From positions 3,840,001 through 3,904,000 of the forward strand of contig OZ241867.1 in the NCBI GenBank assembly GCA_965203175.1: a stretch of DNA of 64,000 nucleotides. The letters run 5' to 3'. The DNA is from Candidatus Latescibacterota bacterium (lineage in GTDB: Bacteria > Latescibacterota > UBA2968 > UBA8231). This document shows positions 1-64,000 of this stretch, piece by piece (the first letter of the stretch is position 1; the number at the start of each line of letters is the position of its first letter). Under the pieces are notes generated by a model, which did no database searches, was not told the DNA's origin, and was given only the letters and a program-made list of their open reading frames with translations. The position numbers were made by a program, and so were the translations under genes.

Positions 1-1823
1 ACGGCTAACACGTCGCCACCGTAGCGGAAGGTGGCGTTGCCCGGCTGTACTTGTTGCTTAATGCGGTCGGGATCATCGCTGTTGTATACCCAGCCGGCAA
101 ATTCAGTGCCGAAGCGCAGGACCGGCACTTGGAAGGCGACCTCCACCTGCTTGAAGCGATCAGTCTCCGGATCTGACAGCTTGCGGTCTAGCGACACGAT
201 GAAGCGGTCGGTCAGCACTTGGGGAGGGAAGGCCGTTAGATCGACCTCTACGCCGCCGATTTTGACGTGATAGACGGTGTCAACTTGGGTATGGGTGCCG
301 ATTTCGAGTCGGTCAAATCCCGTGTCGCCGGTCTGGAAATCCGGACGCACCACGTACGTGAAGCGCTGGGAGCGGGCGTCATCGACTTCGATCGGCCAGA
401 TTTCGCCTAGTAGGGCGGAAGCCGACAGGGAGTGGGCTAGCTGAAACTGTAGTTCGTCGAGGCGAGGGGCCTCGGTTTCGGTGGCAAACAAGGTGATCTG
501 CAACTGCATATAGCGCCGTGGGGAGGGCGACTGGAGAACCGTGCCGTCGGCCCAAGCAGCCGTCTCCTGAGCGTGGTCGCGCAAGCCGTCCTCAAAGTCG
601 TAGGGAGGCGACCAAAAACTCCAGTGGTCGCGGTCGTATAGCGGGGGCTCGCGCTCGCGGACGGGCAGGCTGAAGTGTTCGTCAAAGCTAATTTCCTCGG
701 CTTCGCCGGTAATGGCGTTGGGCTCCCAGTAGATGTGGGGATTGTGGTCGGTGCCCGTGCGGGTGCGGATTTCGACTTGGGTGCCGGGGGGACGCTGGCC
801 ACTCCAGCGAATTTTGCCCCAGTTGATGGGTTGGCCAAAGTCGAGGATGTCGGTTATATAACGCGCTTTGCGCACAAAGCCTTGTCCGTAGATCTCTACT
901 TCGGCGATTTCCCAGTCGCGCACCGGGTCCAAGGCGCGGATGGCGACCCAGCGGATGTGTTGCAGGGGGAAGCGAAAGTCGACCACCACATCGAGGTTTT
1001 CGCGCACGCTGCGCAGAATGCTATAGGCCGAATCGTTGCTCACCCGATAGCCACCGAGGCCGGCCGAGGAGAGGACTTTGTGCCAGCGCAATCCTTTGGG
1101 GACCGCGAAGGCATCGTCGGCGATGGGAGCGCTGTTGTCGGCGATGCCTATTTCGTACCACTCGAGAAAGTTGGCGGCAAAGCTCTCTTCGCCAAATGTG
1201 TCGGGATCGGGTTTGGGCTCGGCCATGGCGGCGATGATATGGGCGTCTTCGGTCTTGCTGAGCCGGGGATAGAAGCGGATGCGATTGATGGGCATTTCAG
1301 CGCCGAAATTGGTAATGGTATTGTTGCGGAAGCCACGCCCCACCCCCGGAGGTGCCCCTATGCGCTGGACGAAGATGCGGAACATGGCCGTGGTGCGGTC
1401 GCCGTCGTAGGCCCGCAGAGTACTGGGCAGAGTCATACCCATGAAGGCCGAATTCTCGCCTTGGGTGACGCGGATATTGCCGCCCAGATCGTGAAAGGGC
1501 ACTTGGCTCTGGCCGTTTTGGTCCCAACTGACGATGTGGGTCAGGTTCAAGTTGGGGTCAACCCAAGACGGAGTCATGGCTCCATCGGCGTAGTTGATCA
1601 GAGTATCGGCCCCAATCCACTGGGGGGACGTGCCCACTGACTCGGTTTGTATGACTTGGCCGTCGGTGCCGTACACGGTGTAGAAGCCGCCTTCTTCGCT
1701 CTCTAGCGCGAGGGGGATGGTCCAGGGGTTGCCGTCCTCTCCGCCCAGCGCGAATTCGGCCCGATCGCCCAGCACTGGAGTCGCCAGCGCAATGAGCAGC
1801 CATAACATCCCGTGTTTTCTCAT
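1..1823 (-). CDS. Secreted discoidin-like/FlgD-Ig family protein, 3' end truncated by window edge (absent from ORF track)
   Basis: Manual translation from ATG at 1823: MRKHGMLWLLIALATPVLG (signal peptide) ...WEIAEVEIYGQGFVRKARYITDILDFGQPINWGKIRW...WSFWSPPYDF...SPSPRRYMQL...GEIWPIEV...FDRLEI; same motifs as paralogues at 26538-33288 and 40677-46511; frame open to the edge. Confidence 0.9.
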   Translation of the reverse strand, partial: MRKHGMLWLLIALATPVLGDRAEFALGGEDGNPWTIPLALESEEGGFYTVYGTDGQVIQTESVGTSPQWIGADTLINYADGAMTPSWVDPNLNLTHIVSWDQNGQSQVPFHDLGGNIRVTQGENSAFMGMTLPSTLRAYDGDRTTAMFRIFVQRIGAPPGVGRGFRNNTITNFGAEMPINRIRFYPRLSKTEDAHIIAAMAEPKPDPDTFGEESFAANFLEWYEIGIADNSAPIADDAFAVPKGLRWHKVLSSAGLGGYRVSNDSAYSILRSVRENLDVVVDFRFPLQHIRWVAIRALDPVRDWEIAEVEIYGQGFVRKARYITDILDFGQPINWGKIRWSGQRPPGTQVEIRTRTGTDHNPHIYWEPNAITGEAEEISFDEHFSLPVREREPPLYDRDHWSFWSPPYDFEDGLRDHAQETAAWADGTVLQSPSPRRYMQLQITLFATETEAPRLDELQFQLAHSLSASALLGEIWPIEVDDARSQRFTYVVRPDFQTGDTGFDRLEIGTHTQVDTVYHVKIGGVEVDLTAFPPQVLTDRFIVSLDRKLSDPETDRFKQVEVAFQVPVLRFGTEFAGWVYNSDDPDRIKQQVQPGNATFRYGGDVLA

Positions 1824-1861
1824 GCAGTTTCCCTATGGATGTATGCCTTTGGCGAAGAAAC

Positions 1862-1897
1862 AAAAAAAGCCCGTGTTCCAGCGTGGAACACGGGCTT
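1862..1897 (-). terminator. Rho-independent terminator / stabilising hairpin downstream of the WGRIK gene
   Basis: 14-bp perfect stem aagcccgtgttcca / tggaacacgggctt, 3-nt loop, T7 run on minus strand. Confidence 0.85.
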
Positions 1898-1947
1898 CTG
1901 AGAGTTGCCCTTTAGCTGGATTGAAGCGATTCCAGCGGAGATACGAC

Positions 1948-2874
1948 CTACTTAAAGCGGGCCTTAATGCGGCCCCAGCTGTCGTCTTCGACCGCAGTAG
2001 AAGCGACAAAGGCCGGATCCGGTTCGGCTAGGAACCAATCGTTGACGGACGAGCAGCAATTATCAAAGGTGCTCCAGTAGCCGCAGCAACCGGGGGTGCG
2101 ATAGTTGTTGAAATCGCCGTCGTTGTCGATCTGGACGATGGAAATGTGGATGATCTGACCTTCTTCCAGATCCCATACTTCCAGATCGTCGGGCTGGTAT
2201 CCGCCCTCTTGGCCCTTGGGGTACGAGCCTACGGGCGTGAGACCCATTTCGTAGTAATAGGTGCTCTCGCCGAATTCGTCGCCATCCCAAGTGTAGTTAA
2301 ATTCGAGCCAATCAGTGCCGGGCCATAGCCACTCAGTGCCGGTCAACTCGCCCGGCCGCAACCAGAACCAGTCGCCGAGGGTTGGGTGGACGGGCACCGA
2401 GAAGTTGTAGCGGGTATTGATGCCGATGTTTTCGTCGTTGATGTCGACGTAGCCGCCGTCATCGGCATAGGCGTCGTGGTTATAGGTAAACGACACCTCC
2501 CACGAATCGTCCTCGCTCCAGTGGCTGGTGCGGTCCATGTTGTGCTCGTCGTCAAAGGTCTGGGTGGCCATATAGATCTTGTTGTCCGTCTCGTTCCAGC
2601 CGACCCGGTGCAACATGCTGAAGTCGGTGACGTCCCAGTCGGCGTTGCTCCAGCCTTCGGGCACTAGACCACGGGCGTCGTTGAAGACCGAGTTGTCGAT
2701 GCCATAGGAGGCGGGCACTCCGTCCCAGTCGCCGTGATTGCCGTCAATGGTGGGGGTAGCCCCGTCGGGAAACTGGACGACAAACCAAACCGTGCCGGCA
2801 TCCCAGTGCGCTTGGCCCGTATTGGGCAGGGCCGCCAAGGCGAGAACTGCAAAGAGAATAGCAATGCGCTTCAT
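1948..2874 (-). CDS. Secreted CBM9/DOMON-like protein with C-terminal WGRIK motif (308 aa)
   Basis: RBS AAGGAGG before ATG 2874; signal peptide MKRIAILFAVLALAALPNTGQA; PTIDGNHGDWD motif; ends TAVEDDSWGRIKARFK; paralogue of 33398-34327. Confidence 0.8.
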   Translation of the reverse strand: MKRIAILFAVLALAALPNTGQAHWDAGTVWFVVQFPDGATPTIDGNHGDWDGVPASYGIDNSVFNDARGLVPEGWSNADWDVTDFSMLHRVGWNETDNKIYMATQTFDDEHNMDRTSHWSEDDSWEVSFTYNHDAYADDGGYVDINDENIGINTRYNFSVPVHPTLGDWFWLRPGELTGTEWLWPGTDWLEFNYTWDGDEFGESTYYYEMGLTPVGSYPKGQEGGYQPDDLEVWDLEEGQIIHISIVQIDNDGDFNNYRTPGCCGYWSTFDNCCSSVNDWFLAEPDPAFVASTAVEDDSWGRIKARFK

Positions 2875-2941
2875 GAACCAACCTCCTTTGGATGAGTTCG
2901 ATGAAATAGACAGAAGAAGTGTCTCGTTCCTGCGAATTTTA

Positions 2942-2970
2942 ATAATACAGTGAATGCGCTCCAAGCTCAA
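2942..2970 (-). promoter_or_regulatory. Candidate sigma70 promoter for the WGRIK gene
   Basis: TTGAGC-N17-TATTAT on minus strand in AT-rich intergenic DNA. Confidence 0.5.
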
Positions 2971-2992
2971 GCAAAAAGTGAGCAGGGTTCCG

Positions 2993-4933
2993 TTAGTAGT
3001 AGAGGGGGATGCGGTTGCCCACCATGCCGGTAAATGCGTCGATGACGAGCCAGACACCGCCGATAACGATGTGGCCCAAGGCAAGGCCCAAGAAAAACGG
3101 CAGGGTCTGGCGGTACAAACTCACGCCCCCGTATTTGAGCACCAAGCTCTTAAAGAGCCAAGCCAGAAAAAGAGTGAACCAAATCCCGTCCATTACCCGG
3201 CCGTGGCTCACCAAGAACCCGAGGGGATGGAAAGGCCACCACAGAAACTGATGCCGGGCCACAAGTAGCAGTCCCATAATCAGCCCTCCTCCGCCCATCC
3301 ACAAGTACCCGCTCAGGCTGGGACCGGTGGGATTAGTGATCTTTTCGAGGGCAAAGCGGGAGGGCTCTTCGGAGTAGTGTTGGGAAATGAGCAGGTTCAT
3401 CGAGCCGTAGCGGTAGGCGAGGTAAATGGTGAACCACGCCGACAGGACTAAGGCGATGACCATGGCCAATCCCACGGCCCATGTCAGGCGGCGCTGGCCG
3501 CTTTTCAGTTCGCTGCCGAGGCGCAGGCCGTGGGCCAAAGGAGCCATCATAAAGACCAACAGGTCGCCGCACCACACCATGGTGTAGCCGGTGGCGATCA
3601 TGCCCTTTACGCCCAAAGCTGGCACACCTACGCTGGACACGGCAAAGCCCGCCGGGATCATATTGGCCTTGAAGATCGGCAGCCCGGTTTCGGAAATGAC
3701 CCGGGCTAGGCCGATGAAGATGACCAAGCCAGCAAAGAGGAAAACCGGGACAATCCAAGGGGGGATGCCGGTCTGCCACAGCCAGAGCCACATGCCGGCA
3801 ATGCCACAAGCTGCGCCGCAGACAGCGGCCCGATAGGACATGATCTCGTCGCCGTCTTCTACCGGGGCGTCCCGGTGCCAAGCCTTTTGCAGGACCCGTT
3901 TGAAATGGGGCCGGCCTATCCATAGCCCCGAGAGGACCAAGACGATGAGGGCCCCCATCATCTGGTGCCCCATGCCCGGTTCGGTCCACCAGCCCAATTC
4001 GGCTTGGGTATCTTGCAAACCGTAGTAAAACAGCAGCCCCTCTTGCATCTGGTGCAGCAGATAAAAAAACCACAAGCTGAAGCCGATCTGAGTATTGATG
4101 AAATAACCAAAACCCAGCATGAGAAAATTGAGCCCAAAGGTCAGGAAAATACTCTGGCGAAATACATCGACGGAGGACCTGAGGACGACTTGGGGGAACC
4201 AAGGAAAGTAGTTGTGCAGAGCAAAAAAACTCATGAAGACCACTGGGATGGCAAAGCCGATCCACATGGCCCAACTGCGGAAGAAGGGCTTTAACAGCCG
4301 GCCTTGTGGATCGTCGGCCATCATGGCCAGCGGCACCTGCATAAGCGGGTAGATCAGGCGCTCGTGCTCGACCCACTGGCGGCGCAAAATGACGCTGAGG
4401 CAGGTCACGGCTAGATATAGGGAGCAGTAGAGCAGCAGCCAAGCGCCCAAAGGAGGAAGCCAATGTGCCCAAGGGATACCACTGCCGCGACTGGCTCCCT
4501 CGTAAAATTCTTTAACTGCTTCGGGGTTGGCTACTAAGATCCAGCTAGGTAGCCACGGATGAATTTGGCCGACCCAATCATTTTCCGGGGTAGCATAGTA
4601 GAAGGTGCCCGTAATCATGGGCATGAGCAGGCCGTTGACGCCTTTGGTGGGAATGGCAGCAGCCACCATCATCATGGTGAAGATAGTAATTAGCTCGCCC
4701 CGCTGGAGGGCCCAGCCGCGCCGACACCAGCCCAAGACTAGGTGAAGGGTCAGTAGCAGCACAAAAAACAGGAAAAACGCGATCGGGGTGGCCGAAGTCA
4801 GGGCCAGCGAAGTGCCTTGGATTAGCTGGCGTCCGTAGGGTGCGCCAATGGCAATGACGGCGCACAAGACGCAGCCGATGAAGATGCCGCGCCCGGTCAC
4901 GTGGGCAGAAAGAGGAGGTTGCGGACGCGACAT
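2993..4933 (-). CDS. DUF6785/DUF6784-like polytopic membrane protein (putative transporter), copy 1
   Basis: 646 aa, many TM segments; YYATPEN, LRRQW.EHERL.YPL, WWPFHPLGF, KYGG...PFFLGL motifs shared by six ORFs in the window. Confidence 0.8.
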   Translation of the reverse strand: MSRPQPPLSAHVTGRGIFIGCVLCAVIAIGAPYGRQLIQGTSLALTSATPIAFFLFFVLLLTLHLVLGWCRRGWALQRGELITIFTMMMVAAAIPTKGVNGLLMPMITGTFYYATPENDWVGQIHPWLPSWILVANPEAVKEFYEGASRGSGIPWAHWLPPLGAWLLLYCSLYLAVTCLSVILRRQWVEHERLIYPLMQVPLAMMADDPQGRLLKPFFRSWAMWIGFAIPVVFMSFFALHNYFPWFPQVVLRSSVDVFRQSIFLTFGLNFLMLGFGYFINTQIGFSLWFFYLLHQMQEGLLFYYGLQDTQAELGWWTEPGMGHQMMGALIVLVLSGLWIGRPHFKRVLQKAWHRDAPVEDGDEIMSYRAAVCGAACGIAGMWLWLWQTGIPPWIVPVFLFAGLVIFIGLARVISETGLPIFKANMIPAGFAVSSVGVPALGVKGMIATGYTMVWCGDLLVFMMAPLAHGLRLGSELKSGQRRLTWAVGLAMVIALVLSAWFTIYLAYRYGSMNLLISQHYSEEPSRFALEKITNPTGPSLSGYLWMGGGGLIMGLLLVARHQFLWWPFHPLGFLVSHGRVMDGIWFTLFLAWLFKSLVLKYGGVSLYRQTLPFFLGLALGHIVIGGVWLVIDAFTGMVGNRIPLYY

Positions 4934-5022
4934 GGGCTAGTTGGGATAGTGTGGAGGATGTTGGGCAATTCGCTGCGGATAGGCTACGGAGTTCTTTGCT
5001 AGATGCCAAATGCCGGGCGCAG

Positions 5023-6561
5023 TTACGGCTGGTGGAACTCTGGTTTTAACTCGTAAAAGTTGAGGTACTGCCCAGGGGCGAATTGGACCGAGCGGGGCCG
5101 GTAGCGCTCAAAAATCAGTTCGGTGGCGAACAGGTCCTGTTCCCGCGCCCAGATGTGGGGATTGTCGTAGGGAATAAAGGGCCGCTTGCGGGGGTCGCGG
5201 GGCTGCTCGGTCACATCGACATTGCCCAGCAGGAGGTACGTAGGTCGGCGTTGGAGGATGTACTGACCGTCGTGCTTTTCGTGGCCGGCCCAGCCCCGGC
5301 CTAGGCCCGACAGGTCGCGTCGGGCGATGTGCCGGTCGGTCAGGCCGAGCATATCGCGCACCTCGAGTTTGGAGTAATACGCCACTGCGCCAATGGGCAC
5401 GACGGCAATGCTAGCCCCTGCTGGCGCACTGGCGGCAAACCACTGGCCCACCCGGGTCCAGCGGGGAATTTCCACCTGTTGTTGAAATTGATATGCGCTG
5501 TAGTGCGACTTGAGGCGCGGCGGCGACCAGTGCGTATAGGCCCAAGTGCAGCCCAGCACTACCGCCAAGGCCACCCCGCTTTTGCGGGCTGCTAAAAAGG
5601 GCTGCACCAAGTCGGAGACACAGGCTGCGGCCAAGGCCGCAAACAGGGGCAGTGGGGCCAGCGCAAAGCGATACATAGGGAGGCCGTCCCCGCCCAGCCA
5701 CGCGACGGCCAGCCAGAAGAGCAACCAGCCGACGGCTACCAAGCGCATCCCGACCGTGCGGCGCAACAGGGCGAAAAGCGCCAGCCCGACCAACAGCAGC
5801 AAGCCCTCGTGATCGGCGGCGTAGTCGCGCAGATAGTCCAGCCCGCGCTGTATTTGGGCCCAGCCTCCCCCGGTTTTGGCGTAGTATGTATTGGGCAGCC
5901 AGTCCCCGTAGTACCAGCGGCGGAACCCCAAGAAAAGGGCGTACGGGCCACCGCCAACGAGGAGCCACGGCAGCCACGAGTGCCCCTCGCCCCGCTTGGC
6001 CCGCAAGAGTTGGTGGCAGCCTAAAACGAGTAAAACCAGCAGACCCTCCGGCCGGGCTAGGGTGGCGGCGGCAGTCAAACTAGCTGAGGTCCAGTAGCTC
6101 CCGGCCAAGGCGGTGGCAAAAGCAGCGGCAATCAAGCCGACAAAGAGCGCAGTCTCCATGCCCGAGGCGGCCCAACAGGCAAAAGAGCCGTTAAAGGCCA
6201 GCAAGGCCGGAGCGATCAAGGCGGTCAGCGGCTCAGCCCCGCACTGGCGAGCTAGCCAATAAGTGGTCGGGAGCGTCAGAATCGAACAGAACAAGCCGAG
6301 GGCACGGGCGGCTTCTAGCAGGTCGAAACCGCAGGCACCAAACCCGGCCAAAAGCAGGGTCCACAGCGGGCTAGTAAAGCCCTCGACGCGTTCTCCTGGG
6401 TTGAAAACCAGCCCGTGTCCGACGAGCAGATTGGCTGCGTAGCGCAAGCTGATAAAGGCGTCGTCGGAGACAAAATTGTAGCGCAGAACGTGGATGACAT
6501 GTAGCGCAATCAGCGCGACCAAAGCCCCAGCAATGAGGCGGTTGATAGGGGGCTGGAACAC
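5023..6561 (-). CDS. GT-C membrane glycosyltransferase (AftB/arabinofuranosyltransferase-like)
   Basis: DDAFISLRYAANL..GHGLVFNPGERVEGFTSPLW, SGMET, ARPEG, PNTYYAK, DMLGLTD motifs; multiple TMs. Confidence 0.75.
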   Translation of the reverse strand: MFQPPINRLIAGALVALIALHVIHVLRYNFVSDDAFISLRYAANLLVGHGLVFNPGERVEGFTSPLWTLLLAGFGACGFDLLEAARALGLFCSILTLPTTYWLARQCGAEPLTALIAPALLAFNGSFACWAASGMETALFVGLIAAAFATALAGSYWTSASLTAAATLARPEGLLVLLVLGCHQLLRAKRGEGHSWLPWLLVGGGPYALFLGFRRWYYGDWLPNTYYAKTGGGWAQIQRGLDYLRDYAADHEGLLLLVGLALFALLRRTVGMRLVAVGWLLFWLAVAWLGGDGLPMYRFALAPLPLFAALAAACVSDLVQPFLAARKSGVALAVVLGCTWAYTHWSPPRLKSHYSAYQFQQQVEIPRWTRVGQWFAASAPAGASIAVVPIGAVAYYSKLEVRDMLGLTDRHIARRDLSGLGRGWAGHEKHDGQYILQRRPTYLLLGNVDVTEQPRDPRKRPFIPYDNPHIWAREQDLFATELIFERYRPRSVQFAPGQYLNFYELKPEFHQP

Positions 6562-6564
6562 GGT

Positions 6565-6960
6565 TTACTCCCAATGGGCAAATGGGTTGGCGCAGGGGAG
6601 TTCGTAGGGGTCGTAGTAGGCGCGGTAGCCGACGGTCTTCGCCTCGTTGGCTCCATGCCAAAAGAAATCGCTCGACAGCAAAAACTGCTGGCCGAGCCAC
6701 GCCTCAGCCTGAGTATCGCCGGCACTGGCCCGGCGCAAAAGCGCGTGCTGGTTTCGCGCTAGCAGGTCTTGCGCGAAGCGGGCCAAGCCGTCCTCGTCTA
6801 TCCGTAGGTAGGGTAACAGGCGGCGTACGGTCGCAGCGGTTTGCTCAGTCCAAGGGTCGTCGGGACGGCGCGGGCGGTAAAGCCACCGTCCTAGGCCGAT
6901 GCCCAGCGACAGGGCGGCTACTGCTCCCAAGAAGGTGCGGCGCTTGTTCCAGATCGCCAT
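6565..6960 (-). CDS. Small twin-arginine (Tat-like) protein, probable partner subunit of the adjacent GMC oxidoreductase
   Basis: MAIWNKRRTFLG signal; C-terminal FLLSSDFF...YYDPY..PCANPFA; starts 5 bp after the GMC stop. Confidence 0.6.
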   Translation of the reverse strand: MAIWNKRRTFLGAVAALSLGIGLGRWLYRPRRPDDPWTEQTAATVRRLLPYLRIDEDGLARFAQDLLARNQHALLRRASAGDTQAEAWLGQQFLLSSDFFWHGANEAKTVGYRAYYDPYELPCANPFAHWE

Positions 6961-6965
6961 AGTTC

Positions 6966-8390
6966 CTACGCCAGCAGGTGATGGGCCGCCCACAGGGACA
7001 GAGCCGATAGGGTGAGGGTCGGGTTGGCTGGCGAACTAGTTGGGAAGGCTCCGCCGCCCAATACCAGTAAGTTGCGGACTTGGTGGTGGATCAGGCCGCG
7101 GTCAACAATACTGTGACGCGGGTCGGTGCCCATCGGCGTGGTGCCCAAGATGTGGTTCTCGGTGGGGGAAGGTCTCGGGTCGAAGTCAATTTTTTCTACT
7201 GGCAGGGGACGCAAAAGCTCGGGCAGGGCCTCTGAGAGTGCGTCAATGCCGCGCTGGGCGTACTCCGAGTGGTTCCGGTACACGGTTTCGGGTTGGGCGG
7301 AGTCGCCAGCAGCAATGCGGACGTGGTTGTGTGGCGCGGGTAAGTCCTCAAAGAGGAATTTGAGTACTAACCGCTGCCGCCACTTGCCCCGTTCCAAGCG
7401 CAAAGTGGGCACGTTCCACGATTCAATCAGACAGCCGGCCCGCTGCGACCGGTGTGGTCCGTCGTACAACATGTACCCGTGACCGGTGATGCTGGTGCTG
7501 CCTTGGAAGTTGGCGACTCCGTCGAGGTCGATGGTGGCGGTGACGGCGACTTGCTCGTGGAGAAATTTGCCCAAGAGCGGGTGAGACAAGCCCGAGCGCA
7601 GCAGAATGTGCGGATTGAACAAGGCATTGGCTCCCAAGACCACCAACTGGCCCTGCGCCTGGGCCTCGGTGCCGTCTTTTATGTAGCGGACGCCTCGGGC
7701 CGTGCGGCCGGTGGTTTCCACGCTCTGGACCGCGGCCTCCAGTAGCAATGTAACGCGGGGGTCGGCGTAGAGATGGCCCATTTCGTTGAGGACTGTAAAC
7801 TTGGCGTCTATGGGACATAAGTGGCACACCCCGCTGGCGCAGCAGGCGGGCCGCTGAGCCGTGGCCAAGCGAGCCCGGGCCGTGGGCTGGTGAAAAAAGA
7901 GCTCTGGATAGGCTTTTTTAAGTAGCTGGTCGGGTTGGGAAAAGCGGTGGGGGGGCTGGGGATAGGGCTGGCTTCGGGGTTGGGGGGACCCATCGTCCGG
8001 CCCGGAGACGGCCATGAGCGATTCGGCTTGGCAGTAGAATTCCTCCAATTCGTCGTAGCTGAGGGGCCAGTCAGTGCCTACTCCATAGGTGGATTGCAAC
8101 GCAAAGTCACTGGGCATCATGCGCGGCGTCACCGCCCACCAGCAGTTGGAGCCTCCGCCCAGAGCCGGCGTGTAGAACCACTGTTTGCGGCGGTGGCGAT
8201 TGACAAAAGTAGCCTGGGGAGACGTGCTGGCCGGCTGGCGGTGGCGCAGTTGCCAAGCATGGGTGTCGCGGCGGCCTCGCTCTAAGACCAAGATCCGGGC
8301 ATCGGCCCGGCACCGGGCCAGATAGACCGAGAGAAAGAACGAAGAGGCAAAGCCAGTGCCCACTACAATCAGGTCGTAGTCTTGGTCCAT
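6966..8390 (-). CDS. GMC family FAD oxidoreductase
   Basis: YDLIVVGTG FAD-binding start, LGGGSNCW, DWPLSYDELE, C..SGVCHLCP, HILGTTPMG, ANPTLT. Confidence 0.9.
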   Translation of the reverse strand: MDQDYDLIVVGTGFASSFFLSVYLARCRADARILVLERGRRDTHAWQLRHRQPASTSPQATFVNRHRRKQWFYTPALGGGSNCWWAVTPRMMPSDFALQSTYGVGTDWPLSYDELEEFYCQAESLMAVSGPDDGSPQPRSQPYPQPPHRFSQPDQLLKKAYPELFFHQPTARARLATAQRPACCASGVCHLCPIDAKFTVLNEMGHLYADPRVTLLLEAAVQSVETTGRTARGVRYIKDGTEAQAQGQLVVLGANALFNPHILLRSGLSHPLLGKFLHEQVAVTATIDLDGVANFQGSTSITGHGYMLYDGPHRSQRAGCLIESWNVPTLRLERGKWRQRLVLKFLFEDLPAPHNHVRIAAGDSAQPETVYRNHSEYAQRGIDALSEALPELLRPLPVEKIDFDPRPSPTENHILGTTPMGTDPRHSIVDRGLIHHQVRNLLVLGGGAFPTSSPANPTLTLSALSLWAAHHLLA

Positions 8391-8399
8391 GCGCTGGTC

Positions 8400-9788
8400 C
8401 TAGTGGAAACAGGGCTGCCGGCCGCTGTGGGCCACGGGGCGGAAATAGAGCAATTTGCGCAACGGCCACGGGATTGGTTGCCGTAACTGCGCGTCTGGTG
8501 GGGCGCTGGGACCGGCGTGCCGCTCATAGGTAAGCGAGGTATTGGGGTGCTGTTGAAGCAAGGCGCGCACCTCAAAGAAGGGCAACATTAGTTTGCGCCG
8601 CGCCAGACTGGCCAAGAAGCCGGCCGAAGAGTCCTTTATTTCTACTAGATCTCGCTGGAAACCAAATAGTTGGACTCCAGCTGGTACCAGCAAGTGGTTA
8701 CTCTGCCCCCCCTCGGTGCGCAGGTTGGAATACATGGCAAACGCCGTCTCAGTCTTGAGCCCCAAGTAGGGACTACATCCGTTGAGGCCGGTCAGCAGAG
8801 GCACCAACAGCACAGGCCAAGGCCGGAACGAGAATGCGGGCCGCACTGGAGGCGCTTTGGCCAAGAGGACGAAAAGGAGGATCAGGGCGGCGCTGTACAG
8901 CCCCCACAAGGGAAGCACCAACTCGGCCGGTGCGGCAATCAGATCGTTCAGTGCGGCCAAAAGCCCCAATCCCACAACTACCGCGCCGACAGCGAGGAAA
9001 CTCTTACCGGAAAAAGGCATGTCCCCCCACCGCGCCGACTCAAAAAGACGCCGGGTTGGCCAGCCCGCGTCGAGGCGCAGGGAAGCAAACAAAAACAGCA
9101 AGGCAAAAATCATGGAGGAGAAATTGTAAAATTCGCTTATGGGATTAAAGCCGACCGCCGCGTGGAAGAGGAGCCCGAGCAAGATACCGGCATTGCGGGT
9201 AGGGGCCCAGCACAGCAGGAGCGGAATGGCCGCTTCGACGGCTAGGGTGAGGTAGATGGGGACCGCTCCTGCCAAGGCGAAGGGGAGCGACTGGAGTTGG
9301 GCCGCATAGAAGTGTACCGCGCAGCTTGTCTGGGGATCGAGGAAGTCGGCGTTGAGTTTGTGAAAGACGGCGAAGAAGTAGAGGATGATCAGTTCGAGCC
9401 GGACGATGGGAGCAAAGGTCCGGTACAAGGTCCCCGGCTCCACGGCGAATGTGCGCCCGGCCCACGCTAAGCGGGCGTAGGCTTGGAGAAGCGTCAAGTT
9501 CACCAGCCCGGTGAAGAGCCAGTGATTGGAGATAAAGGGAGCCGTCGTCCAGCTTTCGCACATCTGCAGGACTGCCAGCAGTACGAGGCGGTGCGGTTCG
9601 GATGGTCGGTGGAGCAGATAGAGTGCGGCGGCAGCGAGTAGGGTACTGAGCAACGGAGCCGGCCACGGGTCTTTGGCAACGAGGTGAAAAAGCGTTGCCA
9701 AACCCCAGAGGACGCAGAAGGTCGAGTACGTCTTTTGCTCGCTGGTCGGCATAGCGGCATTAAGATAGAGAATCCGATCAGCGCTCAA
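8400..9788 (-). CDS. HTTM-like (horizontally transferred transmembrane domain) membrane protein
   Basis: NHW, YFFAVFHKLNADFL, GLLFH, AMYSNLRTE motifs; multiple TMs; TTG start overlapping upstream stop, alternative ATG at 9752. Confidence 0.55.
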   Translation of the reverse strand: MSADRILYLNAAMPTSEQKTYSTFCVLWGLATLFHLVAKDPWPAPLLSTLLAAAALYLLHRPSEPHRLVLLAVLQMCESWTTAPFISNHWLFTGLVNLTLLQAYARLAWAGRTFAVEPGTLYRTFAPIVRLELIILYFFAVFHKLNADFLDPQTSCAVHFYAAQLQSLPFALAGAVPIYLTLAVEAAIPLLLCWAPTRNAGILLGLLFHAAVGFNPISEFYNFSSMIFALLFLFASLRLDAGWPTRRLFESARWGDMPFSGKSFLAVGAVVVGLGLLAALNDLIAAPAELVLPLWGLYSAALILLFVLLAKAPPVRPAFSFRPWPVLLVPLLTGLNGCSPYLGLKTETAFAMYSNLRTEGGQSNHLLVPAGVQLFGFQRDLVEIKDSSAGFLASLARRKLMLPFFEVRALLQQHPNTSLTYERHAGPSAPPDAQLRQPIPWPLRKLLYFRPVAHSGRQPCFH

Positions 9789-11761
9789 TAGAGGGGGATG
9801 CGATTGCCCACGGTACCGGTCACGCTGTCGATGAGCAGCCAGACCCCGCCGCTGCTAATGTGGCCTAGGGCCATGCCGAGAAAGAAGGGCTGCATTCTGT
9901 GGTACGCGGCGGCCCCGCCAAAACGCAGCAGACACTTTTTGCTCAGCCAAGCCAAGAATACCGCAAACCAGATCCGCTCCATCACATAGCCGAAGCCGAC
10001 GACAAAACCGAGAGGGTGCAGGGGCCACCACAGCAAGTAGCGCCGGGCCGCTAGCAAGCCCGCCATGATTGCACCTCCGCCGCCAGTCCACAGCCAGCCC
10101 GCTAGGCTTGGCTCAGTGGGGTCGAGGAGGTGCCGGACCGCCAAGCGCGAAGGCTCGGTGGCGTAGTGCGTCGAAAGATATAGGTTGATAGCGCCGTGGC
10201 GGTAGGCCAGGTGCAGGGTGTACCACATGGACAGCACCCAAGTGAGGAGCATGGCGGCGGCCAGAGCCCAAAAGAGGCGGCGCTGACCGCTTTTTAACTC
10301 GCTGACCAAGCGCAGGCTATTGGCCAAAGGAGCCATCATAAAGACCAGCAAGTCGCCACACCACACCATGGTATAGCCCAAAGCTACCGTCCCTTGGGGT
10401 CCCAGTGCCGAAGACCCCACGCCAGACAGGGTAAAACCTGCCGGGATCATGGTCGGTTTGACAATCGGCAGGCCGGTTTCGGCGATGACGCGGGCCAAGA
10501 CGACAAAAATGGTCAGACCGACCGCTAAGACGAGCAGGGCGATCCAAGCGGGGAGGCCGGTTTGCCACAGCCAGACCCACAAGCTCGCCACGCCGATTAC
10601 AGTGCCGACTACCGCGGCTCGGAAGGACATGATCTCGCCTTGGTCATCCACCGCGTCAGTTCCATCCCAAGCGCGCTGCAGGACGGCTTTGAGATGGTGC
10701 CGAGCGTTCCACAAGACCGCACCTAGCAAGACCGCGATGGCTCCGATCATAAAGTGCCCCCTGATCGGAACGCTCCAGTGGCCCAAATCGGCTTGGCTGT
10801 GAATGCCCATAACGCCGAAGACCGCGTCTTGGAAATAGGCGATTAGATAGAATAACCACAGGCTGAGGCCGATGCTGAGATTGATGAAATAAGCCAAGCC
10901 TAACATGAGAAAATTGATGTTTAACTGGAGACTGCGGCCGCCGTCGATAGGCTGTACCGACGTAGAGAATCCCGGAATCGCCACTTGAGGAAAATAGTGA
11001 TGCAAAGCCCCCAAACTGGTAAGCGAGAAGGGGATAGAAAAACCTATCCACATGACCCAGTTCCTGAAAAATGGTTTGAGCAGATGGTCTTCCGTCCCCT
11101 CGTCAATCATAGCCAGCGGCGCTTGGGCGAGAGGATAGGCCAAGCGCTCGTAATTGACCCACTGGCGGCGCAGAATCGCGCTGATGCAGAGGAGCGTCAG
11201 GTACAAAGCCACGTAGAAGGCAAACCACGCCGCCAACGGTGGTAGCCAGTGCGCCCACGGGATGGTTGCACCGCCTTCGTAGAAGTCGGTGACGGCTTGA
11301 ACATCGTCGACCAAGATCCACCGAGGCAGCAAAGGGTGGACTTGCGCGGCCCATTGGTTTTCGGGCGAGGCGTAGTACAAGAAGCCCGTGATGATGGGCA
11401 GCAGCATACTGACCACGCCTTTGGTCGGTATGGCCGCGGCCACGGTCATCATCGTAAAAATGGTAATCAGTTCGCCATGGGTAAAAGCCCACTCGCGGCG
11501 GCAGCGGCCCAAGACTAAGTGCAGGGTCAACAACAGGACAAAGAACAGAAAAAAGGCCACCGGAGTGGCGGAGGTCAGGGCGAGGGCTGTTCCTTTGATG
11601 ATCTGCCGGGCGTAGGGAGCGCCCACGGCGATGAGCGCACACAGCAAGGAACCCACTAGGATGCCCCGCCAGGTGACGGCTGCCCGGAGGCTGTGGTGCG
11701 ACTTGGGGCCACTGCGCCGCGCCAGATAGGTCAGATAGTCCGGTGGTACCTTTGATTGCAA
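9785..11761 (-). CDS. DUF6785/DUF6784-like polytopic membrane protein, copy 2
   Basis: 658 aa; closest to copy 1 (LALTSATP, GYTMVWCGDLLVFMMAPLA, VGNRIPLY). Confidence 0.8.
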   Translation of the reverse strand: MQSKVPPDYLTYLARRSGPKSHHSLRAAVTWRGILVGSLLCALIAVGAPYARQIIKGTALALTSATPVAFFLFFVLLLTLHLVLGRCRREWAFTHGELITIFTMMTVAAAIPTKGVVSMLLPIITGFLYYASPENQWAAQVHPLLPRWILVDDVQAVTDFYEGGATIPWAHWLPPLAAWFAFYVALYLTLLCISAILRRQWVNYERLAYPLAQAPLAMIDEGTEDHLLKPFFRNWVMWIGFSIPFSLTSLGALHHYFPQVAIPGFSTSVQPIDGGRSLQLNINFLMLGLAYFINLSIGLSLWLFYLIAYFQDAVFGVMGIHSQADLGHWSVPIRGHFMIGAIAVLLGAVLWNARHHLKAVLQRAWDGTDAVDDQGEIMSFRAAVVGTVIGVASLWVWLWQTGLPAWIALLVLAVGLTIFVVLARVIAETGLPIVKPTMIPAGFTLSGVGSSALGPQGTVALGYTMVWCGDLLVFMMAPLANSLRLVSELKSGQRRLFWALAAAMLLTWVLSMWYTLHLAYRHGAINLYLSTHYATEPSRLAVRHLLDPTEPSLAGWLWTGGGGAIMAGLLAARRYLLWWPLHPLGFVVGFGYVMERIWFAVFLAWLSKKCLLRFGGAAAYHRMQPFFLGMALGHISSGGVWLLIDSVTGTVGNRIPLY

Positions 11762-11791
11762 GTGATCAACTCCGGCCCGATGGTCCGATCC

Positions 11792-13606
11792 TCAAGGCTC
11801 CGACCTAGGATCGGCTCCCACTGCTTGCAGGGCCGAGGCGAGATTGGAACGGGCTTGGCGATAGGTGGGTTTGAGTTGGAGGGCGCGGCGGTAGTGTTCG
11901 ATGGCCTCTGCGAACTGACCTCGGAGGGCTAGGAGCCGCCCCAAATTGTTGTGCGCCTCGGCAAAGTCGGGTTTGAGTTGGAGGGCACGGCGGTAGTGTT
12001 CGATGGCTTCCGCGTCCCGTCGTTGGATCGCCAAGGCCGCGCCCAGATTGCTGTGGGCCAGAGCGAGGTCGGGTGCCAGTCGGAGCGCTTGCCGGTAGCG
12101 TTCGATGGCTTCTGAGACCGCGTTTTGGCCGAGGAGGGCGTTGCCCAACTTGAGGTAGGTTTCGACGCGGTCTGGCTCGGTTTTTAAGGCGCGGCGGTAG
12201 TGGCGCAGTGCGGCGGCGGACTCGCCCCGGGCTTGGTGGGCGTCGGCGAGGTTGAGGTGAATTTGGGAGCTCCTGGGCTTTAGCAACAGAGCTTGCCGGT
12301 AATGGCCGATGGCTTGGTCGAGCTGGTCGCGCTCTTTGAGGATATTGGCGAGATTGTTGTGAGCGATCCAAGCGCCAGCGTTTTTTTGCAAGGTATCGCG
12401 CCACAAGGTTTCCAGATCGGCATAGACCTGCCCTTGCCGCCAAGTGAGCAGACCGCAGACGGCCAAGACCAACGCCAGTGCGACTGGTCCGGCCGCCGGC
12501 TGACCCAGGCGCGTCCACGCGCGGTGTCCACCGGCGGCGGCCAGCGCTAAAAGCCCCAGACTGGCCAAGTATTGGAAGTGGTCGGCGACAAAGGAGTAGA
12601 GCATGGGGTAGAAGTTGAAAAAGCCCAGTGCTGGCGTTAGGGTACCGGCAAAAAACAACACCCCGGTCAACGGCCCCCGCCCCAGGCGCTTCCGAAAGGC
12701 CCACAGCAGCGCCCCGACGCCCAAGGCTCCGACCGGATAGACATATTGCCAGAGCGCGGTCGCGTCGATTTCCCAGCGGGGATAGATAAACGCAAGGTTG
12801 AGCGGCACGAGGAGTTTCGCCGCGTAAAACCACAGCGCCCGCCCGGCGATCAGGCCGCGCTCCACCAGCGACAAGTCCCACTCTGGCCCCCAAGCGCCGA
12901 CGCTGTGCTTTTCCATCCACACCGTCACCCCGCTCATGGCCACCCCTAGAGCTAAAAAAGGCGAGAGAGCTACTGCCGTGCGCTGCATGGGCGTTTGGCC
13001 TTTCCACCACAGTACCAATAAAAGGGCGGCCGGTAGGGTGCAGGTGACGGTCTTGCTGAGCAGGGCCGCGGCAAAAAGGAACAAGGCGGCCCAGTACAAA
13101 CGAGGGCTGCGCGCTTCTTCGTAGCGCAGATAGGCCCATGCCGCACTCAGATAGAACGCGCCGGACAATGTATTCTTGCGTTCGGTAATCCACGCCACCG
13201 ACTCGACGTGTACTGGATGCAGGGCAAACAGGGCGGCAGCAGCCCACGCGCCGGGTACTTGTAGTCGGATTAGCAGTCGCCAGACCAAAACGGCACTTAG
13301 GGCGTGCAGTAGTACATTGACCACGTGGTAGCCGGTCGGGTTCAAGCCCCACAGACGGTATTCGAGCCAATAGGTCGTATGGACCAGCGGGTAGTATTGG
13401 CGCGTGGCCCCCGGCTGGAACCAGATCTGCCCAAGCCCTTCTAGCGAGCGCAGGGTGAGATTGTCCTGCACGTAGTCGTCGTCGTCCCAGATAAAACCGC
13501 CGTTCATCGCCGGTATATAGGCCCCGGCGGTCAGCCCCACCAGCAGGAGAGCCGACACGAGCCAAGTGCGGCGGTCTGGTTGGGAGGAAACTGCGGATGG
13601 GCACAT
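11792..13606 (-). CDS. TMTC-like GT-C protein glycosyltransferase with C-terminal TPR repeats
   Basis: GGFIWDDDDYV, YYPLVHTTYWLEY, HPVHVESVAWITERK, ADHFQYL, AHNNLA and about five TPRs. Confidence 0.85.
   Translation of the reverse strand: MCPSAVSSQPDRRTWLVSALLLVGLTAGAYIPAMNGGFIWDDDDYVQDNLTLRSLEGLGQIWFQPGATRQYYPLVHTTYWLEYRLWGLNPTGYHVVNVLLHALSAVLVWRLLIRLQVPGAWAAAALFALHPVHVESVAWITERKNTLSGAFYLSAAWAYLRYEEARSPRLYWAALFLFAAALLSKTVTCTLPAALLLVLWWKGQTPMQRTAVALSPFLALGVAMSGVTVWMEKHSVGAWGPEWDLSLVERGLIAGRALWFYAAKLLVPLNLAFIYPRWEIDATALWQYVYPVGALGVGALLWAFRKRLGRGPLTGVLFFAGTLTPALGFFNFYPMLYSFVADHFQYLASLGLLALAAAGGHRAWTRLGQPAAGPVALALVLAVCGLLTWRQGQVYADLETLWRDTLQKNAGAWIAHNNLANILKERDQLDQAIGHYRQALLLKPRSSQIHLNLADAHQARGESAAALRHYRRALKTEPDRVETYLKLGNALLGQNAVSEAIERYRQALRLAPDLALAHSNLGAALAIQRRDAEAIEHYRRALQLKPDFAEAHNNLGRLLALRGQFAEAIEHYRRALQLKPTYRQARSNLASALQAVGADPRSEP
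11867..12007. repeat. Intragenic direct repeat with 102-bp period (recent TPR duplication)
   Basis: 39-bp segment 11867-11905 matches 11969-12007 with one mismatch; encodes AIEHYRRALQLKP twice. Confidence 0.85.
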
Positions 13607-13665
13607 GGGAGGCTTTGGCGTTGGGCGTATTGCGGCGGGGGGACCTTGTGCCTTACAATATAATC

Positions 13666-14817
13666 ATGCGCACCTGCTTGAAAATAGGCTCCAGCCTGCT
13701 GCTGGCCGCTCTCTTAGGGATACTGGCTTGTGGAGATCGCCGCACGGTTCCCACAGGAACTGAGGAGGCCGGCGCTGTCGTGCTGCTGACCGCTAAGGTG
13801 GATGCTGAAGTGGCCGCTAGGCTCGCTCAGGTCGAGGTGACGGTCACTGCGGCTGATATGCCAGCCATGCGCCAGCCATTGGCCCTGGATGGGGATCGGA
13901 TCGTCGGGACCGTCTCCGAGATTCCGGCGGGTGCCGCCAGACTATTTACGGTGACTGGCTATGATGCGACCGGAGCCTTGGTGGCCAGTGGTTCGGCCAA
14001 GCTGGACCTATCCCCAGGGCAGTCCGTTCCCCTCGGTCTTACCCTCGCTATTAAGGCGTCGCCTTCCCACTCGCAACCCCCAATTACCGTAGAGTTGGCC
14101 CCGGGCGTGCCGCTGGATATGGTGTGGATCGAGCCGGGTGTCTTCACCATGGGTTCGCCGCTGGACGAGCCGGGCCGCAACGACGACGAAGGTCCTCAGC
14201 TCGAGGTTCGCCTGACTCAGGGTTTTTACCTGAGTCAGTGCGAAATCACCCAGAGCCAGTGGACGGCTGTGACTGGGGAGCGGCCGTGGAGCCGCCACGC
14301 CGATGAGGTGGAAGAGGGACCCGACCGCCCGGCCGTGTACATCTCTTGGGAAGATGCGCAAGAATTTATAGCTAGCCTCAATGCCACAGCCGGTGGCCAG
14401 GTGTACCGGCTGCCTACCGAAGCCGAGTGGGAGTACGCGGGGCGGGCGGGCACGAAGACGCCGTGGTCTTTTGGCAAAGCTGAAAAAGAACTAGACCTCC
14501 ACGCTTGGTGGACGGACAATATTTCTCTTACCGGGCGGATGGCCGCGCAGCCAGTGGGGTTAAAAACGCCCAATCCTTGGGGGCTTTACGATATGCACGG
14601 CAATGTGTGGGAGTGGGTAGGCGACTGGTTGGGAGCCTACCCGGAGGGGCCGCTGACCGATCCCCAAGGGCCGACCGAAGGCACGGCGCGGGTATTTCGC
14701 GGCGGCAGCTTTAAAGACGCGGCTGCGCTTTCCCGCTCGGCGCAGCGCTGCTGGAACGCGCCCGATCAGCGTTTTAGCCATATTGGGGTTCGGCTAGTGC
14801 TGGACTCGGACTTATGA
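13666..14817 (+). CDS. Lipoprotein with formylglycine-generating-enzyme (FGE/SUMF1)-like domain
   Basis: Lipobox ILAC; FTMGS, RLPTEAEWEYA, NPWGLYDMHGNVWEW, RGGSF, IGVRLV. Confidence 0.9.
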   Translation: MRTCLKIGSSLLLAALLGILACGDRRTVPTGTEEAGAVVLLTAKVDAEVAARLAQVEVTVTAADMPAMRQPLALDGDRIVGTVSEIPAGAARLFTVTGYDATGALVASGSAKLDLSPGQSVPLGLTLAIKASPSHSQPPITVELAPGVPLDMVWIEPGVFTMGSPLDEPGRNDDEGPQLEVRLTQGFYLSQCEITQSQWTAVTGERPWSRHADEVEEGPDRPAVYISWEDAQEFIASLNATAGGQVYRLPTEAEWEYAGRAGTKTPWSFGKAEKELDLHAWWTDNISLTGRMAAQPVGLKTPNPWGLYDMHGNVWEWVGDWLGAYPEGPLTDPQGPTEGTARVFRGGSFKDAAALSRSAQRCWNAPDQRFSHIGVRLVLDSDL

Positions 14818-15203
14818 GCGAAGTCACGCTGGGCCAGCTCACCGCCGAGATTCGCCGCTTCGTGGAAGAGCGCGACTGGGCGCAATTCCACACCCCCAAG
14901 GACTTGGCCATTGGTCTTTCGACTGAAGCGGCCGAAGTCTTGGAGCACTTCCGCTTCCGCTCCGACCAAGAGATCGCCACTCGCTTAGAAGACGAAACCT
15001 TCCGCCGGACTATCGGCCACGAATTGGCCGACGCGCTGTACTTTGTCCTGCTTATGTGCGACCGCTTCGGCTTGGACGCCGCGCAAATGCTGGAGGAGAA
15101 ATTGGCCATTTCGGCTCAGCGCTATCCAGTGGAAAAGGCCCGAGGCAAAAACCTCAAATACACCGCCTACCAAGTTCCCTCAGCAAGCGACCATACCCCA
15201 TAG
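14814..15203 (+). CDS. MazG-like nucleotide pyrophosphohydrolase (dCTP pyrophosphatase type)
   Basis: FVEERDWAQFHTPKDLA...EAAEVLE...ELAD...RYPVEKARG; ATGA overlap with upstream gene. Confidence 0.9.
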   Translation: MSEVTLGQLTAEIRRFVEERDWAQFHTPKDLAIGLSTEAAEVLEHFRFRSDQEIATRLEDETFRRTIGHELADALYFVLLMCDRFGLDAAQMLEEKLAISAQRYPVEKARGKNLKYTAYQVPSASDHTP

Positions 15204-15223
15204 AGAAGACGGTGAATCTGTCT

Positions 15224-15310
15224 TTAGTGGGTAGGCGTAAAGCAGTACGCGTTGCCGAAGGAGACGCGCAATCGGGAGTGGTTTTCGTAGGACCGCGGAT
15301 TGTAGGAGCG
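15224..15310 (-). pseudogene. Decayed 3' remnant of a PhyH-family gene (copy of 60102-60188)
   Basis: Ungapped 87-bp alignment, 74/87 identical by hand count; reads RSYNPRSYENHSRLRVSFGNAYCFTPTH* versus RSYNPWPYESHPRLRVSFDGVCRFTPTH*. Confidence 0.85.
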
Positions 15311-15352
15311 AACTAAGTACACGACAGTAAGCTAAGCTGTAGCATAGCCCCG

Positions 15353-15396
15353 AGTTAGGTTTATTTGTAGTCGCCTAAGGTCAAATAAACCTAACT
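15353..15396. repeat. Perfect 15-bp AT-rich inverted repeat with 14-bp spacer
   Basis: agttaggtttatttg (15353-15367) / caaataaacctaact (15382-15396). Confidence 0.85.
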
Positions 15397-15430
15397 GCTT
15401 TCCTCTCTGGAGTCGGATCGCAACTTGACT

Positions 15431-17455
15431 ATGAAAAAAGGGATCCCTCCAATATTCCAGGACCACTTAGAGGCACGGCGCGGCTTAGCTCAGCCCGACG
15501 AGAAGACACCGGGTATCACCTTGCGGGCCGTGTCAATTGGTGCCTTTTTGTCGCTGTTCATCGGCGCGGCCGTACCTTATACCAATATGATCATCAAGGG
15601 CACGGTCATGGCCCACAATTTCAGCACACCGGCCGCCCTTTTTGTATTCTTCGTATTCGTCTTCCTAATAAATACATCCCTGGCCCTGCTAGGCCCTAGA
15701 TTTGCCCTGAGCCGTTCCGAGTTGGCGGTGGTTTACATCATGGCGATGCTAGCCACCTCCGTGCCCACAATCGGCTTTACCGAAAATCTGCTGCCTATCA
15801 TCGCGGGACTCTACTACTACGCCACCCCTGAAAATAAGTGGCAGGAATTGATCCATCCGCACGTGCCTAAGTGGATCGTCCCGCAAGATACAGAGGCCAT
15901 CACTTATTTCTACGAGGGCTTGCCCCAGGGCATGACTCTGCCTTGGGACGCTTGGGTTGAGCCGCTCTTCTACTGGTGTCTGTTCATCTTGTCATTCTAC
16001 TGGGTGTCTATATGCATGATGACCATTCTGCGCAAACAGTGGGTCGAGTACGAAAAGCTGCCCTATCCCCTAGTCCAAGTCCCGCTGGAGATGATCCAGG
16101 ATGACGAGCGAGAGGCGCGTGGCCCTAACAAGAAGCGCTCGCTTGTTAAACCTTACTTTAGGAACCGGGTCATGTGGGTAGGGTTCGCAGTGCCTTTCCT
16201 CATAGGTACAGCGAACGCGCTCAGCGGCTATTTCCCTTTTCTGCCACACATCGACACCCACTCCGAGATGCGTCTGTTCAGAGGCAGCACCTCCTTGCGT
16301 CTCGACCTGAACTTGGGCCTAATCGGTTTCGCCTATCTGCTCAGCCGCGATGTGGCGCTGGGATTCTGGTTCTTTTTTCTGCTATCAACAGTGCAGCGGG
16401 GAGTCTTCAATGTTTTGGGGATACAAAGTACGGAGACCTTGAGCCGGTTTGCCAATTCGGTTGGTCCCTATCTGGCTCATCAAGCCATGGGTGCCATGAT
16501 CGTGCTGGTTCTATCCAGCGCGTGGATGGCGCGTCGGCATCTGCAAGCCGTCTATCGCAAGGTATTCCATCACGATCCGTCCATCGACGATAGCGACGAA
16601 ATTATCCCCTATCGCACTGCGGTCTGGGGTCTGCTCGTGGGTTTGGGGGTGATGGGGACTTGGTTGTGGCAGTCCGGGTTGCCTTTGTGGGTTGTCCCGG
16701 TCTTTCTGTTTGGAATGACGGCGATCTTTATCGCCATCACCAGAGCGGTAGCGGAAGGCGGAATTTCCGTGATTCGCACGCCCTTGACCCCCGCCGATTT
16801 TGTGATTTCTGGAGTGGGCACTAGTGCGCTGGGTGTCTCCGGTCTAACAGGGCTGGCATTCACCTATGTATGGAGCGCCAATATACGCATCTTCTTTATG
16901 CCCTGTTTTGCCAATGCGCTGAAACTAGCCGAGGAGATTAGCGGCAGCAAAAGGGGTCTGCTATGGGCAGTTTTCCTAGCCCTAGTCGTCACTCTGATCA
17001 GTTCGGTGTGGTCTGTGATGACCCTGTCCTATAAGTACGGCGGGATCAACCTTCACCAGTTCTGGTTCGTGGGAGTACCGCGCAATGCATTCAATTTTAT
17101 CGCTCCTAAATTCGTCGATCCGGTCCCGGCTAGCATATCTGGTTGGGGCTTCACGGGTTTGGGTGCAGCACTCATGGGTTTGTTGACTTATATCCGCTAC
17201 CGGTTTGTGTGGTGGCCGATCCATCCATTGGGTTTTGCCACAGGTACGTTCAACATTATGAACTGGGTGTGGTTTAGTATCTTCACCGCTTGGGTGTTGA
17301 AGAGTATCATACTCAAGTTCGGCGGATCCGCGGGGTATTTGAAGACACGGCCGTTTTTTCTTGGTTTAATTTTGGGCCAAGTTGCAGTAGCCGGTTTGTG
17401 GCTGGTCATCGACGGCTGTACTGGAAAGACCGGGAATGTGTTAGGGTATTTTTGA
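15431..17455 (+). CDS. DUF6785/DUF6784-like polytopic membrane protein, copy 3
   Basis: PYTNMIIKG, YYYATPEN, RKQW.EYEKL.YPL, WWPIHPLGF; close to copies 5 and 6. Confidence 0.8.
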   Translation: MKKGIPPIFQDHLEARRGLAQPDEKTPGITLRAVSIGAFLSLFIGAAVPYTNMIIKGTVMAHNFSTPAALFVFFVFVFLINTSLALLGPRFALSRSELAVVYIMAMLATSVPTIGFTENLLPIIAGLYYYATPENKWQELIHPHVPKWIVPQDTEAITYFYEGLPQGMTLPWDAWVEPLFYWCLFILSFYWVSICMMTILRKQWVEYEKLPYPLVQVPLEMIQDDEREARGPNKKRSLVKPYFRNRVMWVGFAVPFLIGTANALSGYFPFLPHIDTHSEMRLFRGSTSLRLDLNLGLIGFAYLLSRDVALGFWFFFLLSTVQRGVFNVLGIQSTETLSRFANSVGPYLAHQAMGAMIVLVLSSAWMARRHLQAVYRKVFHHDPSIDDSDEIIPYRTAVWGLLVGLGVMGTWLWQSGLPLWVVPVFLFGMTAIFIAITRAVAEGGISVIRTPLTPADFVISGVGTSALGVSGLTGLAFTYVWSANIRIFFMPCFANALKLAEEISGSKRGLLWAVFLALVVTLISSVWSVMTLSYKYGGINLHQFWFVGVPRNAFNFIAPKFVDPVPASISGWGFTGLGAALMGLLTYIRYRFVWWPIHPLGFATGTFNIMNWVWFSIFTAWVLKSIILKFGGSAGYLKTRPFFLGLILGQVAVAGLWLVIDGCTGKTGNVLGYF

Positions 17456-17505
17456 CAGGATGCTCTGCATGCTAGGGAAGGCGCGAGACTAACGGAAATA
17501 GCAAG

Positions 17506-19461
17506 GTGCGTAACATCCGTTCATTAGATGGTTCCAAGCCTCCTCGAATCACCTTGCGTGCTCTGATTCTGGGGGGGCTGACCATTGTCGCTGTATTCTA
17601 CTATCTCATCCTCGAGGTTGGACAAGCATCGGGGTCGGGGAGCTATGTCCGCTCGCAGTTCCCCATGGTGGCCTTTATGCCCTTCGTGCTGTGGCTTTTT
17701 CTCAACGCTGCCTGCGGACACTTATGGCCTCGGCTGGCCCTAAACCGGGGGGAACTGCTGACCATTTTCACCATGCTCTGGGTGGTGGGTGCCCTGCCGC
17801 AGTGGGGCTGGAGCGACTACTGGATTGCCATTATCGGAGCGCCCTTCTACATGGCCACACCCGAAAATCAGTGGTCGGACCTGCTCTTTCCCTATTTGCC
17901 TTGGCGCGTTTTTCCAGACTCCTCTCCTCAGGTTCTGGATACCTTCTGGATGGGGCTGCCGCAGGGGGCGGCGGTGCCGTGGGATGGTTGGATTGGGGCG
18001 ATTATCCAGTGGCTGGGAGCCTCGCTGGGCATGGTGGTATTCGGCTTTTGCTTGGTGGTGCTATTCCAGCGCCAGTGGATGGAAGCCGAAAAACTCACTT
18101 TCCCGCTGGCGCAAATGCCCCTCGATCTAACGCAGGGTTTTGACGGGCCGCGACGGGTGCCCGACCTGTTCCGCTCGGGTCTATTCTGGATCGGCTGCGG
18201 GGTTGTCTTGCTGCCCTTACTCTACAATATCGGCGCGTATTTCACGCCGGGCTTGCCGCTGTTTGAACTCTATACCAAGCGCTTCCATCTCGAATTGCCC
18301 CGACCCTTCCCGGGCCTGACCATTCGGGTTCTGCCCTTGGTTATGGCTTTGACCTATCTATGCCCGCTGGATATCCTCGGCAGCCTAGTTGTCTTCGCCC
18401 TGCTGGCTACTGTCAAGATAGGGCTGATGGATCGGGTGGGCTTAGTCGTAGGTGCAGAGGGTCAACCTTTGACACCGCAGGCGATCCTCTCGCTGGAAAG
18501 CTTGGGAGCCATCATTTTTGTGGCCTGCTGGTCCGTGTATTTGGCTCGCCGGCACTTGCGAGAGGTGTGGCGACAGGTGCGCACTGGGGAGGGGGACCGG
18601 CGCCAAGTCGGGATCTACCGCTTGGCCTTGGCCGGTCTGATTCTGTCGGCCTTCTACGTCATCGCTTGGGCCTGCAGCTTGGGGGCTAGTTTGCCTGTGG
18701 CCACCGGTGCCTTTGTCCTGATGGTGGCGACCTTTTTCGTCACCATCAAGCTCATTGCAGCCACGGGCTTTCCCTACCTCATGCCTAGTTGGCCCAATGC
18801 CAAGGGGAGTTCTTTCATCGTCGATTTGGTGGGCTCGGCTCGCCTGTCGCCACAGGATCTGGTCGCCTTCAAGATGTTCACCGGCCATGCCTTTTTTGGC
18901 AATATTCGCCTGCCGGCTTGGCCAGCCATCCCACACCATCTGCGCATTTTCTCGCTGCGGGATCAGCCCTGGCTGGTGACCGCTACGGTGATAGTCGCCT
19001 TTGCAACGGGTTTTCTAACCGCAGTATGGGCCAGCCTCGAGATGGCCTACGACAAAGGGGGGGCTGTTTTTCTCATGGGTGCGACCGGCCTCTTGGACGA
19101 GACAGTACATCTGCTGCAAAATCCCAAAGTTGGGGATCCGGGGAAGTGGGGAGTCTGGGGCTGGGGCTTGTTCCAAGCGGGGGGCATAGCGCTGTTACGG
19201 GCTCGCTTTCACTGGTTCTCGCTTCATCCCATTGGGCTGGCCTTTCAGCACACCTCGGGCACGTCCATCTACTGGTTTAGCCTGTTTTTGGTCTGGATAG
19301 TTAAACTGCTACTGCTGCGCTACGGCGGAGTCAAAGCGTACCGCAAGGGCAAGCCTTTTTTTTACGGCCTAGGCGTGGGCTATGTAATCGGCGTCGTGTT
19401 CTCGGGAGTAGTGGATGTAATCTGGTTTCCCACGCAAGGCCACAATGTGCATGACTGGTGA
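17506..19461 (+). CDS. DUF6785/DUF6784-like polytopic membrane protein, copy 4 (divergent)
   Basis: YMATPENQW, RQWMEAEKLTFPL, LHPIG, RYGG...KPFFYGL. Confidence 0.75.
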   Translation: MRNIRSLDGSKPPRITLRALILGGLTIVAVFYYLILEVGQASGSGSYVRSQFPMVAFMPFVLWLFLNAACGHLWPRLALNRGELLTIFTMLWVVGALPQWGWSDYWIAIIGAPFYMATPENQWSDLLFPYLPWRVFPDSSPQVLDTFWMGLPQGAAVPWDGWIGAIIQWLGASLGMVVFGFCLVVLFQRQWMEAEKLTFPLAQMPLDLTQGFDGPRRVPDLFRSGLFWIGCGVVLLPLLYNIGAYFTPGLPLFELYTKRFHLELPRPFPGLTIRVLPLVMALTYLCPLDILGSLVVFALLATVKIGLMDRVGLVVGAEGQPLTPQAILSLESLGAIIFVACWSVYLARRHLREVWRQVRTGEGDRRQVGIYRLALAGLILSAFYVIAWACSLGASLPVATGAFVLMVATFFVTIKLIAATGFPYLMPSWPNAKGSSFIVDLVGSARLSPQDLVAFKMFTGHAFFGNIRLPAWPAIPHHLRIFSLRDQPWLVTATVIVAFATGFLTAVWASLEMAYDKGGAVFLMGATGLLDETVHLLQNPKVGDPGKWGVWGWGLFQAGGIALLRARFHWFSLHPIGLAFQHTSGTSIYWFSLFLVWIVKLLLLRYGGVKAYRKGKPFFYGLGVGYVIGVVFSGVVDVIWFPTQGHNVHDW

Positions 19462-19469
19462 TACTCAGC

Positions 19470-20759
19470 TCAGGCATTGACCCCATAGACCATCGCTGGA
19501 TTGTCGCAAAAGGCCGCTTGGGCCACGTCGAGGGCAGTCGACTCGGATAGCAAGCCCTCTTCAAGCAGGGACCCTAGCGCATAGGCGAAATTCCGGCGGG
19601 CCATCTGCAAGTGTCCGTAGACCGTCTCGACCTGCTGCAAGTCATCCCCAAAGGCGATAATTTTGTTGTAGGGCACCATCTGGAGCCATTCTCTCAGGTC
19701 TAGCCGAGACCCGAAAGGGGAGATGATGTGGATCCAAGACATGTTCAGATAGACATTGGCGAAGGTCTTGCCCAACACAGCGCCCTCGCGCAGATAGGGG
19801 AAACCAGCGTGGGAGAAGTCAAAGCGGACTTGGGGGAAGGCCTGCAGCAGGGGGATGAGCGGCACTGGGCTACACCCCTCCATGCCCCCATTGTTGCCCG
19901 CTCGCATGCCTAGGTGAAACTGGACAGTCAGATCGGCTTCCGCGGCGGCCTGACAGCACTGGAAGACCAGATAGTCCTCTAGCAATGCGCCTTCTTCCGA
20001 ATCCAGTCCAGCGTAGTCGTCCTGCAACAGACGGTCAAAAATAACGGCGGCTTGGCCGGCGTCCCGCTCTTTGAAGTCCATGCGACGGTGGTAGGATTGC
20101 GACATCTTGACCCCGGCCACCCGGGCCTCCTTCCAGTCTCGGCACACCTGGCGAATTACTTCGACGTGCTGGCGCAGATCGCCGATGGACACATCGTAGT
20201 CGCGCTCGATCGCGTGGATTTGCTCGGCCGTGCGAAGCATGCTGAAGCGGTTGAGGCGGGGCAGGGGCAGGAATAAGGTTCGGTCCACCTCTATCAGATC
20301 TTCCATATTGACCACTGACATTGCGATATTGGCCTGTTGCTGTAGCACCGTTTTGTAGAAGCCCGGTTTGCTATGCGCTTGGATGGCCTCAGAGAGCGGT
20401 CCGACCGTGGCGGCTGTCAGGTCGTCGAAGCCGAGCAGATCGCGGAAGCCGGTCAAGATGCACTGGGAGTACCCGGTCAGGCGGATCCGGTTCCAGTACG
20501 GCTCGAATAGATCCCACCGCTGGTCTAGCGGGCGTCGAGCGTCGAAAAGGGCTTCTTTATTCTCGGGAGAGAGGCCGGCCACCACCAAGTCGGCGGTTGG
20601 GTAGGCGTGGTTGAAAAAGTCGAGGGCGTCCATCTGCTGCGCTAGGCGCTCGGCTTCCGGGCCCATGTGGGAGTGGGAGTTGATGCACGGTATTTTCTCA
20701 ATTTCTGCAAAGAGAGACTCCACCAGTCCCAGAGCTGGCACAGAGACGGTACTTCGCAT
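19470..20759 (-). CDS. Amidohydrolase superfamily protein (uronate-isomerase-like)
   Basis: INSHSH, VQFHLG, SHAGFPY, NVYLNMSW, KIIAFGDD metal-dependent hydrolase motifs. Confidence 0.8.
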   Translation of the reverse strand: MRSTVSVPALGLVESLFAEIEKIPCINSHSHMGPEAERLAQQMDALDFFNHAYPTADLVVAGLSPENKEALFDARRPLDQRWDLFEPYWNRIRLTGYSQCILTGFRDLLGFDDLTAATVGPLSEAIQAHSKPGFYKTVLQQQANIAMSVVNMEDLIEVDRTLFLPLPRLNRFSMLRTAEQIHAIERDYDVSIGDLRQHVEVIRQVCRDWKEARVAGVKMSQSYHRRMDFKERDAGQAAVIFDRLLQDDYAGLDSEEGALLEDYLVFQCCQAAAEADLTVQFHLGMRAGNNGGMEGCSPVPLIPLLQAFPQVRFDFSHAGFPYLREGAVLGKTFANVYLNMSWIHIISPFGSRLDLREWLQMVPYNKIIAFGDDLQQVETVYGHLQMARRNFAYALGSLLEEGLLSESTALDVAQAAFCDNPAMVYGVNA

Positions 20760-20810
20760 GATGGGTGCTTCCTTCTTTGTGGAATCGGGAGTAGAATTTG
20801 CCGCCCGGCA

Positions 20811-23591
20811 TCAATCTTTCAGGCTGGCGTACATTGTCATAAACACGGTACTATCCATTTGTGACCGGTCATCTTTTTCAACGCGCTCGCGGCTGATTCT
20901 ACGGATGCTGTAGCCGAGTTGGGCCGTGAGCACATAGCCTAGATACTGTCCCCTGTTCGAAAGCTGCATAGCTATGACTGTGCTGTTGAAATCCTCGGTG
21001 AATTCACCCGCTGCTAAATCGTCTTCATCAACCACCGAATCTCTGAAGAAGAGTTGTTCTATACCCGTCTCTATGGTCGTTCGCCGCAGAACGGGGAATT
21101 CGAAGGTCAGGAAGAGCAAACCAGTCCATTGATCCCGCACAGGGCGCACACCTCCCATAGAATAGGGAGTATTGTCCTTGAGTAATTCGCTCTTGATCTT
21201 CGGCCGCACCGTCAGAGTTTTGTACTGGTACAGATAGTCGGCCTTATTGATGATCCCGAGGAAACGCGTATTGTCCTTAAAACCTAGGTCGTTGCCTTTC
21301 TCCCGCTGCCTGACGGTCTCGTACTTGAATTTATTGGAAAAATTGACTCCGATATTCGTCCGGCGATCAAGGCCTAGCCAAAAAGTATTGATCCAGGTGT
21401 CTTGGGCGAAGAGGGGGTCGTCTATTGCTTGATGCGCTCCGGGCAGGCCTGGAGCTTGTACCCATTGAAAGAGATCGTCCTGAATGTCGTCTGCCGCCTT
21501 TTTGATCATGTCGAAGATACCCACCCGTCCAATCCGGGCGTACTCCTTTTCAAAGCTGACTAGGGCGTACGTGGTCAGGTTTTGGCGGTCGTCCGAAAGG
21601 AGCTGTTCGCGGGCCTGTCCGGCGGTGAGTTGCAGGTGCGGAGTTACCTGATTGCGCAGGTACAAGTTGTAGCCCTTGCGATCCCTCTTGTAGGGATAAT
21701 CGGGCAGGTTGTCGTTTTCGAACTGGTCGACCCAGCCGTTGTTGTTGAGATCGATACCAAAGAGATATTCAGGGCGGTCTGAACCATAGCGCAGGAAGGG
21801 TTCCTCGTAGTCCGGGAAGCGGTTCTCACTGAAGATGTTGCTATTTTGGTTGAAATCGGAGATGAAATCGTTGTTTTGGTCCCAGCCGGGGAACACGGCT
21901 TCGTCGGCGAAACCTTCGGCGGATCTTCCAGTTCTAGCGGCGCGGAATTCCTCACCCGTCCTAGGATCTTGGTAGCGCCGCTTCTGGTCGGGTTTCTTGT
22001 CTTGATCGTCGTTGTCGTCGACGAAGTCGTAGATGCTCCTAGTCCCGTCTTCGTAATCTACTCGGCCGCTACCGTCCGATATGAAGGGACTGGTATTGTA
22101 GGCCGCGTCCATGTAGAAGCCCTCGATAAAGAGGGACCAAGAGAAGATCGATTTGGACAGATTCATCATCCAGGCTTTGGCGTTTTCGGCGCCGACGAGT
22201 CCCGAGTACGCCTTGTGTGTCTTCACCCGGCGATTGGGATATTTTCTGTACTGGTGGTTTACGTCGAACTCGGTGTAAAAGTCAAATCCCAGGAAATCCT
22301 GGGCCTCGATCGTGAAGCCCAATAGCTGGTTAGCCGTGGGCAAGCCGTAGTTGAAGACCACTTCGCGCTTATTCGATCCGTCCTGAATATTGCCTTCGGC
22401 TTGGGCCATCAGCAGGAAGACCGGCTGTCCTTCAAAGTTGGTCTGCTGATCGGAAGTGATCTCGATCCGATAGTCGTTGACTAAGACCAGTCTGAAGCGG
22501 AGATCCCGGATGTTGTTGATGGCATCTTTGTCGTCGAGAATCACGGCTAGGTCGTTCAAATCGTAACGCAACGTGATCTGTTCCGTACCGTTGGCCGTGC
22601 GCACGCCTTCTATAATGGTGCCCCCCTGCCTATGGGGTGTGAAGCCGATCTCATTGCCGACTAGCACTGTGTCTCTGTCGCCGATAGTCGTCGCTATTTC
22701 TACGTTATCCGCTAGTAGGACACTCCCCCCGACATCATCGGCCGGTGAGTCGTCGCTCAGCCGGATGACAATAGTAGTGATCTGGTTTTGTAACTGCAGC
22801 GAGGTTAATTCCCCTTTGAAGGGATTGCCCTCAAAGCTCTGCACGGTCCCCCGGCCGTTGTGGGAATTGACGAAGACCCCTCCCAAGGTAATGGCATCAC
22901 CTAGCCGGACCCTGGTCCGGCCCCCTATCAGGTTGGTGTAGTTGTTGAAAGAGGCCGGATTGGGATCGGTGATGAAGCCCGGTGCGCTGATGCGGGAAAA
23001 GATACCAGTCAGCTCGACAGCATCCGACATGAGATCGACTTGGGCGCCGTTGTACACGGATTTGCGAAAGGTCATTGGCGTTAGAGTCGTGACCAGTTCG
23101 TCGCCAACGGAAATGGAAAAAGAATATTGACCTTTTTGGTCGGAGGCTACAATCAATGAGTTAAAGAAACCGGCATATGCTCCTCTTTTCAGCAGACGGC
23201 TGCCCTCGGAGATCCTCGGGTGATCCTCGGTCCAGTCGTAAACCAACCATCCTCTGGTCAGGAAATTTCCGTACACGTCGTAGAAATAATCGCCCCAGAG
23301 GCTTTGTGCCACATATCTCTGATAGGGATTGCCAGCGTAGTTAGTGTACTGCCAGGTCTGCCACTGGTACTCCTGATACAGCTCTTGGGGCAGATACCGT
23401 TTCCGCACCGATGGCTCCACGTTGCCCAGCAAGGTCTTGGGGCCTTCAGAGCGATACACCACTGTGCCGTCATTGGCTCGGTACCCTAAGCGAGCCCCAT
23501 AGTTTTGCGCAGCCCATCCAGTAGCGGACGATAGAGCTAGTGCGCAGAGCATCCCCACAACAACATACCACGAGCCGTACCTTCTTAGCAT
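20811..23591 (-). CDS. Large secreted protein of unknown function (926 aa), putative outer-membrane beta-barrel with acidic Ca-binding-like motifs
   Basis: RBS AGGAGG; signal peptide; DDNDDQD, WDQNNDFISDFNQN, IDLNNNGWVD; amphipathic beta-strand pattern at C-terminus; paralogue of 23681-26479. Confidence 0.65.
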   Translation of the reverse strand: MLRRYGSWYVVVGMLCALALSSATGWAAQNYGARLGYRANDGTVVYRSEGPKTLLGNVEPSVRKRYLPQELYQEYQWQTWQYTNYAGNPYQRYVAQSLWGDYFYDVYGNFLTRGWLVYDWTEDHPRISEGSRLLKRGAYAGFFNSLIVASDQKGQYSFSISVGDELVTTLTPMTFRKSVYNGAQVDLMSDAVELTGIFSRISAPGFITDPNPASFNNYTNLIGGRTRVRLGDAITLGGVFVNSHNGRGTVQSFEGNPFKGELTSLQLQNQITTIVIRLSDDSPADDVGGSVLLADNVEIATTIGDRDTVLVGNEIGFTPHRQGGTIIEGVRTANGTEQITLRYDLNDLAVILDDKDAINNIRDLRFRLVLVNDYRIEITSDQQTNFEGQPVFLLMAQAEGNIQDGSNKREVVFNYGLPTANQLLGFTIEAQDFLGFDFYTEFDVNHQYRKYPNRRVKTHKAYSGLVGAENAKAWMMNLSKSIFSWSLFIEGFYMDAAYNTSPFISDGSGRVDYEDGTRSIYDFVDDNDDQDKKPDQKRRYQDPRTGEEFRAARTGRSAEGFADEAVFPGWDQNNDFISDFNQNSNIFSENRFPDYEEPFLRYGSDRPEYLFGIDLNNNGWVDQFENDNLPDYPYKRDRKGYNLYLRNQVTPHLQLTAGQAREQLLSDDRQNLTTYALVSFEKEYARIGRVGIFDMIKKAADDIQDDLFQWVQAPGLPGAHQAIDDPLFAQDTWINTFWLGLDRRTNIGVNFSNKFKYETVRQREKGNDLGFKDNTRFLGIINKADYLYQYKTLTVRPKIKSELLKDNTPYSMGGVRPVRDQWTGLLFLTFEFPVLRRTTIETGIEQLFFRDSVVDEDDLAAGEFTEDFNSTVIAMQLSNRGQYLGYVLTAQLGYSIRRISRERVEKDDRSQMDSTVFMTMYASLKD

Positions 23592-23680
23592 GGATCCCTC
23601 CTATTGGACTGTGCGCAAAAGGACGGAGTACCCAAAGCAAGATTCTCCCTTGCTCCACAGGTGTAATCAGCGCCTGCCAT

Positions 23681-26479
23681 TTACTGTTCCACCCCGGCGT
23701 AGATGGTTATGAAGGTAGTGGTGCCAGTTGCGGTGGTGGACTTTTTGTCGACCTCCAGATCCATCATCTCGATGGCCTCTAAGGATGTCCTAGATAGTCG
23801 GAATCCTGTCTGTAACAATAATACGTAGCCTAGGTAATCCGTCGTGGTTGACCACTGAACGGCTAGGTTAGTCTCGTTTAGATCCCCCGTTGGTCCCAGT
23901 ACGCTGTCCTGGACCAAGGCATCTTCGTCTGCCTTCAATTCCCTTAGCTGTCTGAACTCCGTGCCCATTTCAATCATCGAATGCCTCAGCACTGGGAATT
24001 TGAGAATCACCGACAAGAATCCATCCCATTCCTCGATATCTGCCTCGCGGCGCAAGAATGGTGTGCGCTTCAAGTACTGGCTTTTGAAGCGCGGCTGGAT
24101 GCTCAGACCTTCAAGTCGGTAGGTATAATCAACTTTGTTGATAAGCCCGAAAAAGGACGACCTATCGTGGAGCGGGCTTCTGTCCAAAGCCCTGAGATCA
24201 TCGCTGCGCTGAACGTACAGATCGTATTTGATCTTATTGCGGATGTTCAACTGCGAAATCCGCGTATAGTCGAATCCGATAAACAGGGAATTCACCCAGG
24301 TATCCTGGGCGGGCAGAATATCGGCAACCTTAGCGGGCAGACCCGCCAAGAGAAATCCCTGTGGCGCACGGCGGTCATCGGGGATGGTATCTTTGGCTCG
24401 TTTTAGCATATTGAACGCCCGCAAACGCCCTAGGCCGGCCCAATTCTCATCCACGGTCACTAGCCCGTAGGTGGTCGTATTCTCTCGCTCGGAGGAGAGC
24501 AGTTCCTCGCGGGTCTGTCCCACGCTCACCCGGACACTTGGGATGACATGAGCTCCGGAATAGGCATTGTAGCCTCTGTGGTCCCTCTTGTAGGGGAAAT
24601 CTGGCTCGTCGTCGTTCTCGAAACGGTCAATCCAGTCGTTGTTGTTCAAGTCAATGCCAAAGAGAAATTCCGGCCGGTCGACCTCGTACCTGAGAAAGGG
24701 CTCGTCGTAATCGGGGATGCGATTGCTGATTGTCCGATTGTCGTTCTGGTTGAAATCGCTCACGAAATCGTTGTTTTCGTCCCAGCCGGGGAAGATGGCA
24801 AAATCGGGACCTGGCTGACCGCCTCGCTGCCAATCGGGCAGCCGATCCTGATCGTCGTTATCTTCGACGAACTCGTAGAAAAACTGGGAAGGCTGATCGT
24901 AGTTGATATCGCCATTTTGGTTGAGTAGGAAGGAACTAGTGGAGTAGTCGTGGTCCATGGAAAAGGCCTCGCCGAAGAAGAACCAAGGATAATCCTGAAA
25001 GGAGAGGTTCATCATCCAAGCATCCGCTCGGGTCGAAGCATCCTCAAAGGAACGATCTTCGGTAAACAGGGCTAGGTTGGGATACTGCCTGAATTTCTGG
25101 TTGATGTCGTACTCGCCGTAGAAGTTGAAACCTAGGACGTCCTGCGCCTCAACGGTAAAGCCATAAATCTGCGTGGCAGTGGGTAGGCCGTAGTCGAAAA
25201 CCAACCTTCTCCGGTTGGAGCCATCCTTGGTATTGTCGGGTGCACGTGCGATCTCGATCAGGACCGGATTCCTCTCGTCGAGGATCGCTCTGGTCAGAGG
25301 TGCTTCCGGTGGGGTTTCCTGCCCGGTCTGGCGGTCGGACCACACCTCGACTTTGTAGTCGTTGGCCAGGACCAAATCAAAGGTCACTTTTACGATCTCA
25401 GTCGGGTCGGGACCGACATAGGCCGGATCGTTAAAATCGTAGTTGATGATGATCCGCTGAATGCCGTTGGCCGCCAAGAAACCCTCTTCCCGAAAACCGC
25501 CTTCTATGACTGGCCAGCGCGTTGGATCGTTGGTTAGGTCGGCGAGGCTGAGCGTTTCGCGGATTCCGTTCTGGAAATCTTCGCGCACCACGATTAAATC
25601 GTGGGAAAAAAGCGCGGTTCCTCCCTCTCCGTCTTCGGGCGAATCATCGCTGAGCACGAGGGCGATGGCGTTAATAGGCACTCTGGCCTGCCCGTCGCCG
25701 AGTGTGCCCTTGGTGGGATTGCTGTCGAAGGAACCCAGCGTGGTACGGGTGTTGTGGGCATTGACCCAAGTCGCGCCGACGGTGACGAAATCGCCCACCT
25801 GGGCTAGGGCCCGGCCGCCGAGCATATTGGTGGCATTGGTCCGGGTATCGGCGCTGGAGACGGACGACCTGACCGGACTACTGATCCTTGAAAGGAGGAG
25901 CGTGCCAGCGTATTTATCGGCTGCGAGATCTAGCTGAATACCGTTGAATGCAGGCTTGGAAAAGGTCATGGGGGTAAGGGTGGTGCGTATCTGATCCCCC
26001 GTGGTTATGGAGTAGAGAGTACCGCCTTTTGAATCCGTGGCGATCAATACTTGATTGAACCAACCCTGATACCGCGAATCCTGGTAGATGGAACTGCCCA
26101 GAGGGGTCAAGGCTTCCTGACGCCAGTCGTAGATGAGCCAGCCCCGGTTGACGAAATTGCCGAACGTGTCGTAGAAATATTCGCCTTCCCGAGTCGTGTT
26201 TACGTAGCGCTCATAGCGATCTCGGGCATAGTTGGAGTATTCCCAAGTCCGGAAGCGGTAATCGTGGTAGAGTTCTTGGGGGACATACCATCGTTTCACT
26301 GTGGGGTCAAGGGCGTCGAAAAATACCCCTGGTCCCAAGGGTTCAAAGGTGACCTTGCCCCCCCTCTGCTGCCCGAGGCGGTTGTTGTAGTCTTGGGAAA
26401 AAGCCGTCGTGTTCAAAGCCGCGACTATCCACAGTGCTATCCATACTCTGGACCATTCTCTGTAACCTGCATCTACCAT
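23681..26479 (-). CDS. Large secreted protein of unknown function (932 aa), paralogue of the neighbouring gene
   Basis: Shared blocks PQELY, TTLTPMTF, LSDDSP, YGLPTA, FPGWD.NNDF.SDFNQN, RPE.LFGIDLNNN, INK.DY. Confidence 0.65.
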   Translation of the reverse strand: MVDAGYREWSRVWIALWIVAALNTTAFSQDYNNRLGQQRGGKVTFEPLGPGVFFDALDPTVKRWYVPQELYHDYRFRTWEYSNYARDRYERYVNTTREGEYFYDTFGNFVNRGWLIYDWRQEALTPLGSSIYQDSRYQGWFNQVLIATDSKGGTLYSITTGDQIRTTLTPMTFSKPAFNGIQLDLAADKYAGTLLLSRISSPVRSSVSSADTRTNATNMLGGRALAQVGDFVTVGATWVNAHNTRTTLGSFDSNPTKGTLGDGQARVPINAIALVLSDDSPEDGEGGTALFSHDLIVVREDFQNGIRETLSLADLTNDPTRWPVIEGGFREEGFLAANGIQRIIINYDFNDPAYVGPDPTEIVKVTFDLVLANDYKVEVWSDRQTGQETPPEAPLTRAILDERNPVLIEIARAPDNTKDGSNRRRLVFDYGLPTATQIYGFTVEAQDVLGFNFYGEYDINQKFRQYPNLALFTEDRSFEDASTRADAWMMNLSFQDYPWFFFGEAFSMDHDYSTSSFLLNQNGDINYDQPSQFFYEFVEDNDDQDRLPDWQRGGQPGPDFAIFPGWDENNDFVSDFNQNDNRTISNRIPDYDEPFLRYEVDRPEFLFGIDLNNNDWIDRFENDDEPDFPYKRDHRGYNAYSGAHVIPSVRVSVGQTREELLSSERENTTTYGLVTVDENWAGLGRLRAFNMLKRAKDTIPDDRRAPQGFLLAGLPAKVADILPAQDTWVNSLFIGFDYTRISQLNIRNKIKYDLYVQRSDDLRALDRSPLHDRSSFFGLINKVDYTYRLEGLSIQPRFKSQYLKRTPFLRREADIEEWDGFLSVILKFPVLRHSMIEMGTEFRQLRELKADEDALVQDSVLGPTGDLNETNLAVQWSTTTDYLGYVLLLQTGFRLSRTSLEAIEMMDLEVDKKSTTATGTTTFITIYAGVEQ

Positions 26480-26537
26480 CAGGTGTCCCTCCCATTAGCA
26501 AGCGCTTCTCAGAAGCAATCCATACCCCGGCCAGCCT

Positions 26538-28742
26538 TCAATAGGCCACGCCTATGAGGCCGCTCGCCCCGGCCTTGCCGCCGTCGGTGTCCAAATCAAT
26601 GTTGAAAATGTAGAGGCCAGGCGGTACGGTGTTTCCCCGGCCATCTGTGCCGTCCCACGTTCTAGTAAAGCGACCACTCTGGTCGATCCCGCGATAGACT
26701 TCCCGCACCATGCTGCCGGACAAGTCGTATATCCGCAGACCCACATTGGCCCCACTGATGAGATCGGTTATATCAAAGTGTATCTGCGCACTATCGTTGA
26801 TCTGATCCCCATTGGGCGTAAAGACTGTTGGTACGGCGTTGACGTTGATCAGCAAGTCACCCTTTTTCGCCACTTGGACCACTAGATTTCCCGGGTCGCG
26901 GATGAGTGAGGCATTGGAACTTTCTTGGGTCAGGGCAAAGACATTGCCTCCCACCACCCGTTGCGGCACTTCGCCGGGGGTTTCAGACAACGCCAAGGAG
27001 GAAAAGGCGGTTCCAGTCCGCAGTACCACGCATTGGAAGACCACATCCAAGGCAGTCATCTGTCCCGCTTCTATGCGGCTGTTTTCCACTGTGGGGAAGC
27101 TGATCTGGAAGCGATTTTCCTCTACCAAATCAATGCGGAAATCTCCGCGTTCTACCGGGAGGTCGCTCAGGTCTGAGTCCGAGAAATTCTGTTCGAGGCG
27201 GGATCCATCCGGCAGCGACATCCCAATCCGATCTACTGCGTCCACCTTTACGGGTGTGCTGATTTCGACGGAACTGAAGCCTTGATCGATTTCGGGCCGT
27301 ATATCGGGAACAAGCACTAGGGAAAACTCTGTTTTTTGACCCAGGTCCGCCTGACGCGGGGTGATTTCTCCCACGATCTCTGAGGCCAGTACCGGGCTAG
27401 AAAAATCGAAAGACAGCGAACCGATGCCCTTGGCTGAAAAGAGATCTTCACTCAAATAGTCCACCTTGAACTGAAAGTAGCGTCTTGGACCGGGAGACAC
27501 GATTGGCACCCCGCCCATCCCAGCGGATACATTATCAGCGCTAGTTATACCCGCGCTCGCATAGGGCGGAGACCAAGCGCTCCAGTTTTCCAAGTCGTCC
27601 CGCACCGAACCTCTATTGCCCGACCTCAGTTTTTTGTATTCGGCTTGGGTCAGCGATATCTCATTCTTCCTATCGAGAGGGAGGTCTTTGTATAGCAGCC
27701 GGGCCCGCTTTATGTCGAGATCGGGCGAGTCGAGTTGGCTAACGATTTCCCTCGCTTGACTGCCTTCGTCGAATTCCTCGGCCGTCTTCCAAGGCACTTC
27801 AGCTCCGTCGAGATCGCTGCGGAGGCGATTGAACACGACTGGAGAATCGTCAAAGCCGCTCCTAGTACTGATGGGCACTTGGGAGCGGATGGGGTCGCCC
27901 TGGCTTTCCTCCTCCCAGCGCAAATTTCCCCAAAGGGCTAAATTTTCTCCCAGATCGAATACATCTGAATGATACTCTGCCGTGGGCACGAAGCCTTCGC
28001 CGAAAACTTGGAACTCGCCTATTTCAAAGCCCACTGTGGTCTGGGACTTTAGCTGGAGGTAGCGCACATACTGGGGCTCTATCTGCACATCCACTACTGG
28101 CTGATCGTTCTGCAGTACGAGCAGAATGCTGGTAAATACCGGCAAGCCAGCGGCTAGTGTCTCTCGTGTGCCGTCGTTAAGAAAAAGCTCATAGGCCCTC
28201 ATGTAATCGTCCTGAAAGGGAAAATCAGGAGCGAGAAAGTCTGGATCGGCGTTCCTGGGGAAGAAGCGGATGCGACTCACACCAAATCGCGCTCCTAGGT
28301 CGAACTGGAGGACCACGCCCAGCGCCCGGACATTCTGACCAGGGGAACTTTTCCTTTCAAAGGCCGAGCTGGCATTATTGTCTATCATTTTCAACAGATC
28401 TTTGCTCAGATCTGCGAGAACAGTGGGCGCGGTTACGGACCCGCCTCGGTCCAGCAGTTGCAAGGCGATGTTGTCAGTTTGGTCGGCCTTTTCGGGAAAA
28501 ATCCATCCCTCCCGCGCAGAAAAGTCGATAATCCCTCCAGGTACGTTTTCGTTGGTCACCTCTTGGGGGCCTAAGATGATTATCGGATCTATACCACCTC
28601 CACCGTCCTGCCAAGGTCGGCCTTCCGCTCCACCGAGAATGATTAACTCCTTGGTTTCCCCAATACCCACAGACCCGTAGGCGGAGAGCAAAATCCCTAT
28701 AATCAGATATGAGCGTAAATTCGAGCTAAAATCCACTTGCAT
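26538..28742 (-). CDS. Secreted discoidin-like/FlgD-Ig family protein (~734 aa)
   Basis: FDLGARFGVSRIRFFP, EIGEFQVFGEGF, WSAWSPPY, SPGPRRYFQ, FTPNGDQIND, IYDLSG, WDGTD..G..VPPGLY; ends GVAY. Confidence 0.8.
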   Translation of the reverse strand: MQVDFSSNLRSYLIIGILLSAYGSVGIGETKELIILGGAEGRPWQDGGGGIDPIIILGPQEVTNENVPGGIIDFSAREGWIFPEKADQTDNIALQLLDRGGSVTAPTVLADLSKDLLKMIDNNASSAFERKSSPGQNVRALGVVLQFDLGARFGVSRIRFFPRNADPDFLAPDFPFQDDYMRAYELFLNDGTRETLAAGLPVFTSILLVLQNDQPVVDVQIEPQYVRYLQLKSQTTVGFEIGEFQVFGEGFVPTAEYHSDVFDLGENLALWGNLRWEEESQGDPIRSQVPISTRSGFDDSPVVFNRLRSDLDGAEVPWKTAEEFDEGSQAREIVSQLDSPDLDIKRARLLYKDLPLDRKNEISLTQAEYKKLRSGNRGSVRDDLENWSAWSPPYASAGITSADNVSAGMGGVPIVSPGPRRYFQFKVDYLSEDLFSAKGIGSLSFDFSSPVLASEIVGEITPRQADLGQKTEFSLVLVPDIRPEIDQGFSSVEISTPVKVDAVDRIGMSLPDGSRLEQNFSDSDLSDLPVERGDFRIDLVEENRFQISFPTVENSRIEAGQMTALDVVFQCVVLRTGTAFSSLALSETPGEVPQRVVGGNVFALTQESSNASLIRDPGNLVVQVAKKGDLLINVNAVPTVFTPNGDQINDSAQIHFDITDLISGANVGLRIYDLSGSMVREVYRGIDQSGRFTRTWDGTDGRGNTVPPGLYIFNIDLDTDGGKAGASGLIGVAY

Positions 28743-28774
28743 CGGAGTCCTAACCTCCAATTGGATTCATATCC

Positions 28775-29960
28775 CTAGTAGGCGACATGTAATGGTTTTA
28801 CGGCCTCGACCGTTTGATGGTCGGCCTCGACAGAGACGCGGTATAGATACAGCCCCGGCGGCACCAGCCGCCCCGACTCGTCCAGACCATCCCACGTCCG
28901 CTCATAGACACCAACCCCATCCAAGCCCTCATACACCTGACGCACCAGCCGCCCCGACAAATCCCACACCGCCACTACCACCCAGGACGGACTCGTCAAC
29001 TCCACCAAGCTATACCCCAAGCCCACTACATCGTTGTGCGCATCCCCGTTGGGCGTCAAAACCGTTGGTCCGGCCTCTATCTGCAGCACGTTTTGATGTT
29101 GCGCGCGGGTGGCTACCCACACCCGATTGTCCTCATAGGCCGGGGTAGCATCGCCTTCCTGCACGCTCTGGGGCACCTCCAACGGTAGGGCACTGTCCCA
29201 CACTCGCATTGAAAAAGCCGAGCCATAGCGCAATACCTCCGCCTCGAAGAGCACCTCGACCAAAGCACCCGAATCCTGAGCTGTCAGCCGAGGGATACTC
29301 ACGACCACTCGGTGTGGCTCGGCCGCTTCCACGGCATAATCTACCGGCTCATCGCCGATGCGCACTTGGCTTACGGGACCTAGCCGCGCCACGGTGGCCA
29401 CCTCCAATCGGTCAAAGCCGCCACTATCCACCCCAATGGTGGGTCGCATCACATAGGTAAACTGCTGCGGCTGTCCCACCTTTACTTCGACCGGCCAGAC
29501 CTCGCCGACCAACTGCGTGGCCACCGGTGGGGAAGCGCGTACTTCGAGAAAGTCCACCTGCCCACCATCGTCGTCTTGGGGCAGAAAATCGACCCTAAGT
29601 TGGAGGTAGCGTCTTGGACTCAGCGACACCACGGGGGTGCCACTGCTGTCGGTAAAGGCATAGGGGGACGACCAGAACGTCCAGTTGGCTCGATCGTAGC
29701 CGATACCAGCTTTTTCACCGATAGCTAGCTTGGCGTAGTCGGTTCGGCTGACGGATATTTTTTCGTCGCCTCGTCCGGTGAAGCGCCAGAACAGGTTGGG
29801 GTCTTCGTCTTGTCCAGATCGGGATTGGATGAGGACGCGGGCTTTGGGGTCTTGTCGTCCGGCCCAGCGCAGGTTGCCCCAGGCCATCGGCTGACCAAAA
29901 TCGAGAATATTGGAGATATAAGTCGATTGTTCGACAAAGCCTTTGGCGTAGACTTCTATC
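28775..29960. repeat. Constant 3' region, near-identical at DNA level to about 40677-41860 and similar to 42711-43895 and 44625-45810
   Basis: Long identical runs seen by eye, e.g. tataccccaagcccactacatcgttgtgcgcatccccgttgggcgtcaaaac at about 29011 and 40913. Confidence 0.9.
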
Positions 29961-30679
29961 TCGTTGACTTCCCAGTCCTCGTTGTGCTCGCCGATAGTGA
30001 CTTGAACAAAACTCGCTCTATCGTGCGGTGGGATGGGGATATCGAGGATCTGCTCTCGATTGTCGCGCACCTCGACGATCCAAGGCGAATAGGGGCGGGG
30101 GTGCTGGTAAACAGCTTGGCTTGGCTGCTCTTCGTTGAGGTGGATGCGAACGTTCTGTGCTATTCTGCTCGGATCGGTCAACCCGGATATAATCCGAATC
30201 CGGTCGATGAGATGAAGAACCCCCAGATTGAGATTTGCCGTGCCCGGAGTGCCGAAATCGTCGGTGCAGCTAAGGAAGTAATTCCTTTCCTCGAATTCGG
30301 AGCACAGATATCGTTCTGCTAACCAGAAAGTGGTGGTGTCCCCATCCCATACCTGCCCGTTCGTTTGCTTTCTGATATGGCTTCCCCCTTTTTCTTCAAT
30401 TCCGGGGGCTATATTGAAGGTAGGATCTCGTTTTAGAGCCCGAATGGCGGCGGCGTCTATATCCAGTTCGATGGTCTCTCCGCCTAGGGAAGGATCGAGA
30501 TCGGTCCAACTCAACTGGATAAATTCCACCTCTTCACTGTCTACTTCTGGAGGTGGATCCAGCGTTTCGCCACCAAAGCGGTAGATGACCAGCCCAGAGG
30601 CCTCGTCTGCCAAAAAACCGACCCAAAAACAGAAAGGCCAGATCAGGGTACAAAAGAATGGAGCCGTCCTCATTGACAT
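28775..30679 (-). CDS. Secreted discoidin-like/FlgD-Ig protein, variable-loop subfamily copy A (634 aa)
   Basis: Signal peptide; WDGD...W, IDRIRI, WEVNEIEVY; LTPNGDAHND, WDLSGR, VPPGLYLY; close paralogue of the 40677-46511 trio. Confidence 0.85.
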   Translation of the reverse strand: MSMRTAPFFCTLIWPFCFWVGFLADEASGLVIYRFGGETLDPPPEVDSEEVEFIQLSWTDLDPSLGGETIELDIDAAAIRALKRDPTFNIAPGIEEKGGSHIRKQTNGQVWDGDTTTFWLAERYLCSEFEERNYFLSCTDDFGTPGTANLNLGVLHLIDRIRIISGLTDPSRIAQNVRIHLNEEQPSQAVYQHPRPYSPWIVEVRDNREQILDIPIPPHDRASFVQVTIGEHNEDWEVNEIEVYAKGFVEQSTYISNILDFGQPMAWGNLRWAGRQDPKARVLIQSRSGQDEDPNLFWRFTGRGDEKISVSRTDYAKLAIGEKAGIGYDRANWTFWSSPYAFTDSSGTPVVSLSPRRYLQLRVDFLPQDDDGGQVDFLEVRASPPVATQLVGEVWPVEVKVGQPQQFTYVMRPTIGVDSGGFDRLEVATVARLGPVSQVRIGDEPVDYAVEAAEPHRVVVSIPRLTAQDSGALVEVLFEAEVLRYGSAFSMRVWDSALPLEVPQSVQEGDATPAYEDNRVWVATRAQHQNVLQIEAGPTVLTPNGDAHNDVVGLGYSLVELTSPSWVVVAVWDLSGRLVRQVYEGLDGVGVYERTWDGLDESGRLVPPGLYLYRVSVEADHQTVEAVKPLHVAY

Positions 30680-30717
30680 GTACCTCGCAAATCCTGGACG
30701 CCGGTCTTACGCATCCC

Positions 30718-33288
30718 TCAGTACGCTACATGGACCACCCGCTGCACAAAAGTGTTATCGGCCGAGCCAGAATCCACATCCACCTTTACCCTAGCCAAGT
30801 ATATCCCCGGAGGAACCGGCTCGCCCAAATGATCCTTGCCATCCCAGCGAAAAGTATAATTCCCGCGAGGATCTGGCCGGCGTTCTTCTATCCGATTGGC
30901 CTCAACCCCACTCAGATCGTAAACGGTCAGAGTCACTGGTCTCTCAGCACCCACCCGCGCTACGCCAAAGCTGACTACTAGCTCATCATTGACGCCGTCC
31001 CCATTGGGCGTGAATACCCGCGACCCCAGTCTGAAATCCCTAATAATTTCGTCCCCGCTGAGTGCTAGGACGGTGACGGTCTGGCTGCTGACCAGTTCCG
31101 TAGGATCGCCCTCGTCAACTCGCTGCCAGAATCCAGGTACGGCGGAATTCTGTACCAGGGCTCTAAAGGAGGCACTGTTGCCGAATATGGTAGCGCGAAA
31201 CCGGACCTGAACTAGTTCCGTTCCGCGGTCAATTTTCTCGTCCAAGCGCAACATGAGGGAGTCGGCAGGCGTATCGATCAGAGTCAGATCAGCTGGTGCG
31301 TAGTTGGTGGTTTGTCCGTTGGCGAAATCATCCTTACTTCCCGTCCGGACTTCAAGCAACTCCATCTCAGTACCCGCCGTGGCCTCTAAGCTGATCTCGT
31401 CGAAACCTTGGCCTGTCGCAGTGAAATCAGGCCGGATGAAGTAAGAGAATTCCTCAGGGGTGCCCACGGTCTCAATCCGGGTGGGCCATACTTCTCCCAC
31501 CAGCCGATCAGCAACGGGATCTGAGGTGTTGATGGCAATGGAGCGGAGGGTGGCACCCGCGTCCGCCCTGTCCGAGAGCAATATGAGCCGAAGTTCCATA
31601 TACTGTCTAGGACTGGGGGATTTGATCGCTTCCCCGGACTGAGTGTTCGGCACGCTCCACGTGCTCCAATCGTCACCCGGTTTGAATGTGCTGGTGATAT
31701 CGCCCTTTTTGGACTTAGGCAGCTTGTTGTAGCGCTTCTCGGTGACTACTTTGCCATTGGAATCGTGGTAGATTTTCTCTTCTATCAGCTCATTGCCTGT
31801 CCGGGTCTGCAGTTGGACCTGGGTCCCGGCCGGTGTATCCGCCTCCCACTCTACGGAAATCAGGTTCTTAGGTTCGTTAAATTGGATTAGATCCGAGGTC
31901 AGCGATACTTCCGCCACAAAGCCCTCGCCATAGAGCATCACTTCCGTAAAAGCTATGTAGCTGAGCGAACTCAATGGATTCTGGAACGGCGAGCGGATAA
32001 AGCGGATCTTGGAAGGCTCAAGCTGAATTTCGCGAAATCGCAAGCCACGAGAAGAGGTATGACCAAAAGCGTCCCTAGAGGTACTTTGACCCACCCGAGT
32101 CCATTTGATGCTGCCATCTGGTGCCCGGGTACCATCGGAGACATCGACGTAAAGTTCGTTGATCGGCGAGGCTCCGTCGGTGAGAAAATGCATGGTATCG
32201 ATCCAGAATAGAGCCCCTAAATCCTCGAAGTAATCATAGTCGCGATAGCCGAAAATCGACCCATTAACACCCGTGCTGTAGTTGCCGTCGCTAACGGCAG
32301 TCCCAATGTCCTTAACGCCGGCATTGTCCTCGATCGTCACCTGTCCTCCCCGCTCCACCACACCCATGTTGACATTGTCTCCCTCCGTCACGACCTCGAT
32401 CTCGGCGATTCTGGGAATTTCCCTCCGGTAGTAGCGGATCGGGCCTTGGCGTTCGGGATCAATGCTGTCGTATTCCCCTTGTGAAATCAGAGTTTCCCGG
32501 CCAGACCGTTCTTTCCGATAGAATTCGATAGCGCCTTGCTGTTGTGTCGGCAGATTATCGTACTCCTGCTCAGTCAATTCTTCGGCCTTGGTCGAATCAC
32601 TATTGATGGCAATTATTAGAATGCGCTCGAGCGGATCGCCCTTGAAGAGCAGATCCGATCCTTCAGTCGGACGGGGTTCAAATTCGAATACGCGCTGTGT
32701 CTTGTTGGGCTTTTCGGTCCGGCCGATTTCCCAGAAGTTGGGGACGTTGGTCTTGGGCTCGTCGAGATAGTAGCCCGAAACTGAGCGCGGTGGGGGTTGC
32801 CGCCAGCCCAGCACCTTGAACTGCAGGAAGGGATCTCCCTCTCCTTCTTGGGCAAAGCGTATGACGATTTTTTTGACGACCACTATGCGGCCAAGATTCA
32901 CCTCTGTCCACCAATCTTCCAGAGGGCTTTCGGGATTGGGACCCCACATGGTCTGCAGGTCGCCATCTATCAGGTTGTTCACCGTATTGGTACCGGAGCC
33001 TGCTATCACTCCCCCCTCGCCGGTAGTGGAAAATTGCGTCGCGTTCTGAGCCGCGTTGACCTCTTTCCGTATAAAGGAAGGCCGCACCGTATTGTCGGCC
33101 CTGGAAATATCCAGAAGACTCGACGCCCCTTTCCACGCCTGCCAGTGGGCTGCTCGGTTAATCAGGACTTGATTGCCGCGAATAGCGTGGCCCTGCTGCG
33201 ACCAGGCTTGGAGGGGAAAAACCAGCAGGGTACTGATCCACACCAAGCGGGGGATACCTAGACGACAGGAGATCGAGTCAACTATCAT
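30718..33288 (-). CDS. Secreted protein with two discoidin-like domains and C-terminal FlgD-Ig domain (~856 aa)
   Basis: NLIDGD..TMW...EVNLGR and SDGNYST...DLGALFWID; WSTWS, SPSPRQY, FTPNGDGVND, WDGKD..G..VPPGIY; ends HVAY. Confidence 0.8.
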   Translation of the reverse strand: MIVDSISCRLGIPRLVWISTLLVFPLQAWSQQGHAIRGNQVLINRAAHWQAWKGASSLLDISRADNTVRPSFIRKEVNAAQNATQFSTTGEGGVIAGSGTNTVNNLIDGDLQTMWGPNPESPLEDWWTEVNLGRIVVVKKIVIRFAQEGEGDPFLQFKVLGWRQPPPRSVSGYYLDEPKTNVPNFWEIGRTEKPNKTQRVFEFEPRPTEGSDLLFKGDPLERILIIAINSDSTKAEELTEQEYDNLPTQQQGAIEFYRKERSGRETLISQGEYDSIDPERQGPIRYYRREIPRIAEIEVVTEGDNVNMGVVERGGQVTIEDNAGVKDIGTAVSDGNYSTGVNGSIFGYRDYDYFEDLGALFWIDTMHFLTDGASPINELYVDVSDGTRAPDGSIKWTRVGQSTSRDAFGHTSSRGLRFREIQLEPSKIRFIRSPFQNPLSSLSYIAFTEVMLYGEGFVAEVSLTSDLIQFNEPKNLISVEWEADTPAGTQVQLQTRTGNELIEEKIYHDSNGKVVTEKRYNKLPKSKKGDITSTFKPGDDWSTWSVPNTQSGEAIKSPSPRQYMELRLILLSDRADAGATLRSIAINTSDPVADRLVGEVWPTRIETVGTPEEFSYFIRPDFTATGQGFDEISLEATAGTEMELLEVRTGSKDDFANGQTTNYAPADLTLIDTPADSLMLRLDEKIDRGTELVQVRFRATIFGNSASFRALVQNSAVPGFWQRVDEGDPTELVSSQTVTVLALSGDEIIRDFRLGSRVFTPNGDGVNDELVVSFGVARVGAERPVTLTVYDLSGVEANRIEERRPDPRGNYTFRWDGKDHLGEPVPPGIYLARVKVDVDSGSADNTFVQRVVHVAY

Positions 33289-33344
33289 GATGGCCCCTCC
33301 AGGATGCAAACTTGTCGAGTGGTTAAACGGCTCTTAGATGCTAA

Positions 33345-33384
33345 AACACAAAGAGGGGATATCGAAATATCCCCTCTTTGTGTT
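33345..33384 (-). terminator. Strong hairpin (18-bp stem, UUCG loop on minus strand) after the second WGRIK gene
   Basis: aacacaaagaggggatat-cgaa-atatcccctctttgtgtt; short T tail on minus strand. Confidence 0.8.
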
Positions 33385-33397
33385 GGAAAAACTGGAA

Positions 33398-34327
33398 TTA
33401 TTCTTCCAGCAGGTAATGGGACTTAATTCTGCCCCACGAGTCGTTTTCTACAGCGGTGGGGAACAGCTCTTCATCGACCTCCAGCAGTTCCATGTCGCCC
33501 ATGAGGTTGGCATTGCGCCAGACATTGTGAACAGCCGGAAAATCGTAGGAGCCCTCGTAGCTGGAGTCCAAGTCGTAGTCTTTAGACAGGGAGCCGACGT
33601 GGATGATATTGCCTACTTCCAAGTCGACGATTGTGCTTTGCTCAGGACCATCCCAACTCCAAGTTTCCCACGGGGTCATCATGATCTCGTAGGAATAAGT
33701 ACCCGGACCACCAGTCTCGCCGGTGCGGGCCCAGCCCACTTGGGCGTACTCGGGGAAGGGGATCTCGCGGCCAGTGGTCTCCCAGTCGGTTGCCTCGATG
33801 TATTTGAAAGCCCAGTACCCATCGATGGGCGGCACGTGAATCTGCCACAGTTGGCCCGTGGTGAAAAACAAATCCCGGCGCTCGTCTTCGGACAAATCGT
33901 TCCAATCGCCGTTAAACATATCGCCACCGCTGTGGTCGGCGTCGAGCACGAAGTGCCAGTCGTCATCCCAGTTGAAGACGGTGGGGTCGTCGCGGTCGTT
34001 GTTGAGATTATCGTCAACCACAAAGGCAAAGGAGAAAACCCGGTTCATTTCCTCGTTCCAGGCCCATACGCTCCTAGCGTTGAAATCCGACAGCTCGCCG
34101 CTGTCAGTCCCGCGCACGGTTTCTACGATGTGGCCTCCTTCCACCGAGATCTCGAAGATATCTGGATCTACCATATCCCAGTCGCTTAGATCGCCGTCGA
34201 TGGTGGGCACGGCGTGAAGCGGGAACTGAAAGGCGAAGTAAACCTCGCCAGGCGGTTCGTGAGCCGAGCCGATACTAGCGCCGGCGACCACGAGCGCTAA
34301 AGCCAGAAAGCAACGAATCAGTTTCAT
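33398..34327 (-). CDS. Secreted CBM9/DOMON-like protein with C-terminal WGRIK motif (309 aa)
   Basis: RBS AGGAGG; signal peptide ...GSA|HEPPG; PTIDGDLSDWD; ends TAVENDSWGRIKSHYLLEE. Confidence 0.8.
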   Translation of the reverse strand: MKLIRCFLALALVVAGASIGSAHEPPGEVYFAFQFPLHAVPTIDGDLSDWDMVDPDIFEISVEGGHIVETVRGTDSGELSDFNARSVWAWNEEMNRVFSFAFVVDDNLNNDRDDPTVFNWDDDWHFVLDADHSGGDMFNGDWNDLSEDERRDLFFTTGQLWQIHVPPIDGYWAFKYIEATDWETTGREIPFPEYAQVGWARTGETGGPGTYSYEIMMTPWETWSWDGPEQSTIVDLEVGNIIHVGSLSKDYDLDSSYEGSYDFPAVHNVWRNANLMGDMELLEVDEELFPTAVENDSWGRIKSHYLLEE

Positions 34328-34518
34328 TACCTTAACCTCCTGTTAGGTGTTGGATTGAAAAGCCGATTCATCTGTCTGCTCAATTTTGTATAAACTACTA
34401 TAAAACTGCCTAGTTATCAGGCTATAAGACCTCCTTTCCCCTGATTGTTTAGACGTTCCTGCTGCGGATACTTAGTTTGGTAATATACGAGCAAAAAGTC
34501 CAAGTACAAAGAAAAATT

Positions 34519-36660
34519 TCAATCCTTTCCCTCCAACTGCTGTATTCGGCCCGCCGATGGATGATTGGGTGCCAACTCTATCCCCTTCTGCCAGTACGCA
34601 CGGGCCTGCTGACGTCGTTCCAAGCGCCACAAGGCCCGGCCTAGATTGAAGTAGGCCGGGGCAAAATCTGGGTGCAACGCGACCAGTTCTTCCCAGGTTT
34701 CCACGGCTTTTTTCAGATTTCCCAAGGAGGCGTACGCCACTCCGAGTTCGTTGTATGCCTCTTGGTACGCTGGTTGCAGGGCTATGGCCTGCTCCAAAAA
34801 GTGCACGGCTTGCTCCAATTGGCCCACTTGAGCATAGGTCCGTCCCATCTGGGTGTAGAGATAGCGTCCCACTTCTAGGCCGATCAATTCCTCGGGTACA
34901 GGCGCAATTTCCAAGGCCCGGTGGTACGCCTGCAAGGCACCCGTCCAATCTTTTTCGGCCCTAGCTTGGTGGCCGTGCAAAACCCGGTGCAGCGCCTCAA
35001 AATAGGAATGGGTTTCTATCCGAACCGAATCTCCACCCATAGAGAGCGTGTCTAGTCGGACGACAGGTCCCGTCCTTTCTACTTGGTCAAATCCCGCAAT
35101 CGGCAAAAAGTACCAGTCCATTCGGTCGAAAATAGCCGATTCCACCTGACCTGGTGAGAAGACTTCCCGCCATTGGCTCGTCTCCAGAAGGAGTTGGAAA
35201 GCGAGCGGTATATCCTCGTCGGGGCACACCGGATGCTGATAGTGGAGGATAACGACTGGGGTACTAACGCTGTCCCGGGCTGTCGGCTGCATCTTCTCCA
35301 CCCTCGTCTCTAGGTACAGGGGCGGCAGATCATCGCGCTGGGCTAGTAGCGCGTACGCCCGCAGTAACGCTTCGCTGCCGTAGCTCTGCAGGTAGTGGGT
35401 CTGCCGCACTTGCACGCGCTCGGGTGTCAGTATCTGGATCTGGCCGCACTTTGAGGGCAATTGGATCAGGTGCTGGTACTGGGGAAGGTGGGCTTGAAGC
35501 CAAGCCTGAGCCTCTATGCGGGTGTCTTGGTCACTGAGTAAGGATCTAGTGCGGAGTGAGGCGTACAGGGGCTCGGCCACTAAGGTCAGGGTGATCAAGC
35601 CACCCACCACAGGGTACTTCCATCCCATTCCGACCAAACGTCCGATGAGCAGGGCCAGTAGGGGAGCAAGGGGTAGGGCATAGCGCATGAAAGTGGAGCC
35701 AGCAAGCACGAGGACTACAGCCAAGGGGACGATGCCAGCCAGCAAGACGAGTTCCTGCCACTGCCGCTGGCGAACGCCCCAGAGCAGGGACAGAGCTACA
35801 ACCACGGCAGCCACCGCGCCCAGACCGTGGCGCAGGGTATAGCGCAGGTGGTAGAGCCAAGCCTGTTCCTCTGTGCTCGACTCGGCCAGCAGGTGGGTTT
35901 GTCCCATATCGGTGAAATGGCTCCAAAACTGCCCGGCGTCGAGCCAGACAAAGGGCGTGGTTAAGGCAAAACTCAACGCAGCCCCACTGACGACCCAGAT
36001 GCTGCGCCTCCATGGACAAGGTCTCTCCAACAAAATCGCCGTGATTACTGGTACCGCTACTAGCACTGCCGGGTACTTAGTCGCCGCGGCTAAGCCAGTG
36101 AAAATGCCCGCGACCAGAAAATCCCGCACGCGCCCATCCTGTCGGGCCCGCACGGCCCACAACAGGGCCATTACCGCCCAGAAAACAGCCGGCGTATCCA
36201 CGATGGCCAGATGGGCAAAACGCACGGCTAGCGGCATGGTCGCTAGGATCAGAGCGGCCAAGAGCCCTTCTCTGACGCCGTAGAGGCGTCGGCCTAGACA
36301 GGCGATAGCTCCTACTGTGGCAACGGCCAGCAGAGTGTTGGCTCCACGCACTAGCGCCAACAAATCGCGACCGTCCACCAGCAAGTGATAGGCCACAAAC
36401 TGCTCCACTGATTCGGCGCTTGTCGCCAGATAGTAGAGCAGGTACAAAAGGGAACTTAGGTAGAAGTGAAAGGTCGGGTAGTTAAAGTAGTGGGGATTGA
36501 GATCTCCGCTCCAGAAACCCAGCGGCAGGACTATAAAAGCGATCTCGTCGAAGTGAGTCCAGGCTGGTGTGGGTACTGGCCAGCGCAGCGCCAGCGCCAG
36601 CAACAGAATGGCACCCGTACCCCATGTGAAGGGGATGCGCCCTGCGTTTTTCTCTGACAT
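34519..36660 (-). CDS. GT-C (PMT/ArnT-like) glycosyltransferase with C-terminal TPRs
   Basis: HFDE, NPHYFNYP, GLAAATKYP, RYALP, DTRIEA; TPR repeats at C-terminus. Confidence 0.85.
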   Translation of the reverse strand: MSEKNAGRIPFTWGTGAILLLALALRWPVPTPAWTHFDEIAFIVLPLGFWSGDLNPHYFNYPTFHFYLSSLLYLLYYLATSAESVEQFVAYHLLVDGRDLLALVRGANTLLAVATVGAIACLGRRLYGVREGLLAALILATMPLAVRFAHLAIVDTPAVFWAVMALLWAVRARQDGRVRDFLVAGIFTGLAAATKYPAVLVAVPVITAILLERPCPWRRSIWVVSGAALSFALTTPFVWLDAGQFWSHFTDMGQTHLLAESSTEEQAWLYHLRYTLRHGLGAVAAVVVALSLLWGVRQRQWQELVLLAGIVPLAVVLVLAGSTFMRYALPLAPLLALLIGRLVGMGWKYPVVGGLITLTLVAEPLYASLRTRSLLSDQDTRIEAQAWLQAHLPQYQHLIQLPSKCGQIQILTPERVQVRQTHYLQSYGSEALLRAYALLAQRDDLPPLYLETRVEKMQPTARDSVSTPVVILHYQHPVCPDEDIPLAFQLLLETSQWREVFSPGQVESAIFDRMDWYFLPIAGFDQVERTGPVVRLDTLSMGGDSVRIETHSYFEALHRVLHGHQARAEKDWTGALQAYHRALEIAPVPEELIGLEVGRYLYTQMGRTYAQVGQLEQAVHFLEQAIALQPAYQEAYNELGVAYASLGNLKKAVETWEELVALHPDFAPAYFNLGRALWRLERRQQARAYWQKGIELAPNHPSAGRIQQLEGKD

Positions 36661-36732
36661 TTGGCGCTTTTCTCGCCTAGACTGGACCAATCATCCGCCC
36701 CTTGTAGGGCGGGGGCGGGGGAGGATTACGAG

Positions 36733-38481
36733 CTAGCCGCTGGTGAGAACGCGTTTCAGGTTGTCCTCTCGGATCTCGATCTGTGATGCGTATTTGGTCC
36801 GCAGTTCGGCCAAGAATTGTTCAAATACCTGCTGCTTTTTGATCCAGTTGACTGTGGCCCGCACCCGCTTTTTGGCTCCTTCAAAGGAGGCCCGCTGCTG
36901 CTCGCGGGACAACACCTTGAAAATGGAGTACCCCTCGCGCACCTGCAGCGGCCCGATCAGCTCGCCCACGGGGGCTTTTCGGGCCGCCGCCACCAAGCGT
37001 CCGTACACCGCTGCGGCCGCAACCGTAAAACGCCGTCGGCCCTCTTCATCTCGCAGCTCTGGAGAGCGTTTGGAGTACTGGCGCGCCAAATCTCCCATGG
37101 ACGCACCCTGCCGGAGGCGTTCAAGCAAGTCCTTGGCCTCCTCTTCGGTGGCGACGAGGATTTCCTGGATCTCGATCTGGTCGGGCTTCGTGTAGCGGTC
37201 GGGATTTTCTTCGTATTCCCGGCGGATATCCTCTGCGGAAATGCTTACGCGCTCCTTCAACACTTGGACGCGCAACTGCACGACCAATTCCTGTTCTCGT
37301 TTCCTCGCCAGCCATTGCGTGATTTCCTCTTCCCGATCTAGGCCCTCCCGCAGGGCGGCTTCGACAAAGAGCGCATCGGGGGCCAAGGTACCTTCGGCGA
37401 ACTCGATAACTGCCTCTTTGTTGCGCAAGTCCAGCGTTTTGTATTTGAGTTGACTGGCGGCATCGAATACATCTCCGGCCGTGATCGTTCCTCCTTCATA
37501 GCGATAGAGAACAATAGCCCGCACTTCTTCGTCTCCGGAGGTGGATCCTCTGTGCATTGCCGCCGAGAAAGCGTCTAATCCCTGCTGGTCCCTTTCGAGT
37601 TTGAGGGCTTCTTTGAGGCTGTCGGTCAGGGCAGCCCTCGCCTCGACGCTGCGCTCGATGAAGAGTTGGCGGTAAATATTCTGGAATTGCTCGGCGTCTA
37701 GCCCGGTTTCGATTGACTCCAAGGCTTTGAAAAGGGCGAAATGACCACCGATGTCTATGGGCTGGCTCACTTCTCCTTTTTCAAGTGCGAAGAGGGGCGT
37801 GTGCAGATAGGGGGGCATATCTAGCTTGCCGACAAACCGACCGGTGTCTCCTCTTTGCTCCATTGTTGGTTTGTGGATGGACCACTGCTCGGCCACTTCT
37901 CCAAAATCTCGTCCCGAGGTGATCTCGCGCAGGGCTGACCAAGCGCTGTCTTTGCTGGTGGTGATGATTTGGGCAAAGCGGATTTTGCGCGCCAATTCCC
38001 GTTCCTGAAAGTAATCGCTGACCTCCTGTCCCGAGACTCGCACCTTGATCTTTTTAATCTGATAGAGGCCAATGAGCTTTTCCTTCTTGTACTGGGATAT
38101 CTTGTAGATGAAGGCTGGCAGGCGATCTATCCCTTGATCCTCGGCCTCCAACTGCAGCAGCTCCATATCGATGAGCGTCTGCAAATGGTTGCGCTCCTTC
38201 TCCAGTCCTTTACTGTCACTCTGGAGGTAATTGGGGATTTTGCCGTAGAACGCCCGTAGCTGACCAGCAGTGATGGATTGGTCTCCCACCCGGGCTAGTT
38301 CCAGTTTCCACTGGGCCGTCGAGTCCAGAGTTGTGGTGAGCTCTATCGTCGGCTGGGATGCTTTTTCCTCTTGCTCAGTGCACCCAGCCCCCAAAATCGC
38401 CAGCAGCGCTGCCCCGATCACCCATCTTGTCGCGGTGGATACAAGGCGTATTATTGCCTTGGGGCTTAGGTGTTTCATCAT
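36733..38481 (-). CDS. PpiC/parvulin-type peptidyl-prolyl isomerase lipoprotein (SurA/PrsA-like) with two rotamase domains
   Basis: Lipobox GAGC; DFGEVAEQWS..GDTG..GEVSQPI and MGDLARQYS..GELIGPL..GYSIFKV. Confidence 0.85.
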   Translation of the reverse strand: MMKHLSPKAIIRLVSTATRWVIGAALLAILGAGCTEQEEKASQPTIELTTTLDSTAQWKLELARVGDQSITAGQLRAFYGKIPNYLQSDSKGLEKERNHLQTLIDMELLQLEAEDQGIDRLPAFIYKISQYKKEKLIGLYQIKKIKVRVSGQEVSDYFQERELARKIRFAQIITTSKDSAWSALREITSGRDFGEVAEQWSIHKPTMEQRGDTGRFVGKLDMPPYLHTPLFALEKGEVSQPIDIGGHFALFKALESIETGLDAEQFQNIYRQLFIERSVEARAALTDSLKEALKLERDQQGLDAFSAAMHRGSTSGDEEVRAIVLYRYEGGTITAGDVFDAASQLKYKTLDLRNKEAVIEFAEGTLAPDALFVEAALREGLDREEEITQWLARKREQELVVQLRVQVLKERVSISAEDIRREYEENPDRYTKPDQIEIQEILVATEEEAKDLLERLRQGASMGDLARQYSKRSPELRDEEGRRRFTVAAAAVYGRLVAAARKAPVGELIGPLQVREGYSIFKVLSREQQRASFEGAKKRVRATVNWIKKQQVFEQFLAELRTKYASQIEIREDNLKRVLTSG

Positions 38482-38613
38482 TTTCCTCCAATGTCTCTAT
38501 GGCCGCATATTAAGGCATTGACCTATAGACGAAATTTGCAATTTACAAAACCCAATAAAGCCAACTTTTTTGCCACTGTCGAGAAACAGACAATCGCTGC
38601 CTGCGTCTTGTCT

Positions 38614-40638
38614 ATGTCCGTAAACAGCCGCCATGCCGTCGCTCTTTTCCTCTTGGCCCTGATTCTGCGTCTGGCCTACTTGGTGGAAATCCGCGACACA
38701 CTCTACTTTCAAACCCTGATCCTCGACGCTGAGGAGTACGATTATCTAGCCCAAGCTCTGCTCGAAGGCGACGGGTGGCTTACCACTCACCGCACCTACG
38801 TCCACGGTCCGCTCTATCCCGCGCTGTTGGTCCTGCTCAAACTGGGCGGAGCCGAACTCGTGGCTACGCGCCTGTTCCAGGCCGTCCTCGGGGCTTTATC
38901 CTGCGTCCTCCTCTACGCTATTGCTCGTCGATTTTTCCCCGTTCCTACCCCTTTGCTAACTGGTTTGATAGCAGTTGGGTACTGGCCCTTTATCCTCTAC
39001 AACGGCGAACTGTTGGCCACCACCCTGACCATCTTCATCGAACTGCTTTTGGTGATCCAACTAGTGCGTTGTACCGACCGCCCTAGCTATTGGTCGGCCG
39101 CTGGTGCTGGAGCGCTACTGGGCCTGCTGATCGAGACGCGCAGCAATACCCTGTTACTGGTGCCGGTGGCCCTCTGGTGGCTCTACCACCGGACTCGATC
39201 CCGATTACTGGTGCCTTTCTGCGTGGGACTCTGCGCCGTTCTGGCTCCTTTTTTGATCCATAATGGCCTCGTCCAAGGCACGCCGCTCCCTTTCCAAGGG
39301 GCTTGGAGCTTCTACATGGGCAACAACCCTGCGGCTGATGGCACCCCGTATGCACGGCAGGGGATAGACTGGCAACGCCTCGAAATACTGCCCTACCAAG
39401 CAGATATGGCTGCTTCGTCAGCCGACAGAGGACGGTTCTATCTGAGCGAGGGCCTCGACTTCATTGTCGACCAACCGCTCGCCTATCTCCACTTGCTCTA
39501 CCGCAAATTCAGACTGTTCTGGCACTCTTTTGAAATCCCAGTGAGTGTTGATATCCACTTTTACGAAGCGCATTCCCGCCTGAGTTACCTGAACCTTTTC
39601 GGCTTTGGCATTGTTGCGCCTCTAGCTCTAGTTGGGTTGGTGTGGAACTGGAACCGATGGCGCCAATACGGCCTGCTCTACGGCTTCGGACTATCCTACT
39701 TGGTCTCGGGCCTGCTCTTCACGGTGTGTGCTCGCTATCGGCTTCCCGCGGTGCCTTTTCTGATGCTTTTCGCCGCCGAGGCTGTTCGCCAAGGTGCTCT
39801 AAGTATAAAGGAGCACCAGTGGCGGCGCAGTGCTGCCTTGGCGCTGGCGCTGGGTGCTGCTCTTGCACTGGGGCACACTGGAATTGACCCCGCACAGGTG
39901 GATCATCTGCGCTCTGCTTGGCTCCAAGGACAGGTTCACATGCGTAACCAAGCATATGACCGCGCCGAAGCGGCCTATTTGCAAGCGCTCCAGACCGATC
40001 CCGACGACGCAGATGTCCACAGCAGTCTGGGCGCGGTTTACGAAGCGAAGAGGCGGCCTCGCGAGGCTGAAACGGCCTATCGCCAAGCCCTCGTTCTGGC
40101 CTCTGATCACACCCGGGCCCAGCTCAATCTGGGCAATCTCCTCCGCGGGAAGCAGCGCTTCGATAAAGCCAAGGCCCTCTTCCTTGAGGTGCTCGCCAAC
40201 GATCCCCGTCCCACCATTCAATACGAGGGTCATTATTATCTAGGATATCTTCATCTGGACCAGCAGGATTATCTGCGGGCTTATAGCTCTTTCACTACGG
40301 CTGTAGAAGCAGAGCAACGAGCCGAAGGGTTCTACGCCTTGGCTAATGCCTGCCACCATCTAGGGTATCAGGACGAGCAGATCCGGCACTTGCGGCAGAC
40401 TGTAGATCTAGATCCAGAATTTGCCGCTGCCCACCGCAACCTTGGAGCTTTGTACCTGCAGCGAGGCGAGCACTCCCTTGCCGAAGAAGCACTGCGCCAA
40501 GCCCTGAAACTCGAACCTGATGTGGCTATTGCCCACTACAATCTGGGCGTACTCTATATGCGCACCGGGCGACGAGAATTGGCCCAGACCGCCTTCGAAA
40601 TCGCCGAGCAGCTACGCCGGGCGGGGACATCCCCCTGA
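38614..40638 (+). CDS. GT-C (ArnT/PMT-like) glycosyltransferase with C-terminal TPRs
   Basis: ILDAEEYD, GPLYP, FYMGNNP.ADG, RYRLP; several TPRs. Confidence 0.85.
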   Translation: MSVNSRHAVALFLLALILRLAYLVEIRDTLYFQTLILDAEEYDYLAQALLEGDGWLTTHRTYVHGPLYPALLVLLKLGGAELVATRLFQAVLGALSCVLLYAIARRFFPVPTPLLTGLIAVGYWPFILYNGELLATTLTIFIELLLVIQLVRCTDRPSYWSAAGAGALLGLLIETRSNTLLLVPVALWWLYHRTRSRLLVPFCVGLCAVLAPFLIHNGLVQGTPLPFQGAWSFYMGNNPAADGTPYARQGIDWQRLEILPYQADMAASSADRGRFYLSEGLDFIVDQPLAYLHLLYRKFRLFWHSFEIPVSVDIHFYEAHSRLSYLNLFGFGIVAPLALVGLVWNWNRWRQYGLLYGFGLSYLVSGLLFTVCARYRLPAVPFLMLFAAEAVRQGALSIKEHQWRRSAALALALGAALALGHTGIDPAQVDHLRSAWLQGQVHMRNQAYDRAEAAYLQALQTDPDDADVHSSLGAVYEAKRRPREAETAYRQALVLASDHTRAQLNLGNLLRGKQRFDKAKALFLEVLANDPRPTIQYEGHYYLGYLHLDQQDYLRAYSSFTTAVEAEQRAEGFYALANACHHLGYQDEQIRHLRQTVDLDPEFAAAHRNLGALYLQRGEHSLAEEALRQALKLEPDVAIAHYNLGVLYMRTGRRELAQTAFEIAEQLRRAGTSP

Positions 40639-40676
40639 AAAGCAGGGTAAGGCCATCGGGAATATTGAGGCACTCT

Positions 40677-42560
40677 TTAATAGGCGACGTGTAGTGGTTT
40701 TACGGCCTCGACCGTTTGGTGGTCGGTCTCGACGGAGACGCGGTATAGATACAGCCCCGGCGGCACCAGCCGTCCCGACTCGTCCCGGCCATCCCATAGC
40801 TGTTCATACGTACCAATCCCGTCCAAACCCTCATACACCCGACGCATCCGACGACCCGATAAGTCCCACACCGCCACCACCACCCAAGACGGATTCGTCA
40901 ACTCTACCAAGCTATACCCCAAGCCCACTACATCGTTGTGCGCATCCCCGTTGGGCGTCAAAACTGCTGGTCCGGCCTCTATCTGCAGCACGTTTTGATG
41001 TTGCGCGCGGGTGGCTACCCACACCCGATTGTCCTCATAGGCCGGGGTAGCATCGCCTTCCTGCACGCTCTGGGGCACCTCCAACGGTAGGGCACTATCC
41101 CACACCCGCATTAAAAAAGCCGAGCCATAGCGCAGCACCTCTGCCTCAAAGAGCACCTCGACCAAAGCACCCGAATCCTGAGCTGTCAGCCGAGGGATAC
41201 TCACGACCACTCGGTGTGGCTCGGCCGCTTCCACGGCATAATCTATCGGCTCATCGCCGATGCGCACTTGGCTTACGGGACCTAGCCGCGCCACGGTGGC
41301 CACCTCTAACCGGTCAAAGCCGCCACTATCCACCCCAATGGTGGGTCGTATCACATAGGTAAACTGCTGCGGCTGTCCCACCTTTACCTCGACCGGCCAG
41401 ACCTCGCCGACCAACTGCGTGGCCACCGGTGGGGAAGCGCGTACTTCGAGAAAGTCGACCTGTCCGCCATCGTCGTCTTGGGGCAGAAAATCGACCCTAA
41501 GTTGGAGGTAGCGTCTTGGACTCAGCGACACCACGGGGGTGCCACTGCTGTCGGCAAAGGCATAAGGGGCCGACCAGAACGTCCAGTTCGCTTGATCGTA
41601 GCCAATGCCGGCTTTTTCACCCACAGCTAACTTGGCGTATTCGTTTCGACTGACGGGTGTTTTTTCGTCTCCTCGTCCGGTGAAGCGCAAGAACAGGTCG
41701 GGGTCGTCGTCTTGTCCGGAGCGGGATTGGATAAGCACTTGGGCTTTGGGGTCTTGTCGTCCGGCCCAGCGCAGGTTGCCCCAAGCCATGGGCTGACCAA
41801 AATCGAGAATATTGGAAATATAAGTTGCTTGTTCGGCAAAGCCTTTGGCGTAGATTTCTATCTCATTGACTTCCCAGTCCTCGCCGTGTTCGCCGACAGT
41901 CACCTGCACAAATTCCACATCCTCGTGCGCTGGAATGGGTACATCCAATATCTGCTCTCGGTTGTCTCGCACCTCGACGATCCAAGGCGAAAATGGCTCG
42001 GGAGTAAGACTAAAAGAGATGCGCGCGGGCAGCGGCCCAATGTGGATGCGGAAGGTCCGCACAGTTCTGCTCGGGTTGATCAACCCGGATATAATCCGAA
42101 TCCGATCAATGCGATAACGACTGCCTAAAAAAATATTAGCTGTGCCCTGGCGACCGAAGTCGTCGGTACAGGATCCTCGACTGCGGAATTGGGCGCATAT
42201 ATATTTCTCTGCCAGCCAGAAGACACCCGTATCCCCATCCCATACTTCTCTATTTATATTGGGCCTTAAATGTGCCCCTCCTCTCTCTTCAACTCCAGGT
42301 GCGATGTTGAAGTTTGGATCGCGTTTCAGAGGCCAGATACTAGCACTAGCCAAGCCCACCTCAGTGGCTTTCCCACCGCGGTCTTCCCCTATATCCGTCC
42401 AGTCTAGCTGGATAAATTCCACCCCTTCGCCGCTTGCTTCAGGCGGCGGCTCTAGCGCTTCACCGCCGAAGCGGTAGATGACCAACCCGGAAGCTTCTCC
42501 AGTCGCGAAGCCAATCCACAGGGAGAGAGCCCAGGTCAACGAACGGAATAGGTCGCTCAT
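40677..42560 (-). CDS. Secreted discoidin-like/FlgD-Ig protein, variable-loop subfamily copy B (627 aa)
   Basis: Paralogue of 28775-30679 with the same motifs. Confidence 0.85.
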   Translation of the reverse strand: MSDLFRSLTWALSLWIGFATGEASGLVIYRFGGEALEPPPEASGEGVEFIQLDWTDIGEDRGGKATEVGLASASIWPLKRDPNFNIAPGVEERGGAHLRPNINREVWDGDTGVFWLAEKYICAQFRSRGSCTDDFGRQGTANIFLGSRYRIDRIRIISGLINPSRTVRTFRIHIGPLPARISFSLTPEPFSPWIVEVRDNREQILDVPIPAHEDVEFVQVTVGEHGEDWEVNEIEIYAKGFAEQATYISNILDFGQPMAWGNLRWAGRQDPKAQVLIQSRSGQDDDPDLFLRFTGRGDEKTPVSRNEYAKLAVGEKAGIGYDQANWTFWSAPYAFADSSGTPVVSLSPRRYLQLRVDFLPQDDDGGQVDFLEVRASPPVATQLVGEVWPVEVKVGQPQQFTYVIRPTIGVDSGGFDRLEVATVARLGPVSQVRIGDEPIDYAVEAAEPHRVVVSIPRLTAQDSGALVEVLFEAEVLRYGSAFLMRVWDSALPLEVPQSVQEGDATPAYEDNRVWVATRAQHQNVLQIEAGPAVLTPNGDAHNDVVGLGYSLVELTNPSWVVVAVWDLSGRRMRRVYEGLDGIGTYEQLWDGRDESGRLVPPGLYLYRVSVETDHQTVEAVKPLHVAY

Positions 42561-42710
42561 AAGATGGGCCTTGGGGGATAGGGGGCCTATAGAAGAAACA
42601 ATCCTACGATCACTACATTAGCCACATGTTTTCTATATATAGATACGAATATTGGCTCAGATTGCGAAAGTTGACTTTTCGCGGACGGCCAACGGCAAAC
42701 GAAAAATTGC

Positions 42711-44594
42711 TCAGTATACCACGTGCAGGAGTCCAGCTTGCTCGACCGTTTGATGGTCGGCCCCGACGGAGACGCGGTAGAGGTACAGCCCCGGCGGCAC
42801 CAGCCGTCCCGACGCATCGCGACCATCCCACATTCGCTCGTAGATACCAACCCCATCCAAACCTCCATACACCTGACGAACCCGACGACCCGATAAGTCC
42901 CACACCGCCACCGCCACCCAGGACGGACCGGTCAACTCTATCAAGCGATACTCCAATCCTACCTCGTCGTTGCGCTCATCCCCGTTGGGGGTCAAGACTG
43001 CCGGCTTTCGGCCCATCTGCAACACCCCTTGATGCTCTGCCTTGGTGGCCACCCATACCCGATTGTCCTCATAGGTGGGAGTGGCATCGCCTTCCTGCAC
43101 GCTCTGGGGCACCTCCAATGGCAGGGCACTGTCCCACACCCGCACCGAAAAAGTCGAGCCATAGAGCAACACCTCTGCCTCAAAGGCCACTTCCACCAAA
43201 GCACCCGAATCCTGAGCCGTTAGTCGAGGGATACTCACGACCACTCGGTGTGGCTCCGTCGCTTCCACTGCATAATCTACCGGCTCATCGCCAATGCTCA
43301 CTTGGGTTACAGGTCCTAGCCGCGCCGCGGTGGCCACCTCTAACCGGTCGAAGCCGCCACTGTCCACCCCAAGGGTGGGTCTTAGCACATAGGTAAACTG
43401 CTGCGGTCGTCCTACGGCGGCCTCTACCGGCCAGATCTCGCCGACCAACTGCGTGGCCACCGGTGGGGAAGCGCGCACTTCGAGAAAATCCATCTGTCCA
43501 CTGTCTTGGTCTTGGGGGAGAATGTCAACCTTGAGTTGGAGGTAGCGTCTTGGACTCATCGACACGATGGGGGTGCCACTGCTGTCGGCAAAGGCATAGG
43601 GGGACGACCAGAACGTCCAGTTGGCATGATCGTAGTCGACACCGGCTTTTTCAGCCCTAGCTAACTTGGCGTAGGTAGTTCGGCTGACGGGCATTTTTTC
43701 GTCGCCTCGTCCGGTGAAGCGCCAGAACAGGTCGGGGTCTTCATCTTGTCCGGAGCGGGATTGGATGAGGACGCGGGCTTTGGGGTCTTGGTGGCCGGCC
43801 CAGCGCAGGTTGCCCCAAGCCATGGGCTGACCAAAATCGAGAATGTTAGAGATGTACGTCGCTTGTTCGACAAAGCCTTTGGCGTAGATTTCTACCTCGT
43901 GGACTTCCCAGTCCTCGTTGTGTTCGCCGACCGTTACCTGCACGAATTCCACTTGCTCGTGTGGTGGGATGGGGATATCGAGGATCTGCTCCCGATTGTC
44001 GCGCACCTCGACGATCCAGGGGGCAAAAGGCGGAGGATTGAAAGTGATCCTCATCGTGGGAAGGAGCGGGGACATGAAAACGCGGAGGGAGCCCACAATT
44101 TTGCCTGGGTCGGCCAACCCGGACTTCACTCGGATCCGGTCGATTAGATAGCGACCTCCCAAAAAAATATTGGCCGTGCCCGGAGTGCCGAAATCGTCAA
44201 TACAGACGAGGTTATAGGCCTCGAATTCGGCACACAGATATCTGTCTGCCAACCAGACAGTGCTCTCGTCCCCATCCCAGACCTGTCCATTGACGTTGGG
44301 TCTGACGTGGCTTCCCCCCTTTTCTTCGACACCTGGCGCTATATTGAAAGTAGGATCGCGTTTTTGGGCCCGGATGACGGCGTCTATATCTAGGTCGGCG
44401 GCCTCTCCACCTAGGGAAGGATCGAGATCGGTCCAACTCAGTTGAATAAATTCCACCCCTTCGTGGTCTACTTCGGGCGGTGGCGCTAGCGCTTCACCGC
44501 CGAAACGGTAGATGACCAACCCGGAAGCTTCTCCAGTCGCGAAACTAAGCCACAGGAAGAGAGCCCAGGTCAACAAACGGAATAGGTCGCTCAT
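42711..44594 (-). CDS. Secreted discoidin-like/FlgD-Ig protein, variable-loop subfamily copy C (627 aa)
   Basis: Tandem paralogue with the same motifs. Confidence 0.85.
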   Translation of the reverse strand: MSDLFRLLTWALFLWLSFATGEASGLVIYRFGGEALAPPPEVDHEGVEFIQLSWTDLDPSLGGEAADLDIDAVIRAQKRDPTFNIAPGVEEKGGSHVRPNVNGQVWDGDESTVWLADRYLCAEFEAYNLVCIDDFGTPGTANIFLGGRYLIDRIRVKSGLADPGKIVGSLRVFMSPLLPTMRITFNPPPFAPWIVEVRDNREQILDIPIPPHEQVEFVQVTVGEHNEDWEVHEVEIYAKGFVEQATYISNILDFGQPMAWGNLRWAGHQDPKARVLIQSRSGQDEDPDLFWRFTGRGDEKMPVSRTTYAKLARAEKAGVDYDHANWTFWSSPYAFADSSGTPIVSMSPRRYLQLKVDILPQDQDSGQMDFLEVRASPPVATQLVGEIWPVEAAVGRPQQFTYVLRPTLGVDSGGFDRLEVATAARLGPVTQVSIGDEPVDYAVEATEPHRVVVSIPRLTAQDSGALVEVAFEAEVLLYGSTFSVRVWDSALPLEVPQSVQEGDATPTYEDNRVWVATKAEHQGVLQMGRKPAVLTPNGDERNDEVGLEYRLIELTGPSWVAVAVWDLSGRRVRQVYGGLDGVGIYERMWDGRDASGRLVPPGLYLYRVSVGADHQTVEQAGLLHVVY

Positions 44595-44624
44595 AAGATG
44601 GGCCTAAGGCAAACGAAAAATTGC

Positions 44625-46511
44625 TCAGTACACCACGTGCAGGAGTCCGGCTTGCTCGGCTGTTTGGTGATCGGCCTCGACGGATACGCGGTATAAGTAG
44701 AGTCCCGGTGGCACCAGCCGTCCTGACGCATCGTGCCCATCCCACATCCGCTCATACGTTCCCACATCGTCTCGCCCTGCATACACCTGACGCACCAGCC
44801 GTCCCGACAAATCCCACACCGCCACCACCACCGACGCCGCTCCCGTCAGTTCCAATAAATCGTAGCCCAGTCCTACTGTATCGTTGCGCCCATCCCCATT
44901 GGGCGTCAAGATTGCTGACGCCGTCCGCACCTGTAACACCGCCTGCTCTCGGGCTGTTGTGGCCACCCACATCCGATTGCCTTCATAGGCTGGACTGGCA
45001 TCGCCCTCCTGCACACTCTGGGATACCTCCAACGGCCGGGCACTGTCCCATACCTGCGCGGCAAAGGTAGATCCATAGCGCAATACTTGGGCTCGGAAAA
45101 CCACCTCTATTAAGGTCCCTGAGTCTTGGGCCGTCAGCCGCGGAAAATTCACTACCACTCGGTGTGGCTCGGCCACTTCTACTGCATAATCTACCGGCTC
45201 ATCGCCGATGCGCACCGCAGCGACCCCCTCGACAATCGACGAGGTCGCTATCGCCAACCGGTCAAAGCCCTCGTCGTTGGTGCCAAGGGTTGGTCGCACC
45301 GCGTAAGTGAACTGCTGCGGCTGTCCCACCTTTACCTCCACAGGCCAGATCTCGCCGACTAGCTGCGTGGCCACCGGTAGGGAAGCGCGTACTTCGAGAA
45401 AGTCCACTTGTCCACCATCGTCGTCTTGGGGTAGAAAGTCGACTTTGAGTTGGAGGTAGCGTCGTGGACTCAGCGACACTACGGGGGTGCCGTTACCGTC
45501 GGCAAAGGCGTAGGGAGCGGACCAGAACGTCCAGTTAGCATGATCGTAGCCGATACCGGCTTTTTCGCCGATAGCTAGCTTGGCGTAGGTAGCTCGGCTG
45601 ACGGATATTTTTTCATCGCCTCGTCCGGTAGATCGCCAGAACAGGTCGGGGTCTTCGTCTTGTCCGGACCGAGATTGGATGAGGACGCGGGCTTTGGGGT
45701 CTTGTCGTCCGGACCAGCGCAGGTCACCCCAAGCCATTGGCTGACCAAAATCGAGGATGTTCGAGATGTAGCTGGCCTTTTTGACCAGCCCTTTGGCGTA
45801 GACTTCTATCTCGTTTACTTCCCAGTCCTCGCGGTGCTCGCTGATGGCCACTTGCACAAAGGTCGTTCCCTCTTGTGGTGGGATGGGGATATCGATGATC
45901 TGCTCTCGATTGTCTCGTACCTCGATGACCCAAGGCGAATACGGCGGGGGATGATCAATGAGAGATCTATTCTTCCAAGGCAACTCTGGCGCGATGTAAA
46001 TACGGAAGGTCCGCACTATTTTACTCGGATCGGTCAGGCCGGATATAATTCGGATCCGGTCGATAAGATAGGGACGACCTAAGTTGATGTTAGCCGTGCC
46101 CTGTCGGCCAAAATCATCTACGCAGAAAAACCTGCTGAGTGCGCCACACAGATAACTAGCCGCCACCCAAGGCACACTGACATCTCCATCCCATACTTCC
46201 ACATTCACATTGGGTCTGACGTGCTCTCCACCATGTTCTTCAATTCCGGGGGCGATATTGAAATTTGGATCGCGTTCAAGTGGCTGGATAGCGGCGGTGT
46301 CTATATTCAGATCGACTGTCTCTCCGCCTAGGGAAGGATCGAGATCAGTCCAGCTTAGCTGGATGAATTCCACGCCTTCATGATCTGCCTCTGGAGGCGG
46401 ATCCAGTATTTCGCCGCCCAATCGGTAGATGACCAACCCGGAAGCCGGTCCGGCCGCGGAACTAGCCCACAAGAAGAGGCCCCAAATCAACAAACGGAAT
46501 AAGTCAGCCAT
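44625..46511 (-). CDS. Secreted discoidin-like/FlgD-Ig protein, variable-loop subfamily copy D (628 aa)
   Basis: Tandem paralogue with the same motifs. Confidence 0.85.
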   Translation of the reverse strand: MADLFRLLIWGLFLWASSAAGPASGLVIYRLGGEILDPPPEADHEGVEFIQLSWTDLDPSLGGETVDLNIDTAAIQPLERDPNFNIAPGIEEHGGEHVRPNVNVEVWDGDVSVPWVAASYLCGALSRFFCVDDFGRQGTANINLGRPYLIDRIRIISGLTDPSKIVRTFRIYIAPELPWKNRSLIDHPPPYSPWVIEVRDNREQIIDIPIPPQEGTTFVQVAISEHREDWEVNEIEVYAKGLVKKASYISNILDFGQPMAWGDLRWSGRQDPKARVLIQSRSGQDEDPDLFWRSTGRGDEKISVSRATYAKLAIGEKAGIGYDHANWTFWSAPYAFADGNGTPVVSLSPRRYLQLKVDFLPQDDDGGQVDFLEVRASLPVATQLVGEIWPVEVKVGQPQQFTYAVRPTLGTNDEGFDRLAIATSSIVEGVAAVRIGDEPVDYAVEVAEPHRVVVNFPRLTAQDSGTLIEVVFRAQVLRYGSTFAAQVWDSARPLEVSQSVQEGDASPAYEGNRMWVATTAREQAVLQVRTASAILTPNGDGRNDTVGLGYDLLELTGAASVVVAVWDLSGRLVRQVYAGRDDVGTYERMWDGHDASGRLVPPGLYLYRVSVEADHQTAEQAGLLHVVY

Positions 46512-46811
46512 AGGTGGGCATTGATCTCGCTATTGTGGAAGGGCGAAAATCACAGGGCCATTGCAAAGCGGTGAACGGCGTCTGCAGAAGCTCTGCTCCG
46601 CAATTCGCCCCAGATTGCGAAAAGTCGGATGTTCTAAAACAAAATAGCGCTTATCCCTTATCCATGTAGGAGAAAAATATTACAAGAAATTAACGGGCAT
46701 ATCAATCAAAAATTATCGCTCTGTGTGCACGCGGATAACAAAGACCTTGCTTAGATTAACTAAAAAGTTGCGGTAGATCGGCACCGAGGCATCCTAGCCC
46801 TACAGTAAAAC

Positions 46812-46840
46812 TTGACAATCTCCCAAAATGGTGGTATCTG
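46812..46840 (+). promoter_or_regulatory. Candidate sigma70 promoter
   Basis: Perfect TTGACA at 46812, 17-bp spacer, weak -10 TATCTG preceded by TG; AT-rich divergent intergenic region. Confidence 0.35.
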
Positions 46841-46932
46841 AAATACAATAGATGAGCAGACGAGGGTTGTCGGTTTCTCGCACGTCTGTGTCATTGGCCT
46901 ATCTATTATCCCCGCACTTGTGGAGGGTAGAT

Positions 46933-48315
46933 ATGCGGCGAATCGGCTTTGTCCTAAGCGCATTGCTCAGCACTGCGAGTTGGTCTCTGATCGGCTGCGA
47001 TTCCGGCCGTTCGGTGGAGCCCCAAGAAACATCAACTTGGGATACGATCCAGCACGATATCTTTGCCTCCAACTGCGTTAGCTGCCACAGTGTCGGCACC
47101 TCCTTTGCCCGGCAGTCGGGCTTGGTTTTGACTCCAGATTTGGCTTACAGCCAACTGATCAATAGTGTACCGCGCAATGCCTCGGCAGCCCAAGATGGCT
47201 TGGTCTTGCTGAGCAATGAGGGACTTGCGGGACTTTTTAAGAGTTACCTTTGGGAAAAGATCAACGCGCCCGACCAAGAGCACTTCTACGCCGACCACCC
47301 CAACTACGGCGCGCAGATGCCGCTGGGTCGTCCGCCGCTGACTAATGGCCAACTGGAATTCATACGCCAGTGGATCCGCGCCGGAGCCCCCGAAAAAGGG
47401 GAGGTAGCAGACTTGGCTCTGCTGCAGGACGAGGAGCGCTATGCGGTACCGGAGTTTGAGCCGCTAAATCCACCGTTCAATGGCATCCAGCTCCACCTAG
47501 GCCCCTTTGAGGTCGCACCCCAGTACGAGCGCGAAGTCTATTTTTATCAGCCCCTCGACCACGCCGAGGATCTCTTCGTCAACCGCTTTGAATTGTCCAT
47601 GCGGTCGGGGAGTCACCACTTCATTCTCAACCAGTTTCCCGACTATACCCCAGCCGATGTTATTCCCGAGCCGGAGATCTACCGCGACCTGCGCGACGCC
47701 ACAGGTAATTACCAAGACGCCGAAGGGTACGATCTGTTCGACTGGCGGGTCATGCAGTATCAGGTTCCCATTGTAATCGCCCAATCTACGCGTCTTGACC
47801 TCAGCTTGCCTCCCGGCGTGGCCATGCGTCTGCCCGCTGGAACGGGTCTCGATATGAACTCCCACTATGCCAATGCCACTGATCAGGCCGCGATTGGCGA
47901 AGTATTTGTCAACCTGCATCTTATTGAACCCTCGGAAGTGGAACGGGTAGCCGAGGTCTTCGCCCTGAGCAACTTCGATATTGATCTGCCCCCTGGCCAA
48001 ATCACTACCCTAGAGAAAGAGTTCATTTTTAAGGAGGACAGGCACATCGTCCAACTTGTTTCCCATGCCCATGACCGCATGGAGGAATTCACCGCCGAAC
48101 TCATCGGCGGACCCCGGGATGGAGAATTGGTCTACATCAGCTACGACTGGGAACACCCGGCCCCCCTCAGATTCGATCCGCCGCTGATGGTCGAAGAGGG
48201 CCAAGGCTTCAGGATTAGGGCCACCTACGACAATGACACCGAGCGGAATCTCAACTTCGGATTCACGCGCGCCGATGAAATGATGATTCTCTACGGCTAT
48301 TACTACGCCGACTGA
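46933..48315 (+). CDS. Lipoprotein: c-type cytochrome domain fused to a type II copper monooxygenase (PHM/DBH-like) domain
   Basis: Lipobox LIGC; CVSCH and QMPLG; GSHH, NSHY, SHAH, DEM copper-ligand pattern. Confidence 0.75.
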   Translation: MRRIGFVLSALLSTASWSLIGCDSGRSVEPQETSTWDTIQHDIFASNCVSCHSVGTSFARQSGLVLTPDLAYSQLINSVPRNASAAQDGLVLLSNEGLAGLFKSYLWEKINAPDQEHFYADHPNYGAQMPLGRPPLTNGQLEFIRQWIRAGAPEKGEVADLALLQDEERYAVPEFEPLNPPFNGIQLHLGPFEVAPQYEREVYFYQPLDHAEDLFVNRFELSMRSGSHHFILNQFPDYTPADVIPEPEIYRDLRDATGNYQDAEGYDLFDWRVMQYQVPIVIAQSTRLDLSLPPGVAMRLPAGTGLDMNSHYANATDQAAIGEVFVNLHLIEPSEVERVAEVFALSNFDIDLPPGQITTLEKEFIFKEDRHIVQLVSHAHDRMEEFTAELIGGPRDGELVYISYDWEHPAPLRFDPPLMVEEGQGFRIRATYDNDTERNLNFGFTRADEMMILYGYYYAD

Positions 48316-48444
48316 GTAGGCGGCCGATCTGGCCCCTGATGTCACTGGGCCTAGGATGAGGCGGGCTTTGACCGCTTGCCTCCCGCCTGTGGGCACCCCG
48401 GTGATCAGCGAAGTCTATCGCCGAAGGCTGGAACGGACTGGTAC

Positions 48445-50394
48445 ATGGCAAGTGAGGTGAAAAACTCGGGCGGCGGCATCACCTTCAAAGCTCTGTTAAT
48501 CGGCGGCGGAGCCTCGATTTTCATCGGCGCTGCCGTACCCTACTCCAATATGGTCATCAAGGGTACGGTACTAGCACACAACTTCAGCACCCCAGTTGCT
48601 CTCTTTATCTTCTTCGTTCTCGTCCTTTGCCTCAATCCGCTGTTGCGCCTGTTCCATCGGGGCCTGTCCCTGTCCAGAGGGGAATTGGCTGTGGTCTACA
48701 TCATGGCGATGGTGGCCACTTCCATTCCCACGATTGGCTTCACCGAGTACGTCCTGCCCATCACTACGGGGCTCTACTACTTTGCCACCCCCGAGAACAA
48801 TTGGGCATCCTTGATCCACCCCCATGTGCCCGAGTGGATGGTCCCCCAAGATCCAGACGCTATTCGCTATTTCTACGAAGGGCTACCCGAGGGTCGGCCA
48901 CTGCCTTGGGGGGCTTGGCTCGAGCCCTTGGCTTATTGGTGCCTGTTCATCCTCACCCTCTACTGGGTATCCATCTGCGCCATGGTTATCGTGCGCCGAC
49001 AGTGGATGGAAAGCGAAAAACTGCTTTATCCCTTGGCTCAGGTTCCCCTAGAGATGATTCAGGACGATGGGCGACGAACGCTTCTGGCCCCCTTTTTTTT
49101 TAATACGGCTATGTGGCTGGGTTTTGCCATCCCCTTCCTCATCGGCCTTATAAATGCCCTGAATAGCTACTACGAATTCGTGCCTCGCATTACCACCTCG
49201 ACCGGCTTCCACCTCTTTCGCGGCACTACGTACCTTCGCCTAGATATGAACCTAGCGCTAATCGGCTTTGCCTACCTGTTGAACCGGGATGTTGCTCTAG
49301 GATTCTGGTTTTTCTTTTTGCTATCCTCGCTGCAGCGGGGTGTCTTCAATGTGCTGGGCATCTACAGCGCGGAAAATTTGAGCCGTTTCGCCAACTTAGT
49401 TGGGCCGTACATGGCCCACCAAGCCATGGGGGCCATGATCGTGTTAGTGCTCTCTGGGCTGTGGATGGGACGGGGGCATTTGCGCGATGTCTTCATCAAG
49501 GCGTTGCGAGGGGATGCCCGCATTGACGATTCTGGAGAGGTGCTGTCCTATCGCAACGCCGTGTTGGGCTTGGTGGTCGGCCTAGCGGTGATGATCGGCT
49601 GGTTGTGGAAATCGGGCATCCCACTGTGGATTGTCTTGGTGTTTCTCTTCGGGGCTGCCGTTGTCCTCATAGCGCTTACCCGGGCCGTGGTCGAAGGAGG
49701 AGTTTCCGTACTGCGCACGCCCATCACTCCCGCTGATTTCACCATCTCCGGACTAGGTACGACCGCCTTGGGGGCCTCCGGCCTGATCGGTGTGGCCTTC
49801 ACCTACGTATGGAGTGCCAATGTGCGCATTTTCTTTATGGCTTGCTTTGCCAATGCCCTCAAACTGGCCGAAGAAATAAAAGGCAGCAAAAGGGGGCTGC
49901 TCTGGGCTGTATTGCTAGCCATTGTGCTCACCTTGTCTAGTTCCATCTATCTGGTTATGGAAATGGCGTACGCCCACGGCGGCATCAACCTGCACAATTT
50001 CTTCTTCATCTTCGTTCCGCAGATGGCTTTCACCTATGTGGCCCCTAAGTTCGACAGCCCCGTACCCGCCAGCCTATCGGGCTGGGCCTTCACTGGCCTG
50101 GGAGCCTTCTTGATGAGCCTATTCACCTATATTCGCTACCGCTTTGTGTGGTGGCCGATCCATCCCTTGGGCTTCGCCACCGGCACGTTCTACATTATGA
50201 ACTGGGTGTGGTTTAGTATCTTTTTGGCTTGGCTGTTCAAAACGATTGTGCTCAAGTACGGGGGAGCAGCCGCCTACAGCCGGACTCGGCCCTTTTTTCT
50301 AGGGTTAATCCTAGGCCAAGTAGTGGTGGCGGGCATGTGGCTGGTAATCGACTACTTCACCGGTATGACGGGGAATGTCTTGGGCTACTTGTGA
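48445..50394 (+). CDS. DUF6785/DUF6784-like polytopic membrane protein, copy 5
   Basis: Close paralogue of 15431-17455 (AHNFSTP, RDVALGFWFFF, FTYVWSAN, GNVLGY). Confidence 0.8.
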   Translation: MASEVKNSGGGITFKALLIGGGASIFIGAAVPYSNMVIKGTVLAHNFSTPVALFIFFVLVLCLNPLLRLFHRGLSLSRGELAVVYIMAMVATSIPTIGFTEYVLPITTGLYYFATPENNWASLIHPHVPEWMVPQDPDAIRYFYEGLPEGRPLPWGAWLEPLAYWCLFILTLYWVSICAMVIVRRQWMESEKLLYPLAQVPLEMIQDDGRRTLLAPFFFNTAMWLGFAIPFLIGLINALNSYYEFVPRITTSTGFHLFRGTTYLRLDMNLALIGFAYLLNRDVALGFWFFFLLSSLQRGVFNVLGIYSAENLSRFANLVGPYMAHQAMGAMIVLVLSGLWMGRGHLRDVFIKALRGDARIDDSGEVLSYRNAVLGLVVGLAVMIGWLWKSGIPLWIVLVFLFGAAVVLIALTRAVVEGGVSVLRTPITPADFTISGLGTTALGASGLIGVAFTYVWSANVRIFFMACFANALKLAEEIKGSKRGLLWAVLLAIVLTLSSSIYLVMEMAYAHGGINLHNFFFIFVPQMAFTYVAPKFDSPVPASLSGWAFTGLGAFLMSLFTYIRYRFVWWPIHPLGFATGTFYIMNWVWFSIFLAWLFKTIVLKYGGAAAYSRTRPFFLGLILGQVVVAGMWLVIDYFTGMTGNVLGYL

Positions 50395-50425
50395 GTTCAA
50401 GACGGACCGCTAAATCCCAAAAGAC

Positions 50426-52459
50426 ATGCGAGAAGATACCCGAGCAGGACAGCCTGTCCTTCCAGATGGCGATGGGATGGATGAGCCGGGCGTGACTTTT
50501 CGGGCCCTGCTAATCGGCTCGCTCATGGCCCTCTTCATCGGCATAGTCCTGCCCTACACCAATATGATCATCAAGGGTTCGCTCCTAGCCCACAATCTCA
50601 ATACACCGGCTGCCCTTTTCGTCTTTTTTATTTTTGTTGGCATTGTCAATGTGGTTCTGGGCTTCATTAGGCGGCGGCATGCTCTTGCGCCTCCCGAGTT
50701 GGCTGTGGTCTATATCATGGCGATGCTGGCCACGGCGATACCCACTATCGGTTTTTCCGAGTACTTGCTGCCCATTGTCGCCGGAATCTACTACTATGCT
50801 TCGCCTGAAAATAAGTGGGAAGAGATCATCCACCCCTATGTGCCCAAGTGGATAGCCCCCCAAGACCCCGAGGCCATCAGGTATTTCTACGAAGGTTTGC
50901 CCGAGGGCCTTTCCGTGCCTTGGAACGTTTGGATCGAGCCCATTCTGTACTGGTGTCTGTTCATCATCGCCAGCTACTGGGTATCTATATGCCTGATGGT
51001 CATTGTGCGGCGGCAGTGGATTGAAAACGAAAAACTGCTCTATCCGCTGGTCCAGGTCCCGCTCGAGATGATGCGGGATGAAGAGCGCGGGGGCAGCAAT
51101 AGCGAGAAGCGTTCTTGGGTCAAGCCTTTCTTCAAAAATCCGGTCATGTGGATAGGCTTTTCCATCCCCTTTCTGTTGGGTTCTTACAGCGCTCTGTACA
51201 ACTATTTTCCCTTCATCCCGGGCATGAGTCAGTTCAGCGACCAGGGTATCCTGACGGGCCAGTTTACCTTCTTTAGGAATACGACCGTGCTCATCGTCAT
51301 GTTCAATCTGGGCTTGGTCGGATTTGCCTATCTGCTCAGTCGAGATGTGGCCTTGGGGCTTTGGTTGTTTTTTCTGGTATCCAACATTGAGCGGGGCGTC
51401 TTCAACATTCTGGGCATCCAGAGTGCCGAAAAGCTGAGCCGCTTTGCCAATTCCAGTGGTCCCTACTTAGCGCACCAAGCTATGGGTGCCATGATCGTGC
51501 TGGTACTGTCCGGCCTGTGGATGGGTAGAAGCCACCTCAAGGGTGTGTTCAGCAAGGCTTTCAAAGGAGATGAGGCAGTAGACGATAGGGACGAAATTCT
51601 GTCTTACCGAACCGCGGTTTGGGGTCTGCTCGTCGGCCTACTGATCATCAGCGCTTGGCTGTGGAAGTCGGGCCTTCCCCCGTGGGTCGTCCCGGTTTTT
51701 CTCTTTGCTGTCTTCGTCGTCTTCATGGCCTTGACCCGGGCCGTGGTGGAGGGGGGGGTGGCAGTCATCCGCACGCCGCTGACACCGGCGGATTTCGTCG
51801 TGTCGGGCTTGGGTACTAGCGTGCTGGGTGCCTCGGGCATCGTGGCTTTGGGTTTTACCTATGTGTGGGCGGCCAATATCCGCATCTTCTTTATGCCCTG
51901 TTTTGCCAACGCCTTGAAAATCGCCGAACTACTCAAAGGGGATAGGAGGACGCTGATCTGGGGGGTGGCCTTGGCTGTGGTGATCGCCTTGGCCAGTTCT
52001 ATATGGAGCGTCATGACTCTGTCCTACACCTATGGGGGCGTCAATCTCCACGGTTTCTGGTTCATTGGTGTACCCCGCAATGCGGCCAACTACATGGCCG
52101 TCATCCTGTCCAATCCCACCTCCGCTCATATAGGAGGCTGGTTGTTTACCGGCTTAGGGGCGTTGGCGATGGGTCTGCTGGCCTATATCAGGGCGCGTTT
52201 TGTGTGGTGGCCCGTGCATCCGCTGGGTTTTGCCACCAGTACTTTCTTCATTATGAACTATGTCTGGTTCAGTGTATTCGTAGCGTGGGCCATCAAGTCG
52301 GTGGTGCTCAAATACGGAGGACCGGCGCTGTACAACAGCACCAGACCGTTTTTCCTAGGTCTGATTATGGGACAGATCTTTGTCTCGGGGATGTGGCTGA
52401 TCATCGACTATTTCACCGGCATGGTCGGCAATCAGCCCATCGGCGGCTCGTTCGTCTGA
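50426..52459 (+). CDS. DUF6785/DUF6784-like polytopic membrane protein, copy 6
   Basis: Tandem paralogue with the same motifs. Confidence 0.8.
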   Translation: MREDTRAGQPVLPDGDGMDEPGVTFRALLIGSLMALFIGIVLPYTNMIIKGSLLAHNLNTPAALFVFFIFVGIVNVVLGFIRRRHALAPPELAVVYIMAMLATAIPTIGFSEYLLPIVAGIYYYASPENKWEEIIHPYVPKWIAPQDPEAIRYFYEGLPEGLSVPWNVWIEPILYWCLFIIASYWVSICLMVIVRRQWIENEKLLYPLVQVPLEMMRDEERGGSNSEKRSWVKPFFKNPVMWIGFSIPFLLGSYSALYNYFPFIPGMSQFSDQGILTGQFTFFRNTTVLIVMFNLGLVGFAYLLSRDVALGLWLFFLVSNIERGVFNILGIQSAEKLSRFANSSGPYLAHQAMGAMIVLVLSGLWMGRSHLKGVFSKAFKGDEAVDDRDEILSYRTAVWGLLVGLLIISAWLWKSGLPPWVVPVFLFAVFVVFMALTRAVVEGGVAVIRTPLTPADFVVSGLGTSVLGASGIVALGFTYVWAANIRIFFMPCFANALKIAELLKGDRRTLIWGVALAVVIALASSIWSVMTLSYTYGGVNLHGFWFIGVPRNAANYMAVILSNPTSAHIGGWLFTGLGALAMGLLAYIRARFVWWPVHPLGFATSTFFIMNYVWFSVFVAWAIKSVVLKYGGPALYNSTRPFFLGLIMGQIFVSGMWLIIDYFTGMVGNQPIGGSFV

Positions 52460-52485
52460 AAATCGAATAACGTTGGGAAGCCTTT

Positions 52486-53316
52486 ATGAATGAACACGAG
52501 AAATACTTTTTCGATGTGAATGGCTATCTAGTCGTGCAGAAAATACTGAGTCCAGAATTGGTTGTCGCCTTGAACGAAGCGATCAATCACAACCAAGATA
52601 GGGTGCGACTGCGCGAGGGCGAGCAGTCGCTGTCAGCAAATTCTCCAATGCTGAGAGGGGACCACGGCCGCGGGGACATCATGGGAATTCTCAATTGGCC
52701 AAAACCTTGGTGCCAGCCGTTTCGCGATCTGCTTTCGCATCCTCCGGCGCTGCGCTACATGTTCGACCTGATCGGCGACGAGTTCCGCTTTGGCAATGCC
52801 AATGGCATCAGCATGACCGAGGGCGCAGAAGGCTGCGTGCTACACGGGGGCGGCACCCTCGTACACAAGCACACCTATCGCTACGTCAACGGTCGTATGT
52901 GGAACAATCTCGTCGGCGTTTGCTATCAACTCGCCGATGTCAATCCCGGCGACGGCGGTTTTGTCTGCATCCCCGGTAGCCACAAGGCGAACTTCGATAC
53001 TCCAGAGGATGTCCTGACCATGGAGTGCGATCTCGGCTGCTATCACCAAGTTGCCATGAAAGCCGGAGACGCCCTCATCTTTACCGAGGGGCTCTCCCAT
53101 GGTACTTTGCCTTGGAAAGGCAAGCACGAGCGCCGTACTCTCCTCTATCGCTACGCTGCTGGATCCTTCGTCAACGCCAAGGGAATGAACCGCCTCGAAG
53201 AGTACTGTCCGTTCTACGACGAACTCACACCGCTGCAGCAGGCGATCATGGAGCCCCCTTACAATCCGGGTCGGCCCAACATCGCCGCCTTGCTCGCCGA
53301 ACAGGAGGCAGTCTGA
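52486..53316 (+). CDS. Phytanoyl-CoA dioxygenase (PhyH) family Fe/2OG protein with HGG motif
   Basis: YFFDVNGYLVV, LHGG, DGGFVCIPGSHK, KAGDALIF, HGTLPW, RRTLLYRY. Confidence 0.85.
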   Translation: MNEHEKYFFDVNGYLVVQKILSPELVVALNEAINHNQDRVRLREGEQSLSANSPMLRGDHGRGDIMGILNWPKPWCQPFRDLLSHPPALRYMFDLIGDEFRFGNANGISMTEGAEGCVLHGGGTLVHKHTYRYVNGRMWNNLVGVCYQLADVNPGDGGFVCIPGSHKANFDTPEDVLTMECDLGCYHQVAMKAGDALIFTEGLSHGTLPWKGKHERRTLLYRYAAGSFVNAKGMNRLEEYCPFYDELTPLQQAIMEPPYNPGRPNIAALLAEQEAV

Positions 53317-53330
53317 TTCAGAGCTTATCC

Positions 53331-54755
53331 ATGCCGAACAAACGCCCCAACATACTGTTCGTCCTCACCGATCAGCAGCGGCCGGAATGGGTCGAGATGA
53401 ACCCGGATATTCCGGTGCGCACCCCGCATCTGCGGCAACTCGCCGATCGCGGAATCTGGCTCGCCAACGCCATCTGTCCGTCGCCTGTTTGCGCTCCTTC
53501 GCGCTCCTGCTTGGTGGCTGGGCAGGAGTACGATCGCACCCGAGTGTGGGGCAACGACACCTATGCTCCTGACGATCTGCCTAAGTATCATCTGCGCCTG
53601 CGCGACGAAGCCGGATACCACGTCATGGCGGCTGGCAAACACCACGTGGGCAGCAATCAATCTGGCAGCCCCCCACAGTTTCACCGGGGAGTTGACGGCC
53701 GACATGGACTGGAAGAATGGGGGTTTTCCGACGCGATCTTCAACGCCGGCCTGAACCAGGCGACTATCCTGATGCGCCGCAACGACATGGTTCCACAGGA
53801 TTCGTACATGGCGTTCCTGCACGAGCGCGGCTTGGCACAGGAGCACATTGCCGACTACGCGCGTCGCAACCAAGAGGGGGTGTGGACGGCTACTTTTCCG
53901 ACGACGTTGCCCGACGACGCCTATTTCGACACTTGGATTACCACCAACGCCCTCACCTTGCTCGCTCGAGCACCCAACGACAAGCCGTGGTACTTAGAGG
54001 TGAATTTGCAAAACCCCCATCACCCTTGGGACATCACCGAATCGATGCACCGTTGGTATCGCGAACCGCCGGTCGATTTTCCTTCGCCTCTATTCAACAC
54101 TGAGGATATTCCCCCTGAGACACATCAGGAAGTGCGTCGCAACTGGGCCGCCACCGTCGAACACCTCGATCAGTGTCTCGGACGCTTGGTAGAGCTCGTT
54201 TGTGAGAGGGGCGATTTGGACAACACGGTCGTCGTCTTTACCAGCGACCACGGCGAGATGCTCGGGGATTACGATCAGTGGCAAAAGCTGTCCCCTCTAC
54301 AGGCATCGGTCGGGGTTCCGTTGGTAATAGCAGGTCCAGGAGTGGCTGCTGTCGGTTTCGACGACGCTCCGATGACGACCCTCGACCTGACTGCTAGCTT
54401 CCTCGAGTGGGCTGGATTGACACTTGGTGAAGATCTCGACAGTCGCTCCCTTGTCGGTTATCTCGGAGGAGGAGGGTACAGGCACCGCGATTTGGTGTTT
54501 TCTGGCCTGAGTGCTTGGCGCTTGGTCTTCGACGGCCGTTTCAAGTTGGTTCGCGGCTACGACCCGAGGAAGCGCATCGGGGGGGATGTCTTCGAGCCGA
54601 TGCACATTCCACCTGACGAGACGAAGCGCCTTCAGCGCGATCGGCCCCAAATACTGTACGATCTCGCGCGCAATGAAAGAGACGACGCGTCCTCTGCGTT
54701 TCCCGAGGTTTTGCACCGGCTTAGCGCCGCTCTCGATGAACACCTGGCTTTATAG
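53331..54755 (+). CDS. Formylglycine-dependent sulfatase
   Basis: RPNILFVLTDQ, CAPSR, GKHH, NPHHP, DNTVVVFTSDHGEMLG; ATG at 53331. Confidence 0.9.
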   Translation: MPNKRPNILFVLTDQQRPEWVEMNPDIPVRTPHLRQLADRGIWLANAICPSPVCAPSRSCLVAGQEYDRTRVWGNDTYAPDDLPKYHLRLRDEAGYHVMAAGKHHVGSNQSGSPPQFHRGVDGRHGLEEWGFSDAIFNAGLNQATILMRRNDMVPQDSYMAFLHERGLAQEHIADYARRNQEGVWTATFPTTLPDDAYFDTWITTNALTLLARAPNDKPWYLEVNLQNPHHPWDITESMHRWYREPPVDFPSPLFNTEDIPPETHQEVRRNWAATVEHLDQCLGRLVELVCERGDLDNTVVVFTSDHGEMLGDYDQWQKLSPLQASVGVPLVIAGPGVAAVGFDDAPMTTLDLTASFLEWAGLTLGEDLDSRSLVGYLGGGGYRHRDLVFSGLSAWRLVFDGRFKLVRGYDPRKRIGGDVFEPMHIPPDETKRLQRDRPQILYDLARNERDDASSAFPEVLHRLSAALDEHLAL

Positions 54756-54770
54756 TATGAAGTCCATCCC

Positions 54771-56984
54771 ATGTTGGTGAAAAGCGGTTTTCCTCATCGG
54801 CCTTACATCCATCACTTCCCGAGCGTTGAGCTTGAGGAACGCCGTCGGCTGCACGGCAGTGGTCGCATAACGCGGTCTGCCGCGATGCAGGCGGGAGATA
54901 ATATCGATATAACTCTGCGATTTGAACTCGGCGAGACCGCAATTCCTGCCGGCGGGCACTTGCGGATCGCTTGGCTGTGGCCGTTCGACTGGGCTATGCT
55001 GCAGACGAGCGATCCTGGCGCTCCGGGGTACGTCCACGCATTCTGCCCGAAGCGCGAAGTCAACTTGCGGGTAACCTTTGCCTTCCGAGGCGACCTGATC
55101 CCGTGGAATCACCATATTGATGTCGAAGTTCTCTCCGGTGTGCTGGCCCAGGGAGATGTAGTTGAACTGACCTGCCGGGAGTGGCGTTCTCCCACCTTTG
55201 TCGTACCCGACGCTGAGTTGCTCTTTCTGATTAATCCGGACGGCGGCGACCGTTGGGTCCAACTACCGCCTGTGCGAGGATTCCCCATTGTAGCTGGCGC
55301 TCCGGCGCAGCTGTTCGCCCTCGCTCCGGCGGATGGGCTCGTCGACGAAGATATCGTACTGACGCTGCGCGTTGAGGATGAGTGGGGGAATCCCTTACTC
55401 ATCGAGGACTCCGTTCCAGAGGTAGTCCCTGCTGACGGAGTCAAAGTGGCCTCCGTCGCAAGCGCTGGCGACATGCCTGCTTACCAAGCGCGGGTGCGCA
55501 TCACCAGCTTGGGGATTCATCGCATTGAGGTTGCTGTTCCTCGCTTCCAACTGCGGGCAGAGAGCAATCCGGTGCGTATCGCCGCTAAGCCCCCTCCATT
55601 GCACATCTTCTGGGGCGACCTGCATGCTGGCCAGGGCCGAGTCGGCTGCGGCGTCAGCTCGGTGCGCCACCATTTTGACTACGCCCGTCACGTAGCTGGT
55701 TTGCAGGTCTGCTCACACCAAGCAAATGACCACCATGTCAGCTTGGACCTGTGGGAGCAAACGCGCCGCGAATCGGTTGCCGCCAATGAAGAGGGGAGTT
55801 TCATAGCCTTTCTCGGGTGCGAATGGAGTGCCTACACACCGGAGGGCGGCGACCGCAACGTCATTTACCGACGCGATGAGCCGCGCTTGCGGCGTTCTGG
55901 TCGCTTCTTCACCGAAGATGTGCCTGATCCAGAGCCTGACCTCAAAACAGCGACCGAGTTTTTGGACGTCATGCGGGATGAAGAGGTATTCATCAACATG
56001 CACGCTGGCGGCAGGCCGACCAACCTCGATTTTCACGAGCCGGGAATCGAAACTCTCGCCGAGGTACACTCCACCCACGGTACTTCGGACTGGTTCGTGT
56101 TCGACGCCTTGCGTCGCGGTTATCGCGTTGGGATAACCGCCGGAACCGACGGCGTTGCCGGTCGGCCCGGATGCGACCATCCCGGTAGCCGGCTTATCCG
56201 CAACGCGCGCAGCGGTGTCACTGCTTTTCTTGCCCCCGAACTCACTCAGGATGGGCTATGGGAAGCAATAGCAGCGCGGCGGTGTTACGCCACTGACGGA
56301 CCTCGCATACTACTTGACGTTCGAGCCGACGGCCATCCCATGGGAAGCGAATACGCAACGACCGAATCTCCTATTGTGTCAATCGAGGCAGAGGGGACGA
56401 CAGCGATTGAGCAGGTCGACCTGCTGTGCGGTCCCGACTTGCTGTGGACATGGCAACCGACGATGGCATCTGCCGAAGGTGCCTTGCGCATCCTGTGGGG
56501 AGGAACCGAACGACATGGCAGTGCTCCCGATCAGCGCGTCTTATGGAAGGGCCGGTTTGTCGTTGAAAACGGACGCATCACCAATGTCGAGCCCGTCGCT
56601 TTGGTCACTCCCTGCGACCGTCTTGAACTGGCTGATGACCAAACGGTCTGTTTCGACACGGTCACTGCCGGCAACCGCATGGGAATGTGCATAGAAATCG
56701 AAGCAGACGCGCTGACATTATGCCGCTTTGAATCCGGTCCTGCGACCTTCGAATTTGGCTTGACCCAAGTGCGGGAGCAATCGATGCGAGTGGATGCGGG
56801 CGGTACCAGTCGGCACGTCATCGTCGGACAGGCCCCGAACCCGAACCTGCCACGGCGAGTGGAACTCTCGTTCCGAGACACGCGGATGGTAAAGGGTCTA
56901 TGTCCCTACTGGGTGCAACTGACGCAGTGTGATCAGCACCGCGCTTGGAGCAGCCCAATTTACGTCCAGCGCCAGCTCGGCTGA
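54771..56984 (+). CDS. DUF3604-like protein (PHP-type metal-dependent hydrolase-like)
   Basis: AESNP, FWGDLH, GCEWS...GGDRNV, EVHSTHG, RRCYATDG, AWSSPI. Confidence 0.7.
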   Translation: MLVKSGFPHRPYIHHFPSVELEERRRLHGSGRITRSAAMQAGDNIDITLRFELGETAIPAGGHLRIAWLWPFDWAMLQTSDPGAPGYVHAFCPKREVNLRVTFAFRGDLIPWNHHIDVEVLSGVLAQGDVVELTCREWRSPTFVVPDAELLFLINPDGGDRWVQLPPVRGFPIVAGAPAQLFALAPADGLVDEDIVLTLRVEDEWGNPLLIEDSVPEVVPADGVKVASVASAGDMPAYQARVRITSLGIHRIEVAVPRFQLRAESNPVRIAAKPPPLHIFWGDLHAGQGRVGCGVSSVRHHFDYARHVAGLQVCSHQANDHHVSLDLWEQTRRESVAANEEGSFIAFLGCEWSAYTPEGGDRNVIYRRDEPRLRRSGRFFTEDVPDPEPDLKTATEFLDVMRDEEVFINMHAGGRPTNLDFHEPGIETLAEVHSTHGTSDWFVFDALRRGYRVGITAGTDGVAGRPGCDHPGSRLIRNARSGVTAFLAPELTQDGLWEAIAARRCYATDGPRILLDVRADGHPMGSEYATTESPIVSIEAEGTTAIEQVDLLCGPDLLWTWQPTMASAEGALRILWGGTERHGSAPDQRVLWKGRFVVENGRITNVEPVALVTPCDRLELADDQTVCFDTVTAGNRMGMCIEIEADALTLCRFESGPATFEFGLTQVREQSMRVDAGGTSRHVIVGQAPNPNLPRRVELSFRDTRMVKGLCPYWVQLTQCDQHRAWSSPIYVQRQLG

Positions 56985-56999
56985 CATCGGGACATCTAG

Positions 57000-57021
57000 T
57001 ATCAACGAGGTATCAACGAGG
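57000..57021. repeat. Perfect 11-bp tandem duplication
   Basis: tatcaacgagg x2 in intergenic DNA. Confidence 0.8.
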
Positions 57022-57129
57022 ATTCTGTCCTGCTTTTTGTCGCCGAACAGCTATCATTGTGCGTCGGTCGCGTTCGTTGCATATTCGTGCGGGACATCAA
57101 GATAGCACCTTTTGCCATGGAGACCCCGG

Positions 57130-58707
57130 ATGAAGAACTCTTCGATCTACATTCCCGCCTGCGACTGGGATTCGACCGCATCATTCCCGCAGTCTTGGGG
57201 ATCTCCGCCTCTTGGCTGGCAGTATGCCAAGCGCCTAGTGCTGATAAACGACACGGCACGCGAACGCCGGGGCGAACCGGTCGAAGCGGATGTGGACATT
57301 CACGCTGGCCACATTACCGACCTTGGCCGCGAGATTCGCGTCGCTCGTCTCCATAGTGAAACCGGTCCTATAGAAGTTGTGCCGAGCCAAGCGCACCTCA
57401 TCAACCGCGAGGACGAGTTGCTGCGCTGCCGGTTGTTTTTCCTCGCCGATGTGGTCGCTGAAGGTTCGGCGACTTACCTCCTGCTGTATGGCAACCCGGA
57501 GGCATCCGAGCCTCACTACGACACTGACCTCAAGGTTTCGGGCGAGGGGTATGCCCTTGAGGTGGAAAACGAGCATTACCGCGCGGTCCTCGGGAAGATG
57601 AACGGCAACTGGCAAGACCACTACTCGAAAAGGGGGCCGGCAGAACTCGTACACCGGCAGGGTCACGGGGTCGAAGGTACCATTCACTGGGGCCCCGACT
57701 GGAGCGATGAGCGCGTCGGCCGCTACCGGCTCACCAACTGGGACGGCCCGCCTCTGTTCGACTACGATGTGATCAAGGGACCGGTCTGCGTACGCATCCG
57801 CCGCTGGGGCCACCCTATCCTGTCAATCGGTCCCCAGGTTGGCCAGCCTCACAAGGTCATGGCCACCGTGACCTACAGCTTCTGGGCCGGTCAGCCCTAC
57901 GTCATCATGGAATCGAAGCTCGAAGTTCTCGAGGATGTGCGTTTCCGCGATTGCCGCAACGACGAGTTTGTCATCGGTGAACAGTTACCCGAACGAGCTT
58001 GGATGGGACCGGATGGAGAGATTGGTTTGGGGGCCCGGGGCTGGCAGCGTGAGGACCCCCGCTGGGTGACTCATTTCAATCGCGAAACCGGCGAAGGATT
58101 CGGCAGCATTCACCTTGAATTCGAAAACACCAATCCGAACTGGCCGCAGCCGGCCCACGCCGGATTCTCGCACACCGGCACCTGGGTCCGCTATCCGGTG
58201 CAGCTCGCGGCGATGCGCGTTGGCGAGCACGTATACGAAAAAAACGCCTACGTTTTGCATCGATATGAAGAGGGGGGAGAGCACGGCGGGCTTGCCGACC
58301 TCGTTGACCACCAGGAGCGCCTTACCAGCCCGATCACCCAAGGGGAAGCCGCTCCGGCTCCTAGGCCGATCAACCTCGACAATGTCATGGACGCGCTGCG
58401 GGCCACGAACGAATTCGAGCTCTACGTCGAGGGATCGCCTTGGGGTCAGCGCCAGCTCAGCTTCGTCGATATCGGAATCCTGCAGGAGGTCGTCATCGAG
58501 GGAAGCGACATCCGCGTCGATATCGTCATGCCGTACGCAGGTCGCGAAACTTGGTTCGACTGGTTTTCCGATGGCATTGAGGAGCAACTCCGTGCCCGCC
58601 TGCGGGACGTCGGCGAGGTCGAAGTGCGCCTCGTTCGCGAGCCGAAATGGACTCCACAGAGGCTGAGCGACCGCGCCCGCCGCGTCATCGGTCCTGGGGA
58701 AGAGTAG
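57130..58707 (+). CDS. Hypothetical protein with C-terminal DUF59/SufT-PaaD-like domain
   Basis: C-terminal VMDALR...LSFVDIGI...IRVDIVMP...VEVRLVREPKWTPQRLSDRAR; N-terminal ~420 aa unrecognised. Confidence 0.6.
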   Translation: MKNSSIYIPACDWDSTASFPQSWGSPPLGWQYAKRLVLINDTARERRGEPVEADVDIHAGHITDLGREIRVARLHSETGPIEVVPSQAHLINREDELLRCRLFFLADVVAEGSATYLLLYGNPEASEPHYDTDLKVSGEGYALEVENEHYRAVLGKMNGNWQDHYSKRGPAELVHRQGHGVEGTIHWGPDWSDERVGRYRLTNWDGPPLFDYDVIKGPVCVRIRRWGHPILSIGPQVGQPHKVMATVTYSFWAGQPYVIMESKLEVLEDVRFRDCRNDEFVIGEQLPERAWMGPDGEIGLGARGWQREDPRWVTHFNRETGEGFGSIHLEFENTNPNWPQPAHAGFSHTGTWVRYPVQLAAMRVGEHVYEKNAYVLHRYEEGGEHGGLADLVDHQERLTSPITQGEAAPAPRPINLDNVMDALRATNEFELYVEGSPWGQRQLSFVDIGILQEVVIEGSDIRVDIVMPYAGRETWFDWFSDGIEEQLRARLRDVGEVEVRLVREPKWTPQRLSDRARRVIGPGEE

Positions 58708-58711
58708 CCTC

Positions 58712-60082
58712 TTACAACACCAGCTTGTCCGGCGGCTCGTAGTCGCTTTTGCGCGGATCCCAGCGGGTTCCGCATTTGTCGCTGATGACCACCCATTCAC
58801 CCGGACTGAGGTTCCCTTGGTGGTGGTAATTGAAGCGCCTGAGCCCGGCGGCCTCAGCGGTGTCGAGCAACATCTTGAGGTCGCGCGCTGACATGGGATC
58901 GCCGTCGTGGGGAAAGCGACCGGTGTCGAGCCAGGGCACGATGCGTTCCGGGTCACCGACCGCGGCCAGCGCCCGCCGCGTCTCTTGCGTTACCACCTGC
59001 TCGAAAAACTCCGGATTGAGGGCGCTTTCGAAGTCGAGCATATCGTCGCCCACGCCCGGCAGGACGATGCCGAAGAGTGCTTGCACGACGTCGAGGGTGT
59101 CGGCTACACTGATCCCCGGATTCCACTCCAAGAGCGTCTGCGAATAGCGGTAAACCGTGCCGAGGAAGCCGTCGAAGCCTCGGTGAAAGAAGTAGTGCTT
59201 CGGCAGCAGGAAATCCATGAACTGGGCCAAATCGACAAAGTCGTACCCACACAAGGGAGCGAAGGCGGCCGAGCGCGGGCCGCATCCTAGGCGCACCGGG
59301 CGCTCCAACTCGGTGGCGACGCCCTCGCGGATGCGGCGAAAATAGCGGGTCAACGAGTCGGCCCGGAACGACAGCCAAGCCATCAGATCGGGATCGGCCC
59401 CGAGCATGCGGTAAGCACCGACTAGGCCGCCGCGGGCGTGTCCGCGGATGCGCACGGGGTCGAGGTTGTGGAACAGGGACAGGAGCCTGTCTTTGGCGGC
59501 CACCATGGCCTCGTAGTCGTACCCTAGATCTGCGGCCATCGGCGCTACAGATTCCGGCAGGTCGTGAAAGAAGTAGGAGCGGTGATTCATGTGATGGGGG
59601 GCGATTTCGTATCCCCACTCCGGTCCGTCCATCACGGCACCGTCTGCCATCGGGAAGTGCTCTAGCGTGTCGACCATACGCGCCACCCGCGATGCCAGCG
59701 TCTTGTCGTCGTGCAGGTGGTGGCCCTGCCCGCCCGGACCGGCACCTCCATCGGCATACATACAGTAAACCTGCATGCCGTGGTCTTTGGCGGCGTTCAT
59801 CGTCTTTTCTAACAGGGCTCTTTTCTCGGGTAGTTTGTGCTCCGGCGGCGGTGGCGGCTCGACTCCGAGTCGCGCGTACACCGCCGGATTTGGATCGTAC
59901 GCTTCCGCCACGATGTCGTCGGTGGGAGCGGACACTGCATCTTTCGATAGTTTTGCCGTGCCGAAGACGAGTGGACCGAACACGACGCCGTCGACGCCGC
60001 CCTCCGCCCAAGCGTCGAGTATGCGCTCGTGATCGTTCATTACGCTTTCTAGATCACGCATTACATCCATCCATAGCTTCAT
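58712..60082 (-). CDS. Hypothetical protein, possible glycoside-hydrolase-like TIM barrel
   Basis: RBS AGGAGG before ATG 60082; ADGAVMDGPEWGY, W..FRADSLT, CGYDF..L...MDFLLPKHY. Confidence 0.55.
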   Translation of the reverse strand: MKLWMDVMRDLESVMNDHERILDAWAEGGVDGVVFGPLVFGTAKLSKDAVSAPTDDIVAEAYDPNPAVYARLGVEPPPPPEHKLPEKRALLEKTMNAAKDHGMQVYCMYADGGAGPGGQGHHLHDDKTLASRVARMVDTLEHFPMADGAVMDGPEWGYEIAPHHMNHRSYFFHDLPESVAPMAADLGYDYEAMVAAKDRLLSLFHNLDPVRIRGHARGGLVGAYRMLGADPDLMAWLSFRADSLTRYFRRIREGVATELERPVRLGCGPRSAAFAPLCGYDFVDLAQFMDFLLPKHYFFHRGFDGFLGTVYRYSQTLLEWNPGISVADTLDVVQALFGIVLPGVGDDMLDFESALNPEFFEQVVTQETRRALAAVGDPERIVPWLDTGRFPHDGDPMSARDLKMLLDTAEAAGLRRFNYHHQGNLSPGEWVVISDKCGTRWDPRKSDYEPPDKLVL

Positions 60083-60101
60083 GGTCAACCTCCTCTGTTG
60101 T

Positions 60102-60857
60102 TCAGTGGGTAGGCGTAAAGCGGCACACGCCGTCGAAGGAGACGCGCAACCGGGGGTGGCTCTCGTAGGGCCACGGATTGTAGGAGCGGGGAATGTAGTG
60201 GCCGGCCCAGCTATGGCGAAAAGCACCCTCGTCCAAAATGGGGCCGCCACGATGGATTAAGCGACCGTTGAAGAACACGATGTCGCCTTTGTCTGCTTCA
60301 ATGGCAATTTCCGGCAATTCATTGCGCGCGAAAAGGGTGTCAAAAGCGTCGTCCGGCTCCCAGCCATACCAAGGGCCTGGCTCGCCGTTTTCATCGCGGC
60401 GGAAATGGCGCTTTTCTATTAACGCTCTCTTGTGGGAGCCTACCTGAATGTGAATGCTGCCGTTGCGGGCGCTGACTTGCTGGAGAGCGACCCAAGCCGA
60501 CATGCAGCCCGGCAGGAAAAAGGCGTCTTGGTGCCGGCGTTGCTCGGATCCCTTGTAAAAGTACATGCTCTGGACCCCGTCTGGCTCGTCGCCGAGGAAG
60601 GTGCGCAGCGGCTGGCGCAGTCGAGGATCGAGCATCCAAGCTAGGCCAGCGGGATGGTGCAGGCTACGGCTGATTAAGCGGCTCCAATCGTCCGGTTGAC
60701 GCGGGGGATAGCCCTCGATGCTAAAGCCGCCGGCGTGGAGGTCCATCATGTAGGCGACAAAGCGGTCGCACTCGTCGGTAGTAAACCCACTGCGGACGAT
60801 CGCATAGCCGTCGCGTTCGTACTGTTCTTGGTGCGGGGAGGTTATTTCTAGTTCCAT
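60102..60857 (-). CDS. Phytanoyl-CoA dioxygenase (PhyH) family protein
   Basis: YERDGY, HQD, SAWVAL, NGSI..QVGSHK, KGDIVFF, IHRG. Confidence 0.9.
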   Translation of the reverse strand: MELEITSPHQEQYERDGYAIVRSGFTTDECDRFVAYMMDLHAGGFSIEGYPPRQPDDWSRLISRSLHHPAGLAWMLDPRLRQPLRTFLGDEPDGVQSMYFYKGSEQRRHQDAFFLPGCMSAWVALQQVSARNGSIHIQVGSHKRALIEKRHFRRDENGEPGPWYGWEPDDAFDTLFARNELPEIAIEADKGDIVFFNGRLIHRGGPILDEGAFRHSWAGHYIPRSYNPWPYESHPRLRVSFDGVCRFTPTH

Positions 60858-60888
60858 CGGGTGCTCGCTCTGTAATTGTGGCCTGTAT

Positions 60889-60920
60889 AACTGACTGAAT
60901 TAACGTTAATTCAGTCAGTT
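60889..60920. repeat. Perfect 32-bp spacer-less palindrome
   Basis: aactgactgaattaac|gttaattcagtcagtt. Confidence 0.95.
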
Positions 60921-60966
60921 TCATGCCTGATATTTACGACAATGGCATTCGCAACGGACTGATGCA

Positions 60967-61923
60967 CTAGTACCCTTTCTTCTTGTCGATGATATTGAGC
61001 ACCGGCTCGCCTTTGAGGTAGCGTTCTAGTTGAACGCAGAAGAACTCGTAGACCTTGCGCGGTCGGTGCTGTGAGGCACCGGCCCGATGCGGGGTGAGGA
61101 TGATGTTGGGCGCGTCCCACAGCGGGGATTCTGCAGGTAGCGGCTCGATTTCAGTGACGTCGATACCGGCACCGGCGATCTGTCCGTCGTGCAGGGCCTC
61201 GCAGAGAGCGTCCTCGTCGATTATGCCGCCTCGCGTCACGTTGATCAGATAGGCGCTTTCCTTCATCAGCGCCAGTTCCTCACGCCCGATGAGGTGGTAC
61301 GTCTCTTCGGTGCGTGGACAGGCTATCATCACCACGTCGGTGCGACGGAGGAGGCTGTGCAGATTTTCGCGGGAGTTGTCCTTGAGTTCGGAAACGCCCG
61401 GCGGCAGGTCGCGGCGCACCGGATCAATGGCGATGATCGGCATGTCGTACCCAGCGGCCCGCTTGGCCATTTCAATCCCAAAGCCCCCCAGTCCCACAAG
61501 ACCCAACGTCTGTCCGGTTAGCTCGACGGTAGTGCCGCCAGCCCATTTGCGCTGGTCGTTGTGGCGAATCGACTGATCGATGCCCCGGGTCAGGGCGAGG
61601 AGCAAGGCCCAAGCGTGTTCGCCGCCTTGGGGGGCGTATAACCCGGCTACGTTGGAAATAGCAACTTCGTCGCGAGCGATGATTTCGGGGAAGAGGAACT
61701 TGTCCATGCCAGTGCTGAAGGACTGGACCCAGCGCAGGTTGGGGGCGGCAGCGCAGACTGCGGGTGGGAAGTGACCGACGATGATGTCGATTTCGCCGGC
61801 TACGGCGAGGGCCTCTTGATCATCGTTGGCCACAAAGACTTCGTGGCCGCCGTTGTCGCGCGCTATTTGGCGCAAGTGGTCGTGTTGTTCGTCGGTGAAT
61901 GGGTAGTGGACTAGGATCTTCAC
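60967..61923 (-). CDS. D-isomer-specific 2-hydroxyacid dehydrogenase
   Basis: GGAGG then GTG at 61923; GLVGLGGFG, INVTRGG, GIDVTEIEPL, ILTPH. Confidence 0.9.
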   Translation of the reverse strand: MKILVHYPFTDEQHDHLRQIARDNGGHEVFVANDDQEALAVAGEIDIIVGHFPPAVCAAAPNLRWVQSFSTGMDKFLFPEIIARDEVAISNVAGLYAPQGGEHAWALLLALTRGIDQSIRHNDQRKWAGGTTVELTGQTLGLVGLGGFGIEMAKRAAGYDMPIIAIDPVRRDLPPGVSELKDNSRENLHSLLRRTDVVMIACPRTEETYHLIGREELALMKESAYLINVTRGGIIDEDALCEALHDGQIAGAGIDVTEIEPLPAESPLWDAPNIILTPHRAGASQHRPRKVYEFFCVQLERYLKGEPVLNIIDKKKGY

Positions 61924-61936
61924 GCGGACCTCCAAA

Positions 61937-62938
61937 CTAGGTTGAGAAATGGGATAGGATGTGATCGATGCGATCGGCGAGCGATTGTTCTAGGCGCGGC
62001 CCGAAGCGGGTTACCACTTGCGCGGCGGCATAGCAGCCTAAGCGCGCCGCGTCTAAGGGGCTGTATCCGTGGGACAGCCCGTAGAGCACGCCACCGGCGA
62101 AAAGATCGCCGGCACCATTGGTGTCGATGGCTTGCACGGGGACGCCGGGGACTTGGTCGTGGGCACCGTCGGCGTACACTAGGGCACCGTCGGCTCCGCA
62201 CGTTACGTAGGCCGTGCCGACTTGGGAAGCTAGGGCCGCGCCGGCCGCCTCGCGGTCACTGGTACCGGTGCTGGCGACCGCTTCCTCCTCGTTGCAGAAG
62301 AGCAGATCTACGCCGTATTGTAAGAGCGCGTCAAAGCGCGCCTGAAAGGTCCGGACGGCAAAAGGATCGCTCAGGGTCAGGGCGACGGCCGTACCGTGGT
62401 GCTGGGCCATTTGCTGCGCGCGGCACGCAGCGGCAAAGCCGTCTTCCGAGCCAAGGAGATAACCCTCTATATAAATGTATTGGCTGTCGGCGATGACCCC
62501 CTCTTGGAGTTGGGCCGGACCGATGGCGCTGCTGATGCCCAAAAAAGTATTGAGGGTGCGGTCGGCGTCGGGAGTAATAAAAACCAAGCACTGGCCGGTC
62601 TTGCCCACGCCGCGGTTGGCCGGATGAGTAGCCACGCCGGCTGCTTCGAGATCGCGTTGGTAAAAGTCGCCCCAAGCGTCGCGACCGGTCAGGCAGGCGT
62701 AATAGGCTCGGCCACCATAACGAGCGACGCCGATGAGGGTATTGGCCACCGAGCCACCCGAAGCCGAGGCGATCGGCTCGCCGCCGACCGCGGCGGTGAG
62801 GTTGCGCTGTCGCGTCTCATCGACGAGGGTCATAACTCCCTTTTCGATTTGGTGCTCGGCGAGGAACTCTGAGGCGACTTGATATTGGATGTCCACTAGG
62901 GCGTGGCCGACGCCATAGACATCGTACGTGCGGGCCAT
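61937..62938 (-). CDS. PfkB family carbohydrate/adenosine kinase
   Basis: GHALVD, SGGSVANT, DADRT, NEEEA, DTNGAGDLFAGG. Confidence 0.9.
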   Translation of the reverse strand: MARTYDVYGVGHALVDIQYQVASEFLAEHQIEKGVMTLVDETRQRNLTAAVGGEPIASASGGSVANTLIGVARYGGRAYYACLTGRDAWGDFYQRDLEAAGVATHPANRGVGKTGQCLVFITPDADRTLNTFLGISSAIGPAQLQEGVIADSQYIYIEGYLLGSEDGFAAACRAQQMAQHHGTAVALTLSDPFAVRTFQARFDALLQYGVDLLFCNEEEAVASTGTSDREAAGAALASQVGTAYVTCGADGALVYADGAHDQVPGVPVQAIDTNGAGDLFAGGVLYGLSHGYSPLDAARLGCYAAAQVVTRFGPRLEQSLADRIDHILSHFST

Positions 62939-63098
62939 GGGTTTTCCTTCGGGTGAAAAATAGGCAAAATAACCTATTCGCTCATAGCTGCCAAAAAGGG
63001 AAGGGACAAATCTTTGCTTGTTTTAATTCGCGCTGAGAATATATTAAAAACTCTGCGGGAGACGCCCGCGCTTTCCACCCTTTACGGAGGTTGATGCA

Positions 63099-63620
63099 AT
63101 CGCAGCAAAGAAAAAGAGTTTTACGAGAGTAAACGATGATATTCGCGTGCCCCAAATCCGACTCATCGGGTCCGATGGGGGGCAGGTGGGGATCATCGAA
63201 ACGGCCCGTGCCTTGGCCATGGCGGAGGAAGCCAATCTCGACCTAGTGGAAGTGGCCGCCGAAGCGCGCCCGCCGGTCTGCCGGATTATCGACTACGGCA
63301 AGTTCCGCTACGACCAAGAGAAAAAGGCTAAGGAAGCGCGCAAGAAGCAGCAAAACGTGCAAATGAAGGGCATTCGCATCGCCCAACCCACTATTTCCGA
63401 ACACGATCTCGAATACCGGACAGGCCACATCCGCACGTTTATCGAAAAGGGAAACCGGGTCAAAGTCAGCGTCCGCTTTCGCGGGAGGCAGATGGCTTAC
63501 CAAGAACAGGGGTTCCAGCTACTGCAAGATCTAGCTGCCAAGCTCGAGGATGTAGCCGTCGTCGACCAAGAGCCCAAAATGGAAGGCCGCGAAATGTCGC
63601 TCATTCTCAAGCCCCTCTGA
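63099..63620 (+). CDS. infC: Translation initiation factor IF-3, probable non-canonical ATC start
   Basis: RVNDDIRVPQIRLI, LDLVEVA...PPVCRIIDYGKFRY, VKVSVRFRGR; GGAGG at 63086-63090 then in-frame ATC at 63099. Confidence 0.95.
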   Translation: MAAKKKSFTRVNDDIRVPQIRLIGSDGGQVGIIETARALAMAEEANLDLVEVAAEARPPVCRIIDYGKFRYDQEKKAKEARKKQQNVQMKGIRIAQPTISEHDLEYRTGHIRTFIEKGNRVKVSVRFRGRQMAYQEQGFQLLQDLAAKLEDVAVVDQEPKMEGREMSLILKPL

Positions 63621-63638
63621 GGTTGGTCTGAGAAGCGC

Positions 63639-63679
63639 AAAAAGGCCGGTGTCCGCACTGCGGGCGTCGGCCTTTTTTT
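63639..63679. terminator. Bidirectional Rho-independent terminator between convergent genes
   Basis: aaaaaggccggtgtccgc-act-gcgggcgtcggccttttttt. Confidence 0.85.
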
Positions 63680-63752
63680 GTTAGTGTACTGTTGACACTA
63701 CCCGCCTCGTTGGCACTCAGGGGTACAATCTCTTTTTTTTAGAGCGGCTGCT

Positions 63753-64000
63753 TCAGGAGGCGACCAGCACGTGTTCGGCTGCGCCATCGAGGCCGGCGAT
63801 GACTGGGAAGGACTTCGACTGCGGGCCATTGGCCTTGGGCACGTAGCGCACGTGAGGTGAGAAATAGGCGTAGAGCGCGGTGTTGCGCGAGCGGTCGGTC
63901 TGGTTGGGGCCGGAACCGTGGACCATCAAGCTGTGGAACAGCACCGCGGATCCAGCCGCAAGCGGCACGTCGATCTGGCGCGCGCTGTCAATATCCTCGC
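63753..64000 (-). CDS. PhyH family dioxygenase, C-terminal part (5' end outside window)
   Basis: VPLAAGSAVLFHSLMVHGSGPNQTDRSR. Confidence 0.8.
   Translation of the reverse strand, partial: EDIDSARQIDVPLAAGSAVLFHSLMVHGSGPNQTDRSRNTALYAYFSPHVRYVPKANGPQSKSFPVIAGLDGAAEHVLVAS

Follow-up and report, generated by a model that had tools for sequence, protein, structure and literature searches.

A multi-copy candidate cell-surface cassette of Latescibacterota that links proteins with type-B-like C-terminal domains to very large predicted outer-membrane barrels

The cassette and its second copy in the window

The window, that is, the whole stretch of 64,000 nucleotides of Latescibacterota DNA analysed here, contains at positions 20811..38481 a cassette of eight genes, all encoded on the minus strand, which confirms the co-oriented block delimited by the first-pass annotation. 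All core cassette genes are annotated as "hypothetical". The features of the cassette, followed by those of related genes elsewhere in the window, are:

36733..38481, minus strand: P, SurA/PrsA-like parvulin (PpiC-type) chaperone, 582 aa, probable lipoprotein (Rotamase matches)
34519..36690, minus strand: G, glycosyltransferase of the GT-C (PMT_2) type, 723 aa, TPR repeats at the C-terminus (PF13231, TPR families)
33398..34327, minus strand: W, the WGRIK protein, exported, predicted CBM9 fold, 309 aa (predicted model, fold comparison)
33346..33383, minus strand: hairpin directly 3' of W, perfect 17-bp stem, 4-nt loop (read from the sequence)
30718..33309, minus strand: Fa, secreted, 863 aa, discoidin-like N-terminal region and TPNGD...VAY C-terminal domain (FlgD_ig, CHU_C)
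28775..30679, minus strand: Fb, secreted, 634 aa, TPNGD...VAY C-terminal domain (FlgD_ig)
26538..28760, minus strand: Fc, secreted, 740 aa, TPNGD...VAY C-terminal domain (CHU_C, FlgD_ig)
23681..26479, minus strand: B1, predicted outer-membrane beta-barrel of a new family, 932 aa (predicted model, fold matches)
20811..23591, minus strand: B2, paralogue of B1, 926 aa (41% identity to B1)
1948..2868, minus strand: second W gene, product ending in ...DDSWGRIKARFK (longest ORF reaches 3084)
1862..1894, minus strand: GC-rich 11-bp hairpin and T-run behind the second W gene (read from the sequence)
3..1823, minus strand: gene of the F family that follows the second W gene, the C-terminal domain falling just past the window start (tail match C1:3839694-3839975)
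40677..46511, minus strand: three further tandem Fb-type genes, 627, 627 and 628 aa, with the same C-terminal domain (FlgD_ig, CHU_C)

Signal peptides of the cassette proteins were called by eye. Near the window start, the order of W, hairpin and F gene is repeated as had been claimed, whereas the accompanying claim that this copy also lies directly downstream of GT-C genes does not hold: the gene directly upstream of it (2993-4933) encodes a DUF6785/DUF6784 membrane protein, the comparison of its profile with the GT-C genes of the window yields a probability of 0.13, and the PMT_2 gene nearest to this copy is located at 11792-13606. Across the window start, the ORF map of the genome reads, after the second W gene, F720-, then F703-, P551-, F1086- and B886-.

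Protein families of the cassette

P matches Rotamase_2 with 86.5 bits (cut-off 27) and Rotamase with 67.5 bits (cut-off 21.7), and SurA_N_3 with 20.1 bits, under the cut-off of 27.2. A Cys residue follows its hydrophobic N-terminus, forming a lipobox recognised by eye; a strict lipobox pattern occurs in 19 of the 36 P paralogues of the genome, and by eye in more of them. G contains a PMT_2 region (PF13231, residues 114-249, 62.9 bits for a cut-off of 26.1) followed by matches to several TPR families (residues 570-715), and is retained at the orthologous loci L011-L016.

W, which terminates in ...TAVENDSWGRIKSHYLLEE, has no match in Pfam (at E<=0.01) or NCBIfam. Its predicted model (pLDDT 87.4) superposes over residues 28-283 on the CBM9 module 1i82_A (VIA: 188 aa superposed with an rmsd of 2.5 Å, Z 19.8; Foldseek E 1e-10), and PF06452 is carried by 3 among the 120 W homologues listed and by 13-94% of the members of the Atlas clusters nearest W. 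According to this model, W is a protein of the CBM9 (PF06452)/DOMON-like fold, with putative sugar binding. Residues H23, D129, D131, H132 and E214 are invariant among 47 homologues, the first mature residue being the invariant His, and a DADHSGG motif is present. The C-terminal tag of W, TAVE-xx-SWGRIK, can be generalised as TAVE-xx-SWGxIK, and a tag of this type is common to 44 unrelated exported proteins. The hairpin that follows W resembles a terminator or a stabiliser: a fold energy of -30 kcal/mol or lower in the 90 nt downstream was found for 33 of 39 W genes versus 23% of 300 random genes, and a perfect stem of at least 9 bp for 15 of 39 versus 10 of 300. The CBM9 fold, the general nature of the tag and the approximately 40 copies of the cassette described below had all escaped the first-pass annotation.

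Fa, Fb and Fc are distant paralogues (cross-scores of 92-187 bits), each ending in a FlgD_ig/CHU_C-like domain with the motif TPNGD..ND and a final VAY. Fa scores 31.9 bits with FlgD_ig and 28.4 with CHU_C (cut-off 27 for both), and its F5_F8_type_C match, at 25.5 bits, is slightly below the cut-off of 28.2. Fb scores 32.1 with FlgD_ig and 23.3 with CHU_C (cut-off 27), and Fc 37.7 with CHU_C and 35.2 with FlgD_ig. TIGR04131 (cut-off 35) does not match Fa and reaches 17.8 bits with Fb and 25.1 bits with Fc, so that CHU_C (PF13585) is above its cut-off in two of the three cassette F proteins and TIGR04131 below its own in all of them; the matches to both models are confined to the last ~100 residues. 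The tails agree with the type B models only in part; the earlier proposal of putative type-B-like C-terminal domains is supported.

B1 and B2 are 41% identical over their full length and have no Pfam, NCBIfam or PDB-sequence match; their signal peptides were recognised by eye. The predicted model of B1, of moderate confidence (pLDDT 70.3) and leaving out the conserved N-terminal 120 residues and an acidic segment, consists mainly of long beta hairpins. Its fold matches (Foldseek E down to 5e-8 with TM of at most 0.26; VIA Z up to 13.1) are membrane beta-barrels in every case, both among the Foldseek matches listed to rank 50 and among the VIA matches with Z of at least 8.2, as the suggestion that these ~930-aa proteins are membrane barrels had anticipated. 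These matched barrels are bacterial outer-membrane proteins or mitochondrial relatives. On the strength of this model, the ~930-aa proteins are most probably large barrels of the outer membrane that belong to none of the known families. The acidic segment (about residues 530-630) is invariant and EF-hand-like. Neither Plug nor TonB_dep_Rec matched B, even at E<=10, in searches with the N-terminal and acidic pieces, and no match to the PorP/SprF family was found for B1 or B2 in Pfam or NCBIfam at E<=0.01.

The VIA matches of B1 include barrels for polysaccharide export, namely PelB (9h80_M, Z 11.9), the polysaccharide secretin 4y25_A (Z 11.9) and BcsC (9b8h_A, Z 8.9), consistent with a role in the export of a surface polymer: G would build or transfer a glycan, B would be an export barrel like PgaA, BcsC, PelB or AlgE, and the F and W proteins would modify or bind the polymer. 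We nevertheless consider this role very improbable. These matches are no better than those to dozens of unrelated barrels, and the more typical acceptors of PMT_2-type GT-C enzymes with TPR domains are proteins. A G gene does lie within six genes of 19 of the 46 runs of B genes in the genome (5.1 expected), but the other 27 runs have none nearby, and polymerase, flippase, Wza/Wzc and synthase genes are absent among the 66 neighbours scanned (see below).

Recurrence, linkage and type IX secretion parts

The genome, 6.58 Mb in size, has the cassette at 39 places; the module takes up 8.7% of it, or 10.3% when the linked DUF6785 membrane proteins are counted. In total, the genome encodes 59 barrels, at least 135 surface proteins, 39 WGRIK proteins and 36 chaperones, and the ORF map distributes the 59 B genes over 46 runs and 39 clusters. 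By search, B1 matches with at least 509 bits at 51 places in the genome (76 matched pieces in total) and W at 40 places (39-40 paralogues), and there are 62 Fa-type and 46 Fb-type paralogues. The cassette also recurs beyond this genome. A species collection contained 640 confirmed stretches, of which the best 80 nearly all bear the titles of Latescibacterota MAGs; B1-B2 pairs and the conserved gene order W-Fb-Fa-Fc-B1-B2-P recur among relatives. Recurrence at 39 genome places and in other Latescibacterota assemblies excludes a chance origin. We found no description of this cassette or apparatus in the literature that we searched, in keeping with the initial view that it is undescribed. The W, F and B genes are covered by RNA contigs 90-99% alike in four sponge or marine metatranscriptome runs from four studies, and a single 6904-nt RNA contig spans B2, B1 and Fc. 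Record titles and run labels place many Latescibacterota in sponges and marine samples.

Gene neighbourhoods link B above all to the F proteins. On going upstream from a B run, the first large or labelled gene on the same strand belongs to the F family in 41 of 46 cases, and an F gene lies within six genes of 45 of the 46 runs (10.6 expected); for the other families, the corresponding numbers are 28 for W (3.8 expected), 31 for P (4.0 expected) and 17 for the DUF6785 membrane protein (4.7 expected). At 44 of 44 related loci, the F gene directly upstream of B on the same strand is of the Fc type. This adjacency holds between cassettes with no more than 40-55% identity and in different families of the phylum, while the flanks are rearranged and P changes its place.

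The linkage is also specific to one class of C-terminal tail. The motif TPNGD..ND occurs within the last 130 aa of 128 proteins, all of them members of the F family and all ending in [AVIS]Y, whereas NYPNPF, which we take to be a type-A-like tail motif, occurs in 41 proteins that end in K, R or E; no protein among these 128 and 41 has both. Of the 46 genes upstream of the B runs, 36 are of the TPNGD type, one is of the NYPNPF type and nine are of neither type, and 83 of the 128 TPNGD proteins are encoded within six genes of a B gene versus 4 of the 41 NYPNPF proteins. With the type A model TIGR04183, 103 tails were detected in the genome at E<=1e-3; some cassette F tails also match this model weakly (21-25 bits). 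Taken together, the sequences indicate that the TPNGD...Y tails are a putative type-B-like type IX secretion domain, separate from the type-A-like tails of the same genome.

Such linkage could arise if B were a general porin or structural family that is merely co-regulated and co-duplicated with adhesins, adjacency then reflecting operon inheritance instead of physical partnership. The evidence for linkage is indeed entirely genomic, duplication of whole blocks could yield it, and 45 of the 128 TPNGD proteins are encoded away from any B gene. Yet the Fc-to-B adjacency persists in cassettes of 40-55% identity whose flanks and P genes shuffle, it favours one of two tail classes, and one would not expect a general porin to follow the presence of PorU as B does (see below), which makes simple operon inheritance distinctly unlikely.

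The genome encodes PorU (632.5 bits, cut-off 420), SprA (618 bits, over its cut-off, in a frame of 2133 aa) and, directly downstream of PorU, a PorV-like protein (147.5 bits for a cut-off of 250, E 1e-42). Models for GldL (TIGR03513) and GldM (TIGR03517, PF12081) had no match in the genome in searches that lacked a valid positive control, the two TIGR models matching none of 14 control genomes and PF12081 giving only three below-cut-off matches, in genomes not known to have a type IX system. For PorP/SprF, the best score with TIGR03519 was 21.3 bits (cut-off 90.55), within the PorV-like gene, and PF11751 matched none of 11 genomes of the genus in a search that had no positive control. With no PorP/SprF model matched, and a barrel gene from outside that family directly downstream of a TPNGD-type gene at 36 of the 46 B runs, the proposal of a dedicated adjacent barrel gene in place of PorP/SprF finds support.

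B and PorU also co-occur. Among 151 genomes of the phylum, B, W and PorU (over cut-off) are each present in 93, and a cross-tabulation by hand yielded 88 genomes with both B and PorU, five with B only, five with PorU only and 53 with neither, a co-distribution that rests on few clades and is not statistically independent. The five B-only genomes are fragmented or incomplete assemblies. The barrel, the WGRIK protein and true PorU are found in nearly the same Latescibacterota families. The Fc tail reaches up to at least 34 matches per genome in the window's own family, and 0-3 weak matches per genome (E about 1e-9 to 1e-10) in the four families without the barrel. The idea of a distinct export system put forward in the first-pass annotation is not supported: the genome has SprA, PorU and a PorV-like gene, and in the sampled phylum the barrel family occurs almost only where true PorU is present; most simply, these components would export the cassette cargo.

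Proposed function and comparison with known systems

We propose that the cassette is a lineage-specific, type IX-dependent cell-surface module in which lectin-like cargo is held by cognate giant barrels, a proposal to which we would give roughly even chances. The lectin-like Fb, Fa and Fc would reach the periplasm via Sec and cross the outer membrane through the SprA translocon of the genome, with the type-B-like domain (TPNGD..ND ... WDG ... VPPG.Y ... and an [AV]Y end) as export signal, bypassing the PorV/PorU handover used by type-A cargo. One or two cognate barrels encoded directly downstream, B1 and B2, would receive this cargo and keep it on the surface, a task that falls to the small PorP/SprF barrels for the type B cargo of Bacteroidota. 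P, a dedicated SurA/PrsA-like lipoprotein, may chaperone the barrels or the cargo, G may glycosylate cassette proteins, as the first-pass annotation supposed, and W, probably made from its own hairpin-bounded transcription unit, would join the assembly via its C-terminal tag. The likely task would be the binding of glycans or glycoconjugates, for food capture or host-matrix adhesion, and each paralogous cassette may have its own specificity. Observations that run against this proposal include the presence of PorU without B in five genomes, which implies that type IX secretion can do without B, the three cargo genes per two barrels in the canonical cassette, the 45 TPNGD proteins encoded away from any B gene, the partial agreement of the tails with the type B models, the unmatched GldL and GldM models (in searches without valid positive control), the moderate confidence of the B model, and the difference of B from PorP/SprF in size and sequence.

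The surroundings of the B genes bear on what such a module might be for. Among 66 scanned of the 148 unlabelled genes of at least 250 aa within five genes of a B gene, we identified four solute-binding proteins, three ABC permeases, a GH5 cellulase with CBM_4_9, a PL4 rhamnogalacturonan lyase, a sulfatase, two FGE-sulfatase proteins, five PhyH proteins, one MR_MLE protein and one DHDPS protein. Cassettes could thus be nutrient importers similar to polysaccharide utilisation loci (PULs), with B1/B2 as SusC-analogue channels for substrates across the outer membrane and the F and W proteins as SusD/E/F-analogue glycan binders at the surface and in the periplasm. The approximately 40 diverged paralogous cassettes, the CBM9 carbohydrate-binding fold predicted for W, the discoidin-like region of Fa, the transporter parts, GH5, PL4 and sulfatases in the scanned neighbourhoods, the enrichment of DUF6785 genes near B runs and the size of B, which allows a wide channel, all agree with import. 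Nearby ABC transporters or DUF6785 membrane proteins would finish uptake, and such import would be compatible with an anchoring role. Against it, neither a Plug domain nor any other Pfam family is matched by B, the enzymes are mixed in kind and no fixed part of the cassette, and the adjacency of Fc and B, restricted to one tail class, fits a relation between cargo and partner better. Furthermore, 31 Plug-domain TonB-dependent receptors over cut-off are encoded elsewhere in the genome, and a nutrient role is not forced on the cassette. We regard import as rather unlikely. A bolder reading, tentative and also rather unlikely, is that Latescibacterota possess a modular surface machine of their own, in which two very large barrels that bind calcium would act with three lectins exported by type IX secretion and a subunit of CBM9 fold. 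Multiplied ~40-fold with diverged specificities, it might be the counterpart of Bacteroidota PULs, and the TAVE-xx-SWGxIK tag, not recognised before, would be a third sorting or docking class that brings unrelated exported proteins (CBM9-fold and, by eye, PD40-like and Cache-like) to the apparatus.

Latescibacterota are widespread and uncultured, and this genome spends 8.7% of its length on one module. If the proposed surface module is real, the principle of type B cargo and PorP would extend beyond Bacteroidota to a new and much larger barrel family, and a candidate phylum would have one of its major surface structures named. It would also provide some 135 candidates for lectins, a CBM9 family of stand-alone proteins that may have a metal site, a new C-terminal tag, and a well-defined object for metaproteomic and structural studies of how food or host material is bound.

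The closest known counterpart is the type B cargo and PorP/SprF of Bacteroidota (SprB-SprF, PG1035-PorP), with which the cassette shares a TPNGD-type C-terminal domain matching CHU_C (PF13585; over the cut-off in two of the three F proteins), a cargo gene that is immediately followed by the gene of a predicted outer-membrane barrel, a cargo class distinct from the type A of the same genome, and the presence of SprA, PorU and a PorV-like protein. PorP/SprF proteins have roughly 300 aa, whereas the cassette barrels, with ~930 aa, are about three times as large, have no detectable sequence in common with them and possess the invariant acidic EF-hand-like segment. Type B cargo binds PorP-like barrels, which leads to surface anchorage (PMC9143113), and the next gene downstream of a type B cargo gene is commonly porP/sprF-like, the two forming cognate pairs (PMC12618676). 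In contrast with the one-to-one pairing of cargo and barrel in Flavobacterium, the cassette usually has two paralogous barrels and three cargo genes. It further differs from PorP/SprF systems in adding a parvulin lipoprotein of its own and a protein with the CBM9 fold, in its ~40 copies per genome and in its host, which belongs to Latescibacterota and not to Bacteroidota; unlike in the Bacteroidota type IX system, the GldL/GldM models are unmatched, in the searches without valid positive control mentioned above.

With SusC/SusD PULs, the cassette has in common the many diverged paralogous loci per genome, the combination of a large barrel in the outer membrane with proteins at the surface that bind carbohydrates (as predicted here) and the frequent proximity of catabolic and transport genes. 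TonB-dependent receptors such as SusC have an N-terminal Plug domain within a 22-strand barrel, whereas the cassette barrel has neither a Plug nor a TonB-dependent receptor domain; instead of SusD-type lipoproteins, its binders would be cargo of type IX secretion and a protein of CBM9 fold exported by Sec, and enzymes are no fixed part of the locus. The model of W superposes on the CBM9 of Thermotoga maritima Xyn10A (PDB 1i82), within the wider DOMON-like fold, and relatives of W carry PF06452, but W is a stand-alone exported protein and not part of an enzyme, and the invariant first mature His, the DADHSGG motif and the TAVE-xx-SWGxIK tag set it apart. Finally, P resembles SurA/PrsA in its two PpiC-type rotamase regions and weak SurA-like N-terminal match, and PrsA in being a probable lipoprotein. 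In contrast with a single housekeeping SurA, however, P is present in 36 copies beside the cassettes, which implies client-specific chaperones.

Gene content, copy number, and distribution of the cassette

The eight co-oriented genes proposed as a unit in the first-pass annotation are all present on the minus strand of the window, which belongs to a genome of one 6.58-Mb contig (57% G+C), and are transcribed in the order P-G-W-hairpin-Fa-Fb-Fc-B1-B2.

Cassette features in the window (coordinates, strand, description)
36733-38481, minus strand: P, parvulin/PpiC chaperone (Rotamase_2 86.5 bits, Rotamase 67.5 bits)
34519-36690, minus strand: G, GT-C/TPR glycosyltransferase (PMT_2 62.9 bits, plus TPR repeats)
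33398-34327, minus strand: W, WGRIK-ending protein, without family match
33346-33383, minus strand: hairpin after W, perfect 17-bp stem
30718-33309, minus strand: Fa, secreted protein with C-terminal FlgD_ig/CHU_C match
28775-30679, minus strand: Fb, secreted protein with C-terminal FlgD_ig/CHU_C match
26538-28760, minus strand: Fc, secreted protein with C-terminal FlgD_ig/CHU_C match
23681-26479, minus strand: B1, ~930-aa predicted barrel protein, without family match
20811-23591, minus strand: B2, without family match, 41% identity to B1

The second W-hairpin-F set reported at the start of the window (1-2874) is real, but it does not follow GT-C genes as had been claimed, its upstream neighbour being a DUF6785/DUF6784 membrane protein gene. 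A tandem trio of Fb-type genes (627, 627, and 628 aa) also lies at 40677-46511 with no adjacent barrel gene of its own; this trio is adjoined by a second, divergent GT-C/TPR gene (38470-40638).

The whole cassette is amplified ~40-fold in the genome. B1 matches of at least 509 bits occur at 51 genome places, besides weaker pieces from more distant paralogues, and W matches at 40 places. A greedy map of 5024 ORFs, labelled by phmmer with the proteins of the window, contains 59 genes for B, 39 for W, 36 for P, and 51 for DUF6785 proteins, as well as an F family of 135 proteins scoring at least 120 bits (62 of Fa type, 46 of Fb type, and 27 of Fc type). Together, B, F, W, and P account for 8.7% of the genome, or 10.3% when the DUF6785 genes are added. 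The B genes group into 46 runs (35 of one gene, 9 of two, and 2 of three) that fall in 39 clusters; in 41 of the 46, the nearest upstream gene that is large or labelled is a same-strand F gene. An F gene is found within six genes of 45 of these runs, where 10.6 would be expected for random positions; the corresponding figures are 31 for P (4.0 expected), 28 for W (3.8), 19 for G (5.1), and 17 for DUF6785 (4.7).

Gene order is kept in relatives, as W - Fb (~640 aa) - Fa (~860) - Fc (~745) - B1 (~930) - B2 (~950-990) - P (~565), with the position of P and the flanking genes varying among related loci. At each of the 44 loci with a same-strand F gene directly upstream of the barrel gene, this F gene is of Fc type and its product has a [VAIT]Y end. 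Loci 96-97% identical to the window elsewhere carry the title Candidatus Latescibacterota MAG. A word-index search with B1 retrieved 1185 proteins at E<=1e-3 among 8000 candidates scored; the best 120 of these 1185 are mostly of 909-951 aa (two are shorter, 762 and 881 aa), all bear the source name "hypothetical protein", and stem from MAGs of Latescibacterota or "Gemmatimonadetes", with one of "Gammaproteobacteria". The B profile found 954 clusters at E<=1e-3 (340 at E<=1e-30) among 1.84 billion cluster representatives, and a collection of one genome per species yielded 640 confirmed stretches, the best 80 of which are nearly all from Latescibacterota MAGs, with some Gemmatimonadetes titles and one 2.4-kb contig titled Myxococcales.

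In a survey sample of 151 genomes of the phylum, B, W, and PorU (over cut-off), a type IX secretion system component, were each found in 93. B is present in 63 of 63 genomes of the window's own family and in 0 of 30 and 0 of 19 genomes of two sister families of the same class. Hand cross-tabulation of the listed rows gave 88 genomes with both B and PorU, 5 with B only, 5 with PorU only, and 53 with neither, a pattern that amounts to few independent events because the genomes are kin; the five B-only assemblies are fragmented or 57-68% complete. Matches to the Fc tail reach at least 34 per genome in the window's genus, with 0-3 weak ones in four families devoid of B. In the sister families f2-f4, genomes lacking both B and a true PorU contain a partial PorU-like match (~260-280 bits, in ~1900-aa frames) spanning only model positions 5-737, for example G039:C1:4187008-4189167.

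The W protein, its C-terminal tag, and the neighbouring genes

W has no family match. Residues 28-283 of its model (pLDDT 87.4) adopt a CBM9 fold, superposing on 1i82_A at Z 19.8 (rmsd 2.5 over 188 aa). The next fold matches are a putative carbohydrate-binding protein from Bacteroides (Z 15.3) and two haem-binding gamma subunits, one from ethylbenzene dehydrogenase (Z 12.2) and one from nitrite oxidoreductase (Z 11.2). Ten positions, H23, D44, G45, W50, D105, D129, D131, H132, E214, and D278, are invariant in 47 homologues, as is the DADHSGG motif at residues 129-135. Since H23 is not only invariant but also the first residue past the likely signal-peptide cut, it suggests a putative metal or ligand site in W. 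Such an N-terminal histidine is reminiscent of histidine-brace copper proteins.

The W tail, TAVE-xx-SWGxIK, forms a short helix in the model, and its W, G, and K are at least 90% conserved. Within their last 25 residues, 79 proteins show a WGxIK-type pattern, which only 3 more proteins contain elsewhere. The tag, T[AS]VE-xx-SWG[RQHK][ILV]K plus 3-12 further residues up to the protein end, is not peculiar to W: 35 of the 79 bearers belong to the W family and 44 to other exported families, some of them PD40-like, Cache-like, or CBM9-like by eye. It may serve as a new signal for sorting, docking, or membrane anchoring; in the literature, motif strings such as WGRIK matched only unrelated papers.

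Sites of the tag (C1, genome coordinates on the same contig)
33398-33460, in the window: tag
1948-2010, in the window: tag
C1:1361532-1376241: example of tag site
C1:4966210-4983946: example of tag site
C1:5057660-5066094: example of tag site

The 90 nt downstream of the gene fold at -30 kcal/mol or below for 33 of the 39 W genes; the share is 23% among 300 random genes, 13% among F genes, and 36% among B genes. A perfect stem of at least 9 bp follows 15 of 39 W genes but only 10 of the 300 random ones. In RNA libraries, 18 metatranscriptome runs of seven studies with sponge or marine labels contained 10-16% of the sampled words of the stretch. Contigs from four runs of four studies, 90-99% alike and possibly including DNA carry-over, cover the W, F, and B genes, and a single 6904-nt contig (21918-28822) joins B2, B1, and Fc; the region of G and P (34461-38700) is nearly bare of contigs in these runs, a gap that carries no meaning. 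The F contigs stop at 33213 and 33247 and the W contigs start at 33374 and 33462, leaving the hairpin uncovered between them, which is a weak hint of a transcript boundary. Contig depth, which cannot rank the genes, was 489-1116 for W (33374-34384; 549 in run X1), 17-34 for F, and 6-16 for B.

The neighbourhood of the cassettes is catabolic but variable. Among the 66 neighbours scanned, out of 148 unlabelled ones of at least 250 aa, we found 4 solute-binding proteins, 3 ABC permeases, 5 PhyH and 2 FGE-sulfatase proteins, a sulfatase, 2 GDSL lipases, a GH5 cellulase with CBM_4_9, a PL4 lyase, an MR_MLE protein, a DHDPS protein, one more CBM9_1 protein, several TPR proteins, and 9 FG-GAP/ASPIC-UnbV proteins. 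FG-GAP_3 plus UnbV_ASPIC proteins of ~540-630 aa recur beside cassettes at loci L091, L092, L097, L102-L104, L106, and L107. The DUF6785/DUF6784 proteins, 42 of 51 of which have 9-11 hydrophobic segments in this genome, were apparently taken for GT-C enzymes in the first-pass annotation of the second W-hairpin-F set, an assignment that proved unsupported (hhalign probability 0.13); our literature search found no paper naming DUF6785 or DUF6784. A set of ~1045-aa proteins beside tagged PD40-like clusters was considered as barrels and rejected, their ends looking by eye like those of cytoplasmic, sigma-54-type regulators. They end in a Fis-type helix-turn-helix-like motif and, by eye, look like putative sigma-54-type activators with a sensor propeller.

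Other recurrent genes (coordinates, description)
2993-4933, minus strand: DUF6785+DUF6784 protein (~650-675 aa, as are the next five)
9785-11761, minus strand: DUF6785+DUF6784 protein
15425-17455, plus strand: DUF6785+DUF6784 protein
17506-19461, plus strand: DUF6785+DUF6784 protein
48376-50394, plus strand: DUF6785+DUF6784 protein
50426-52459, plus strand: DUF6785+DUF6784 protein
C1:1354431-1357580: ~1045-aa protein
C1:1363282-1366461: ~1045-aa protein
C1:2247564-2250689: ~1045-aa protein
C1:4974336-4977461: ~1045-aa protein
C1:4984143-4987280: ~1045-aa protein

C-terminal tails, predicted barrel proteins, and type IX secretion components

Two classes of C-terminal tails coexist in the genome. 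Since CHU_C scores over its cut-off in two of the three F proteins of the cassette and TIGR04131 under its own, we call their TPNGD tails type-B-like. The only match of F to PDB sequences is to the FlgD Ig domain of this tail, and in the Atlas F falls in unnamed clusters only, with FlgD_ig, CHU_C, and F5_F8_type_C. TPNGD..ND occurs within the last 130 residues of 128 proteins, all 128 of the F family and all 128 ending in [AVIS]Y. NYPNPF, a hallmark of type A tails, characterizes 41 proteins ending in K, R, or E, and the type A tail model TIGR04183 matches 103 genome places at E<=1e-3. No protein carries both motifs. Upstream of the B runs lies a TPNGD-type gene in 36 of 46 cases, an NYPNPF-type gene in one, and a gene of neither type in nine. 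Of the 128 TPNGD proteins, 83 are encoded no more than six genes from a B gene; this holds for 4 of the 41 NYPNPF proteins.

The ~930-aa proteins had been described as barrel-like, and fold searches with B1 agree. Its AlphaFold model (47-row alignment; pLDDT 70.3, pTM 0.66), made mainly of long antiparallel hairpins, shows a predicted large outer-membrane barrel of no specific family: Foldseek returned 74 PDB matches at E<=1e-3, with SlpA/SDBC, MtrB, LptD, FimD, and TonB-dependent receptors on top at a query-normalised TM of at most 0.26 throughout, and a fold search independent of Foldseek gave Z values of at most 13.1 (FhaC, TamA, Sam50, Tom40, CymA, PelB, and others). B had no family match in Pfam or NCBIfam, its acidic segment and N-terminal piece matched nothing in Pfam at E<=10, its alignment profile gave only chance matches to PDB sequences (E 0.08 or worse), and the best 150 of the 954 clusters from the profile search, all unnamed, provided no bridge to a known family. 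Its best-conserved part, residues 530-630, is rich in invariant Asp and Asn and of low confidence in the model. Within this segment, the known EF-hand loop pattern detects a 12-residue EF-hand-like loop, for example DLNNNDWIDRFE, in 29 of 59 B paralogues against 35 of 4965 other proteins. B might instead act as a channel, a reading that would be compatible with a role as cargo partner. A replacement of TonB-dependent receptors by B was discarded, as the genome has 31 Plug receptors.

The genome also encodes parts of a type IX secretion route. PorU (632.5 bits, cut-off 420) and SprA (618 bits, in a 2133-aa frame) are present, and PorU is directly followed by a PorV-like gene (147.5 bits, under the 250 cut-off, E 1e-42). 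The cassette can therefore be explained without a separate export system, and the proposal of a distinct one was not upheld. PorP/SprF, the small partner barrels of type B cargo in Bacteroidota, were not found in the genome (best TIGR03519 score 21.3 bits), nor did PF11751 match any of 11 genomes from the genus in a search without positive control. Models of the motor proteins GldM and GldL had zero matches in the genome, from which absence cannot be read given that the controls failed (two TIGR models matched 0 of 14 control genomes and PF12081 remained below cut-off in three); either the motor is too diverged for them, or secretion is energised in another way in this lineage.

In line with the view of the cassette as undescribed, our searches of the literature on Latescibacterota, type IX secretion, FlgD, and polysaccharide utilization found no description of it. 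The words "secretion" and "outer membrane" are absent from the text of a paper on sponge Latescibacterota genomes (PMC12993501), and passages of a 2015 Latescibacteria paper assume non-specific porins (PMC4454575).

In Bacteroidota, according to two studies, type B cargo is anchored on the surface by binding PorP-like barrels (PMC9143113), and it is common for a porP/sprF-like gene to be located directly downstream of the cargo gene, with specific pairs being formed (PMC12618676). Since the cassette pattern matches this logic of type B cargo and PorP, B1 and B2 can be read as cognate outer-membrane partners of the TPNGD-type cargo, an analogy to which we give an even chance of being correct. 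Complex prediction of B1 (29-932) with the Fc C-terminal domain (646-740) scored 0.00 in two runs, which is no evidence either way. The Latescibacterota cassette follows the same cargo-barrel logic as the PorP/SprF system, but its barrel belongs to a different and far larger family, and it adds a dedicated parvulin that is probably a lipoprotein, a CBM9-fold protein, a frequent GT-C/TPR enzyme, and its ~40-fold amplification.
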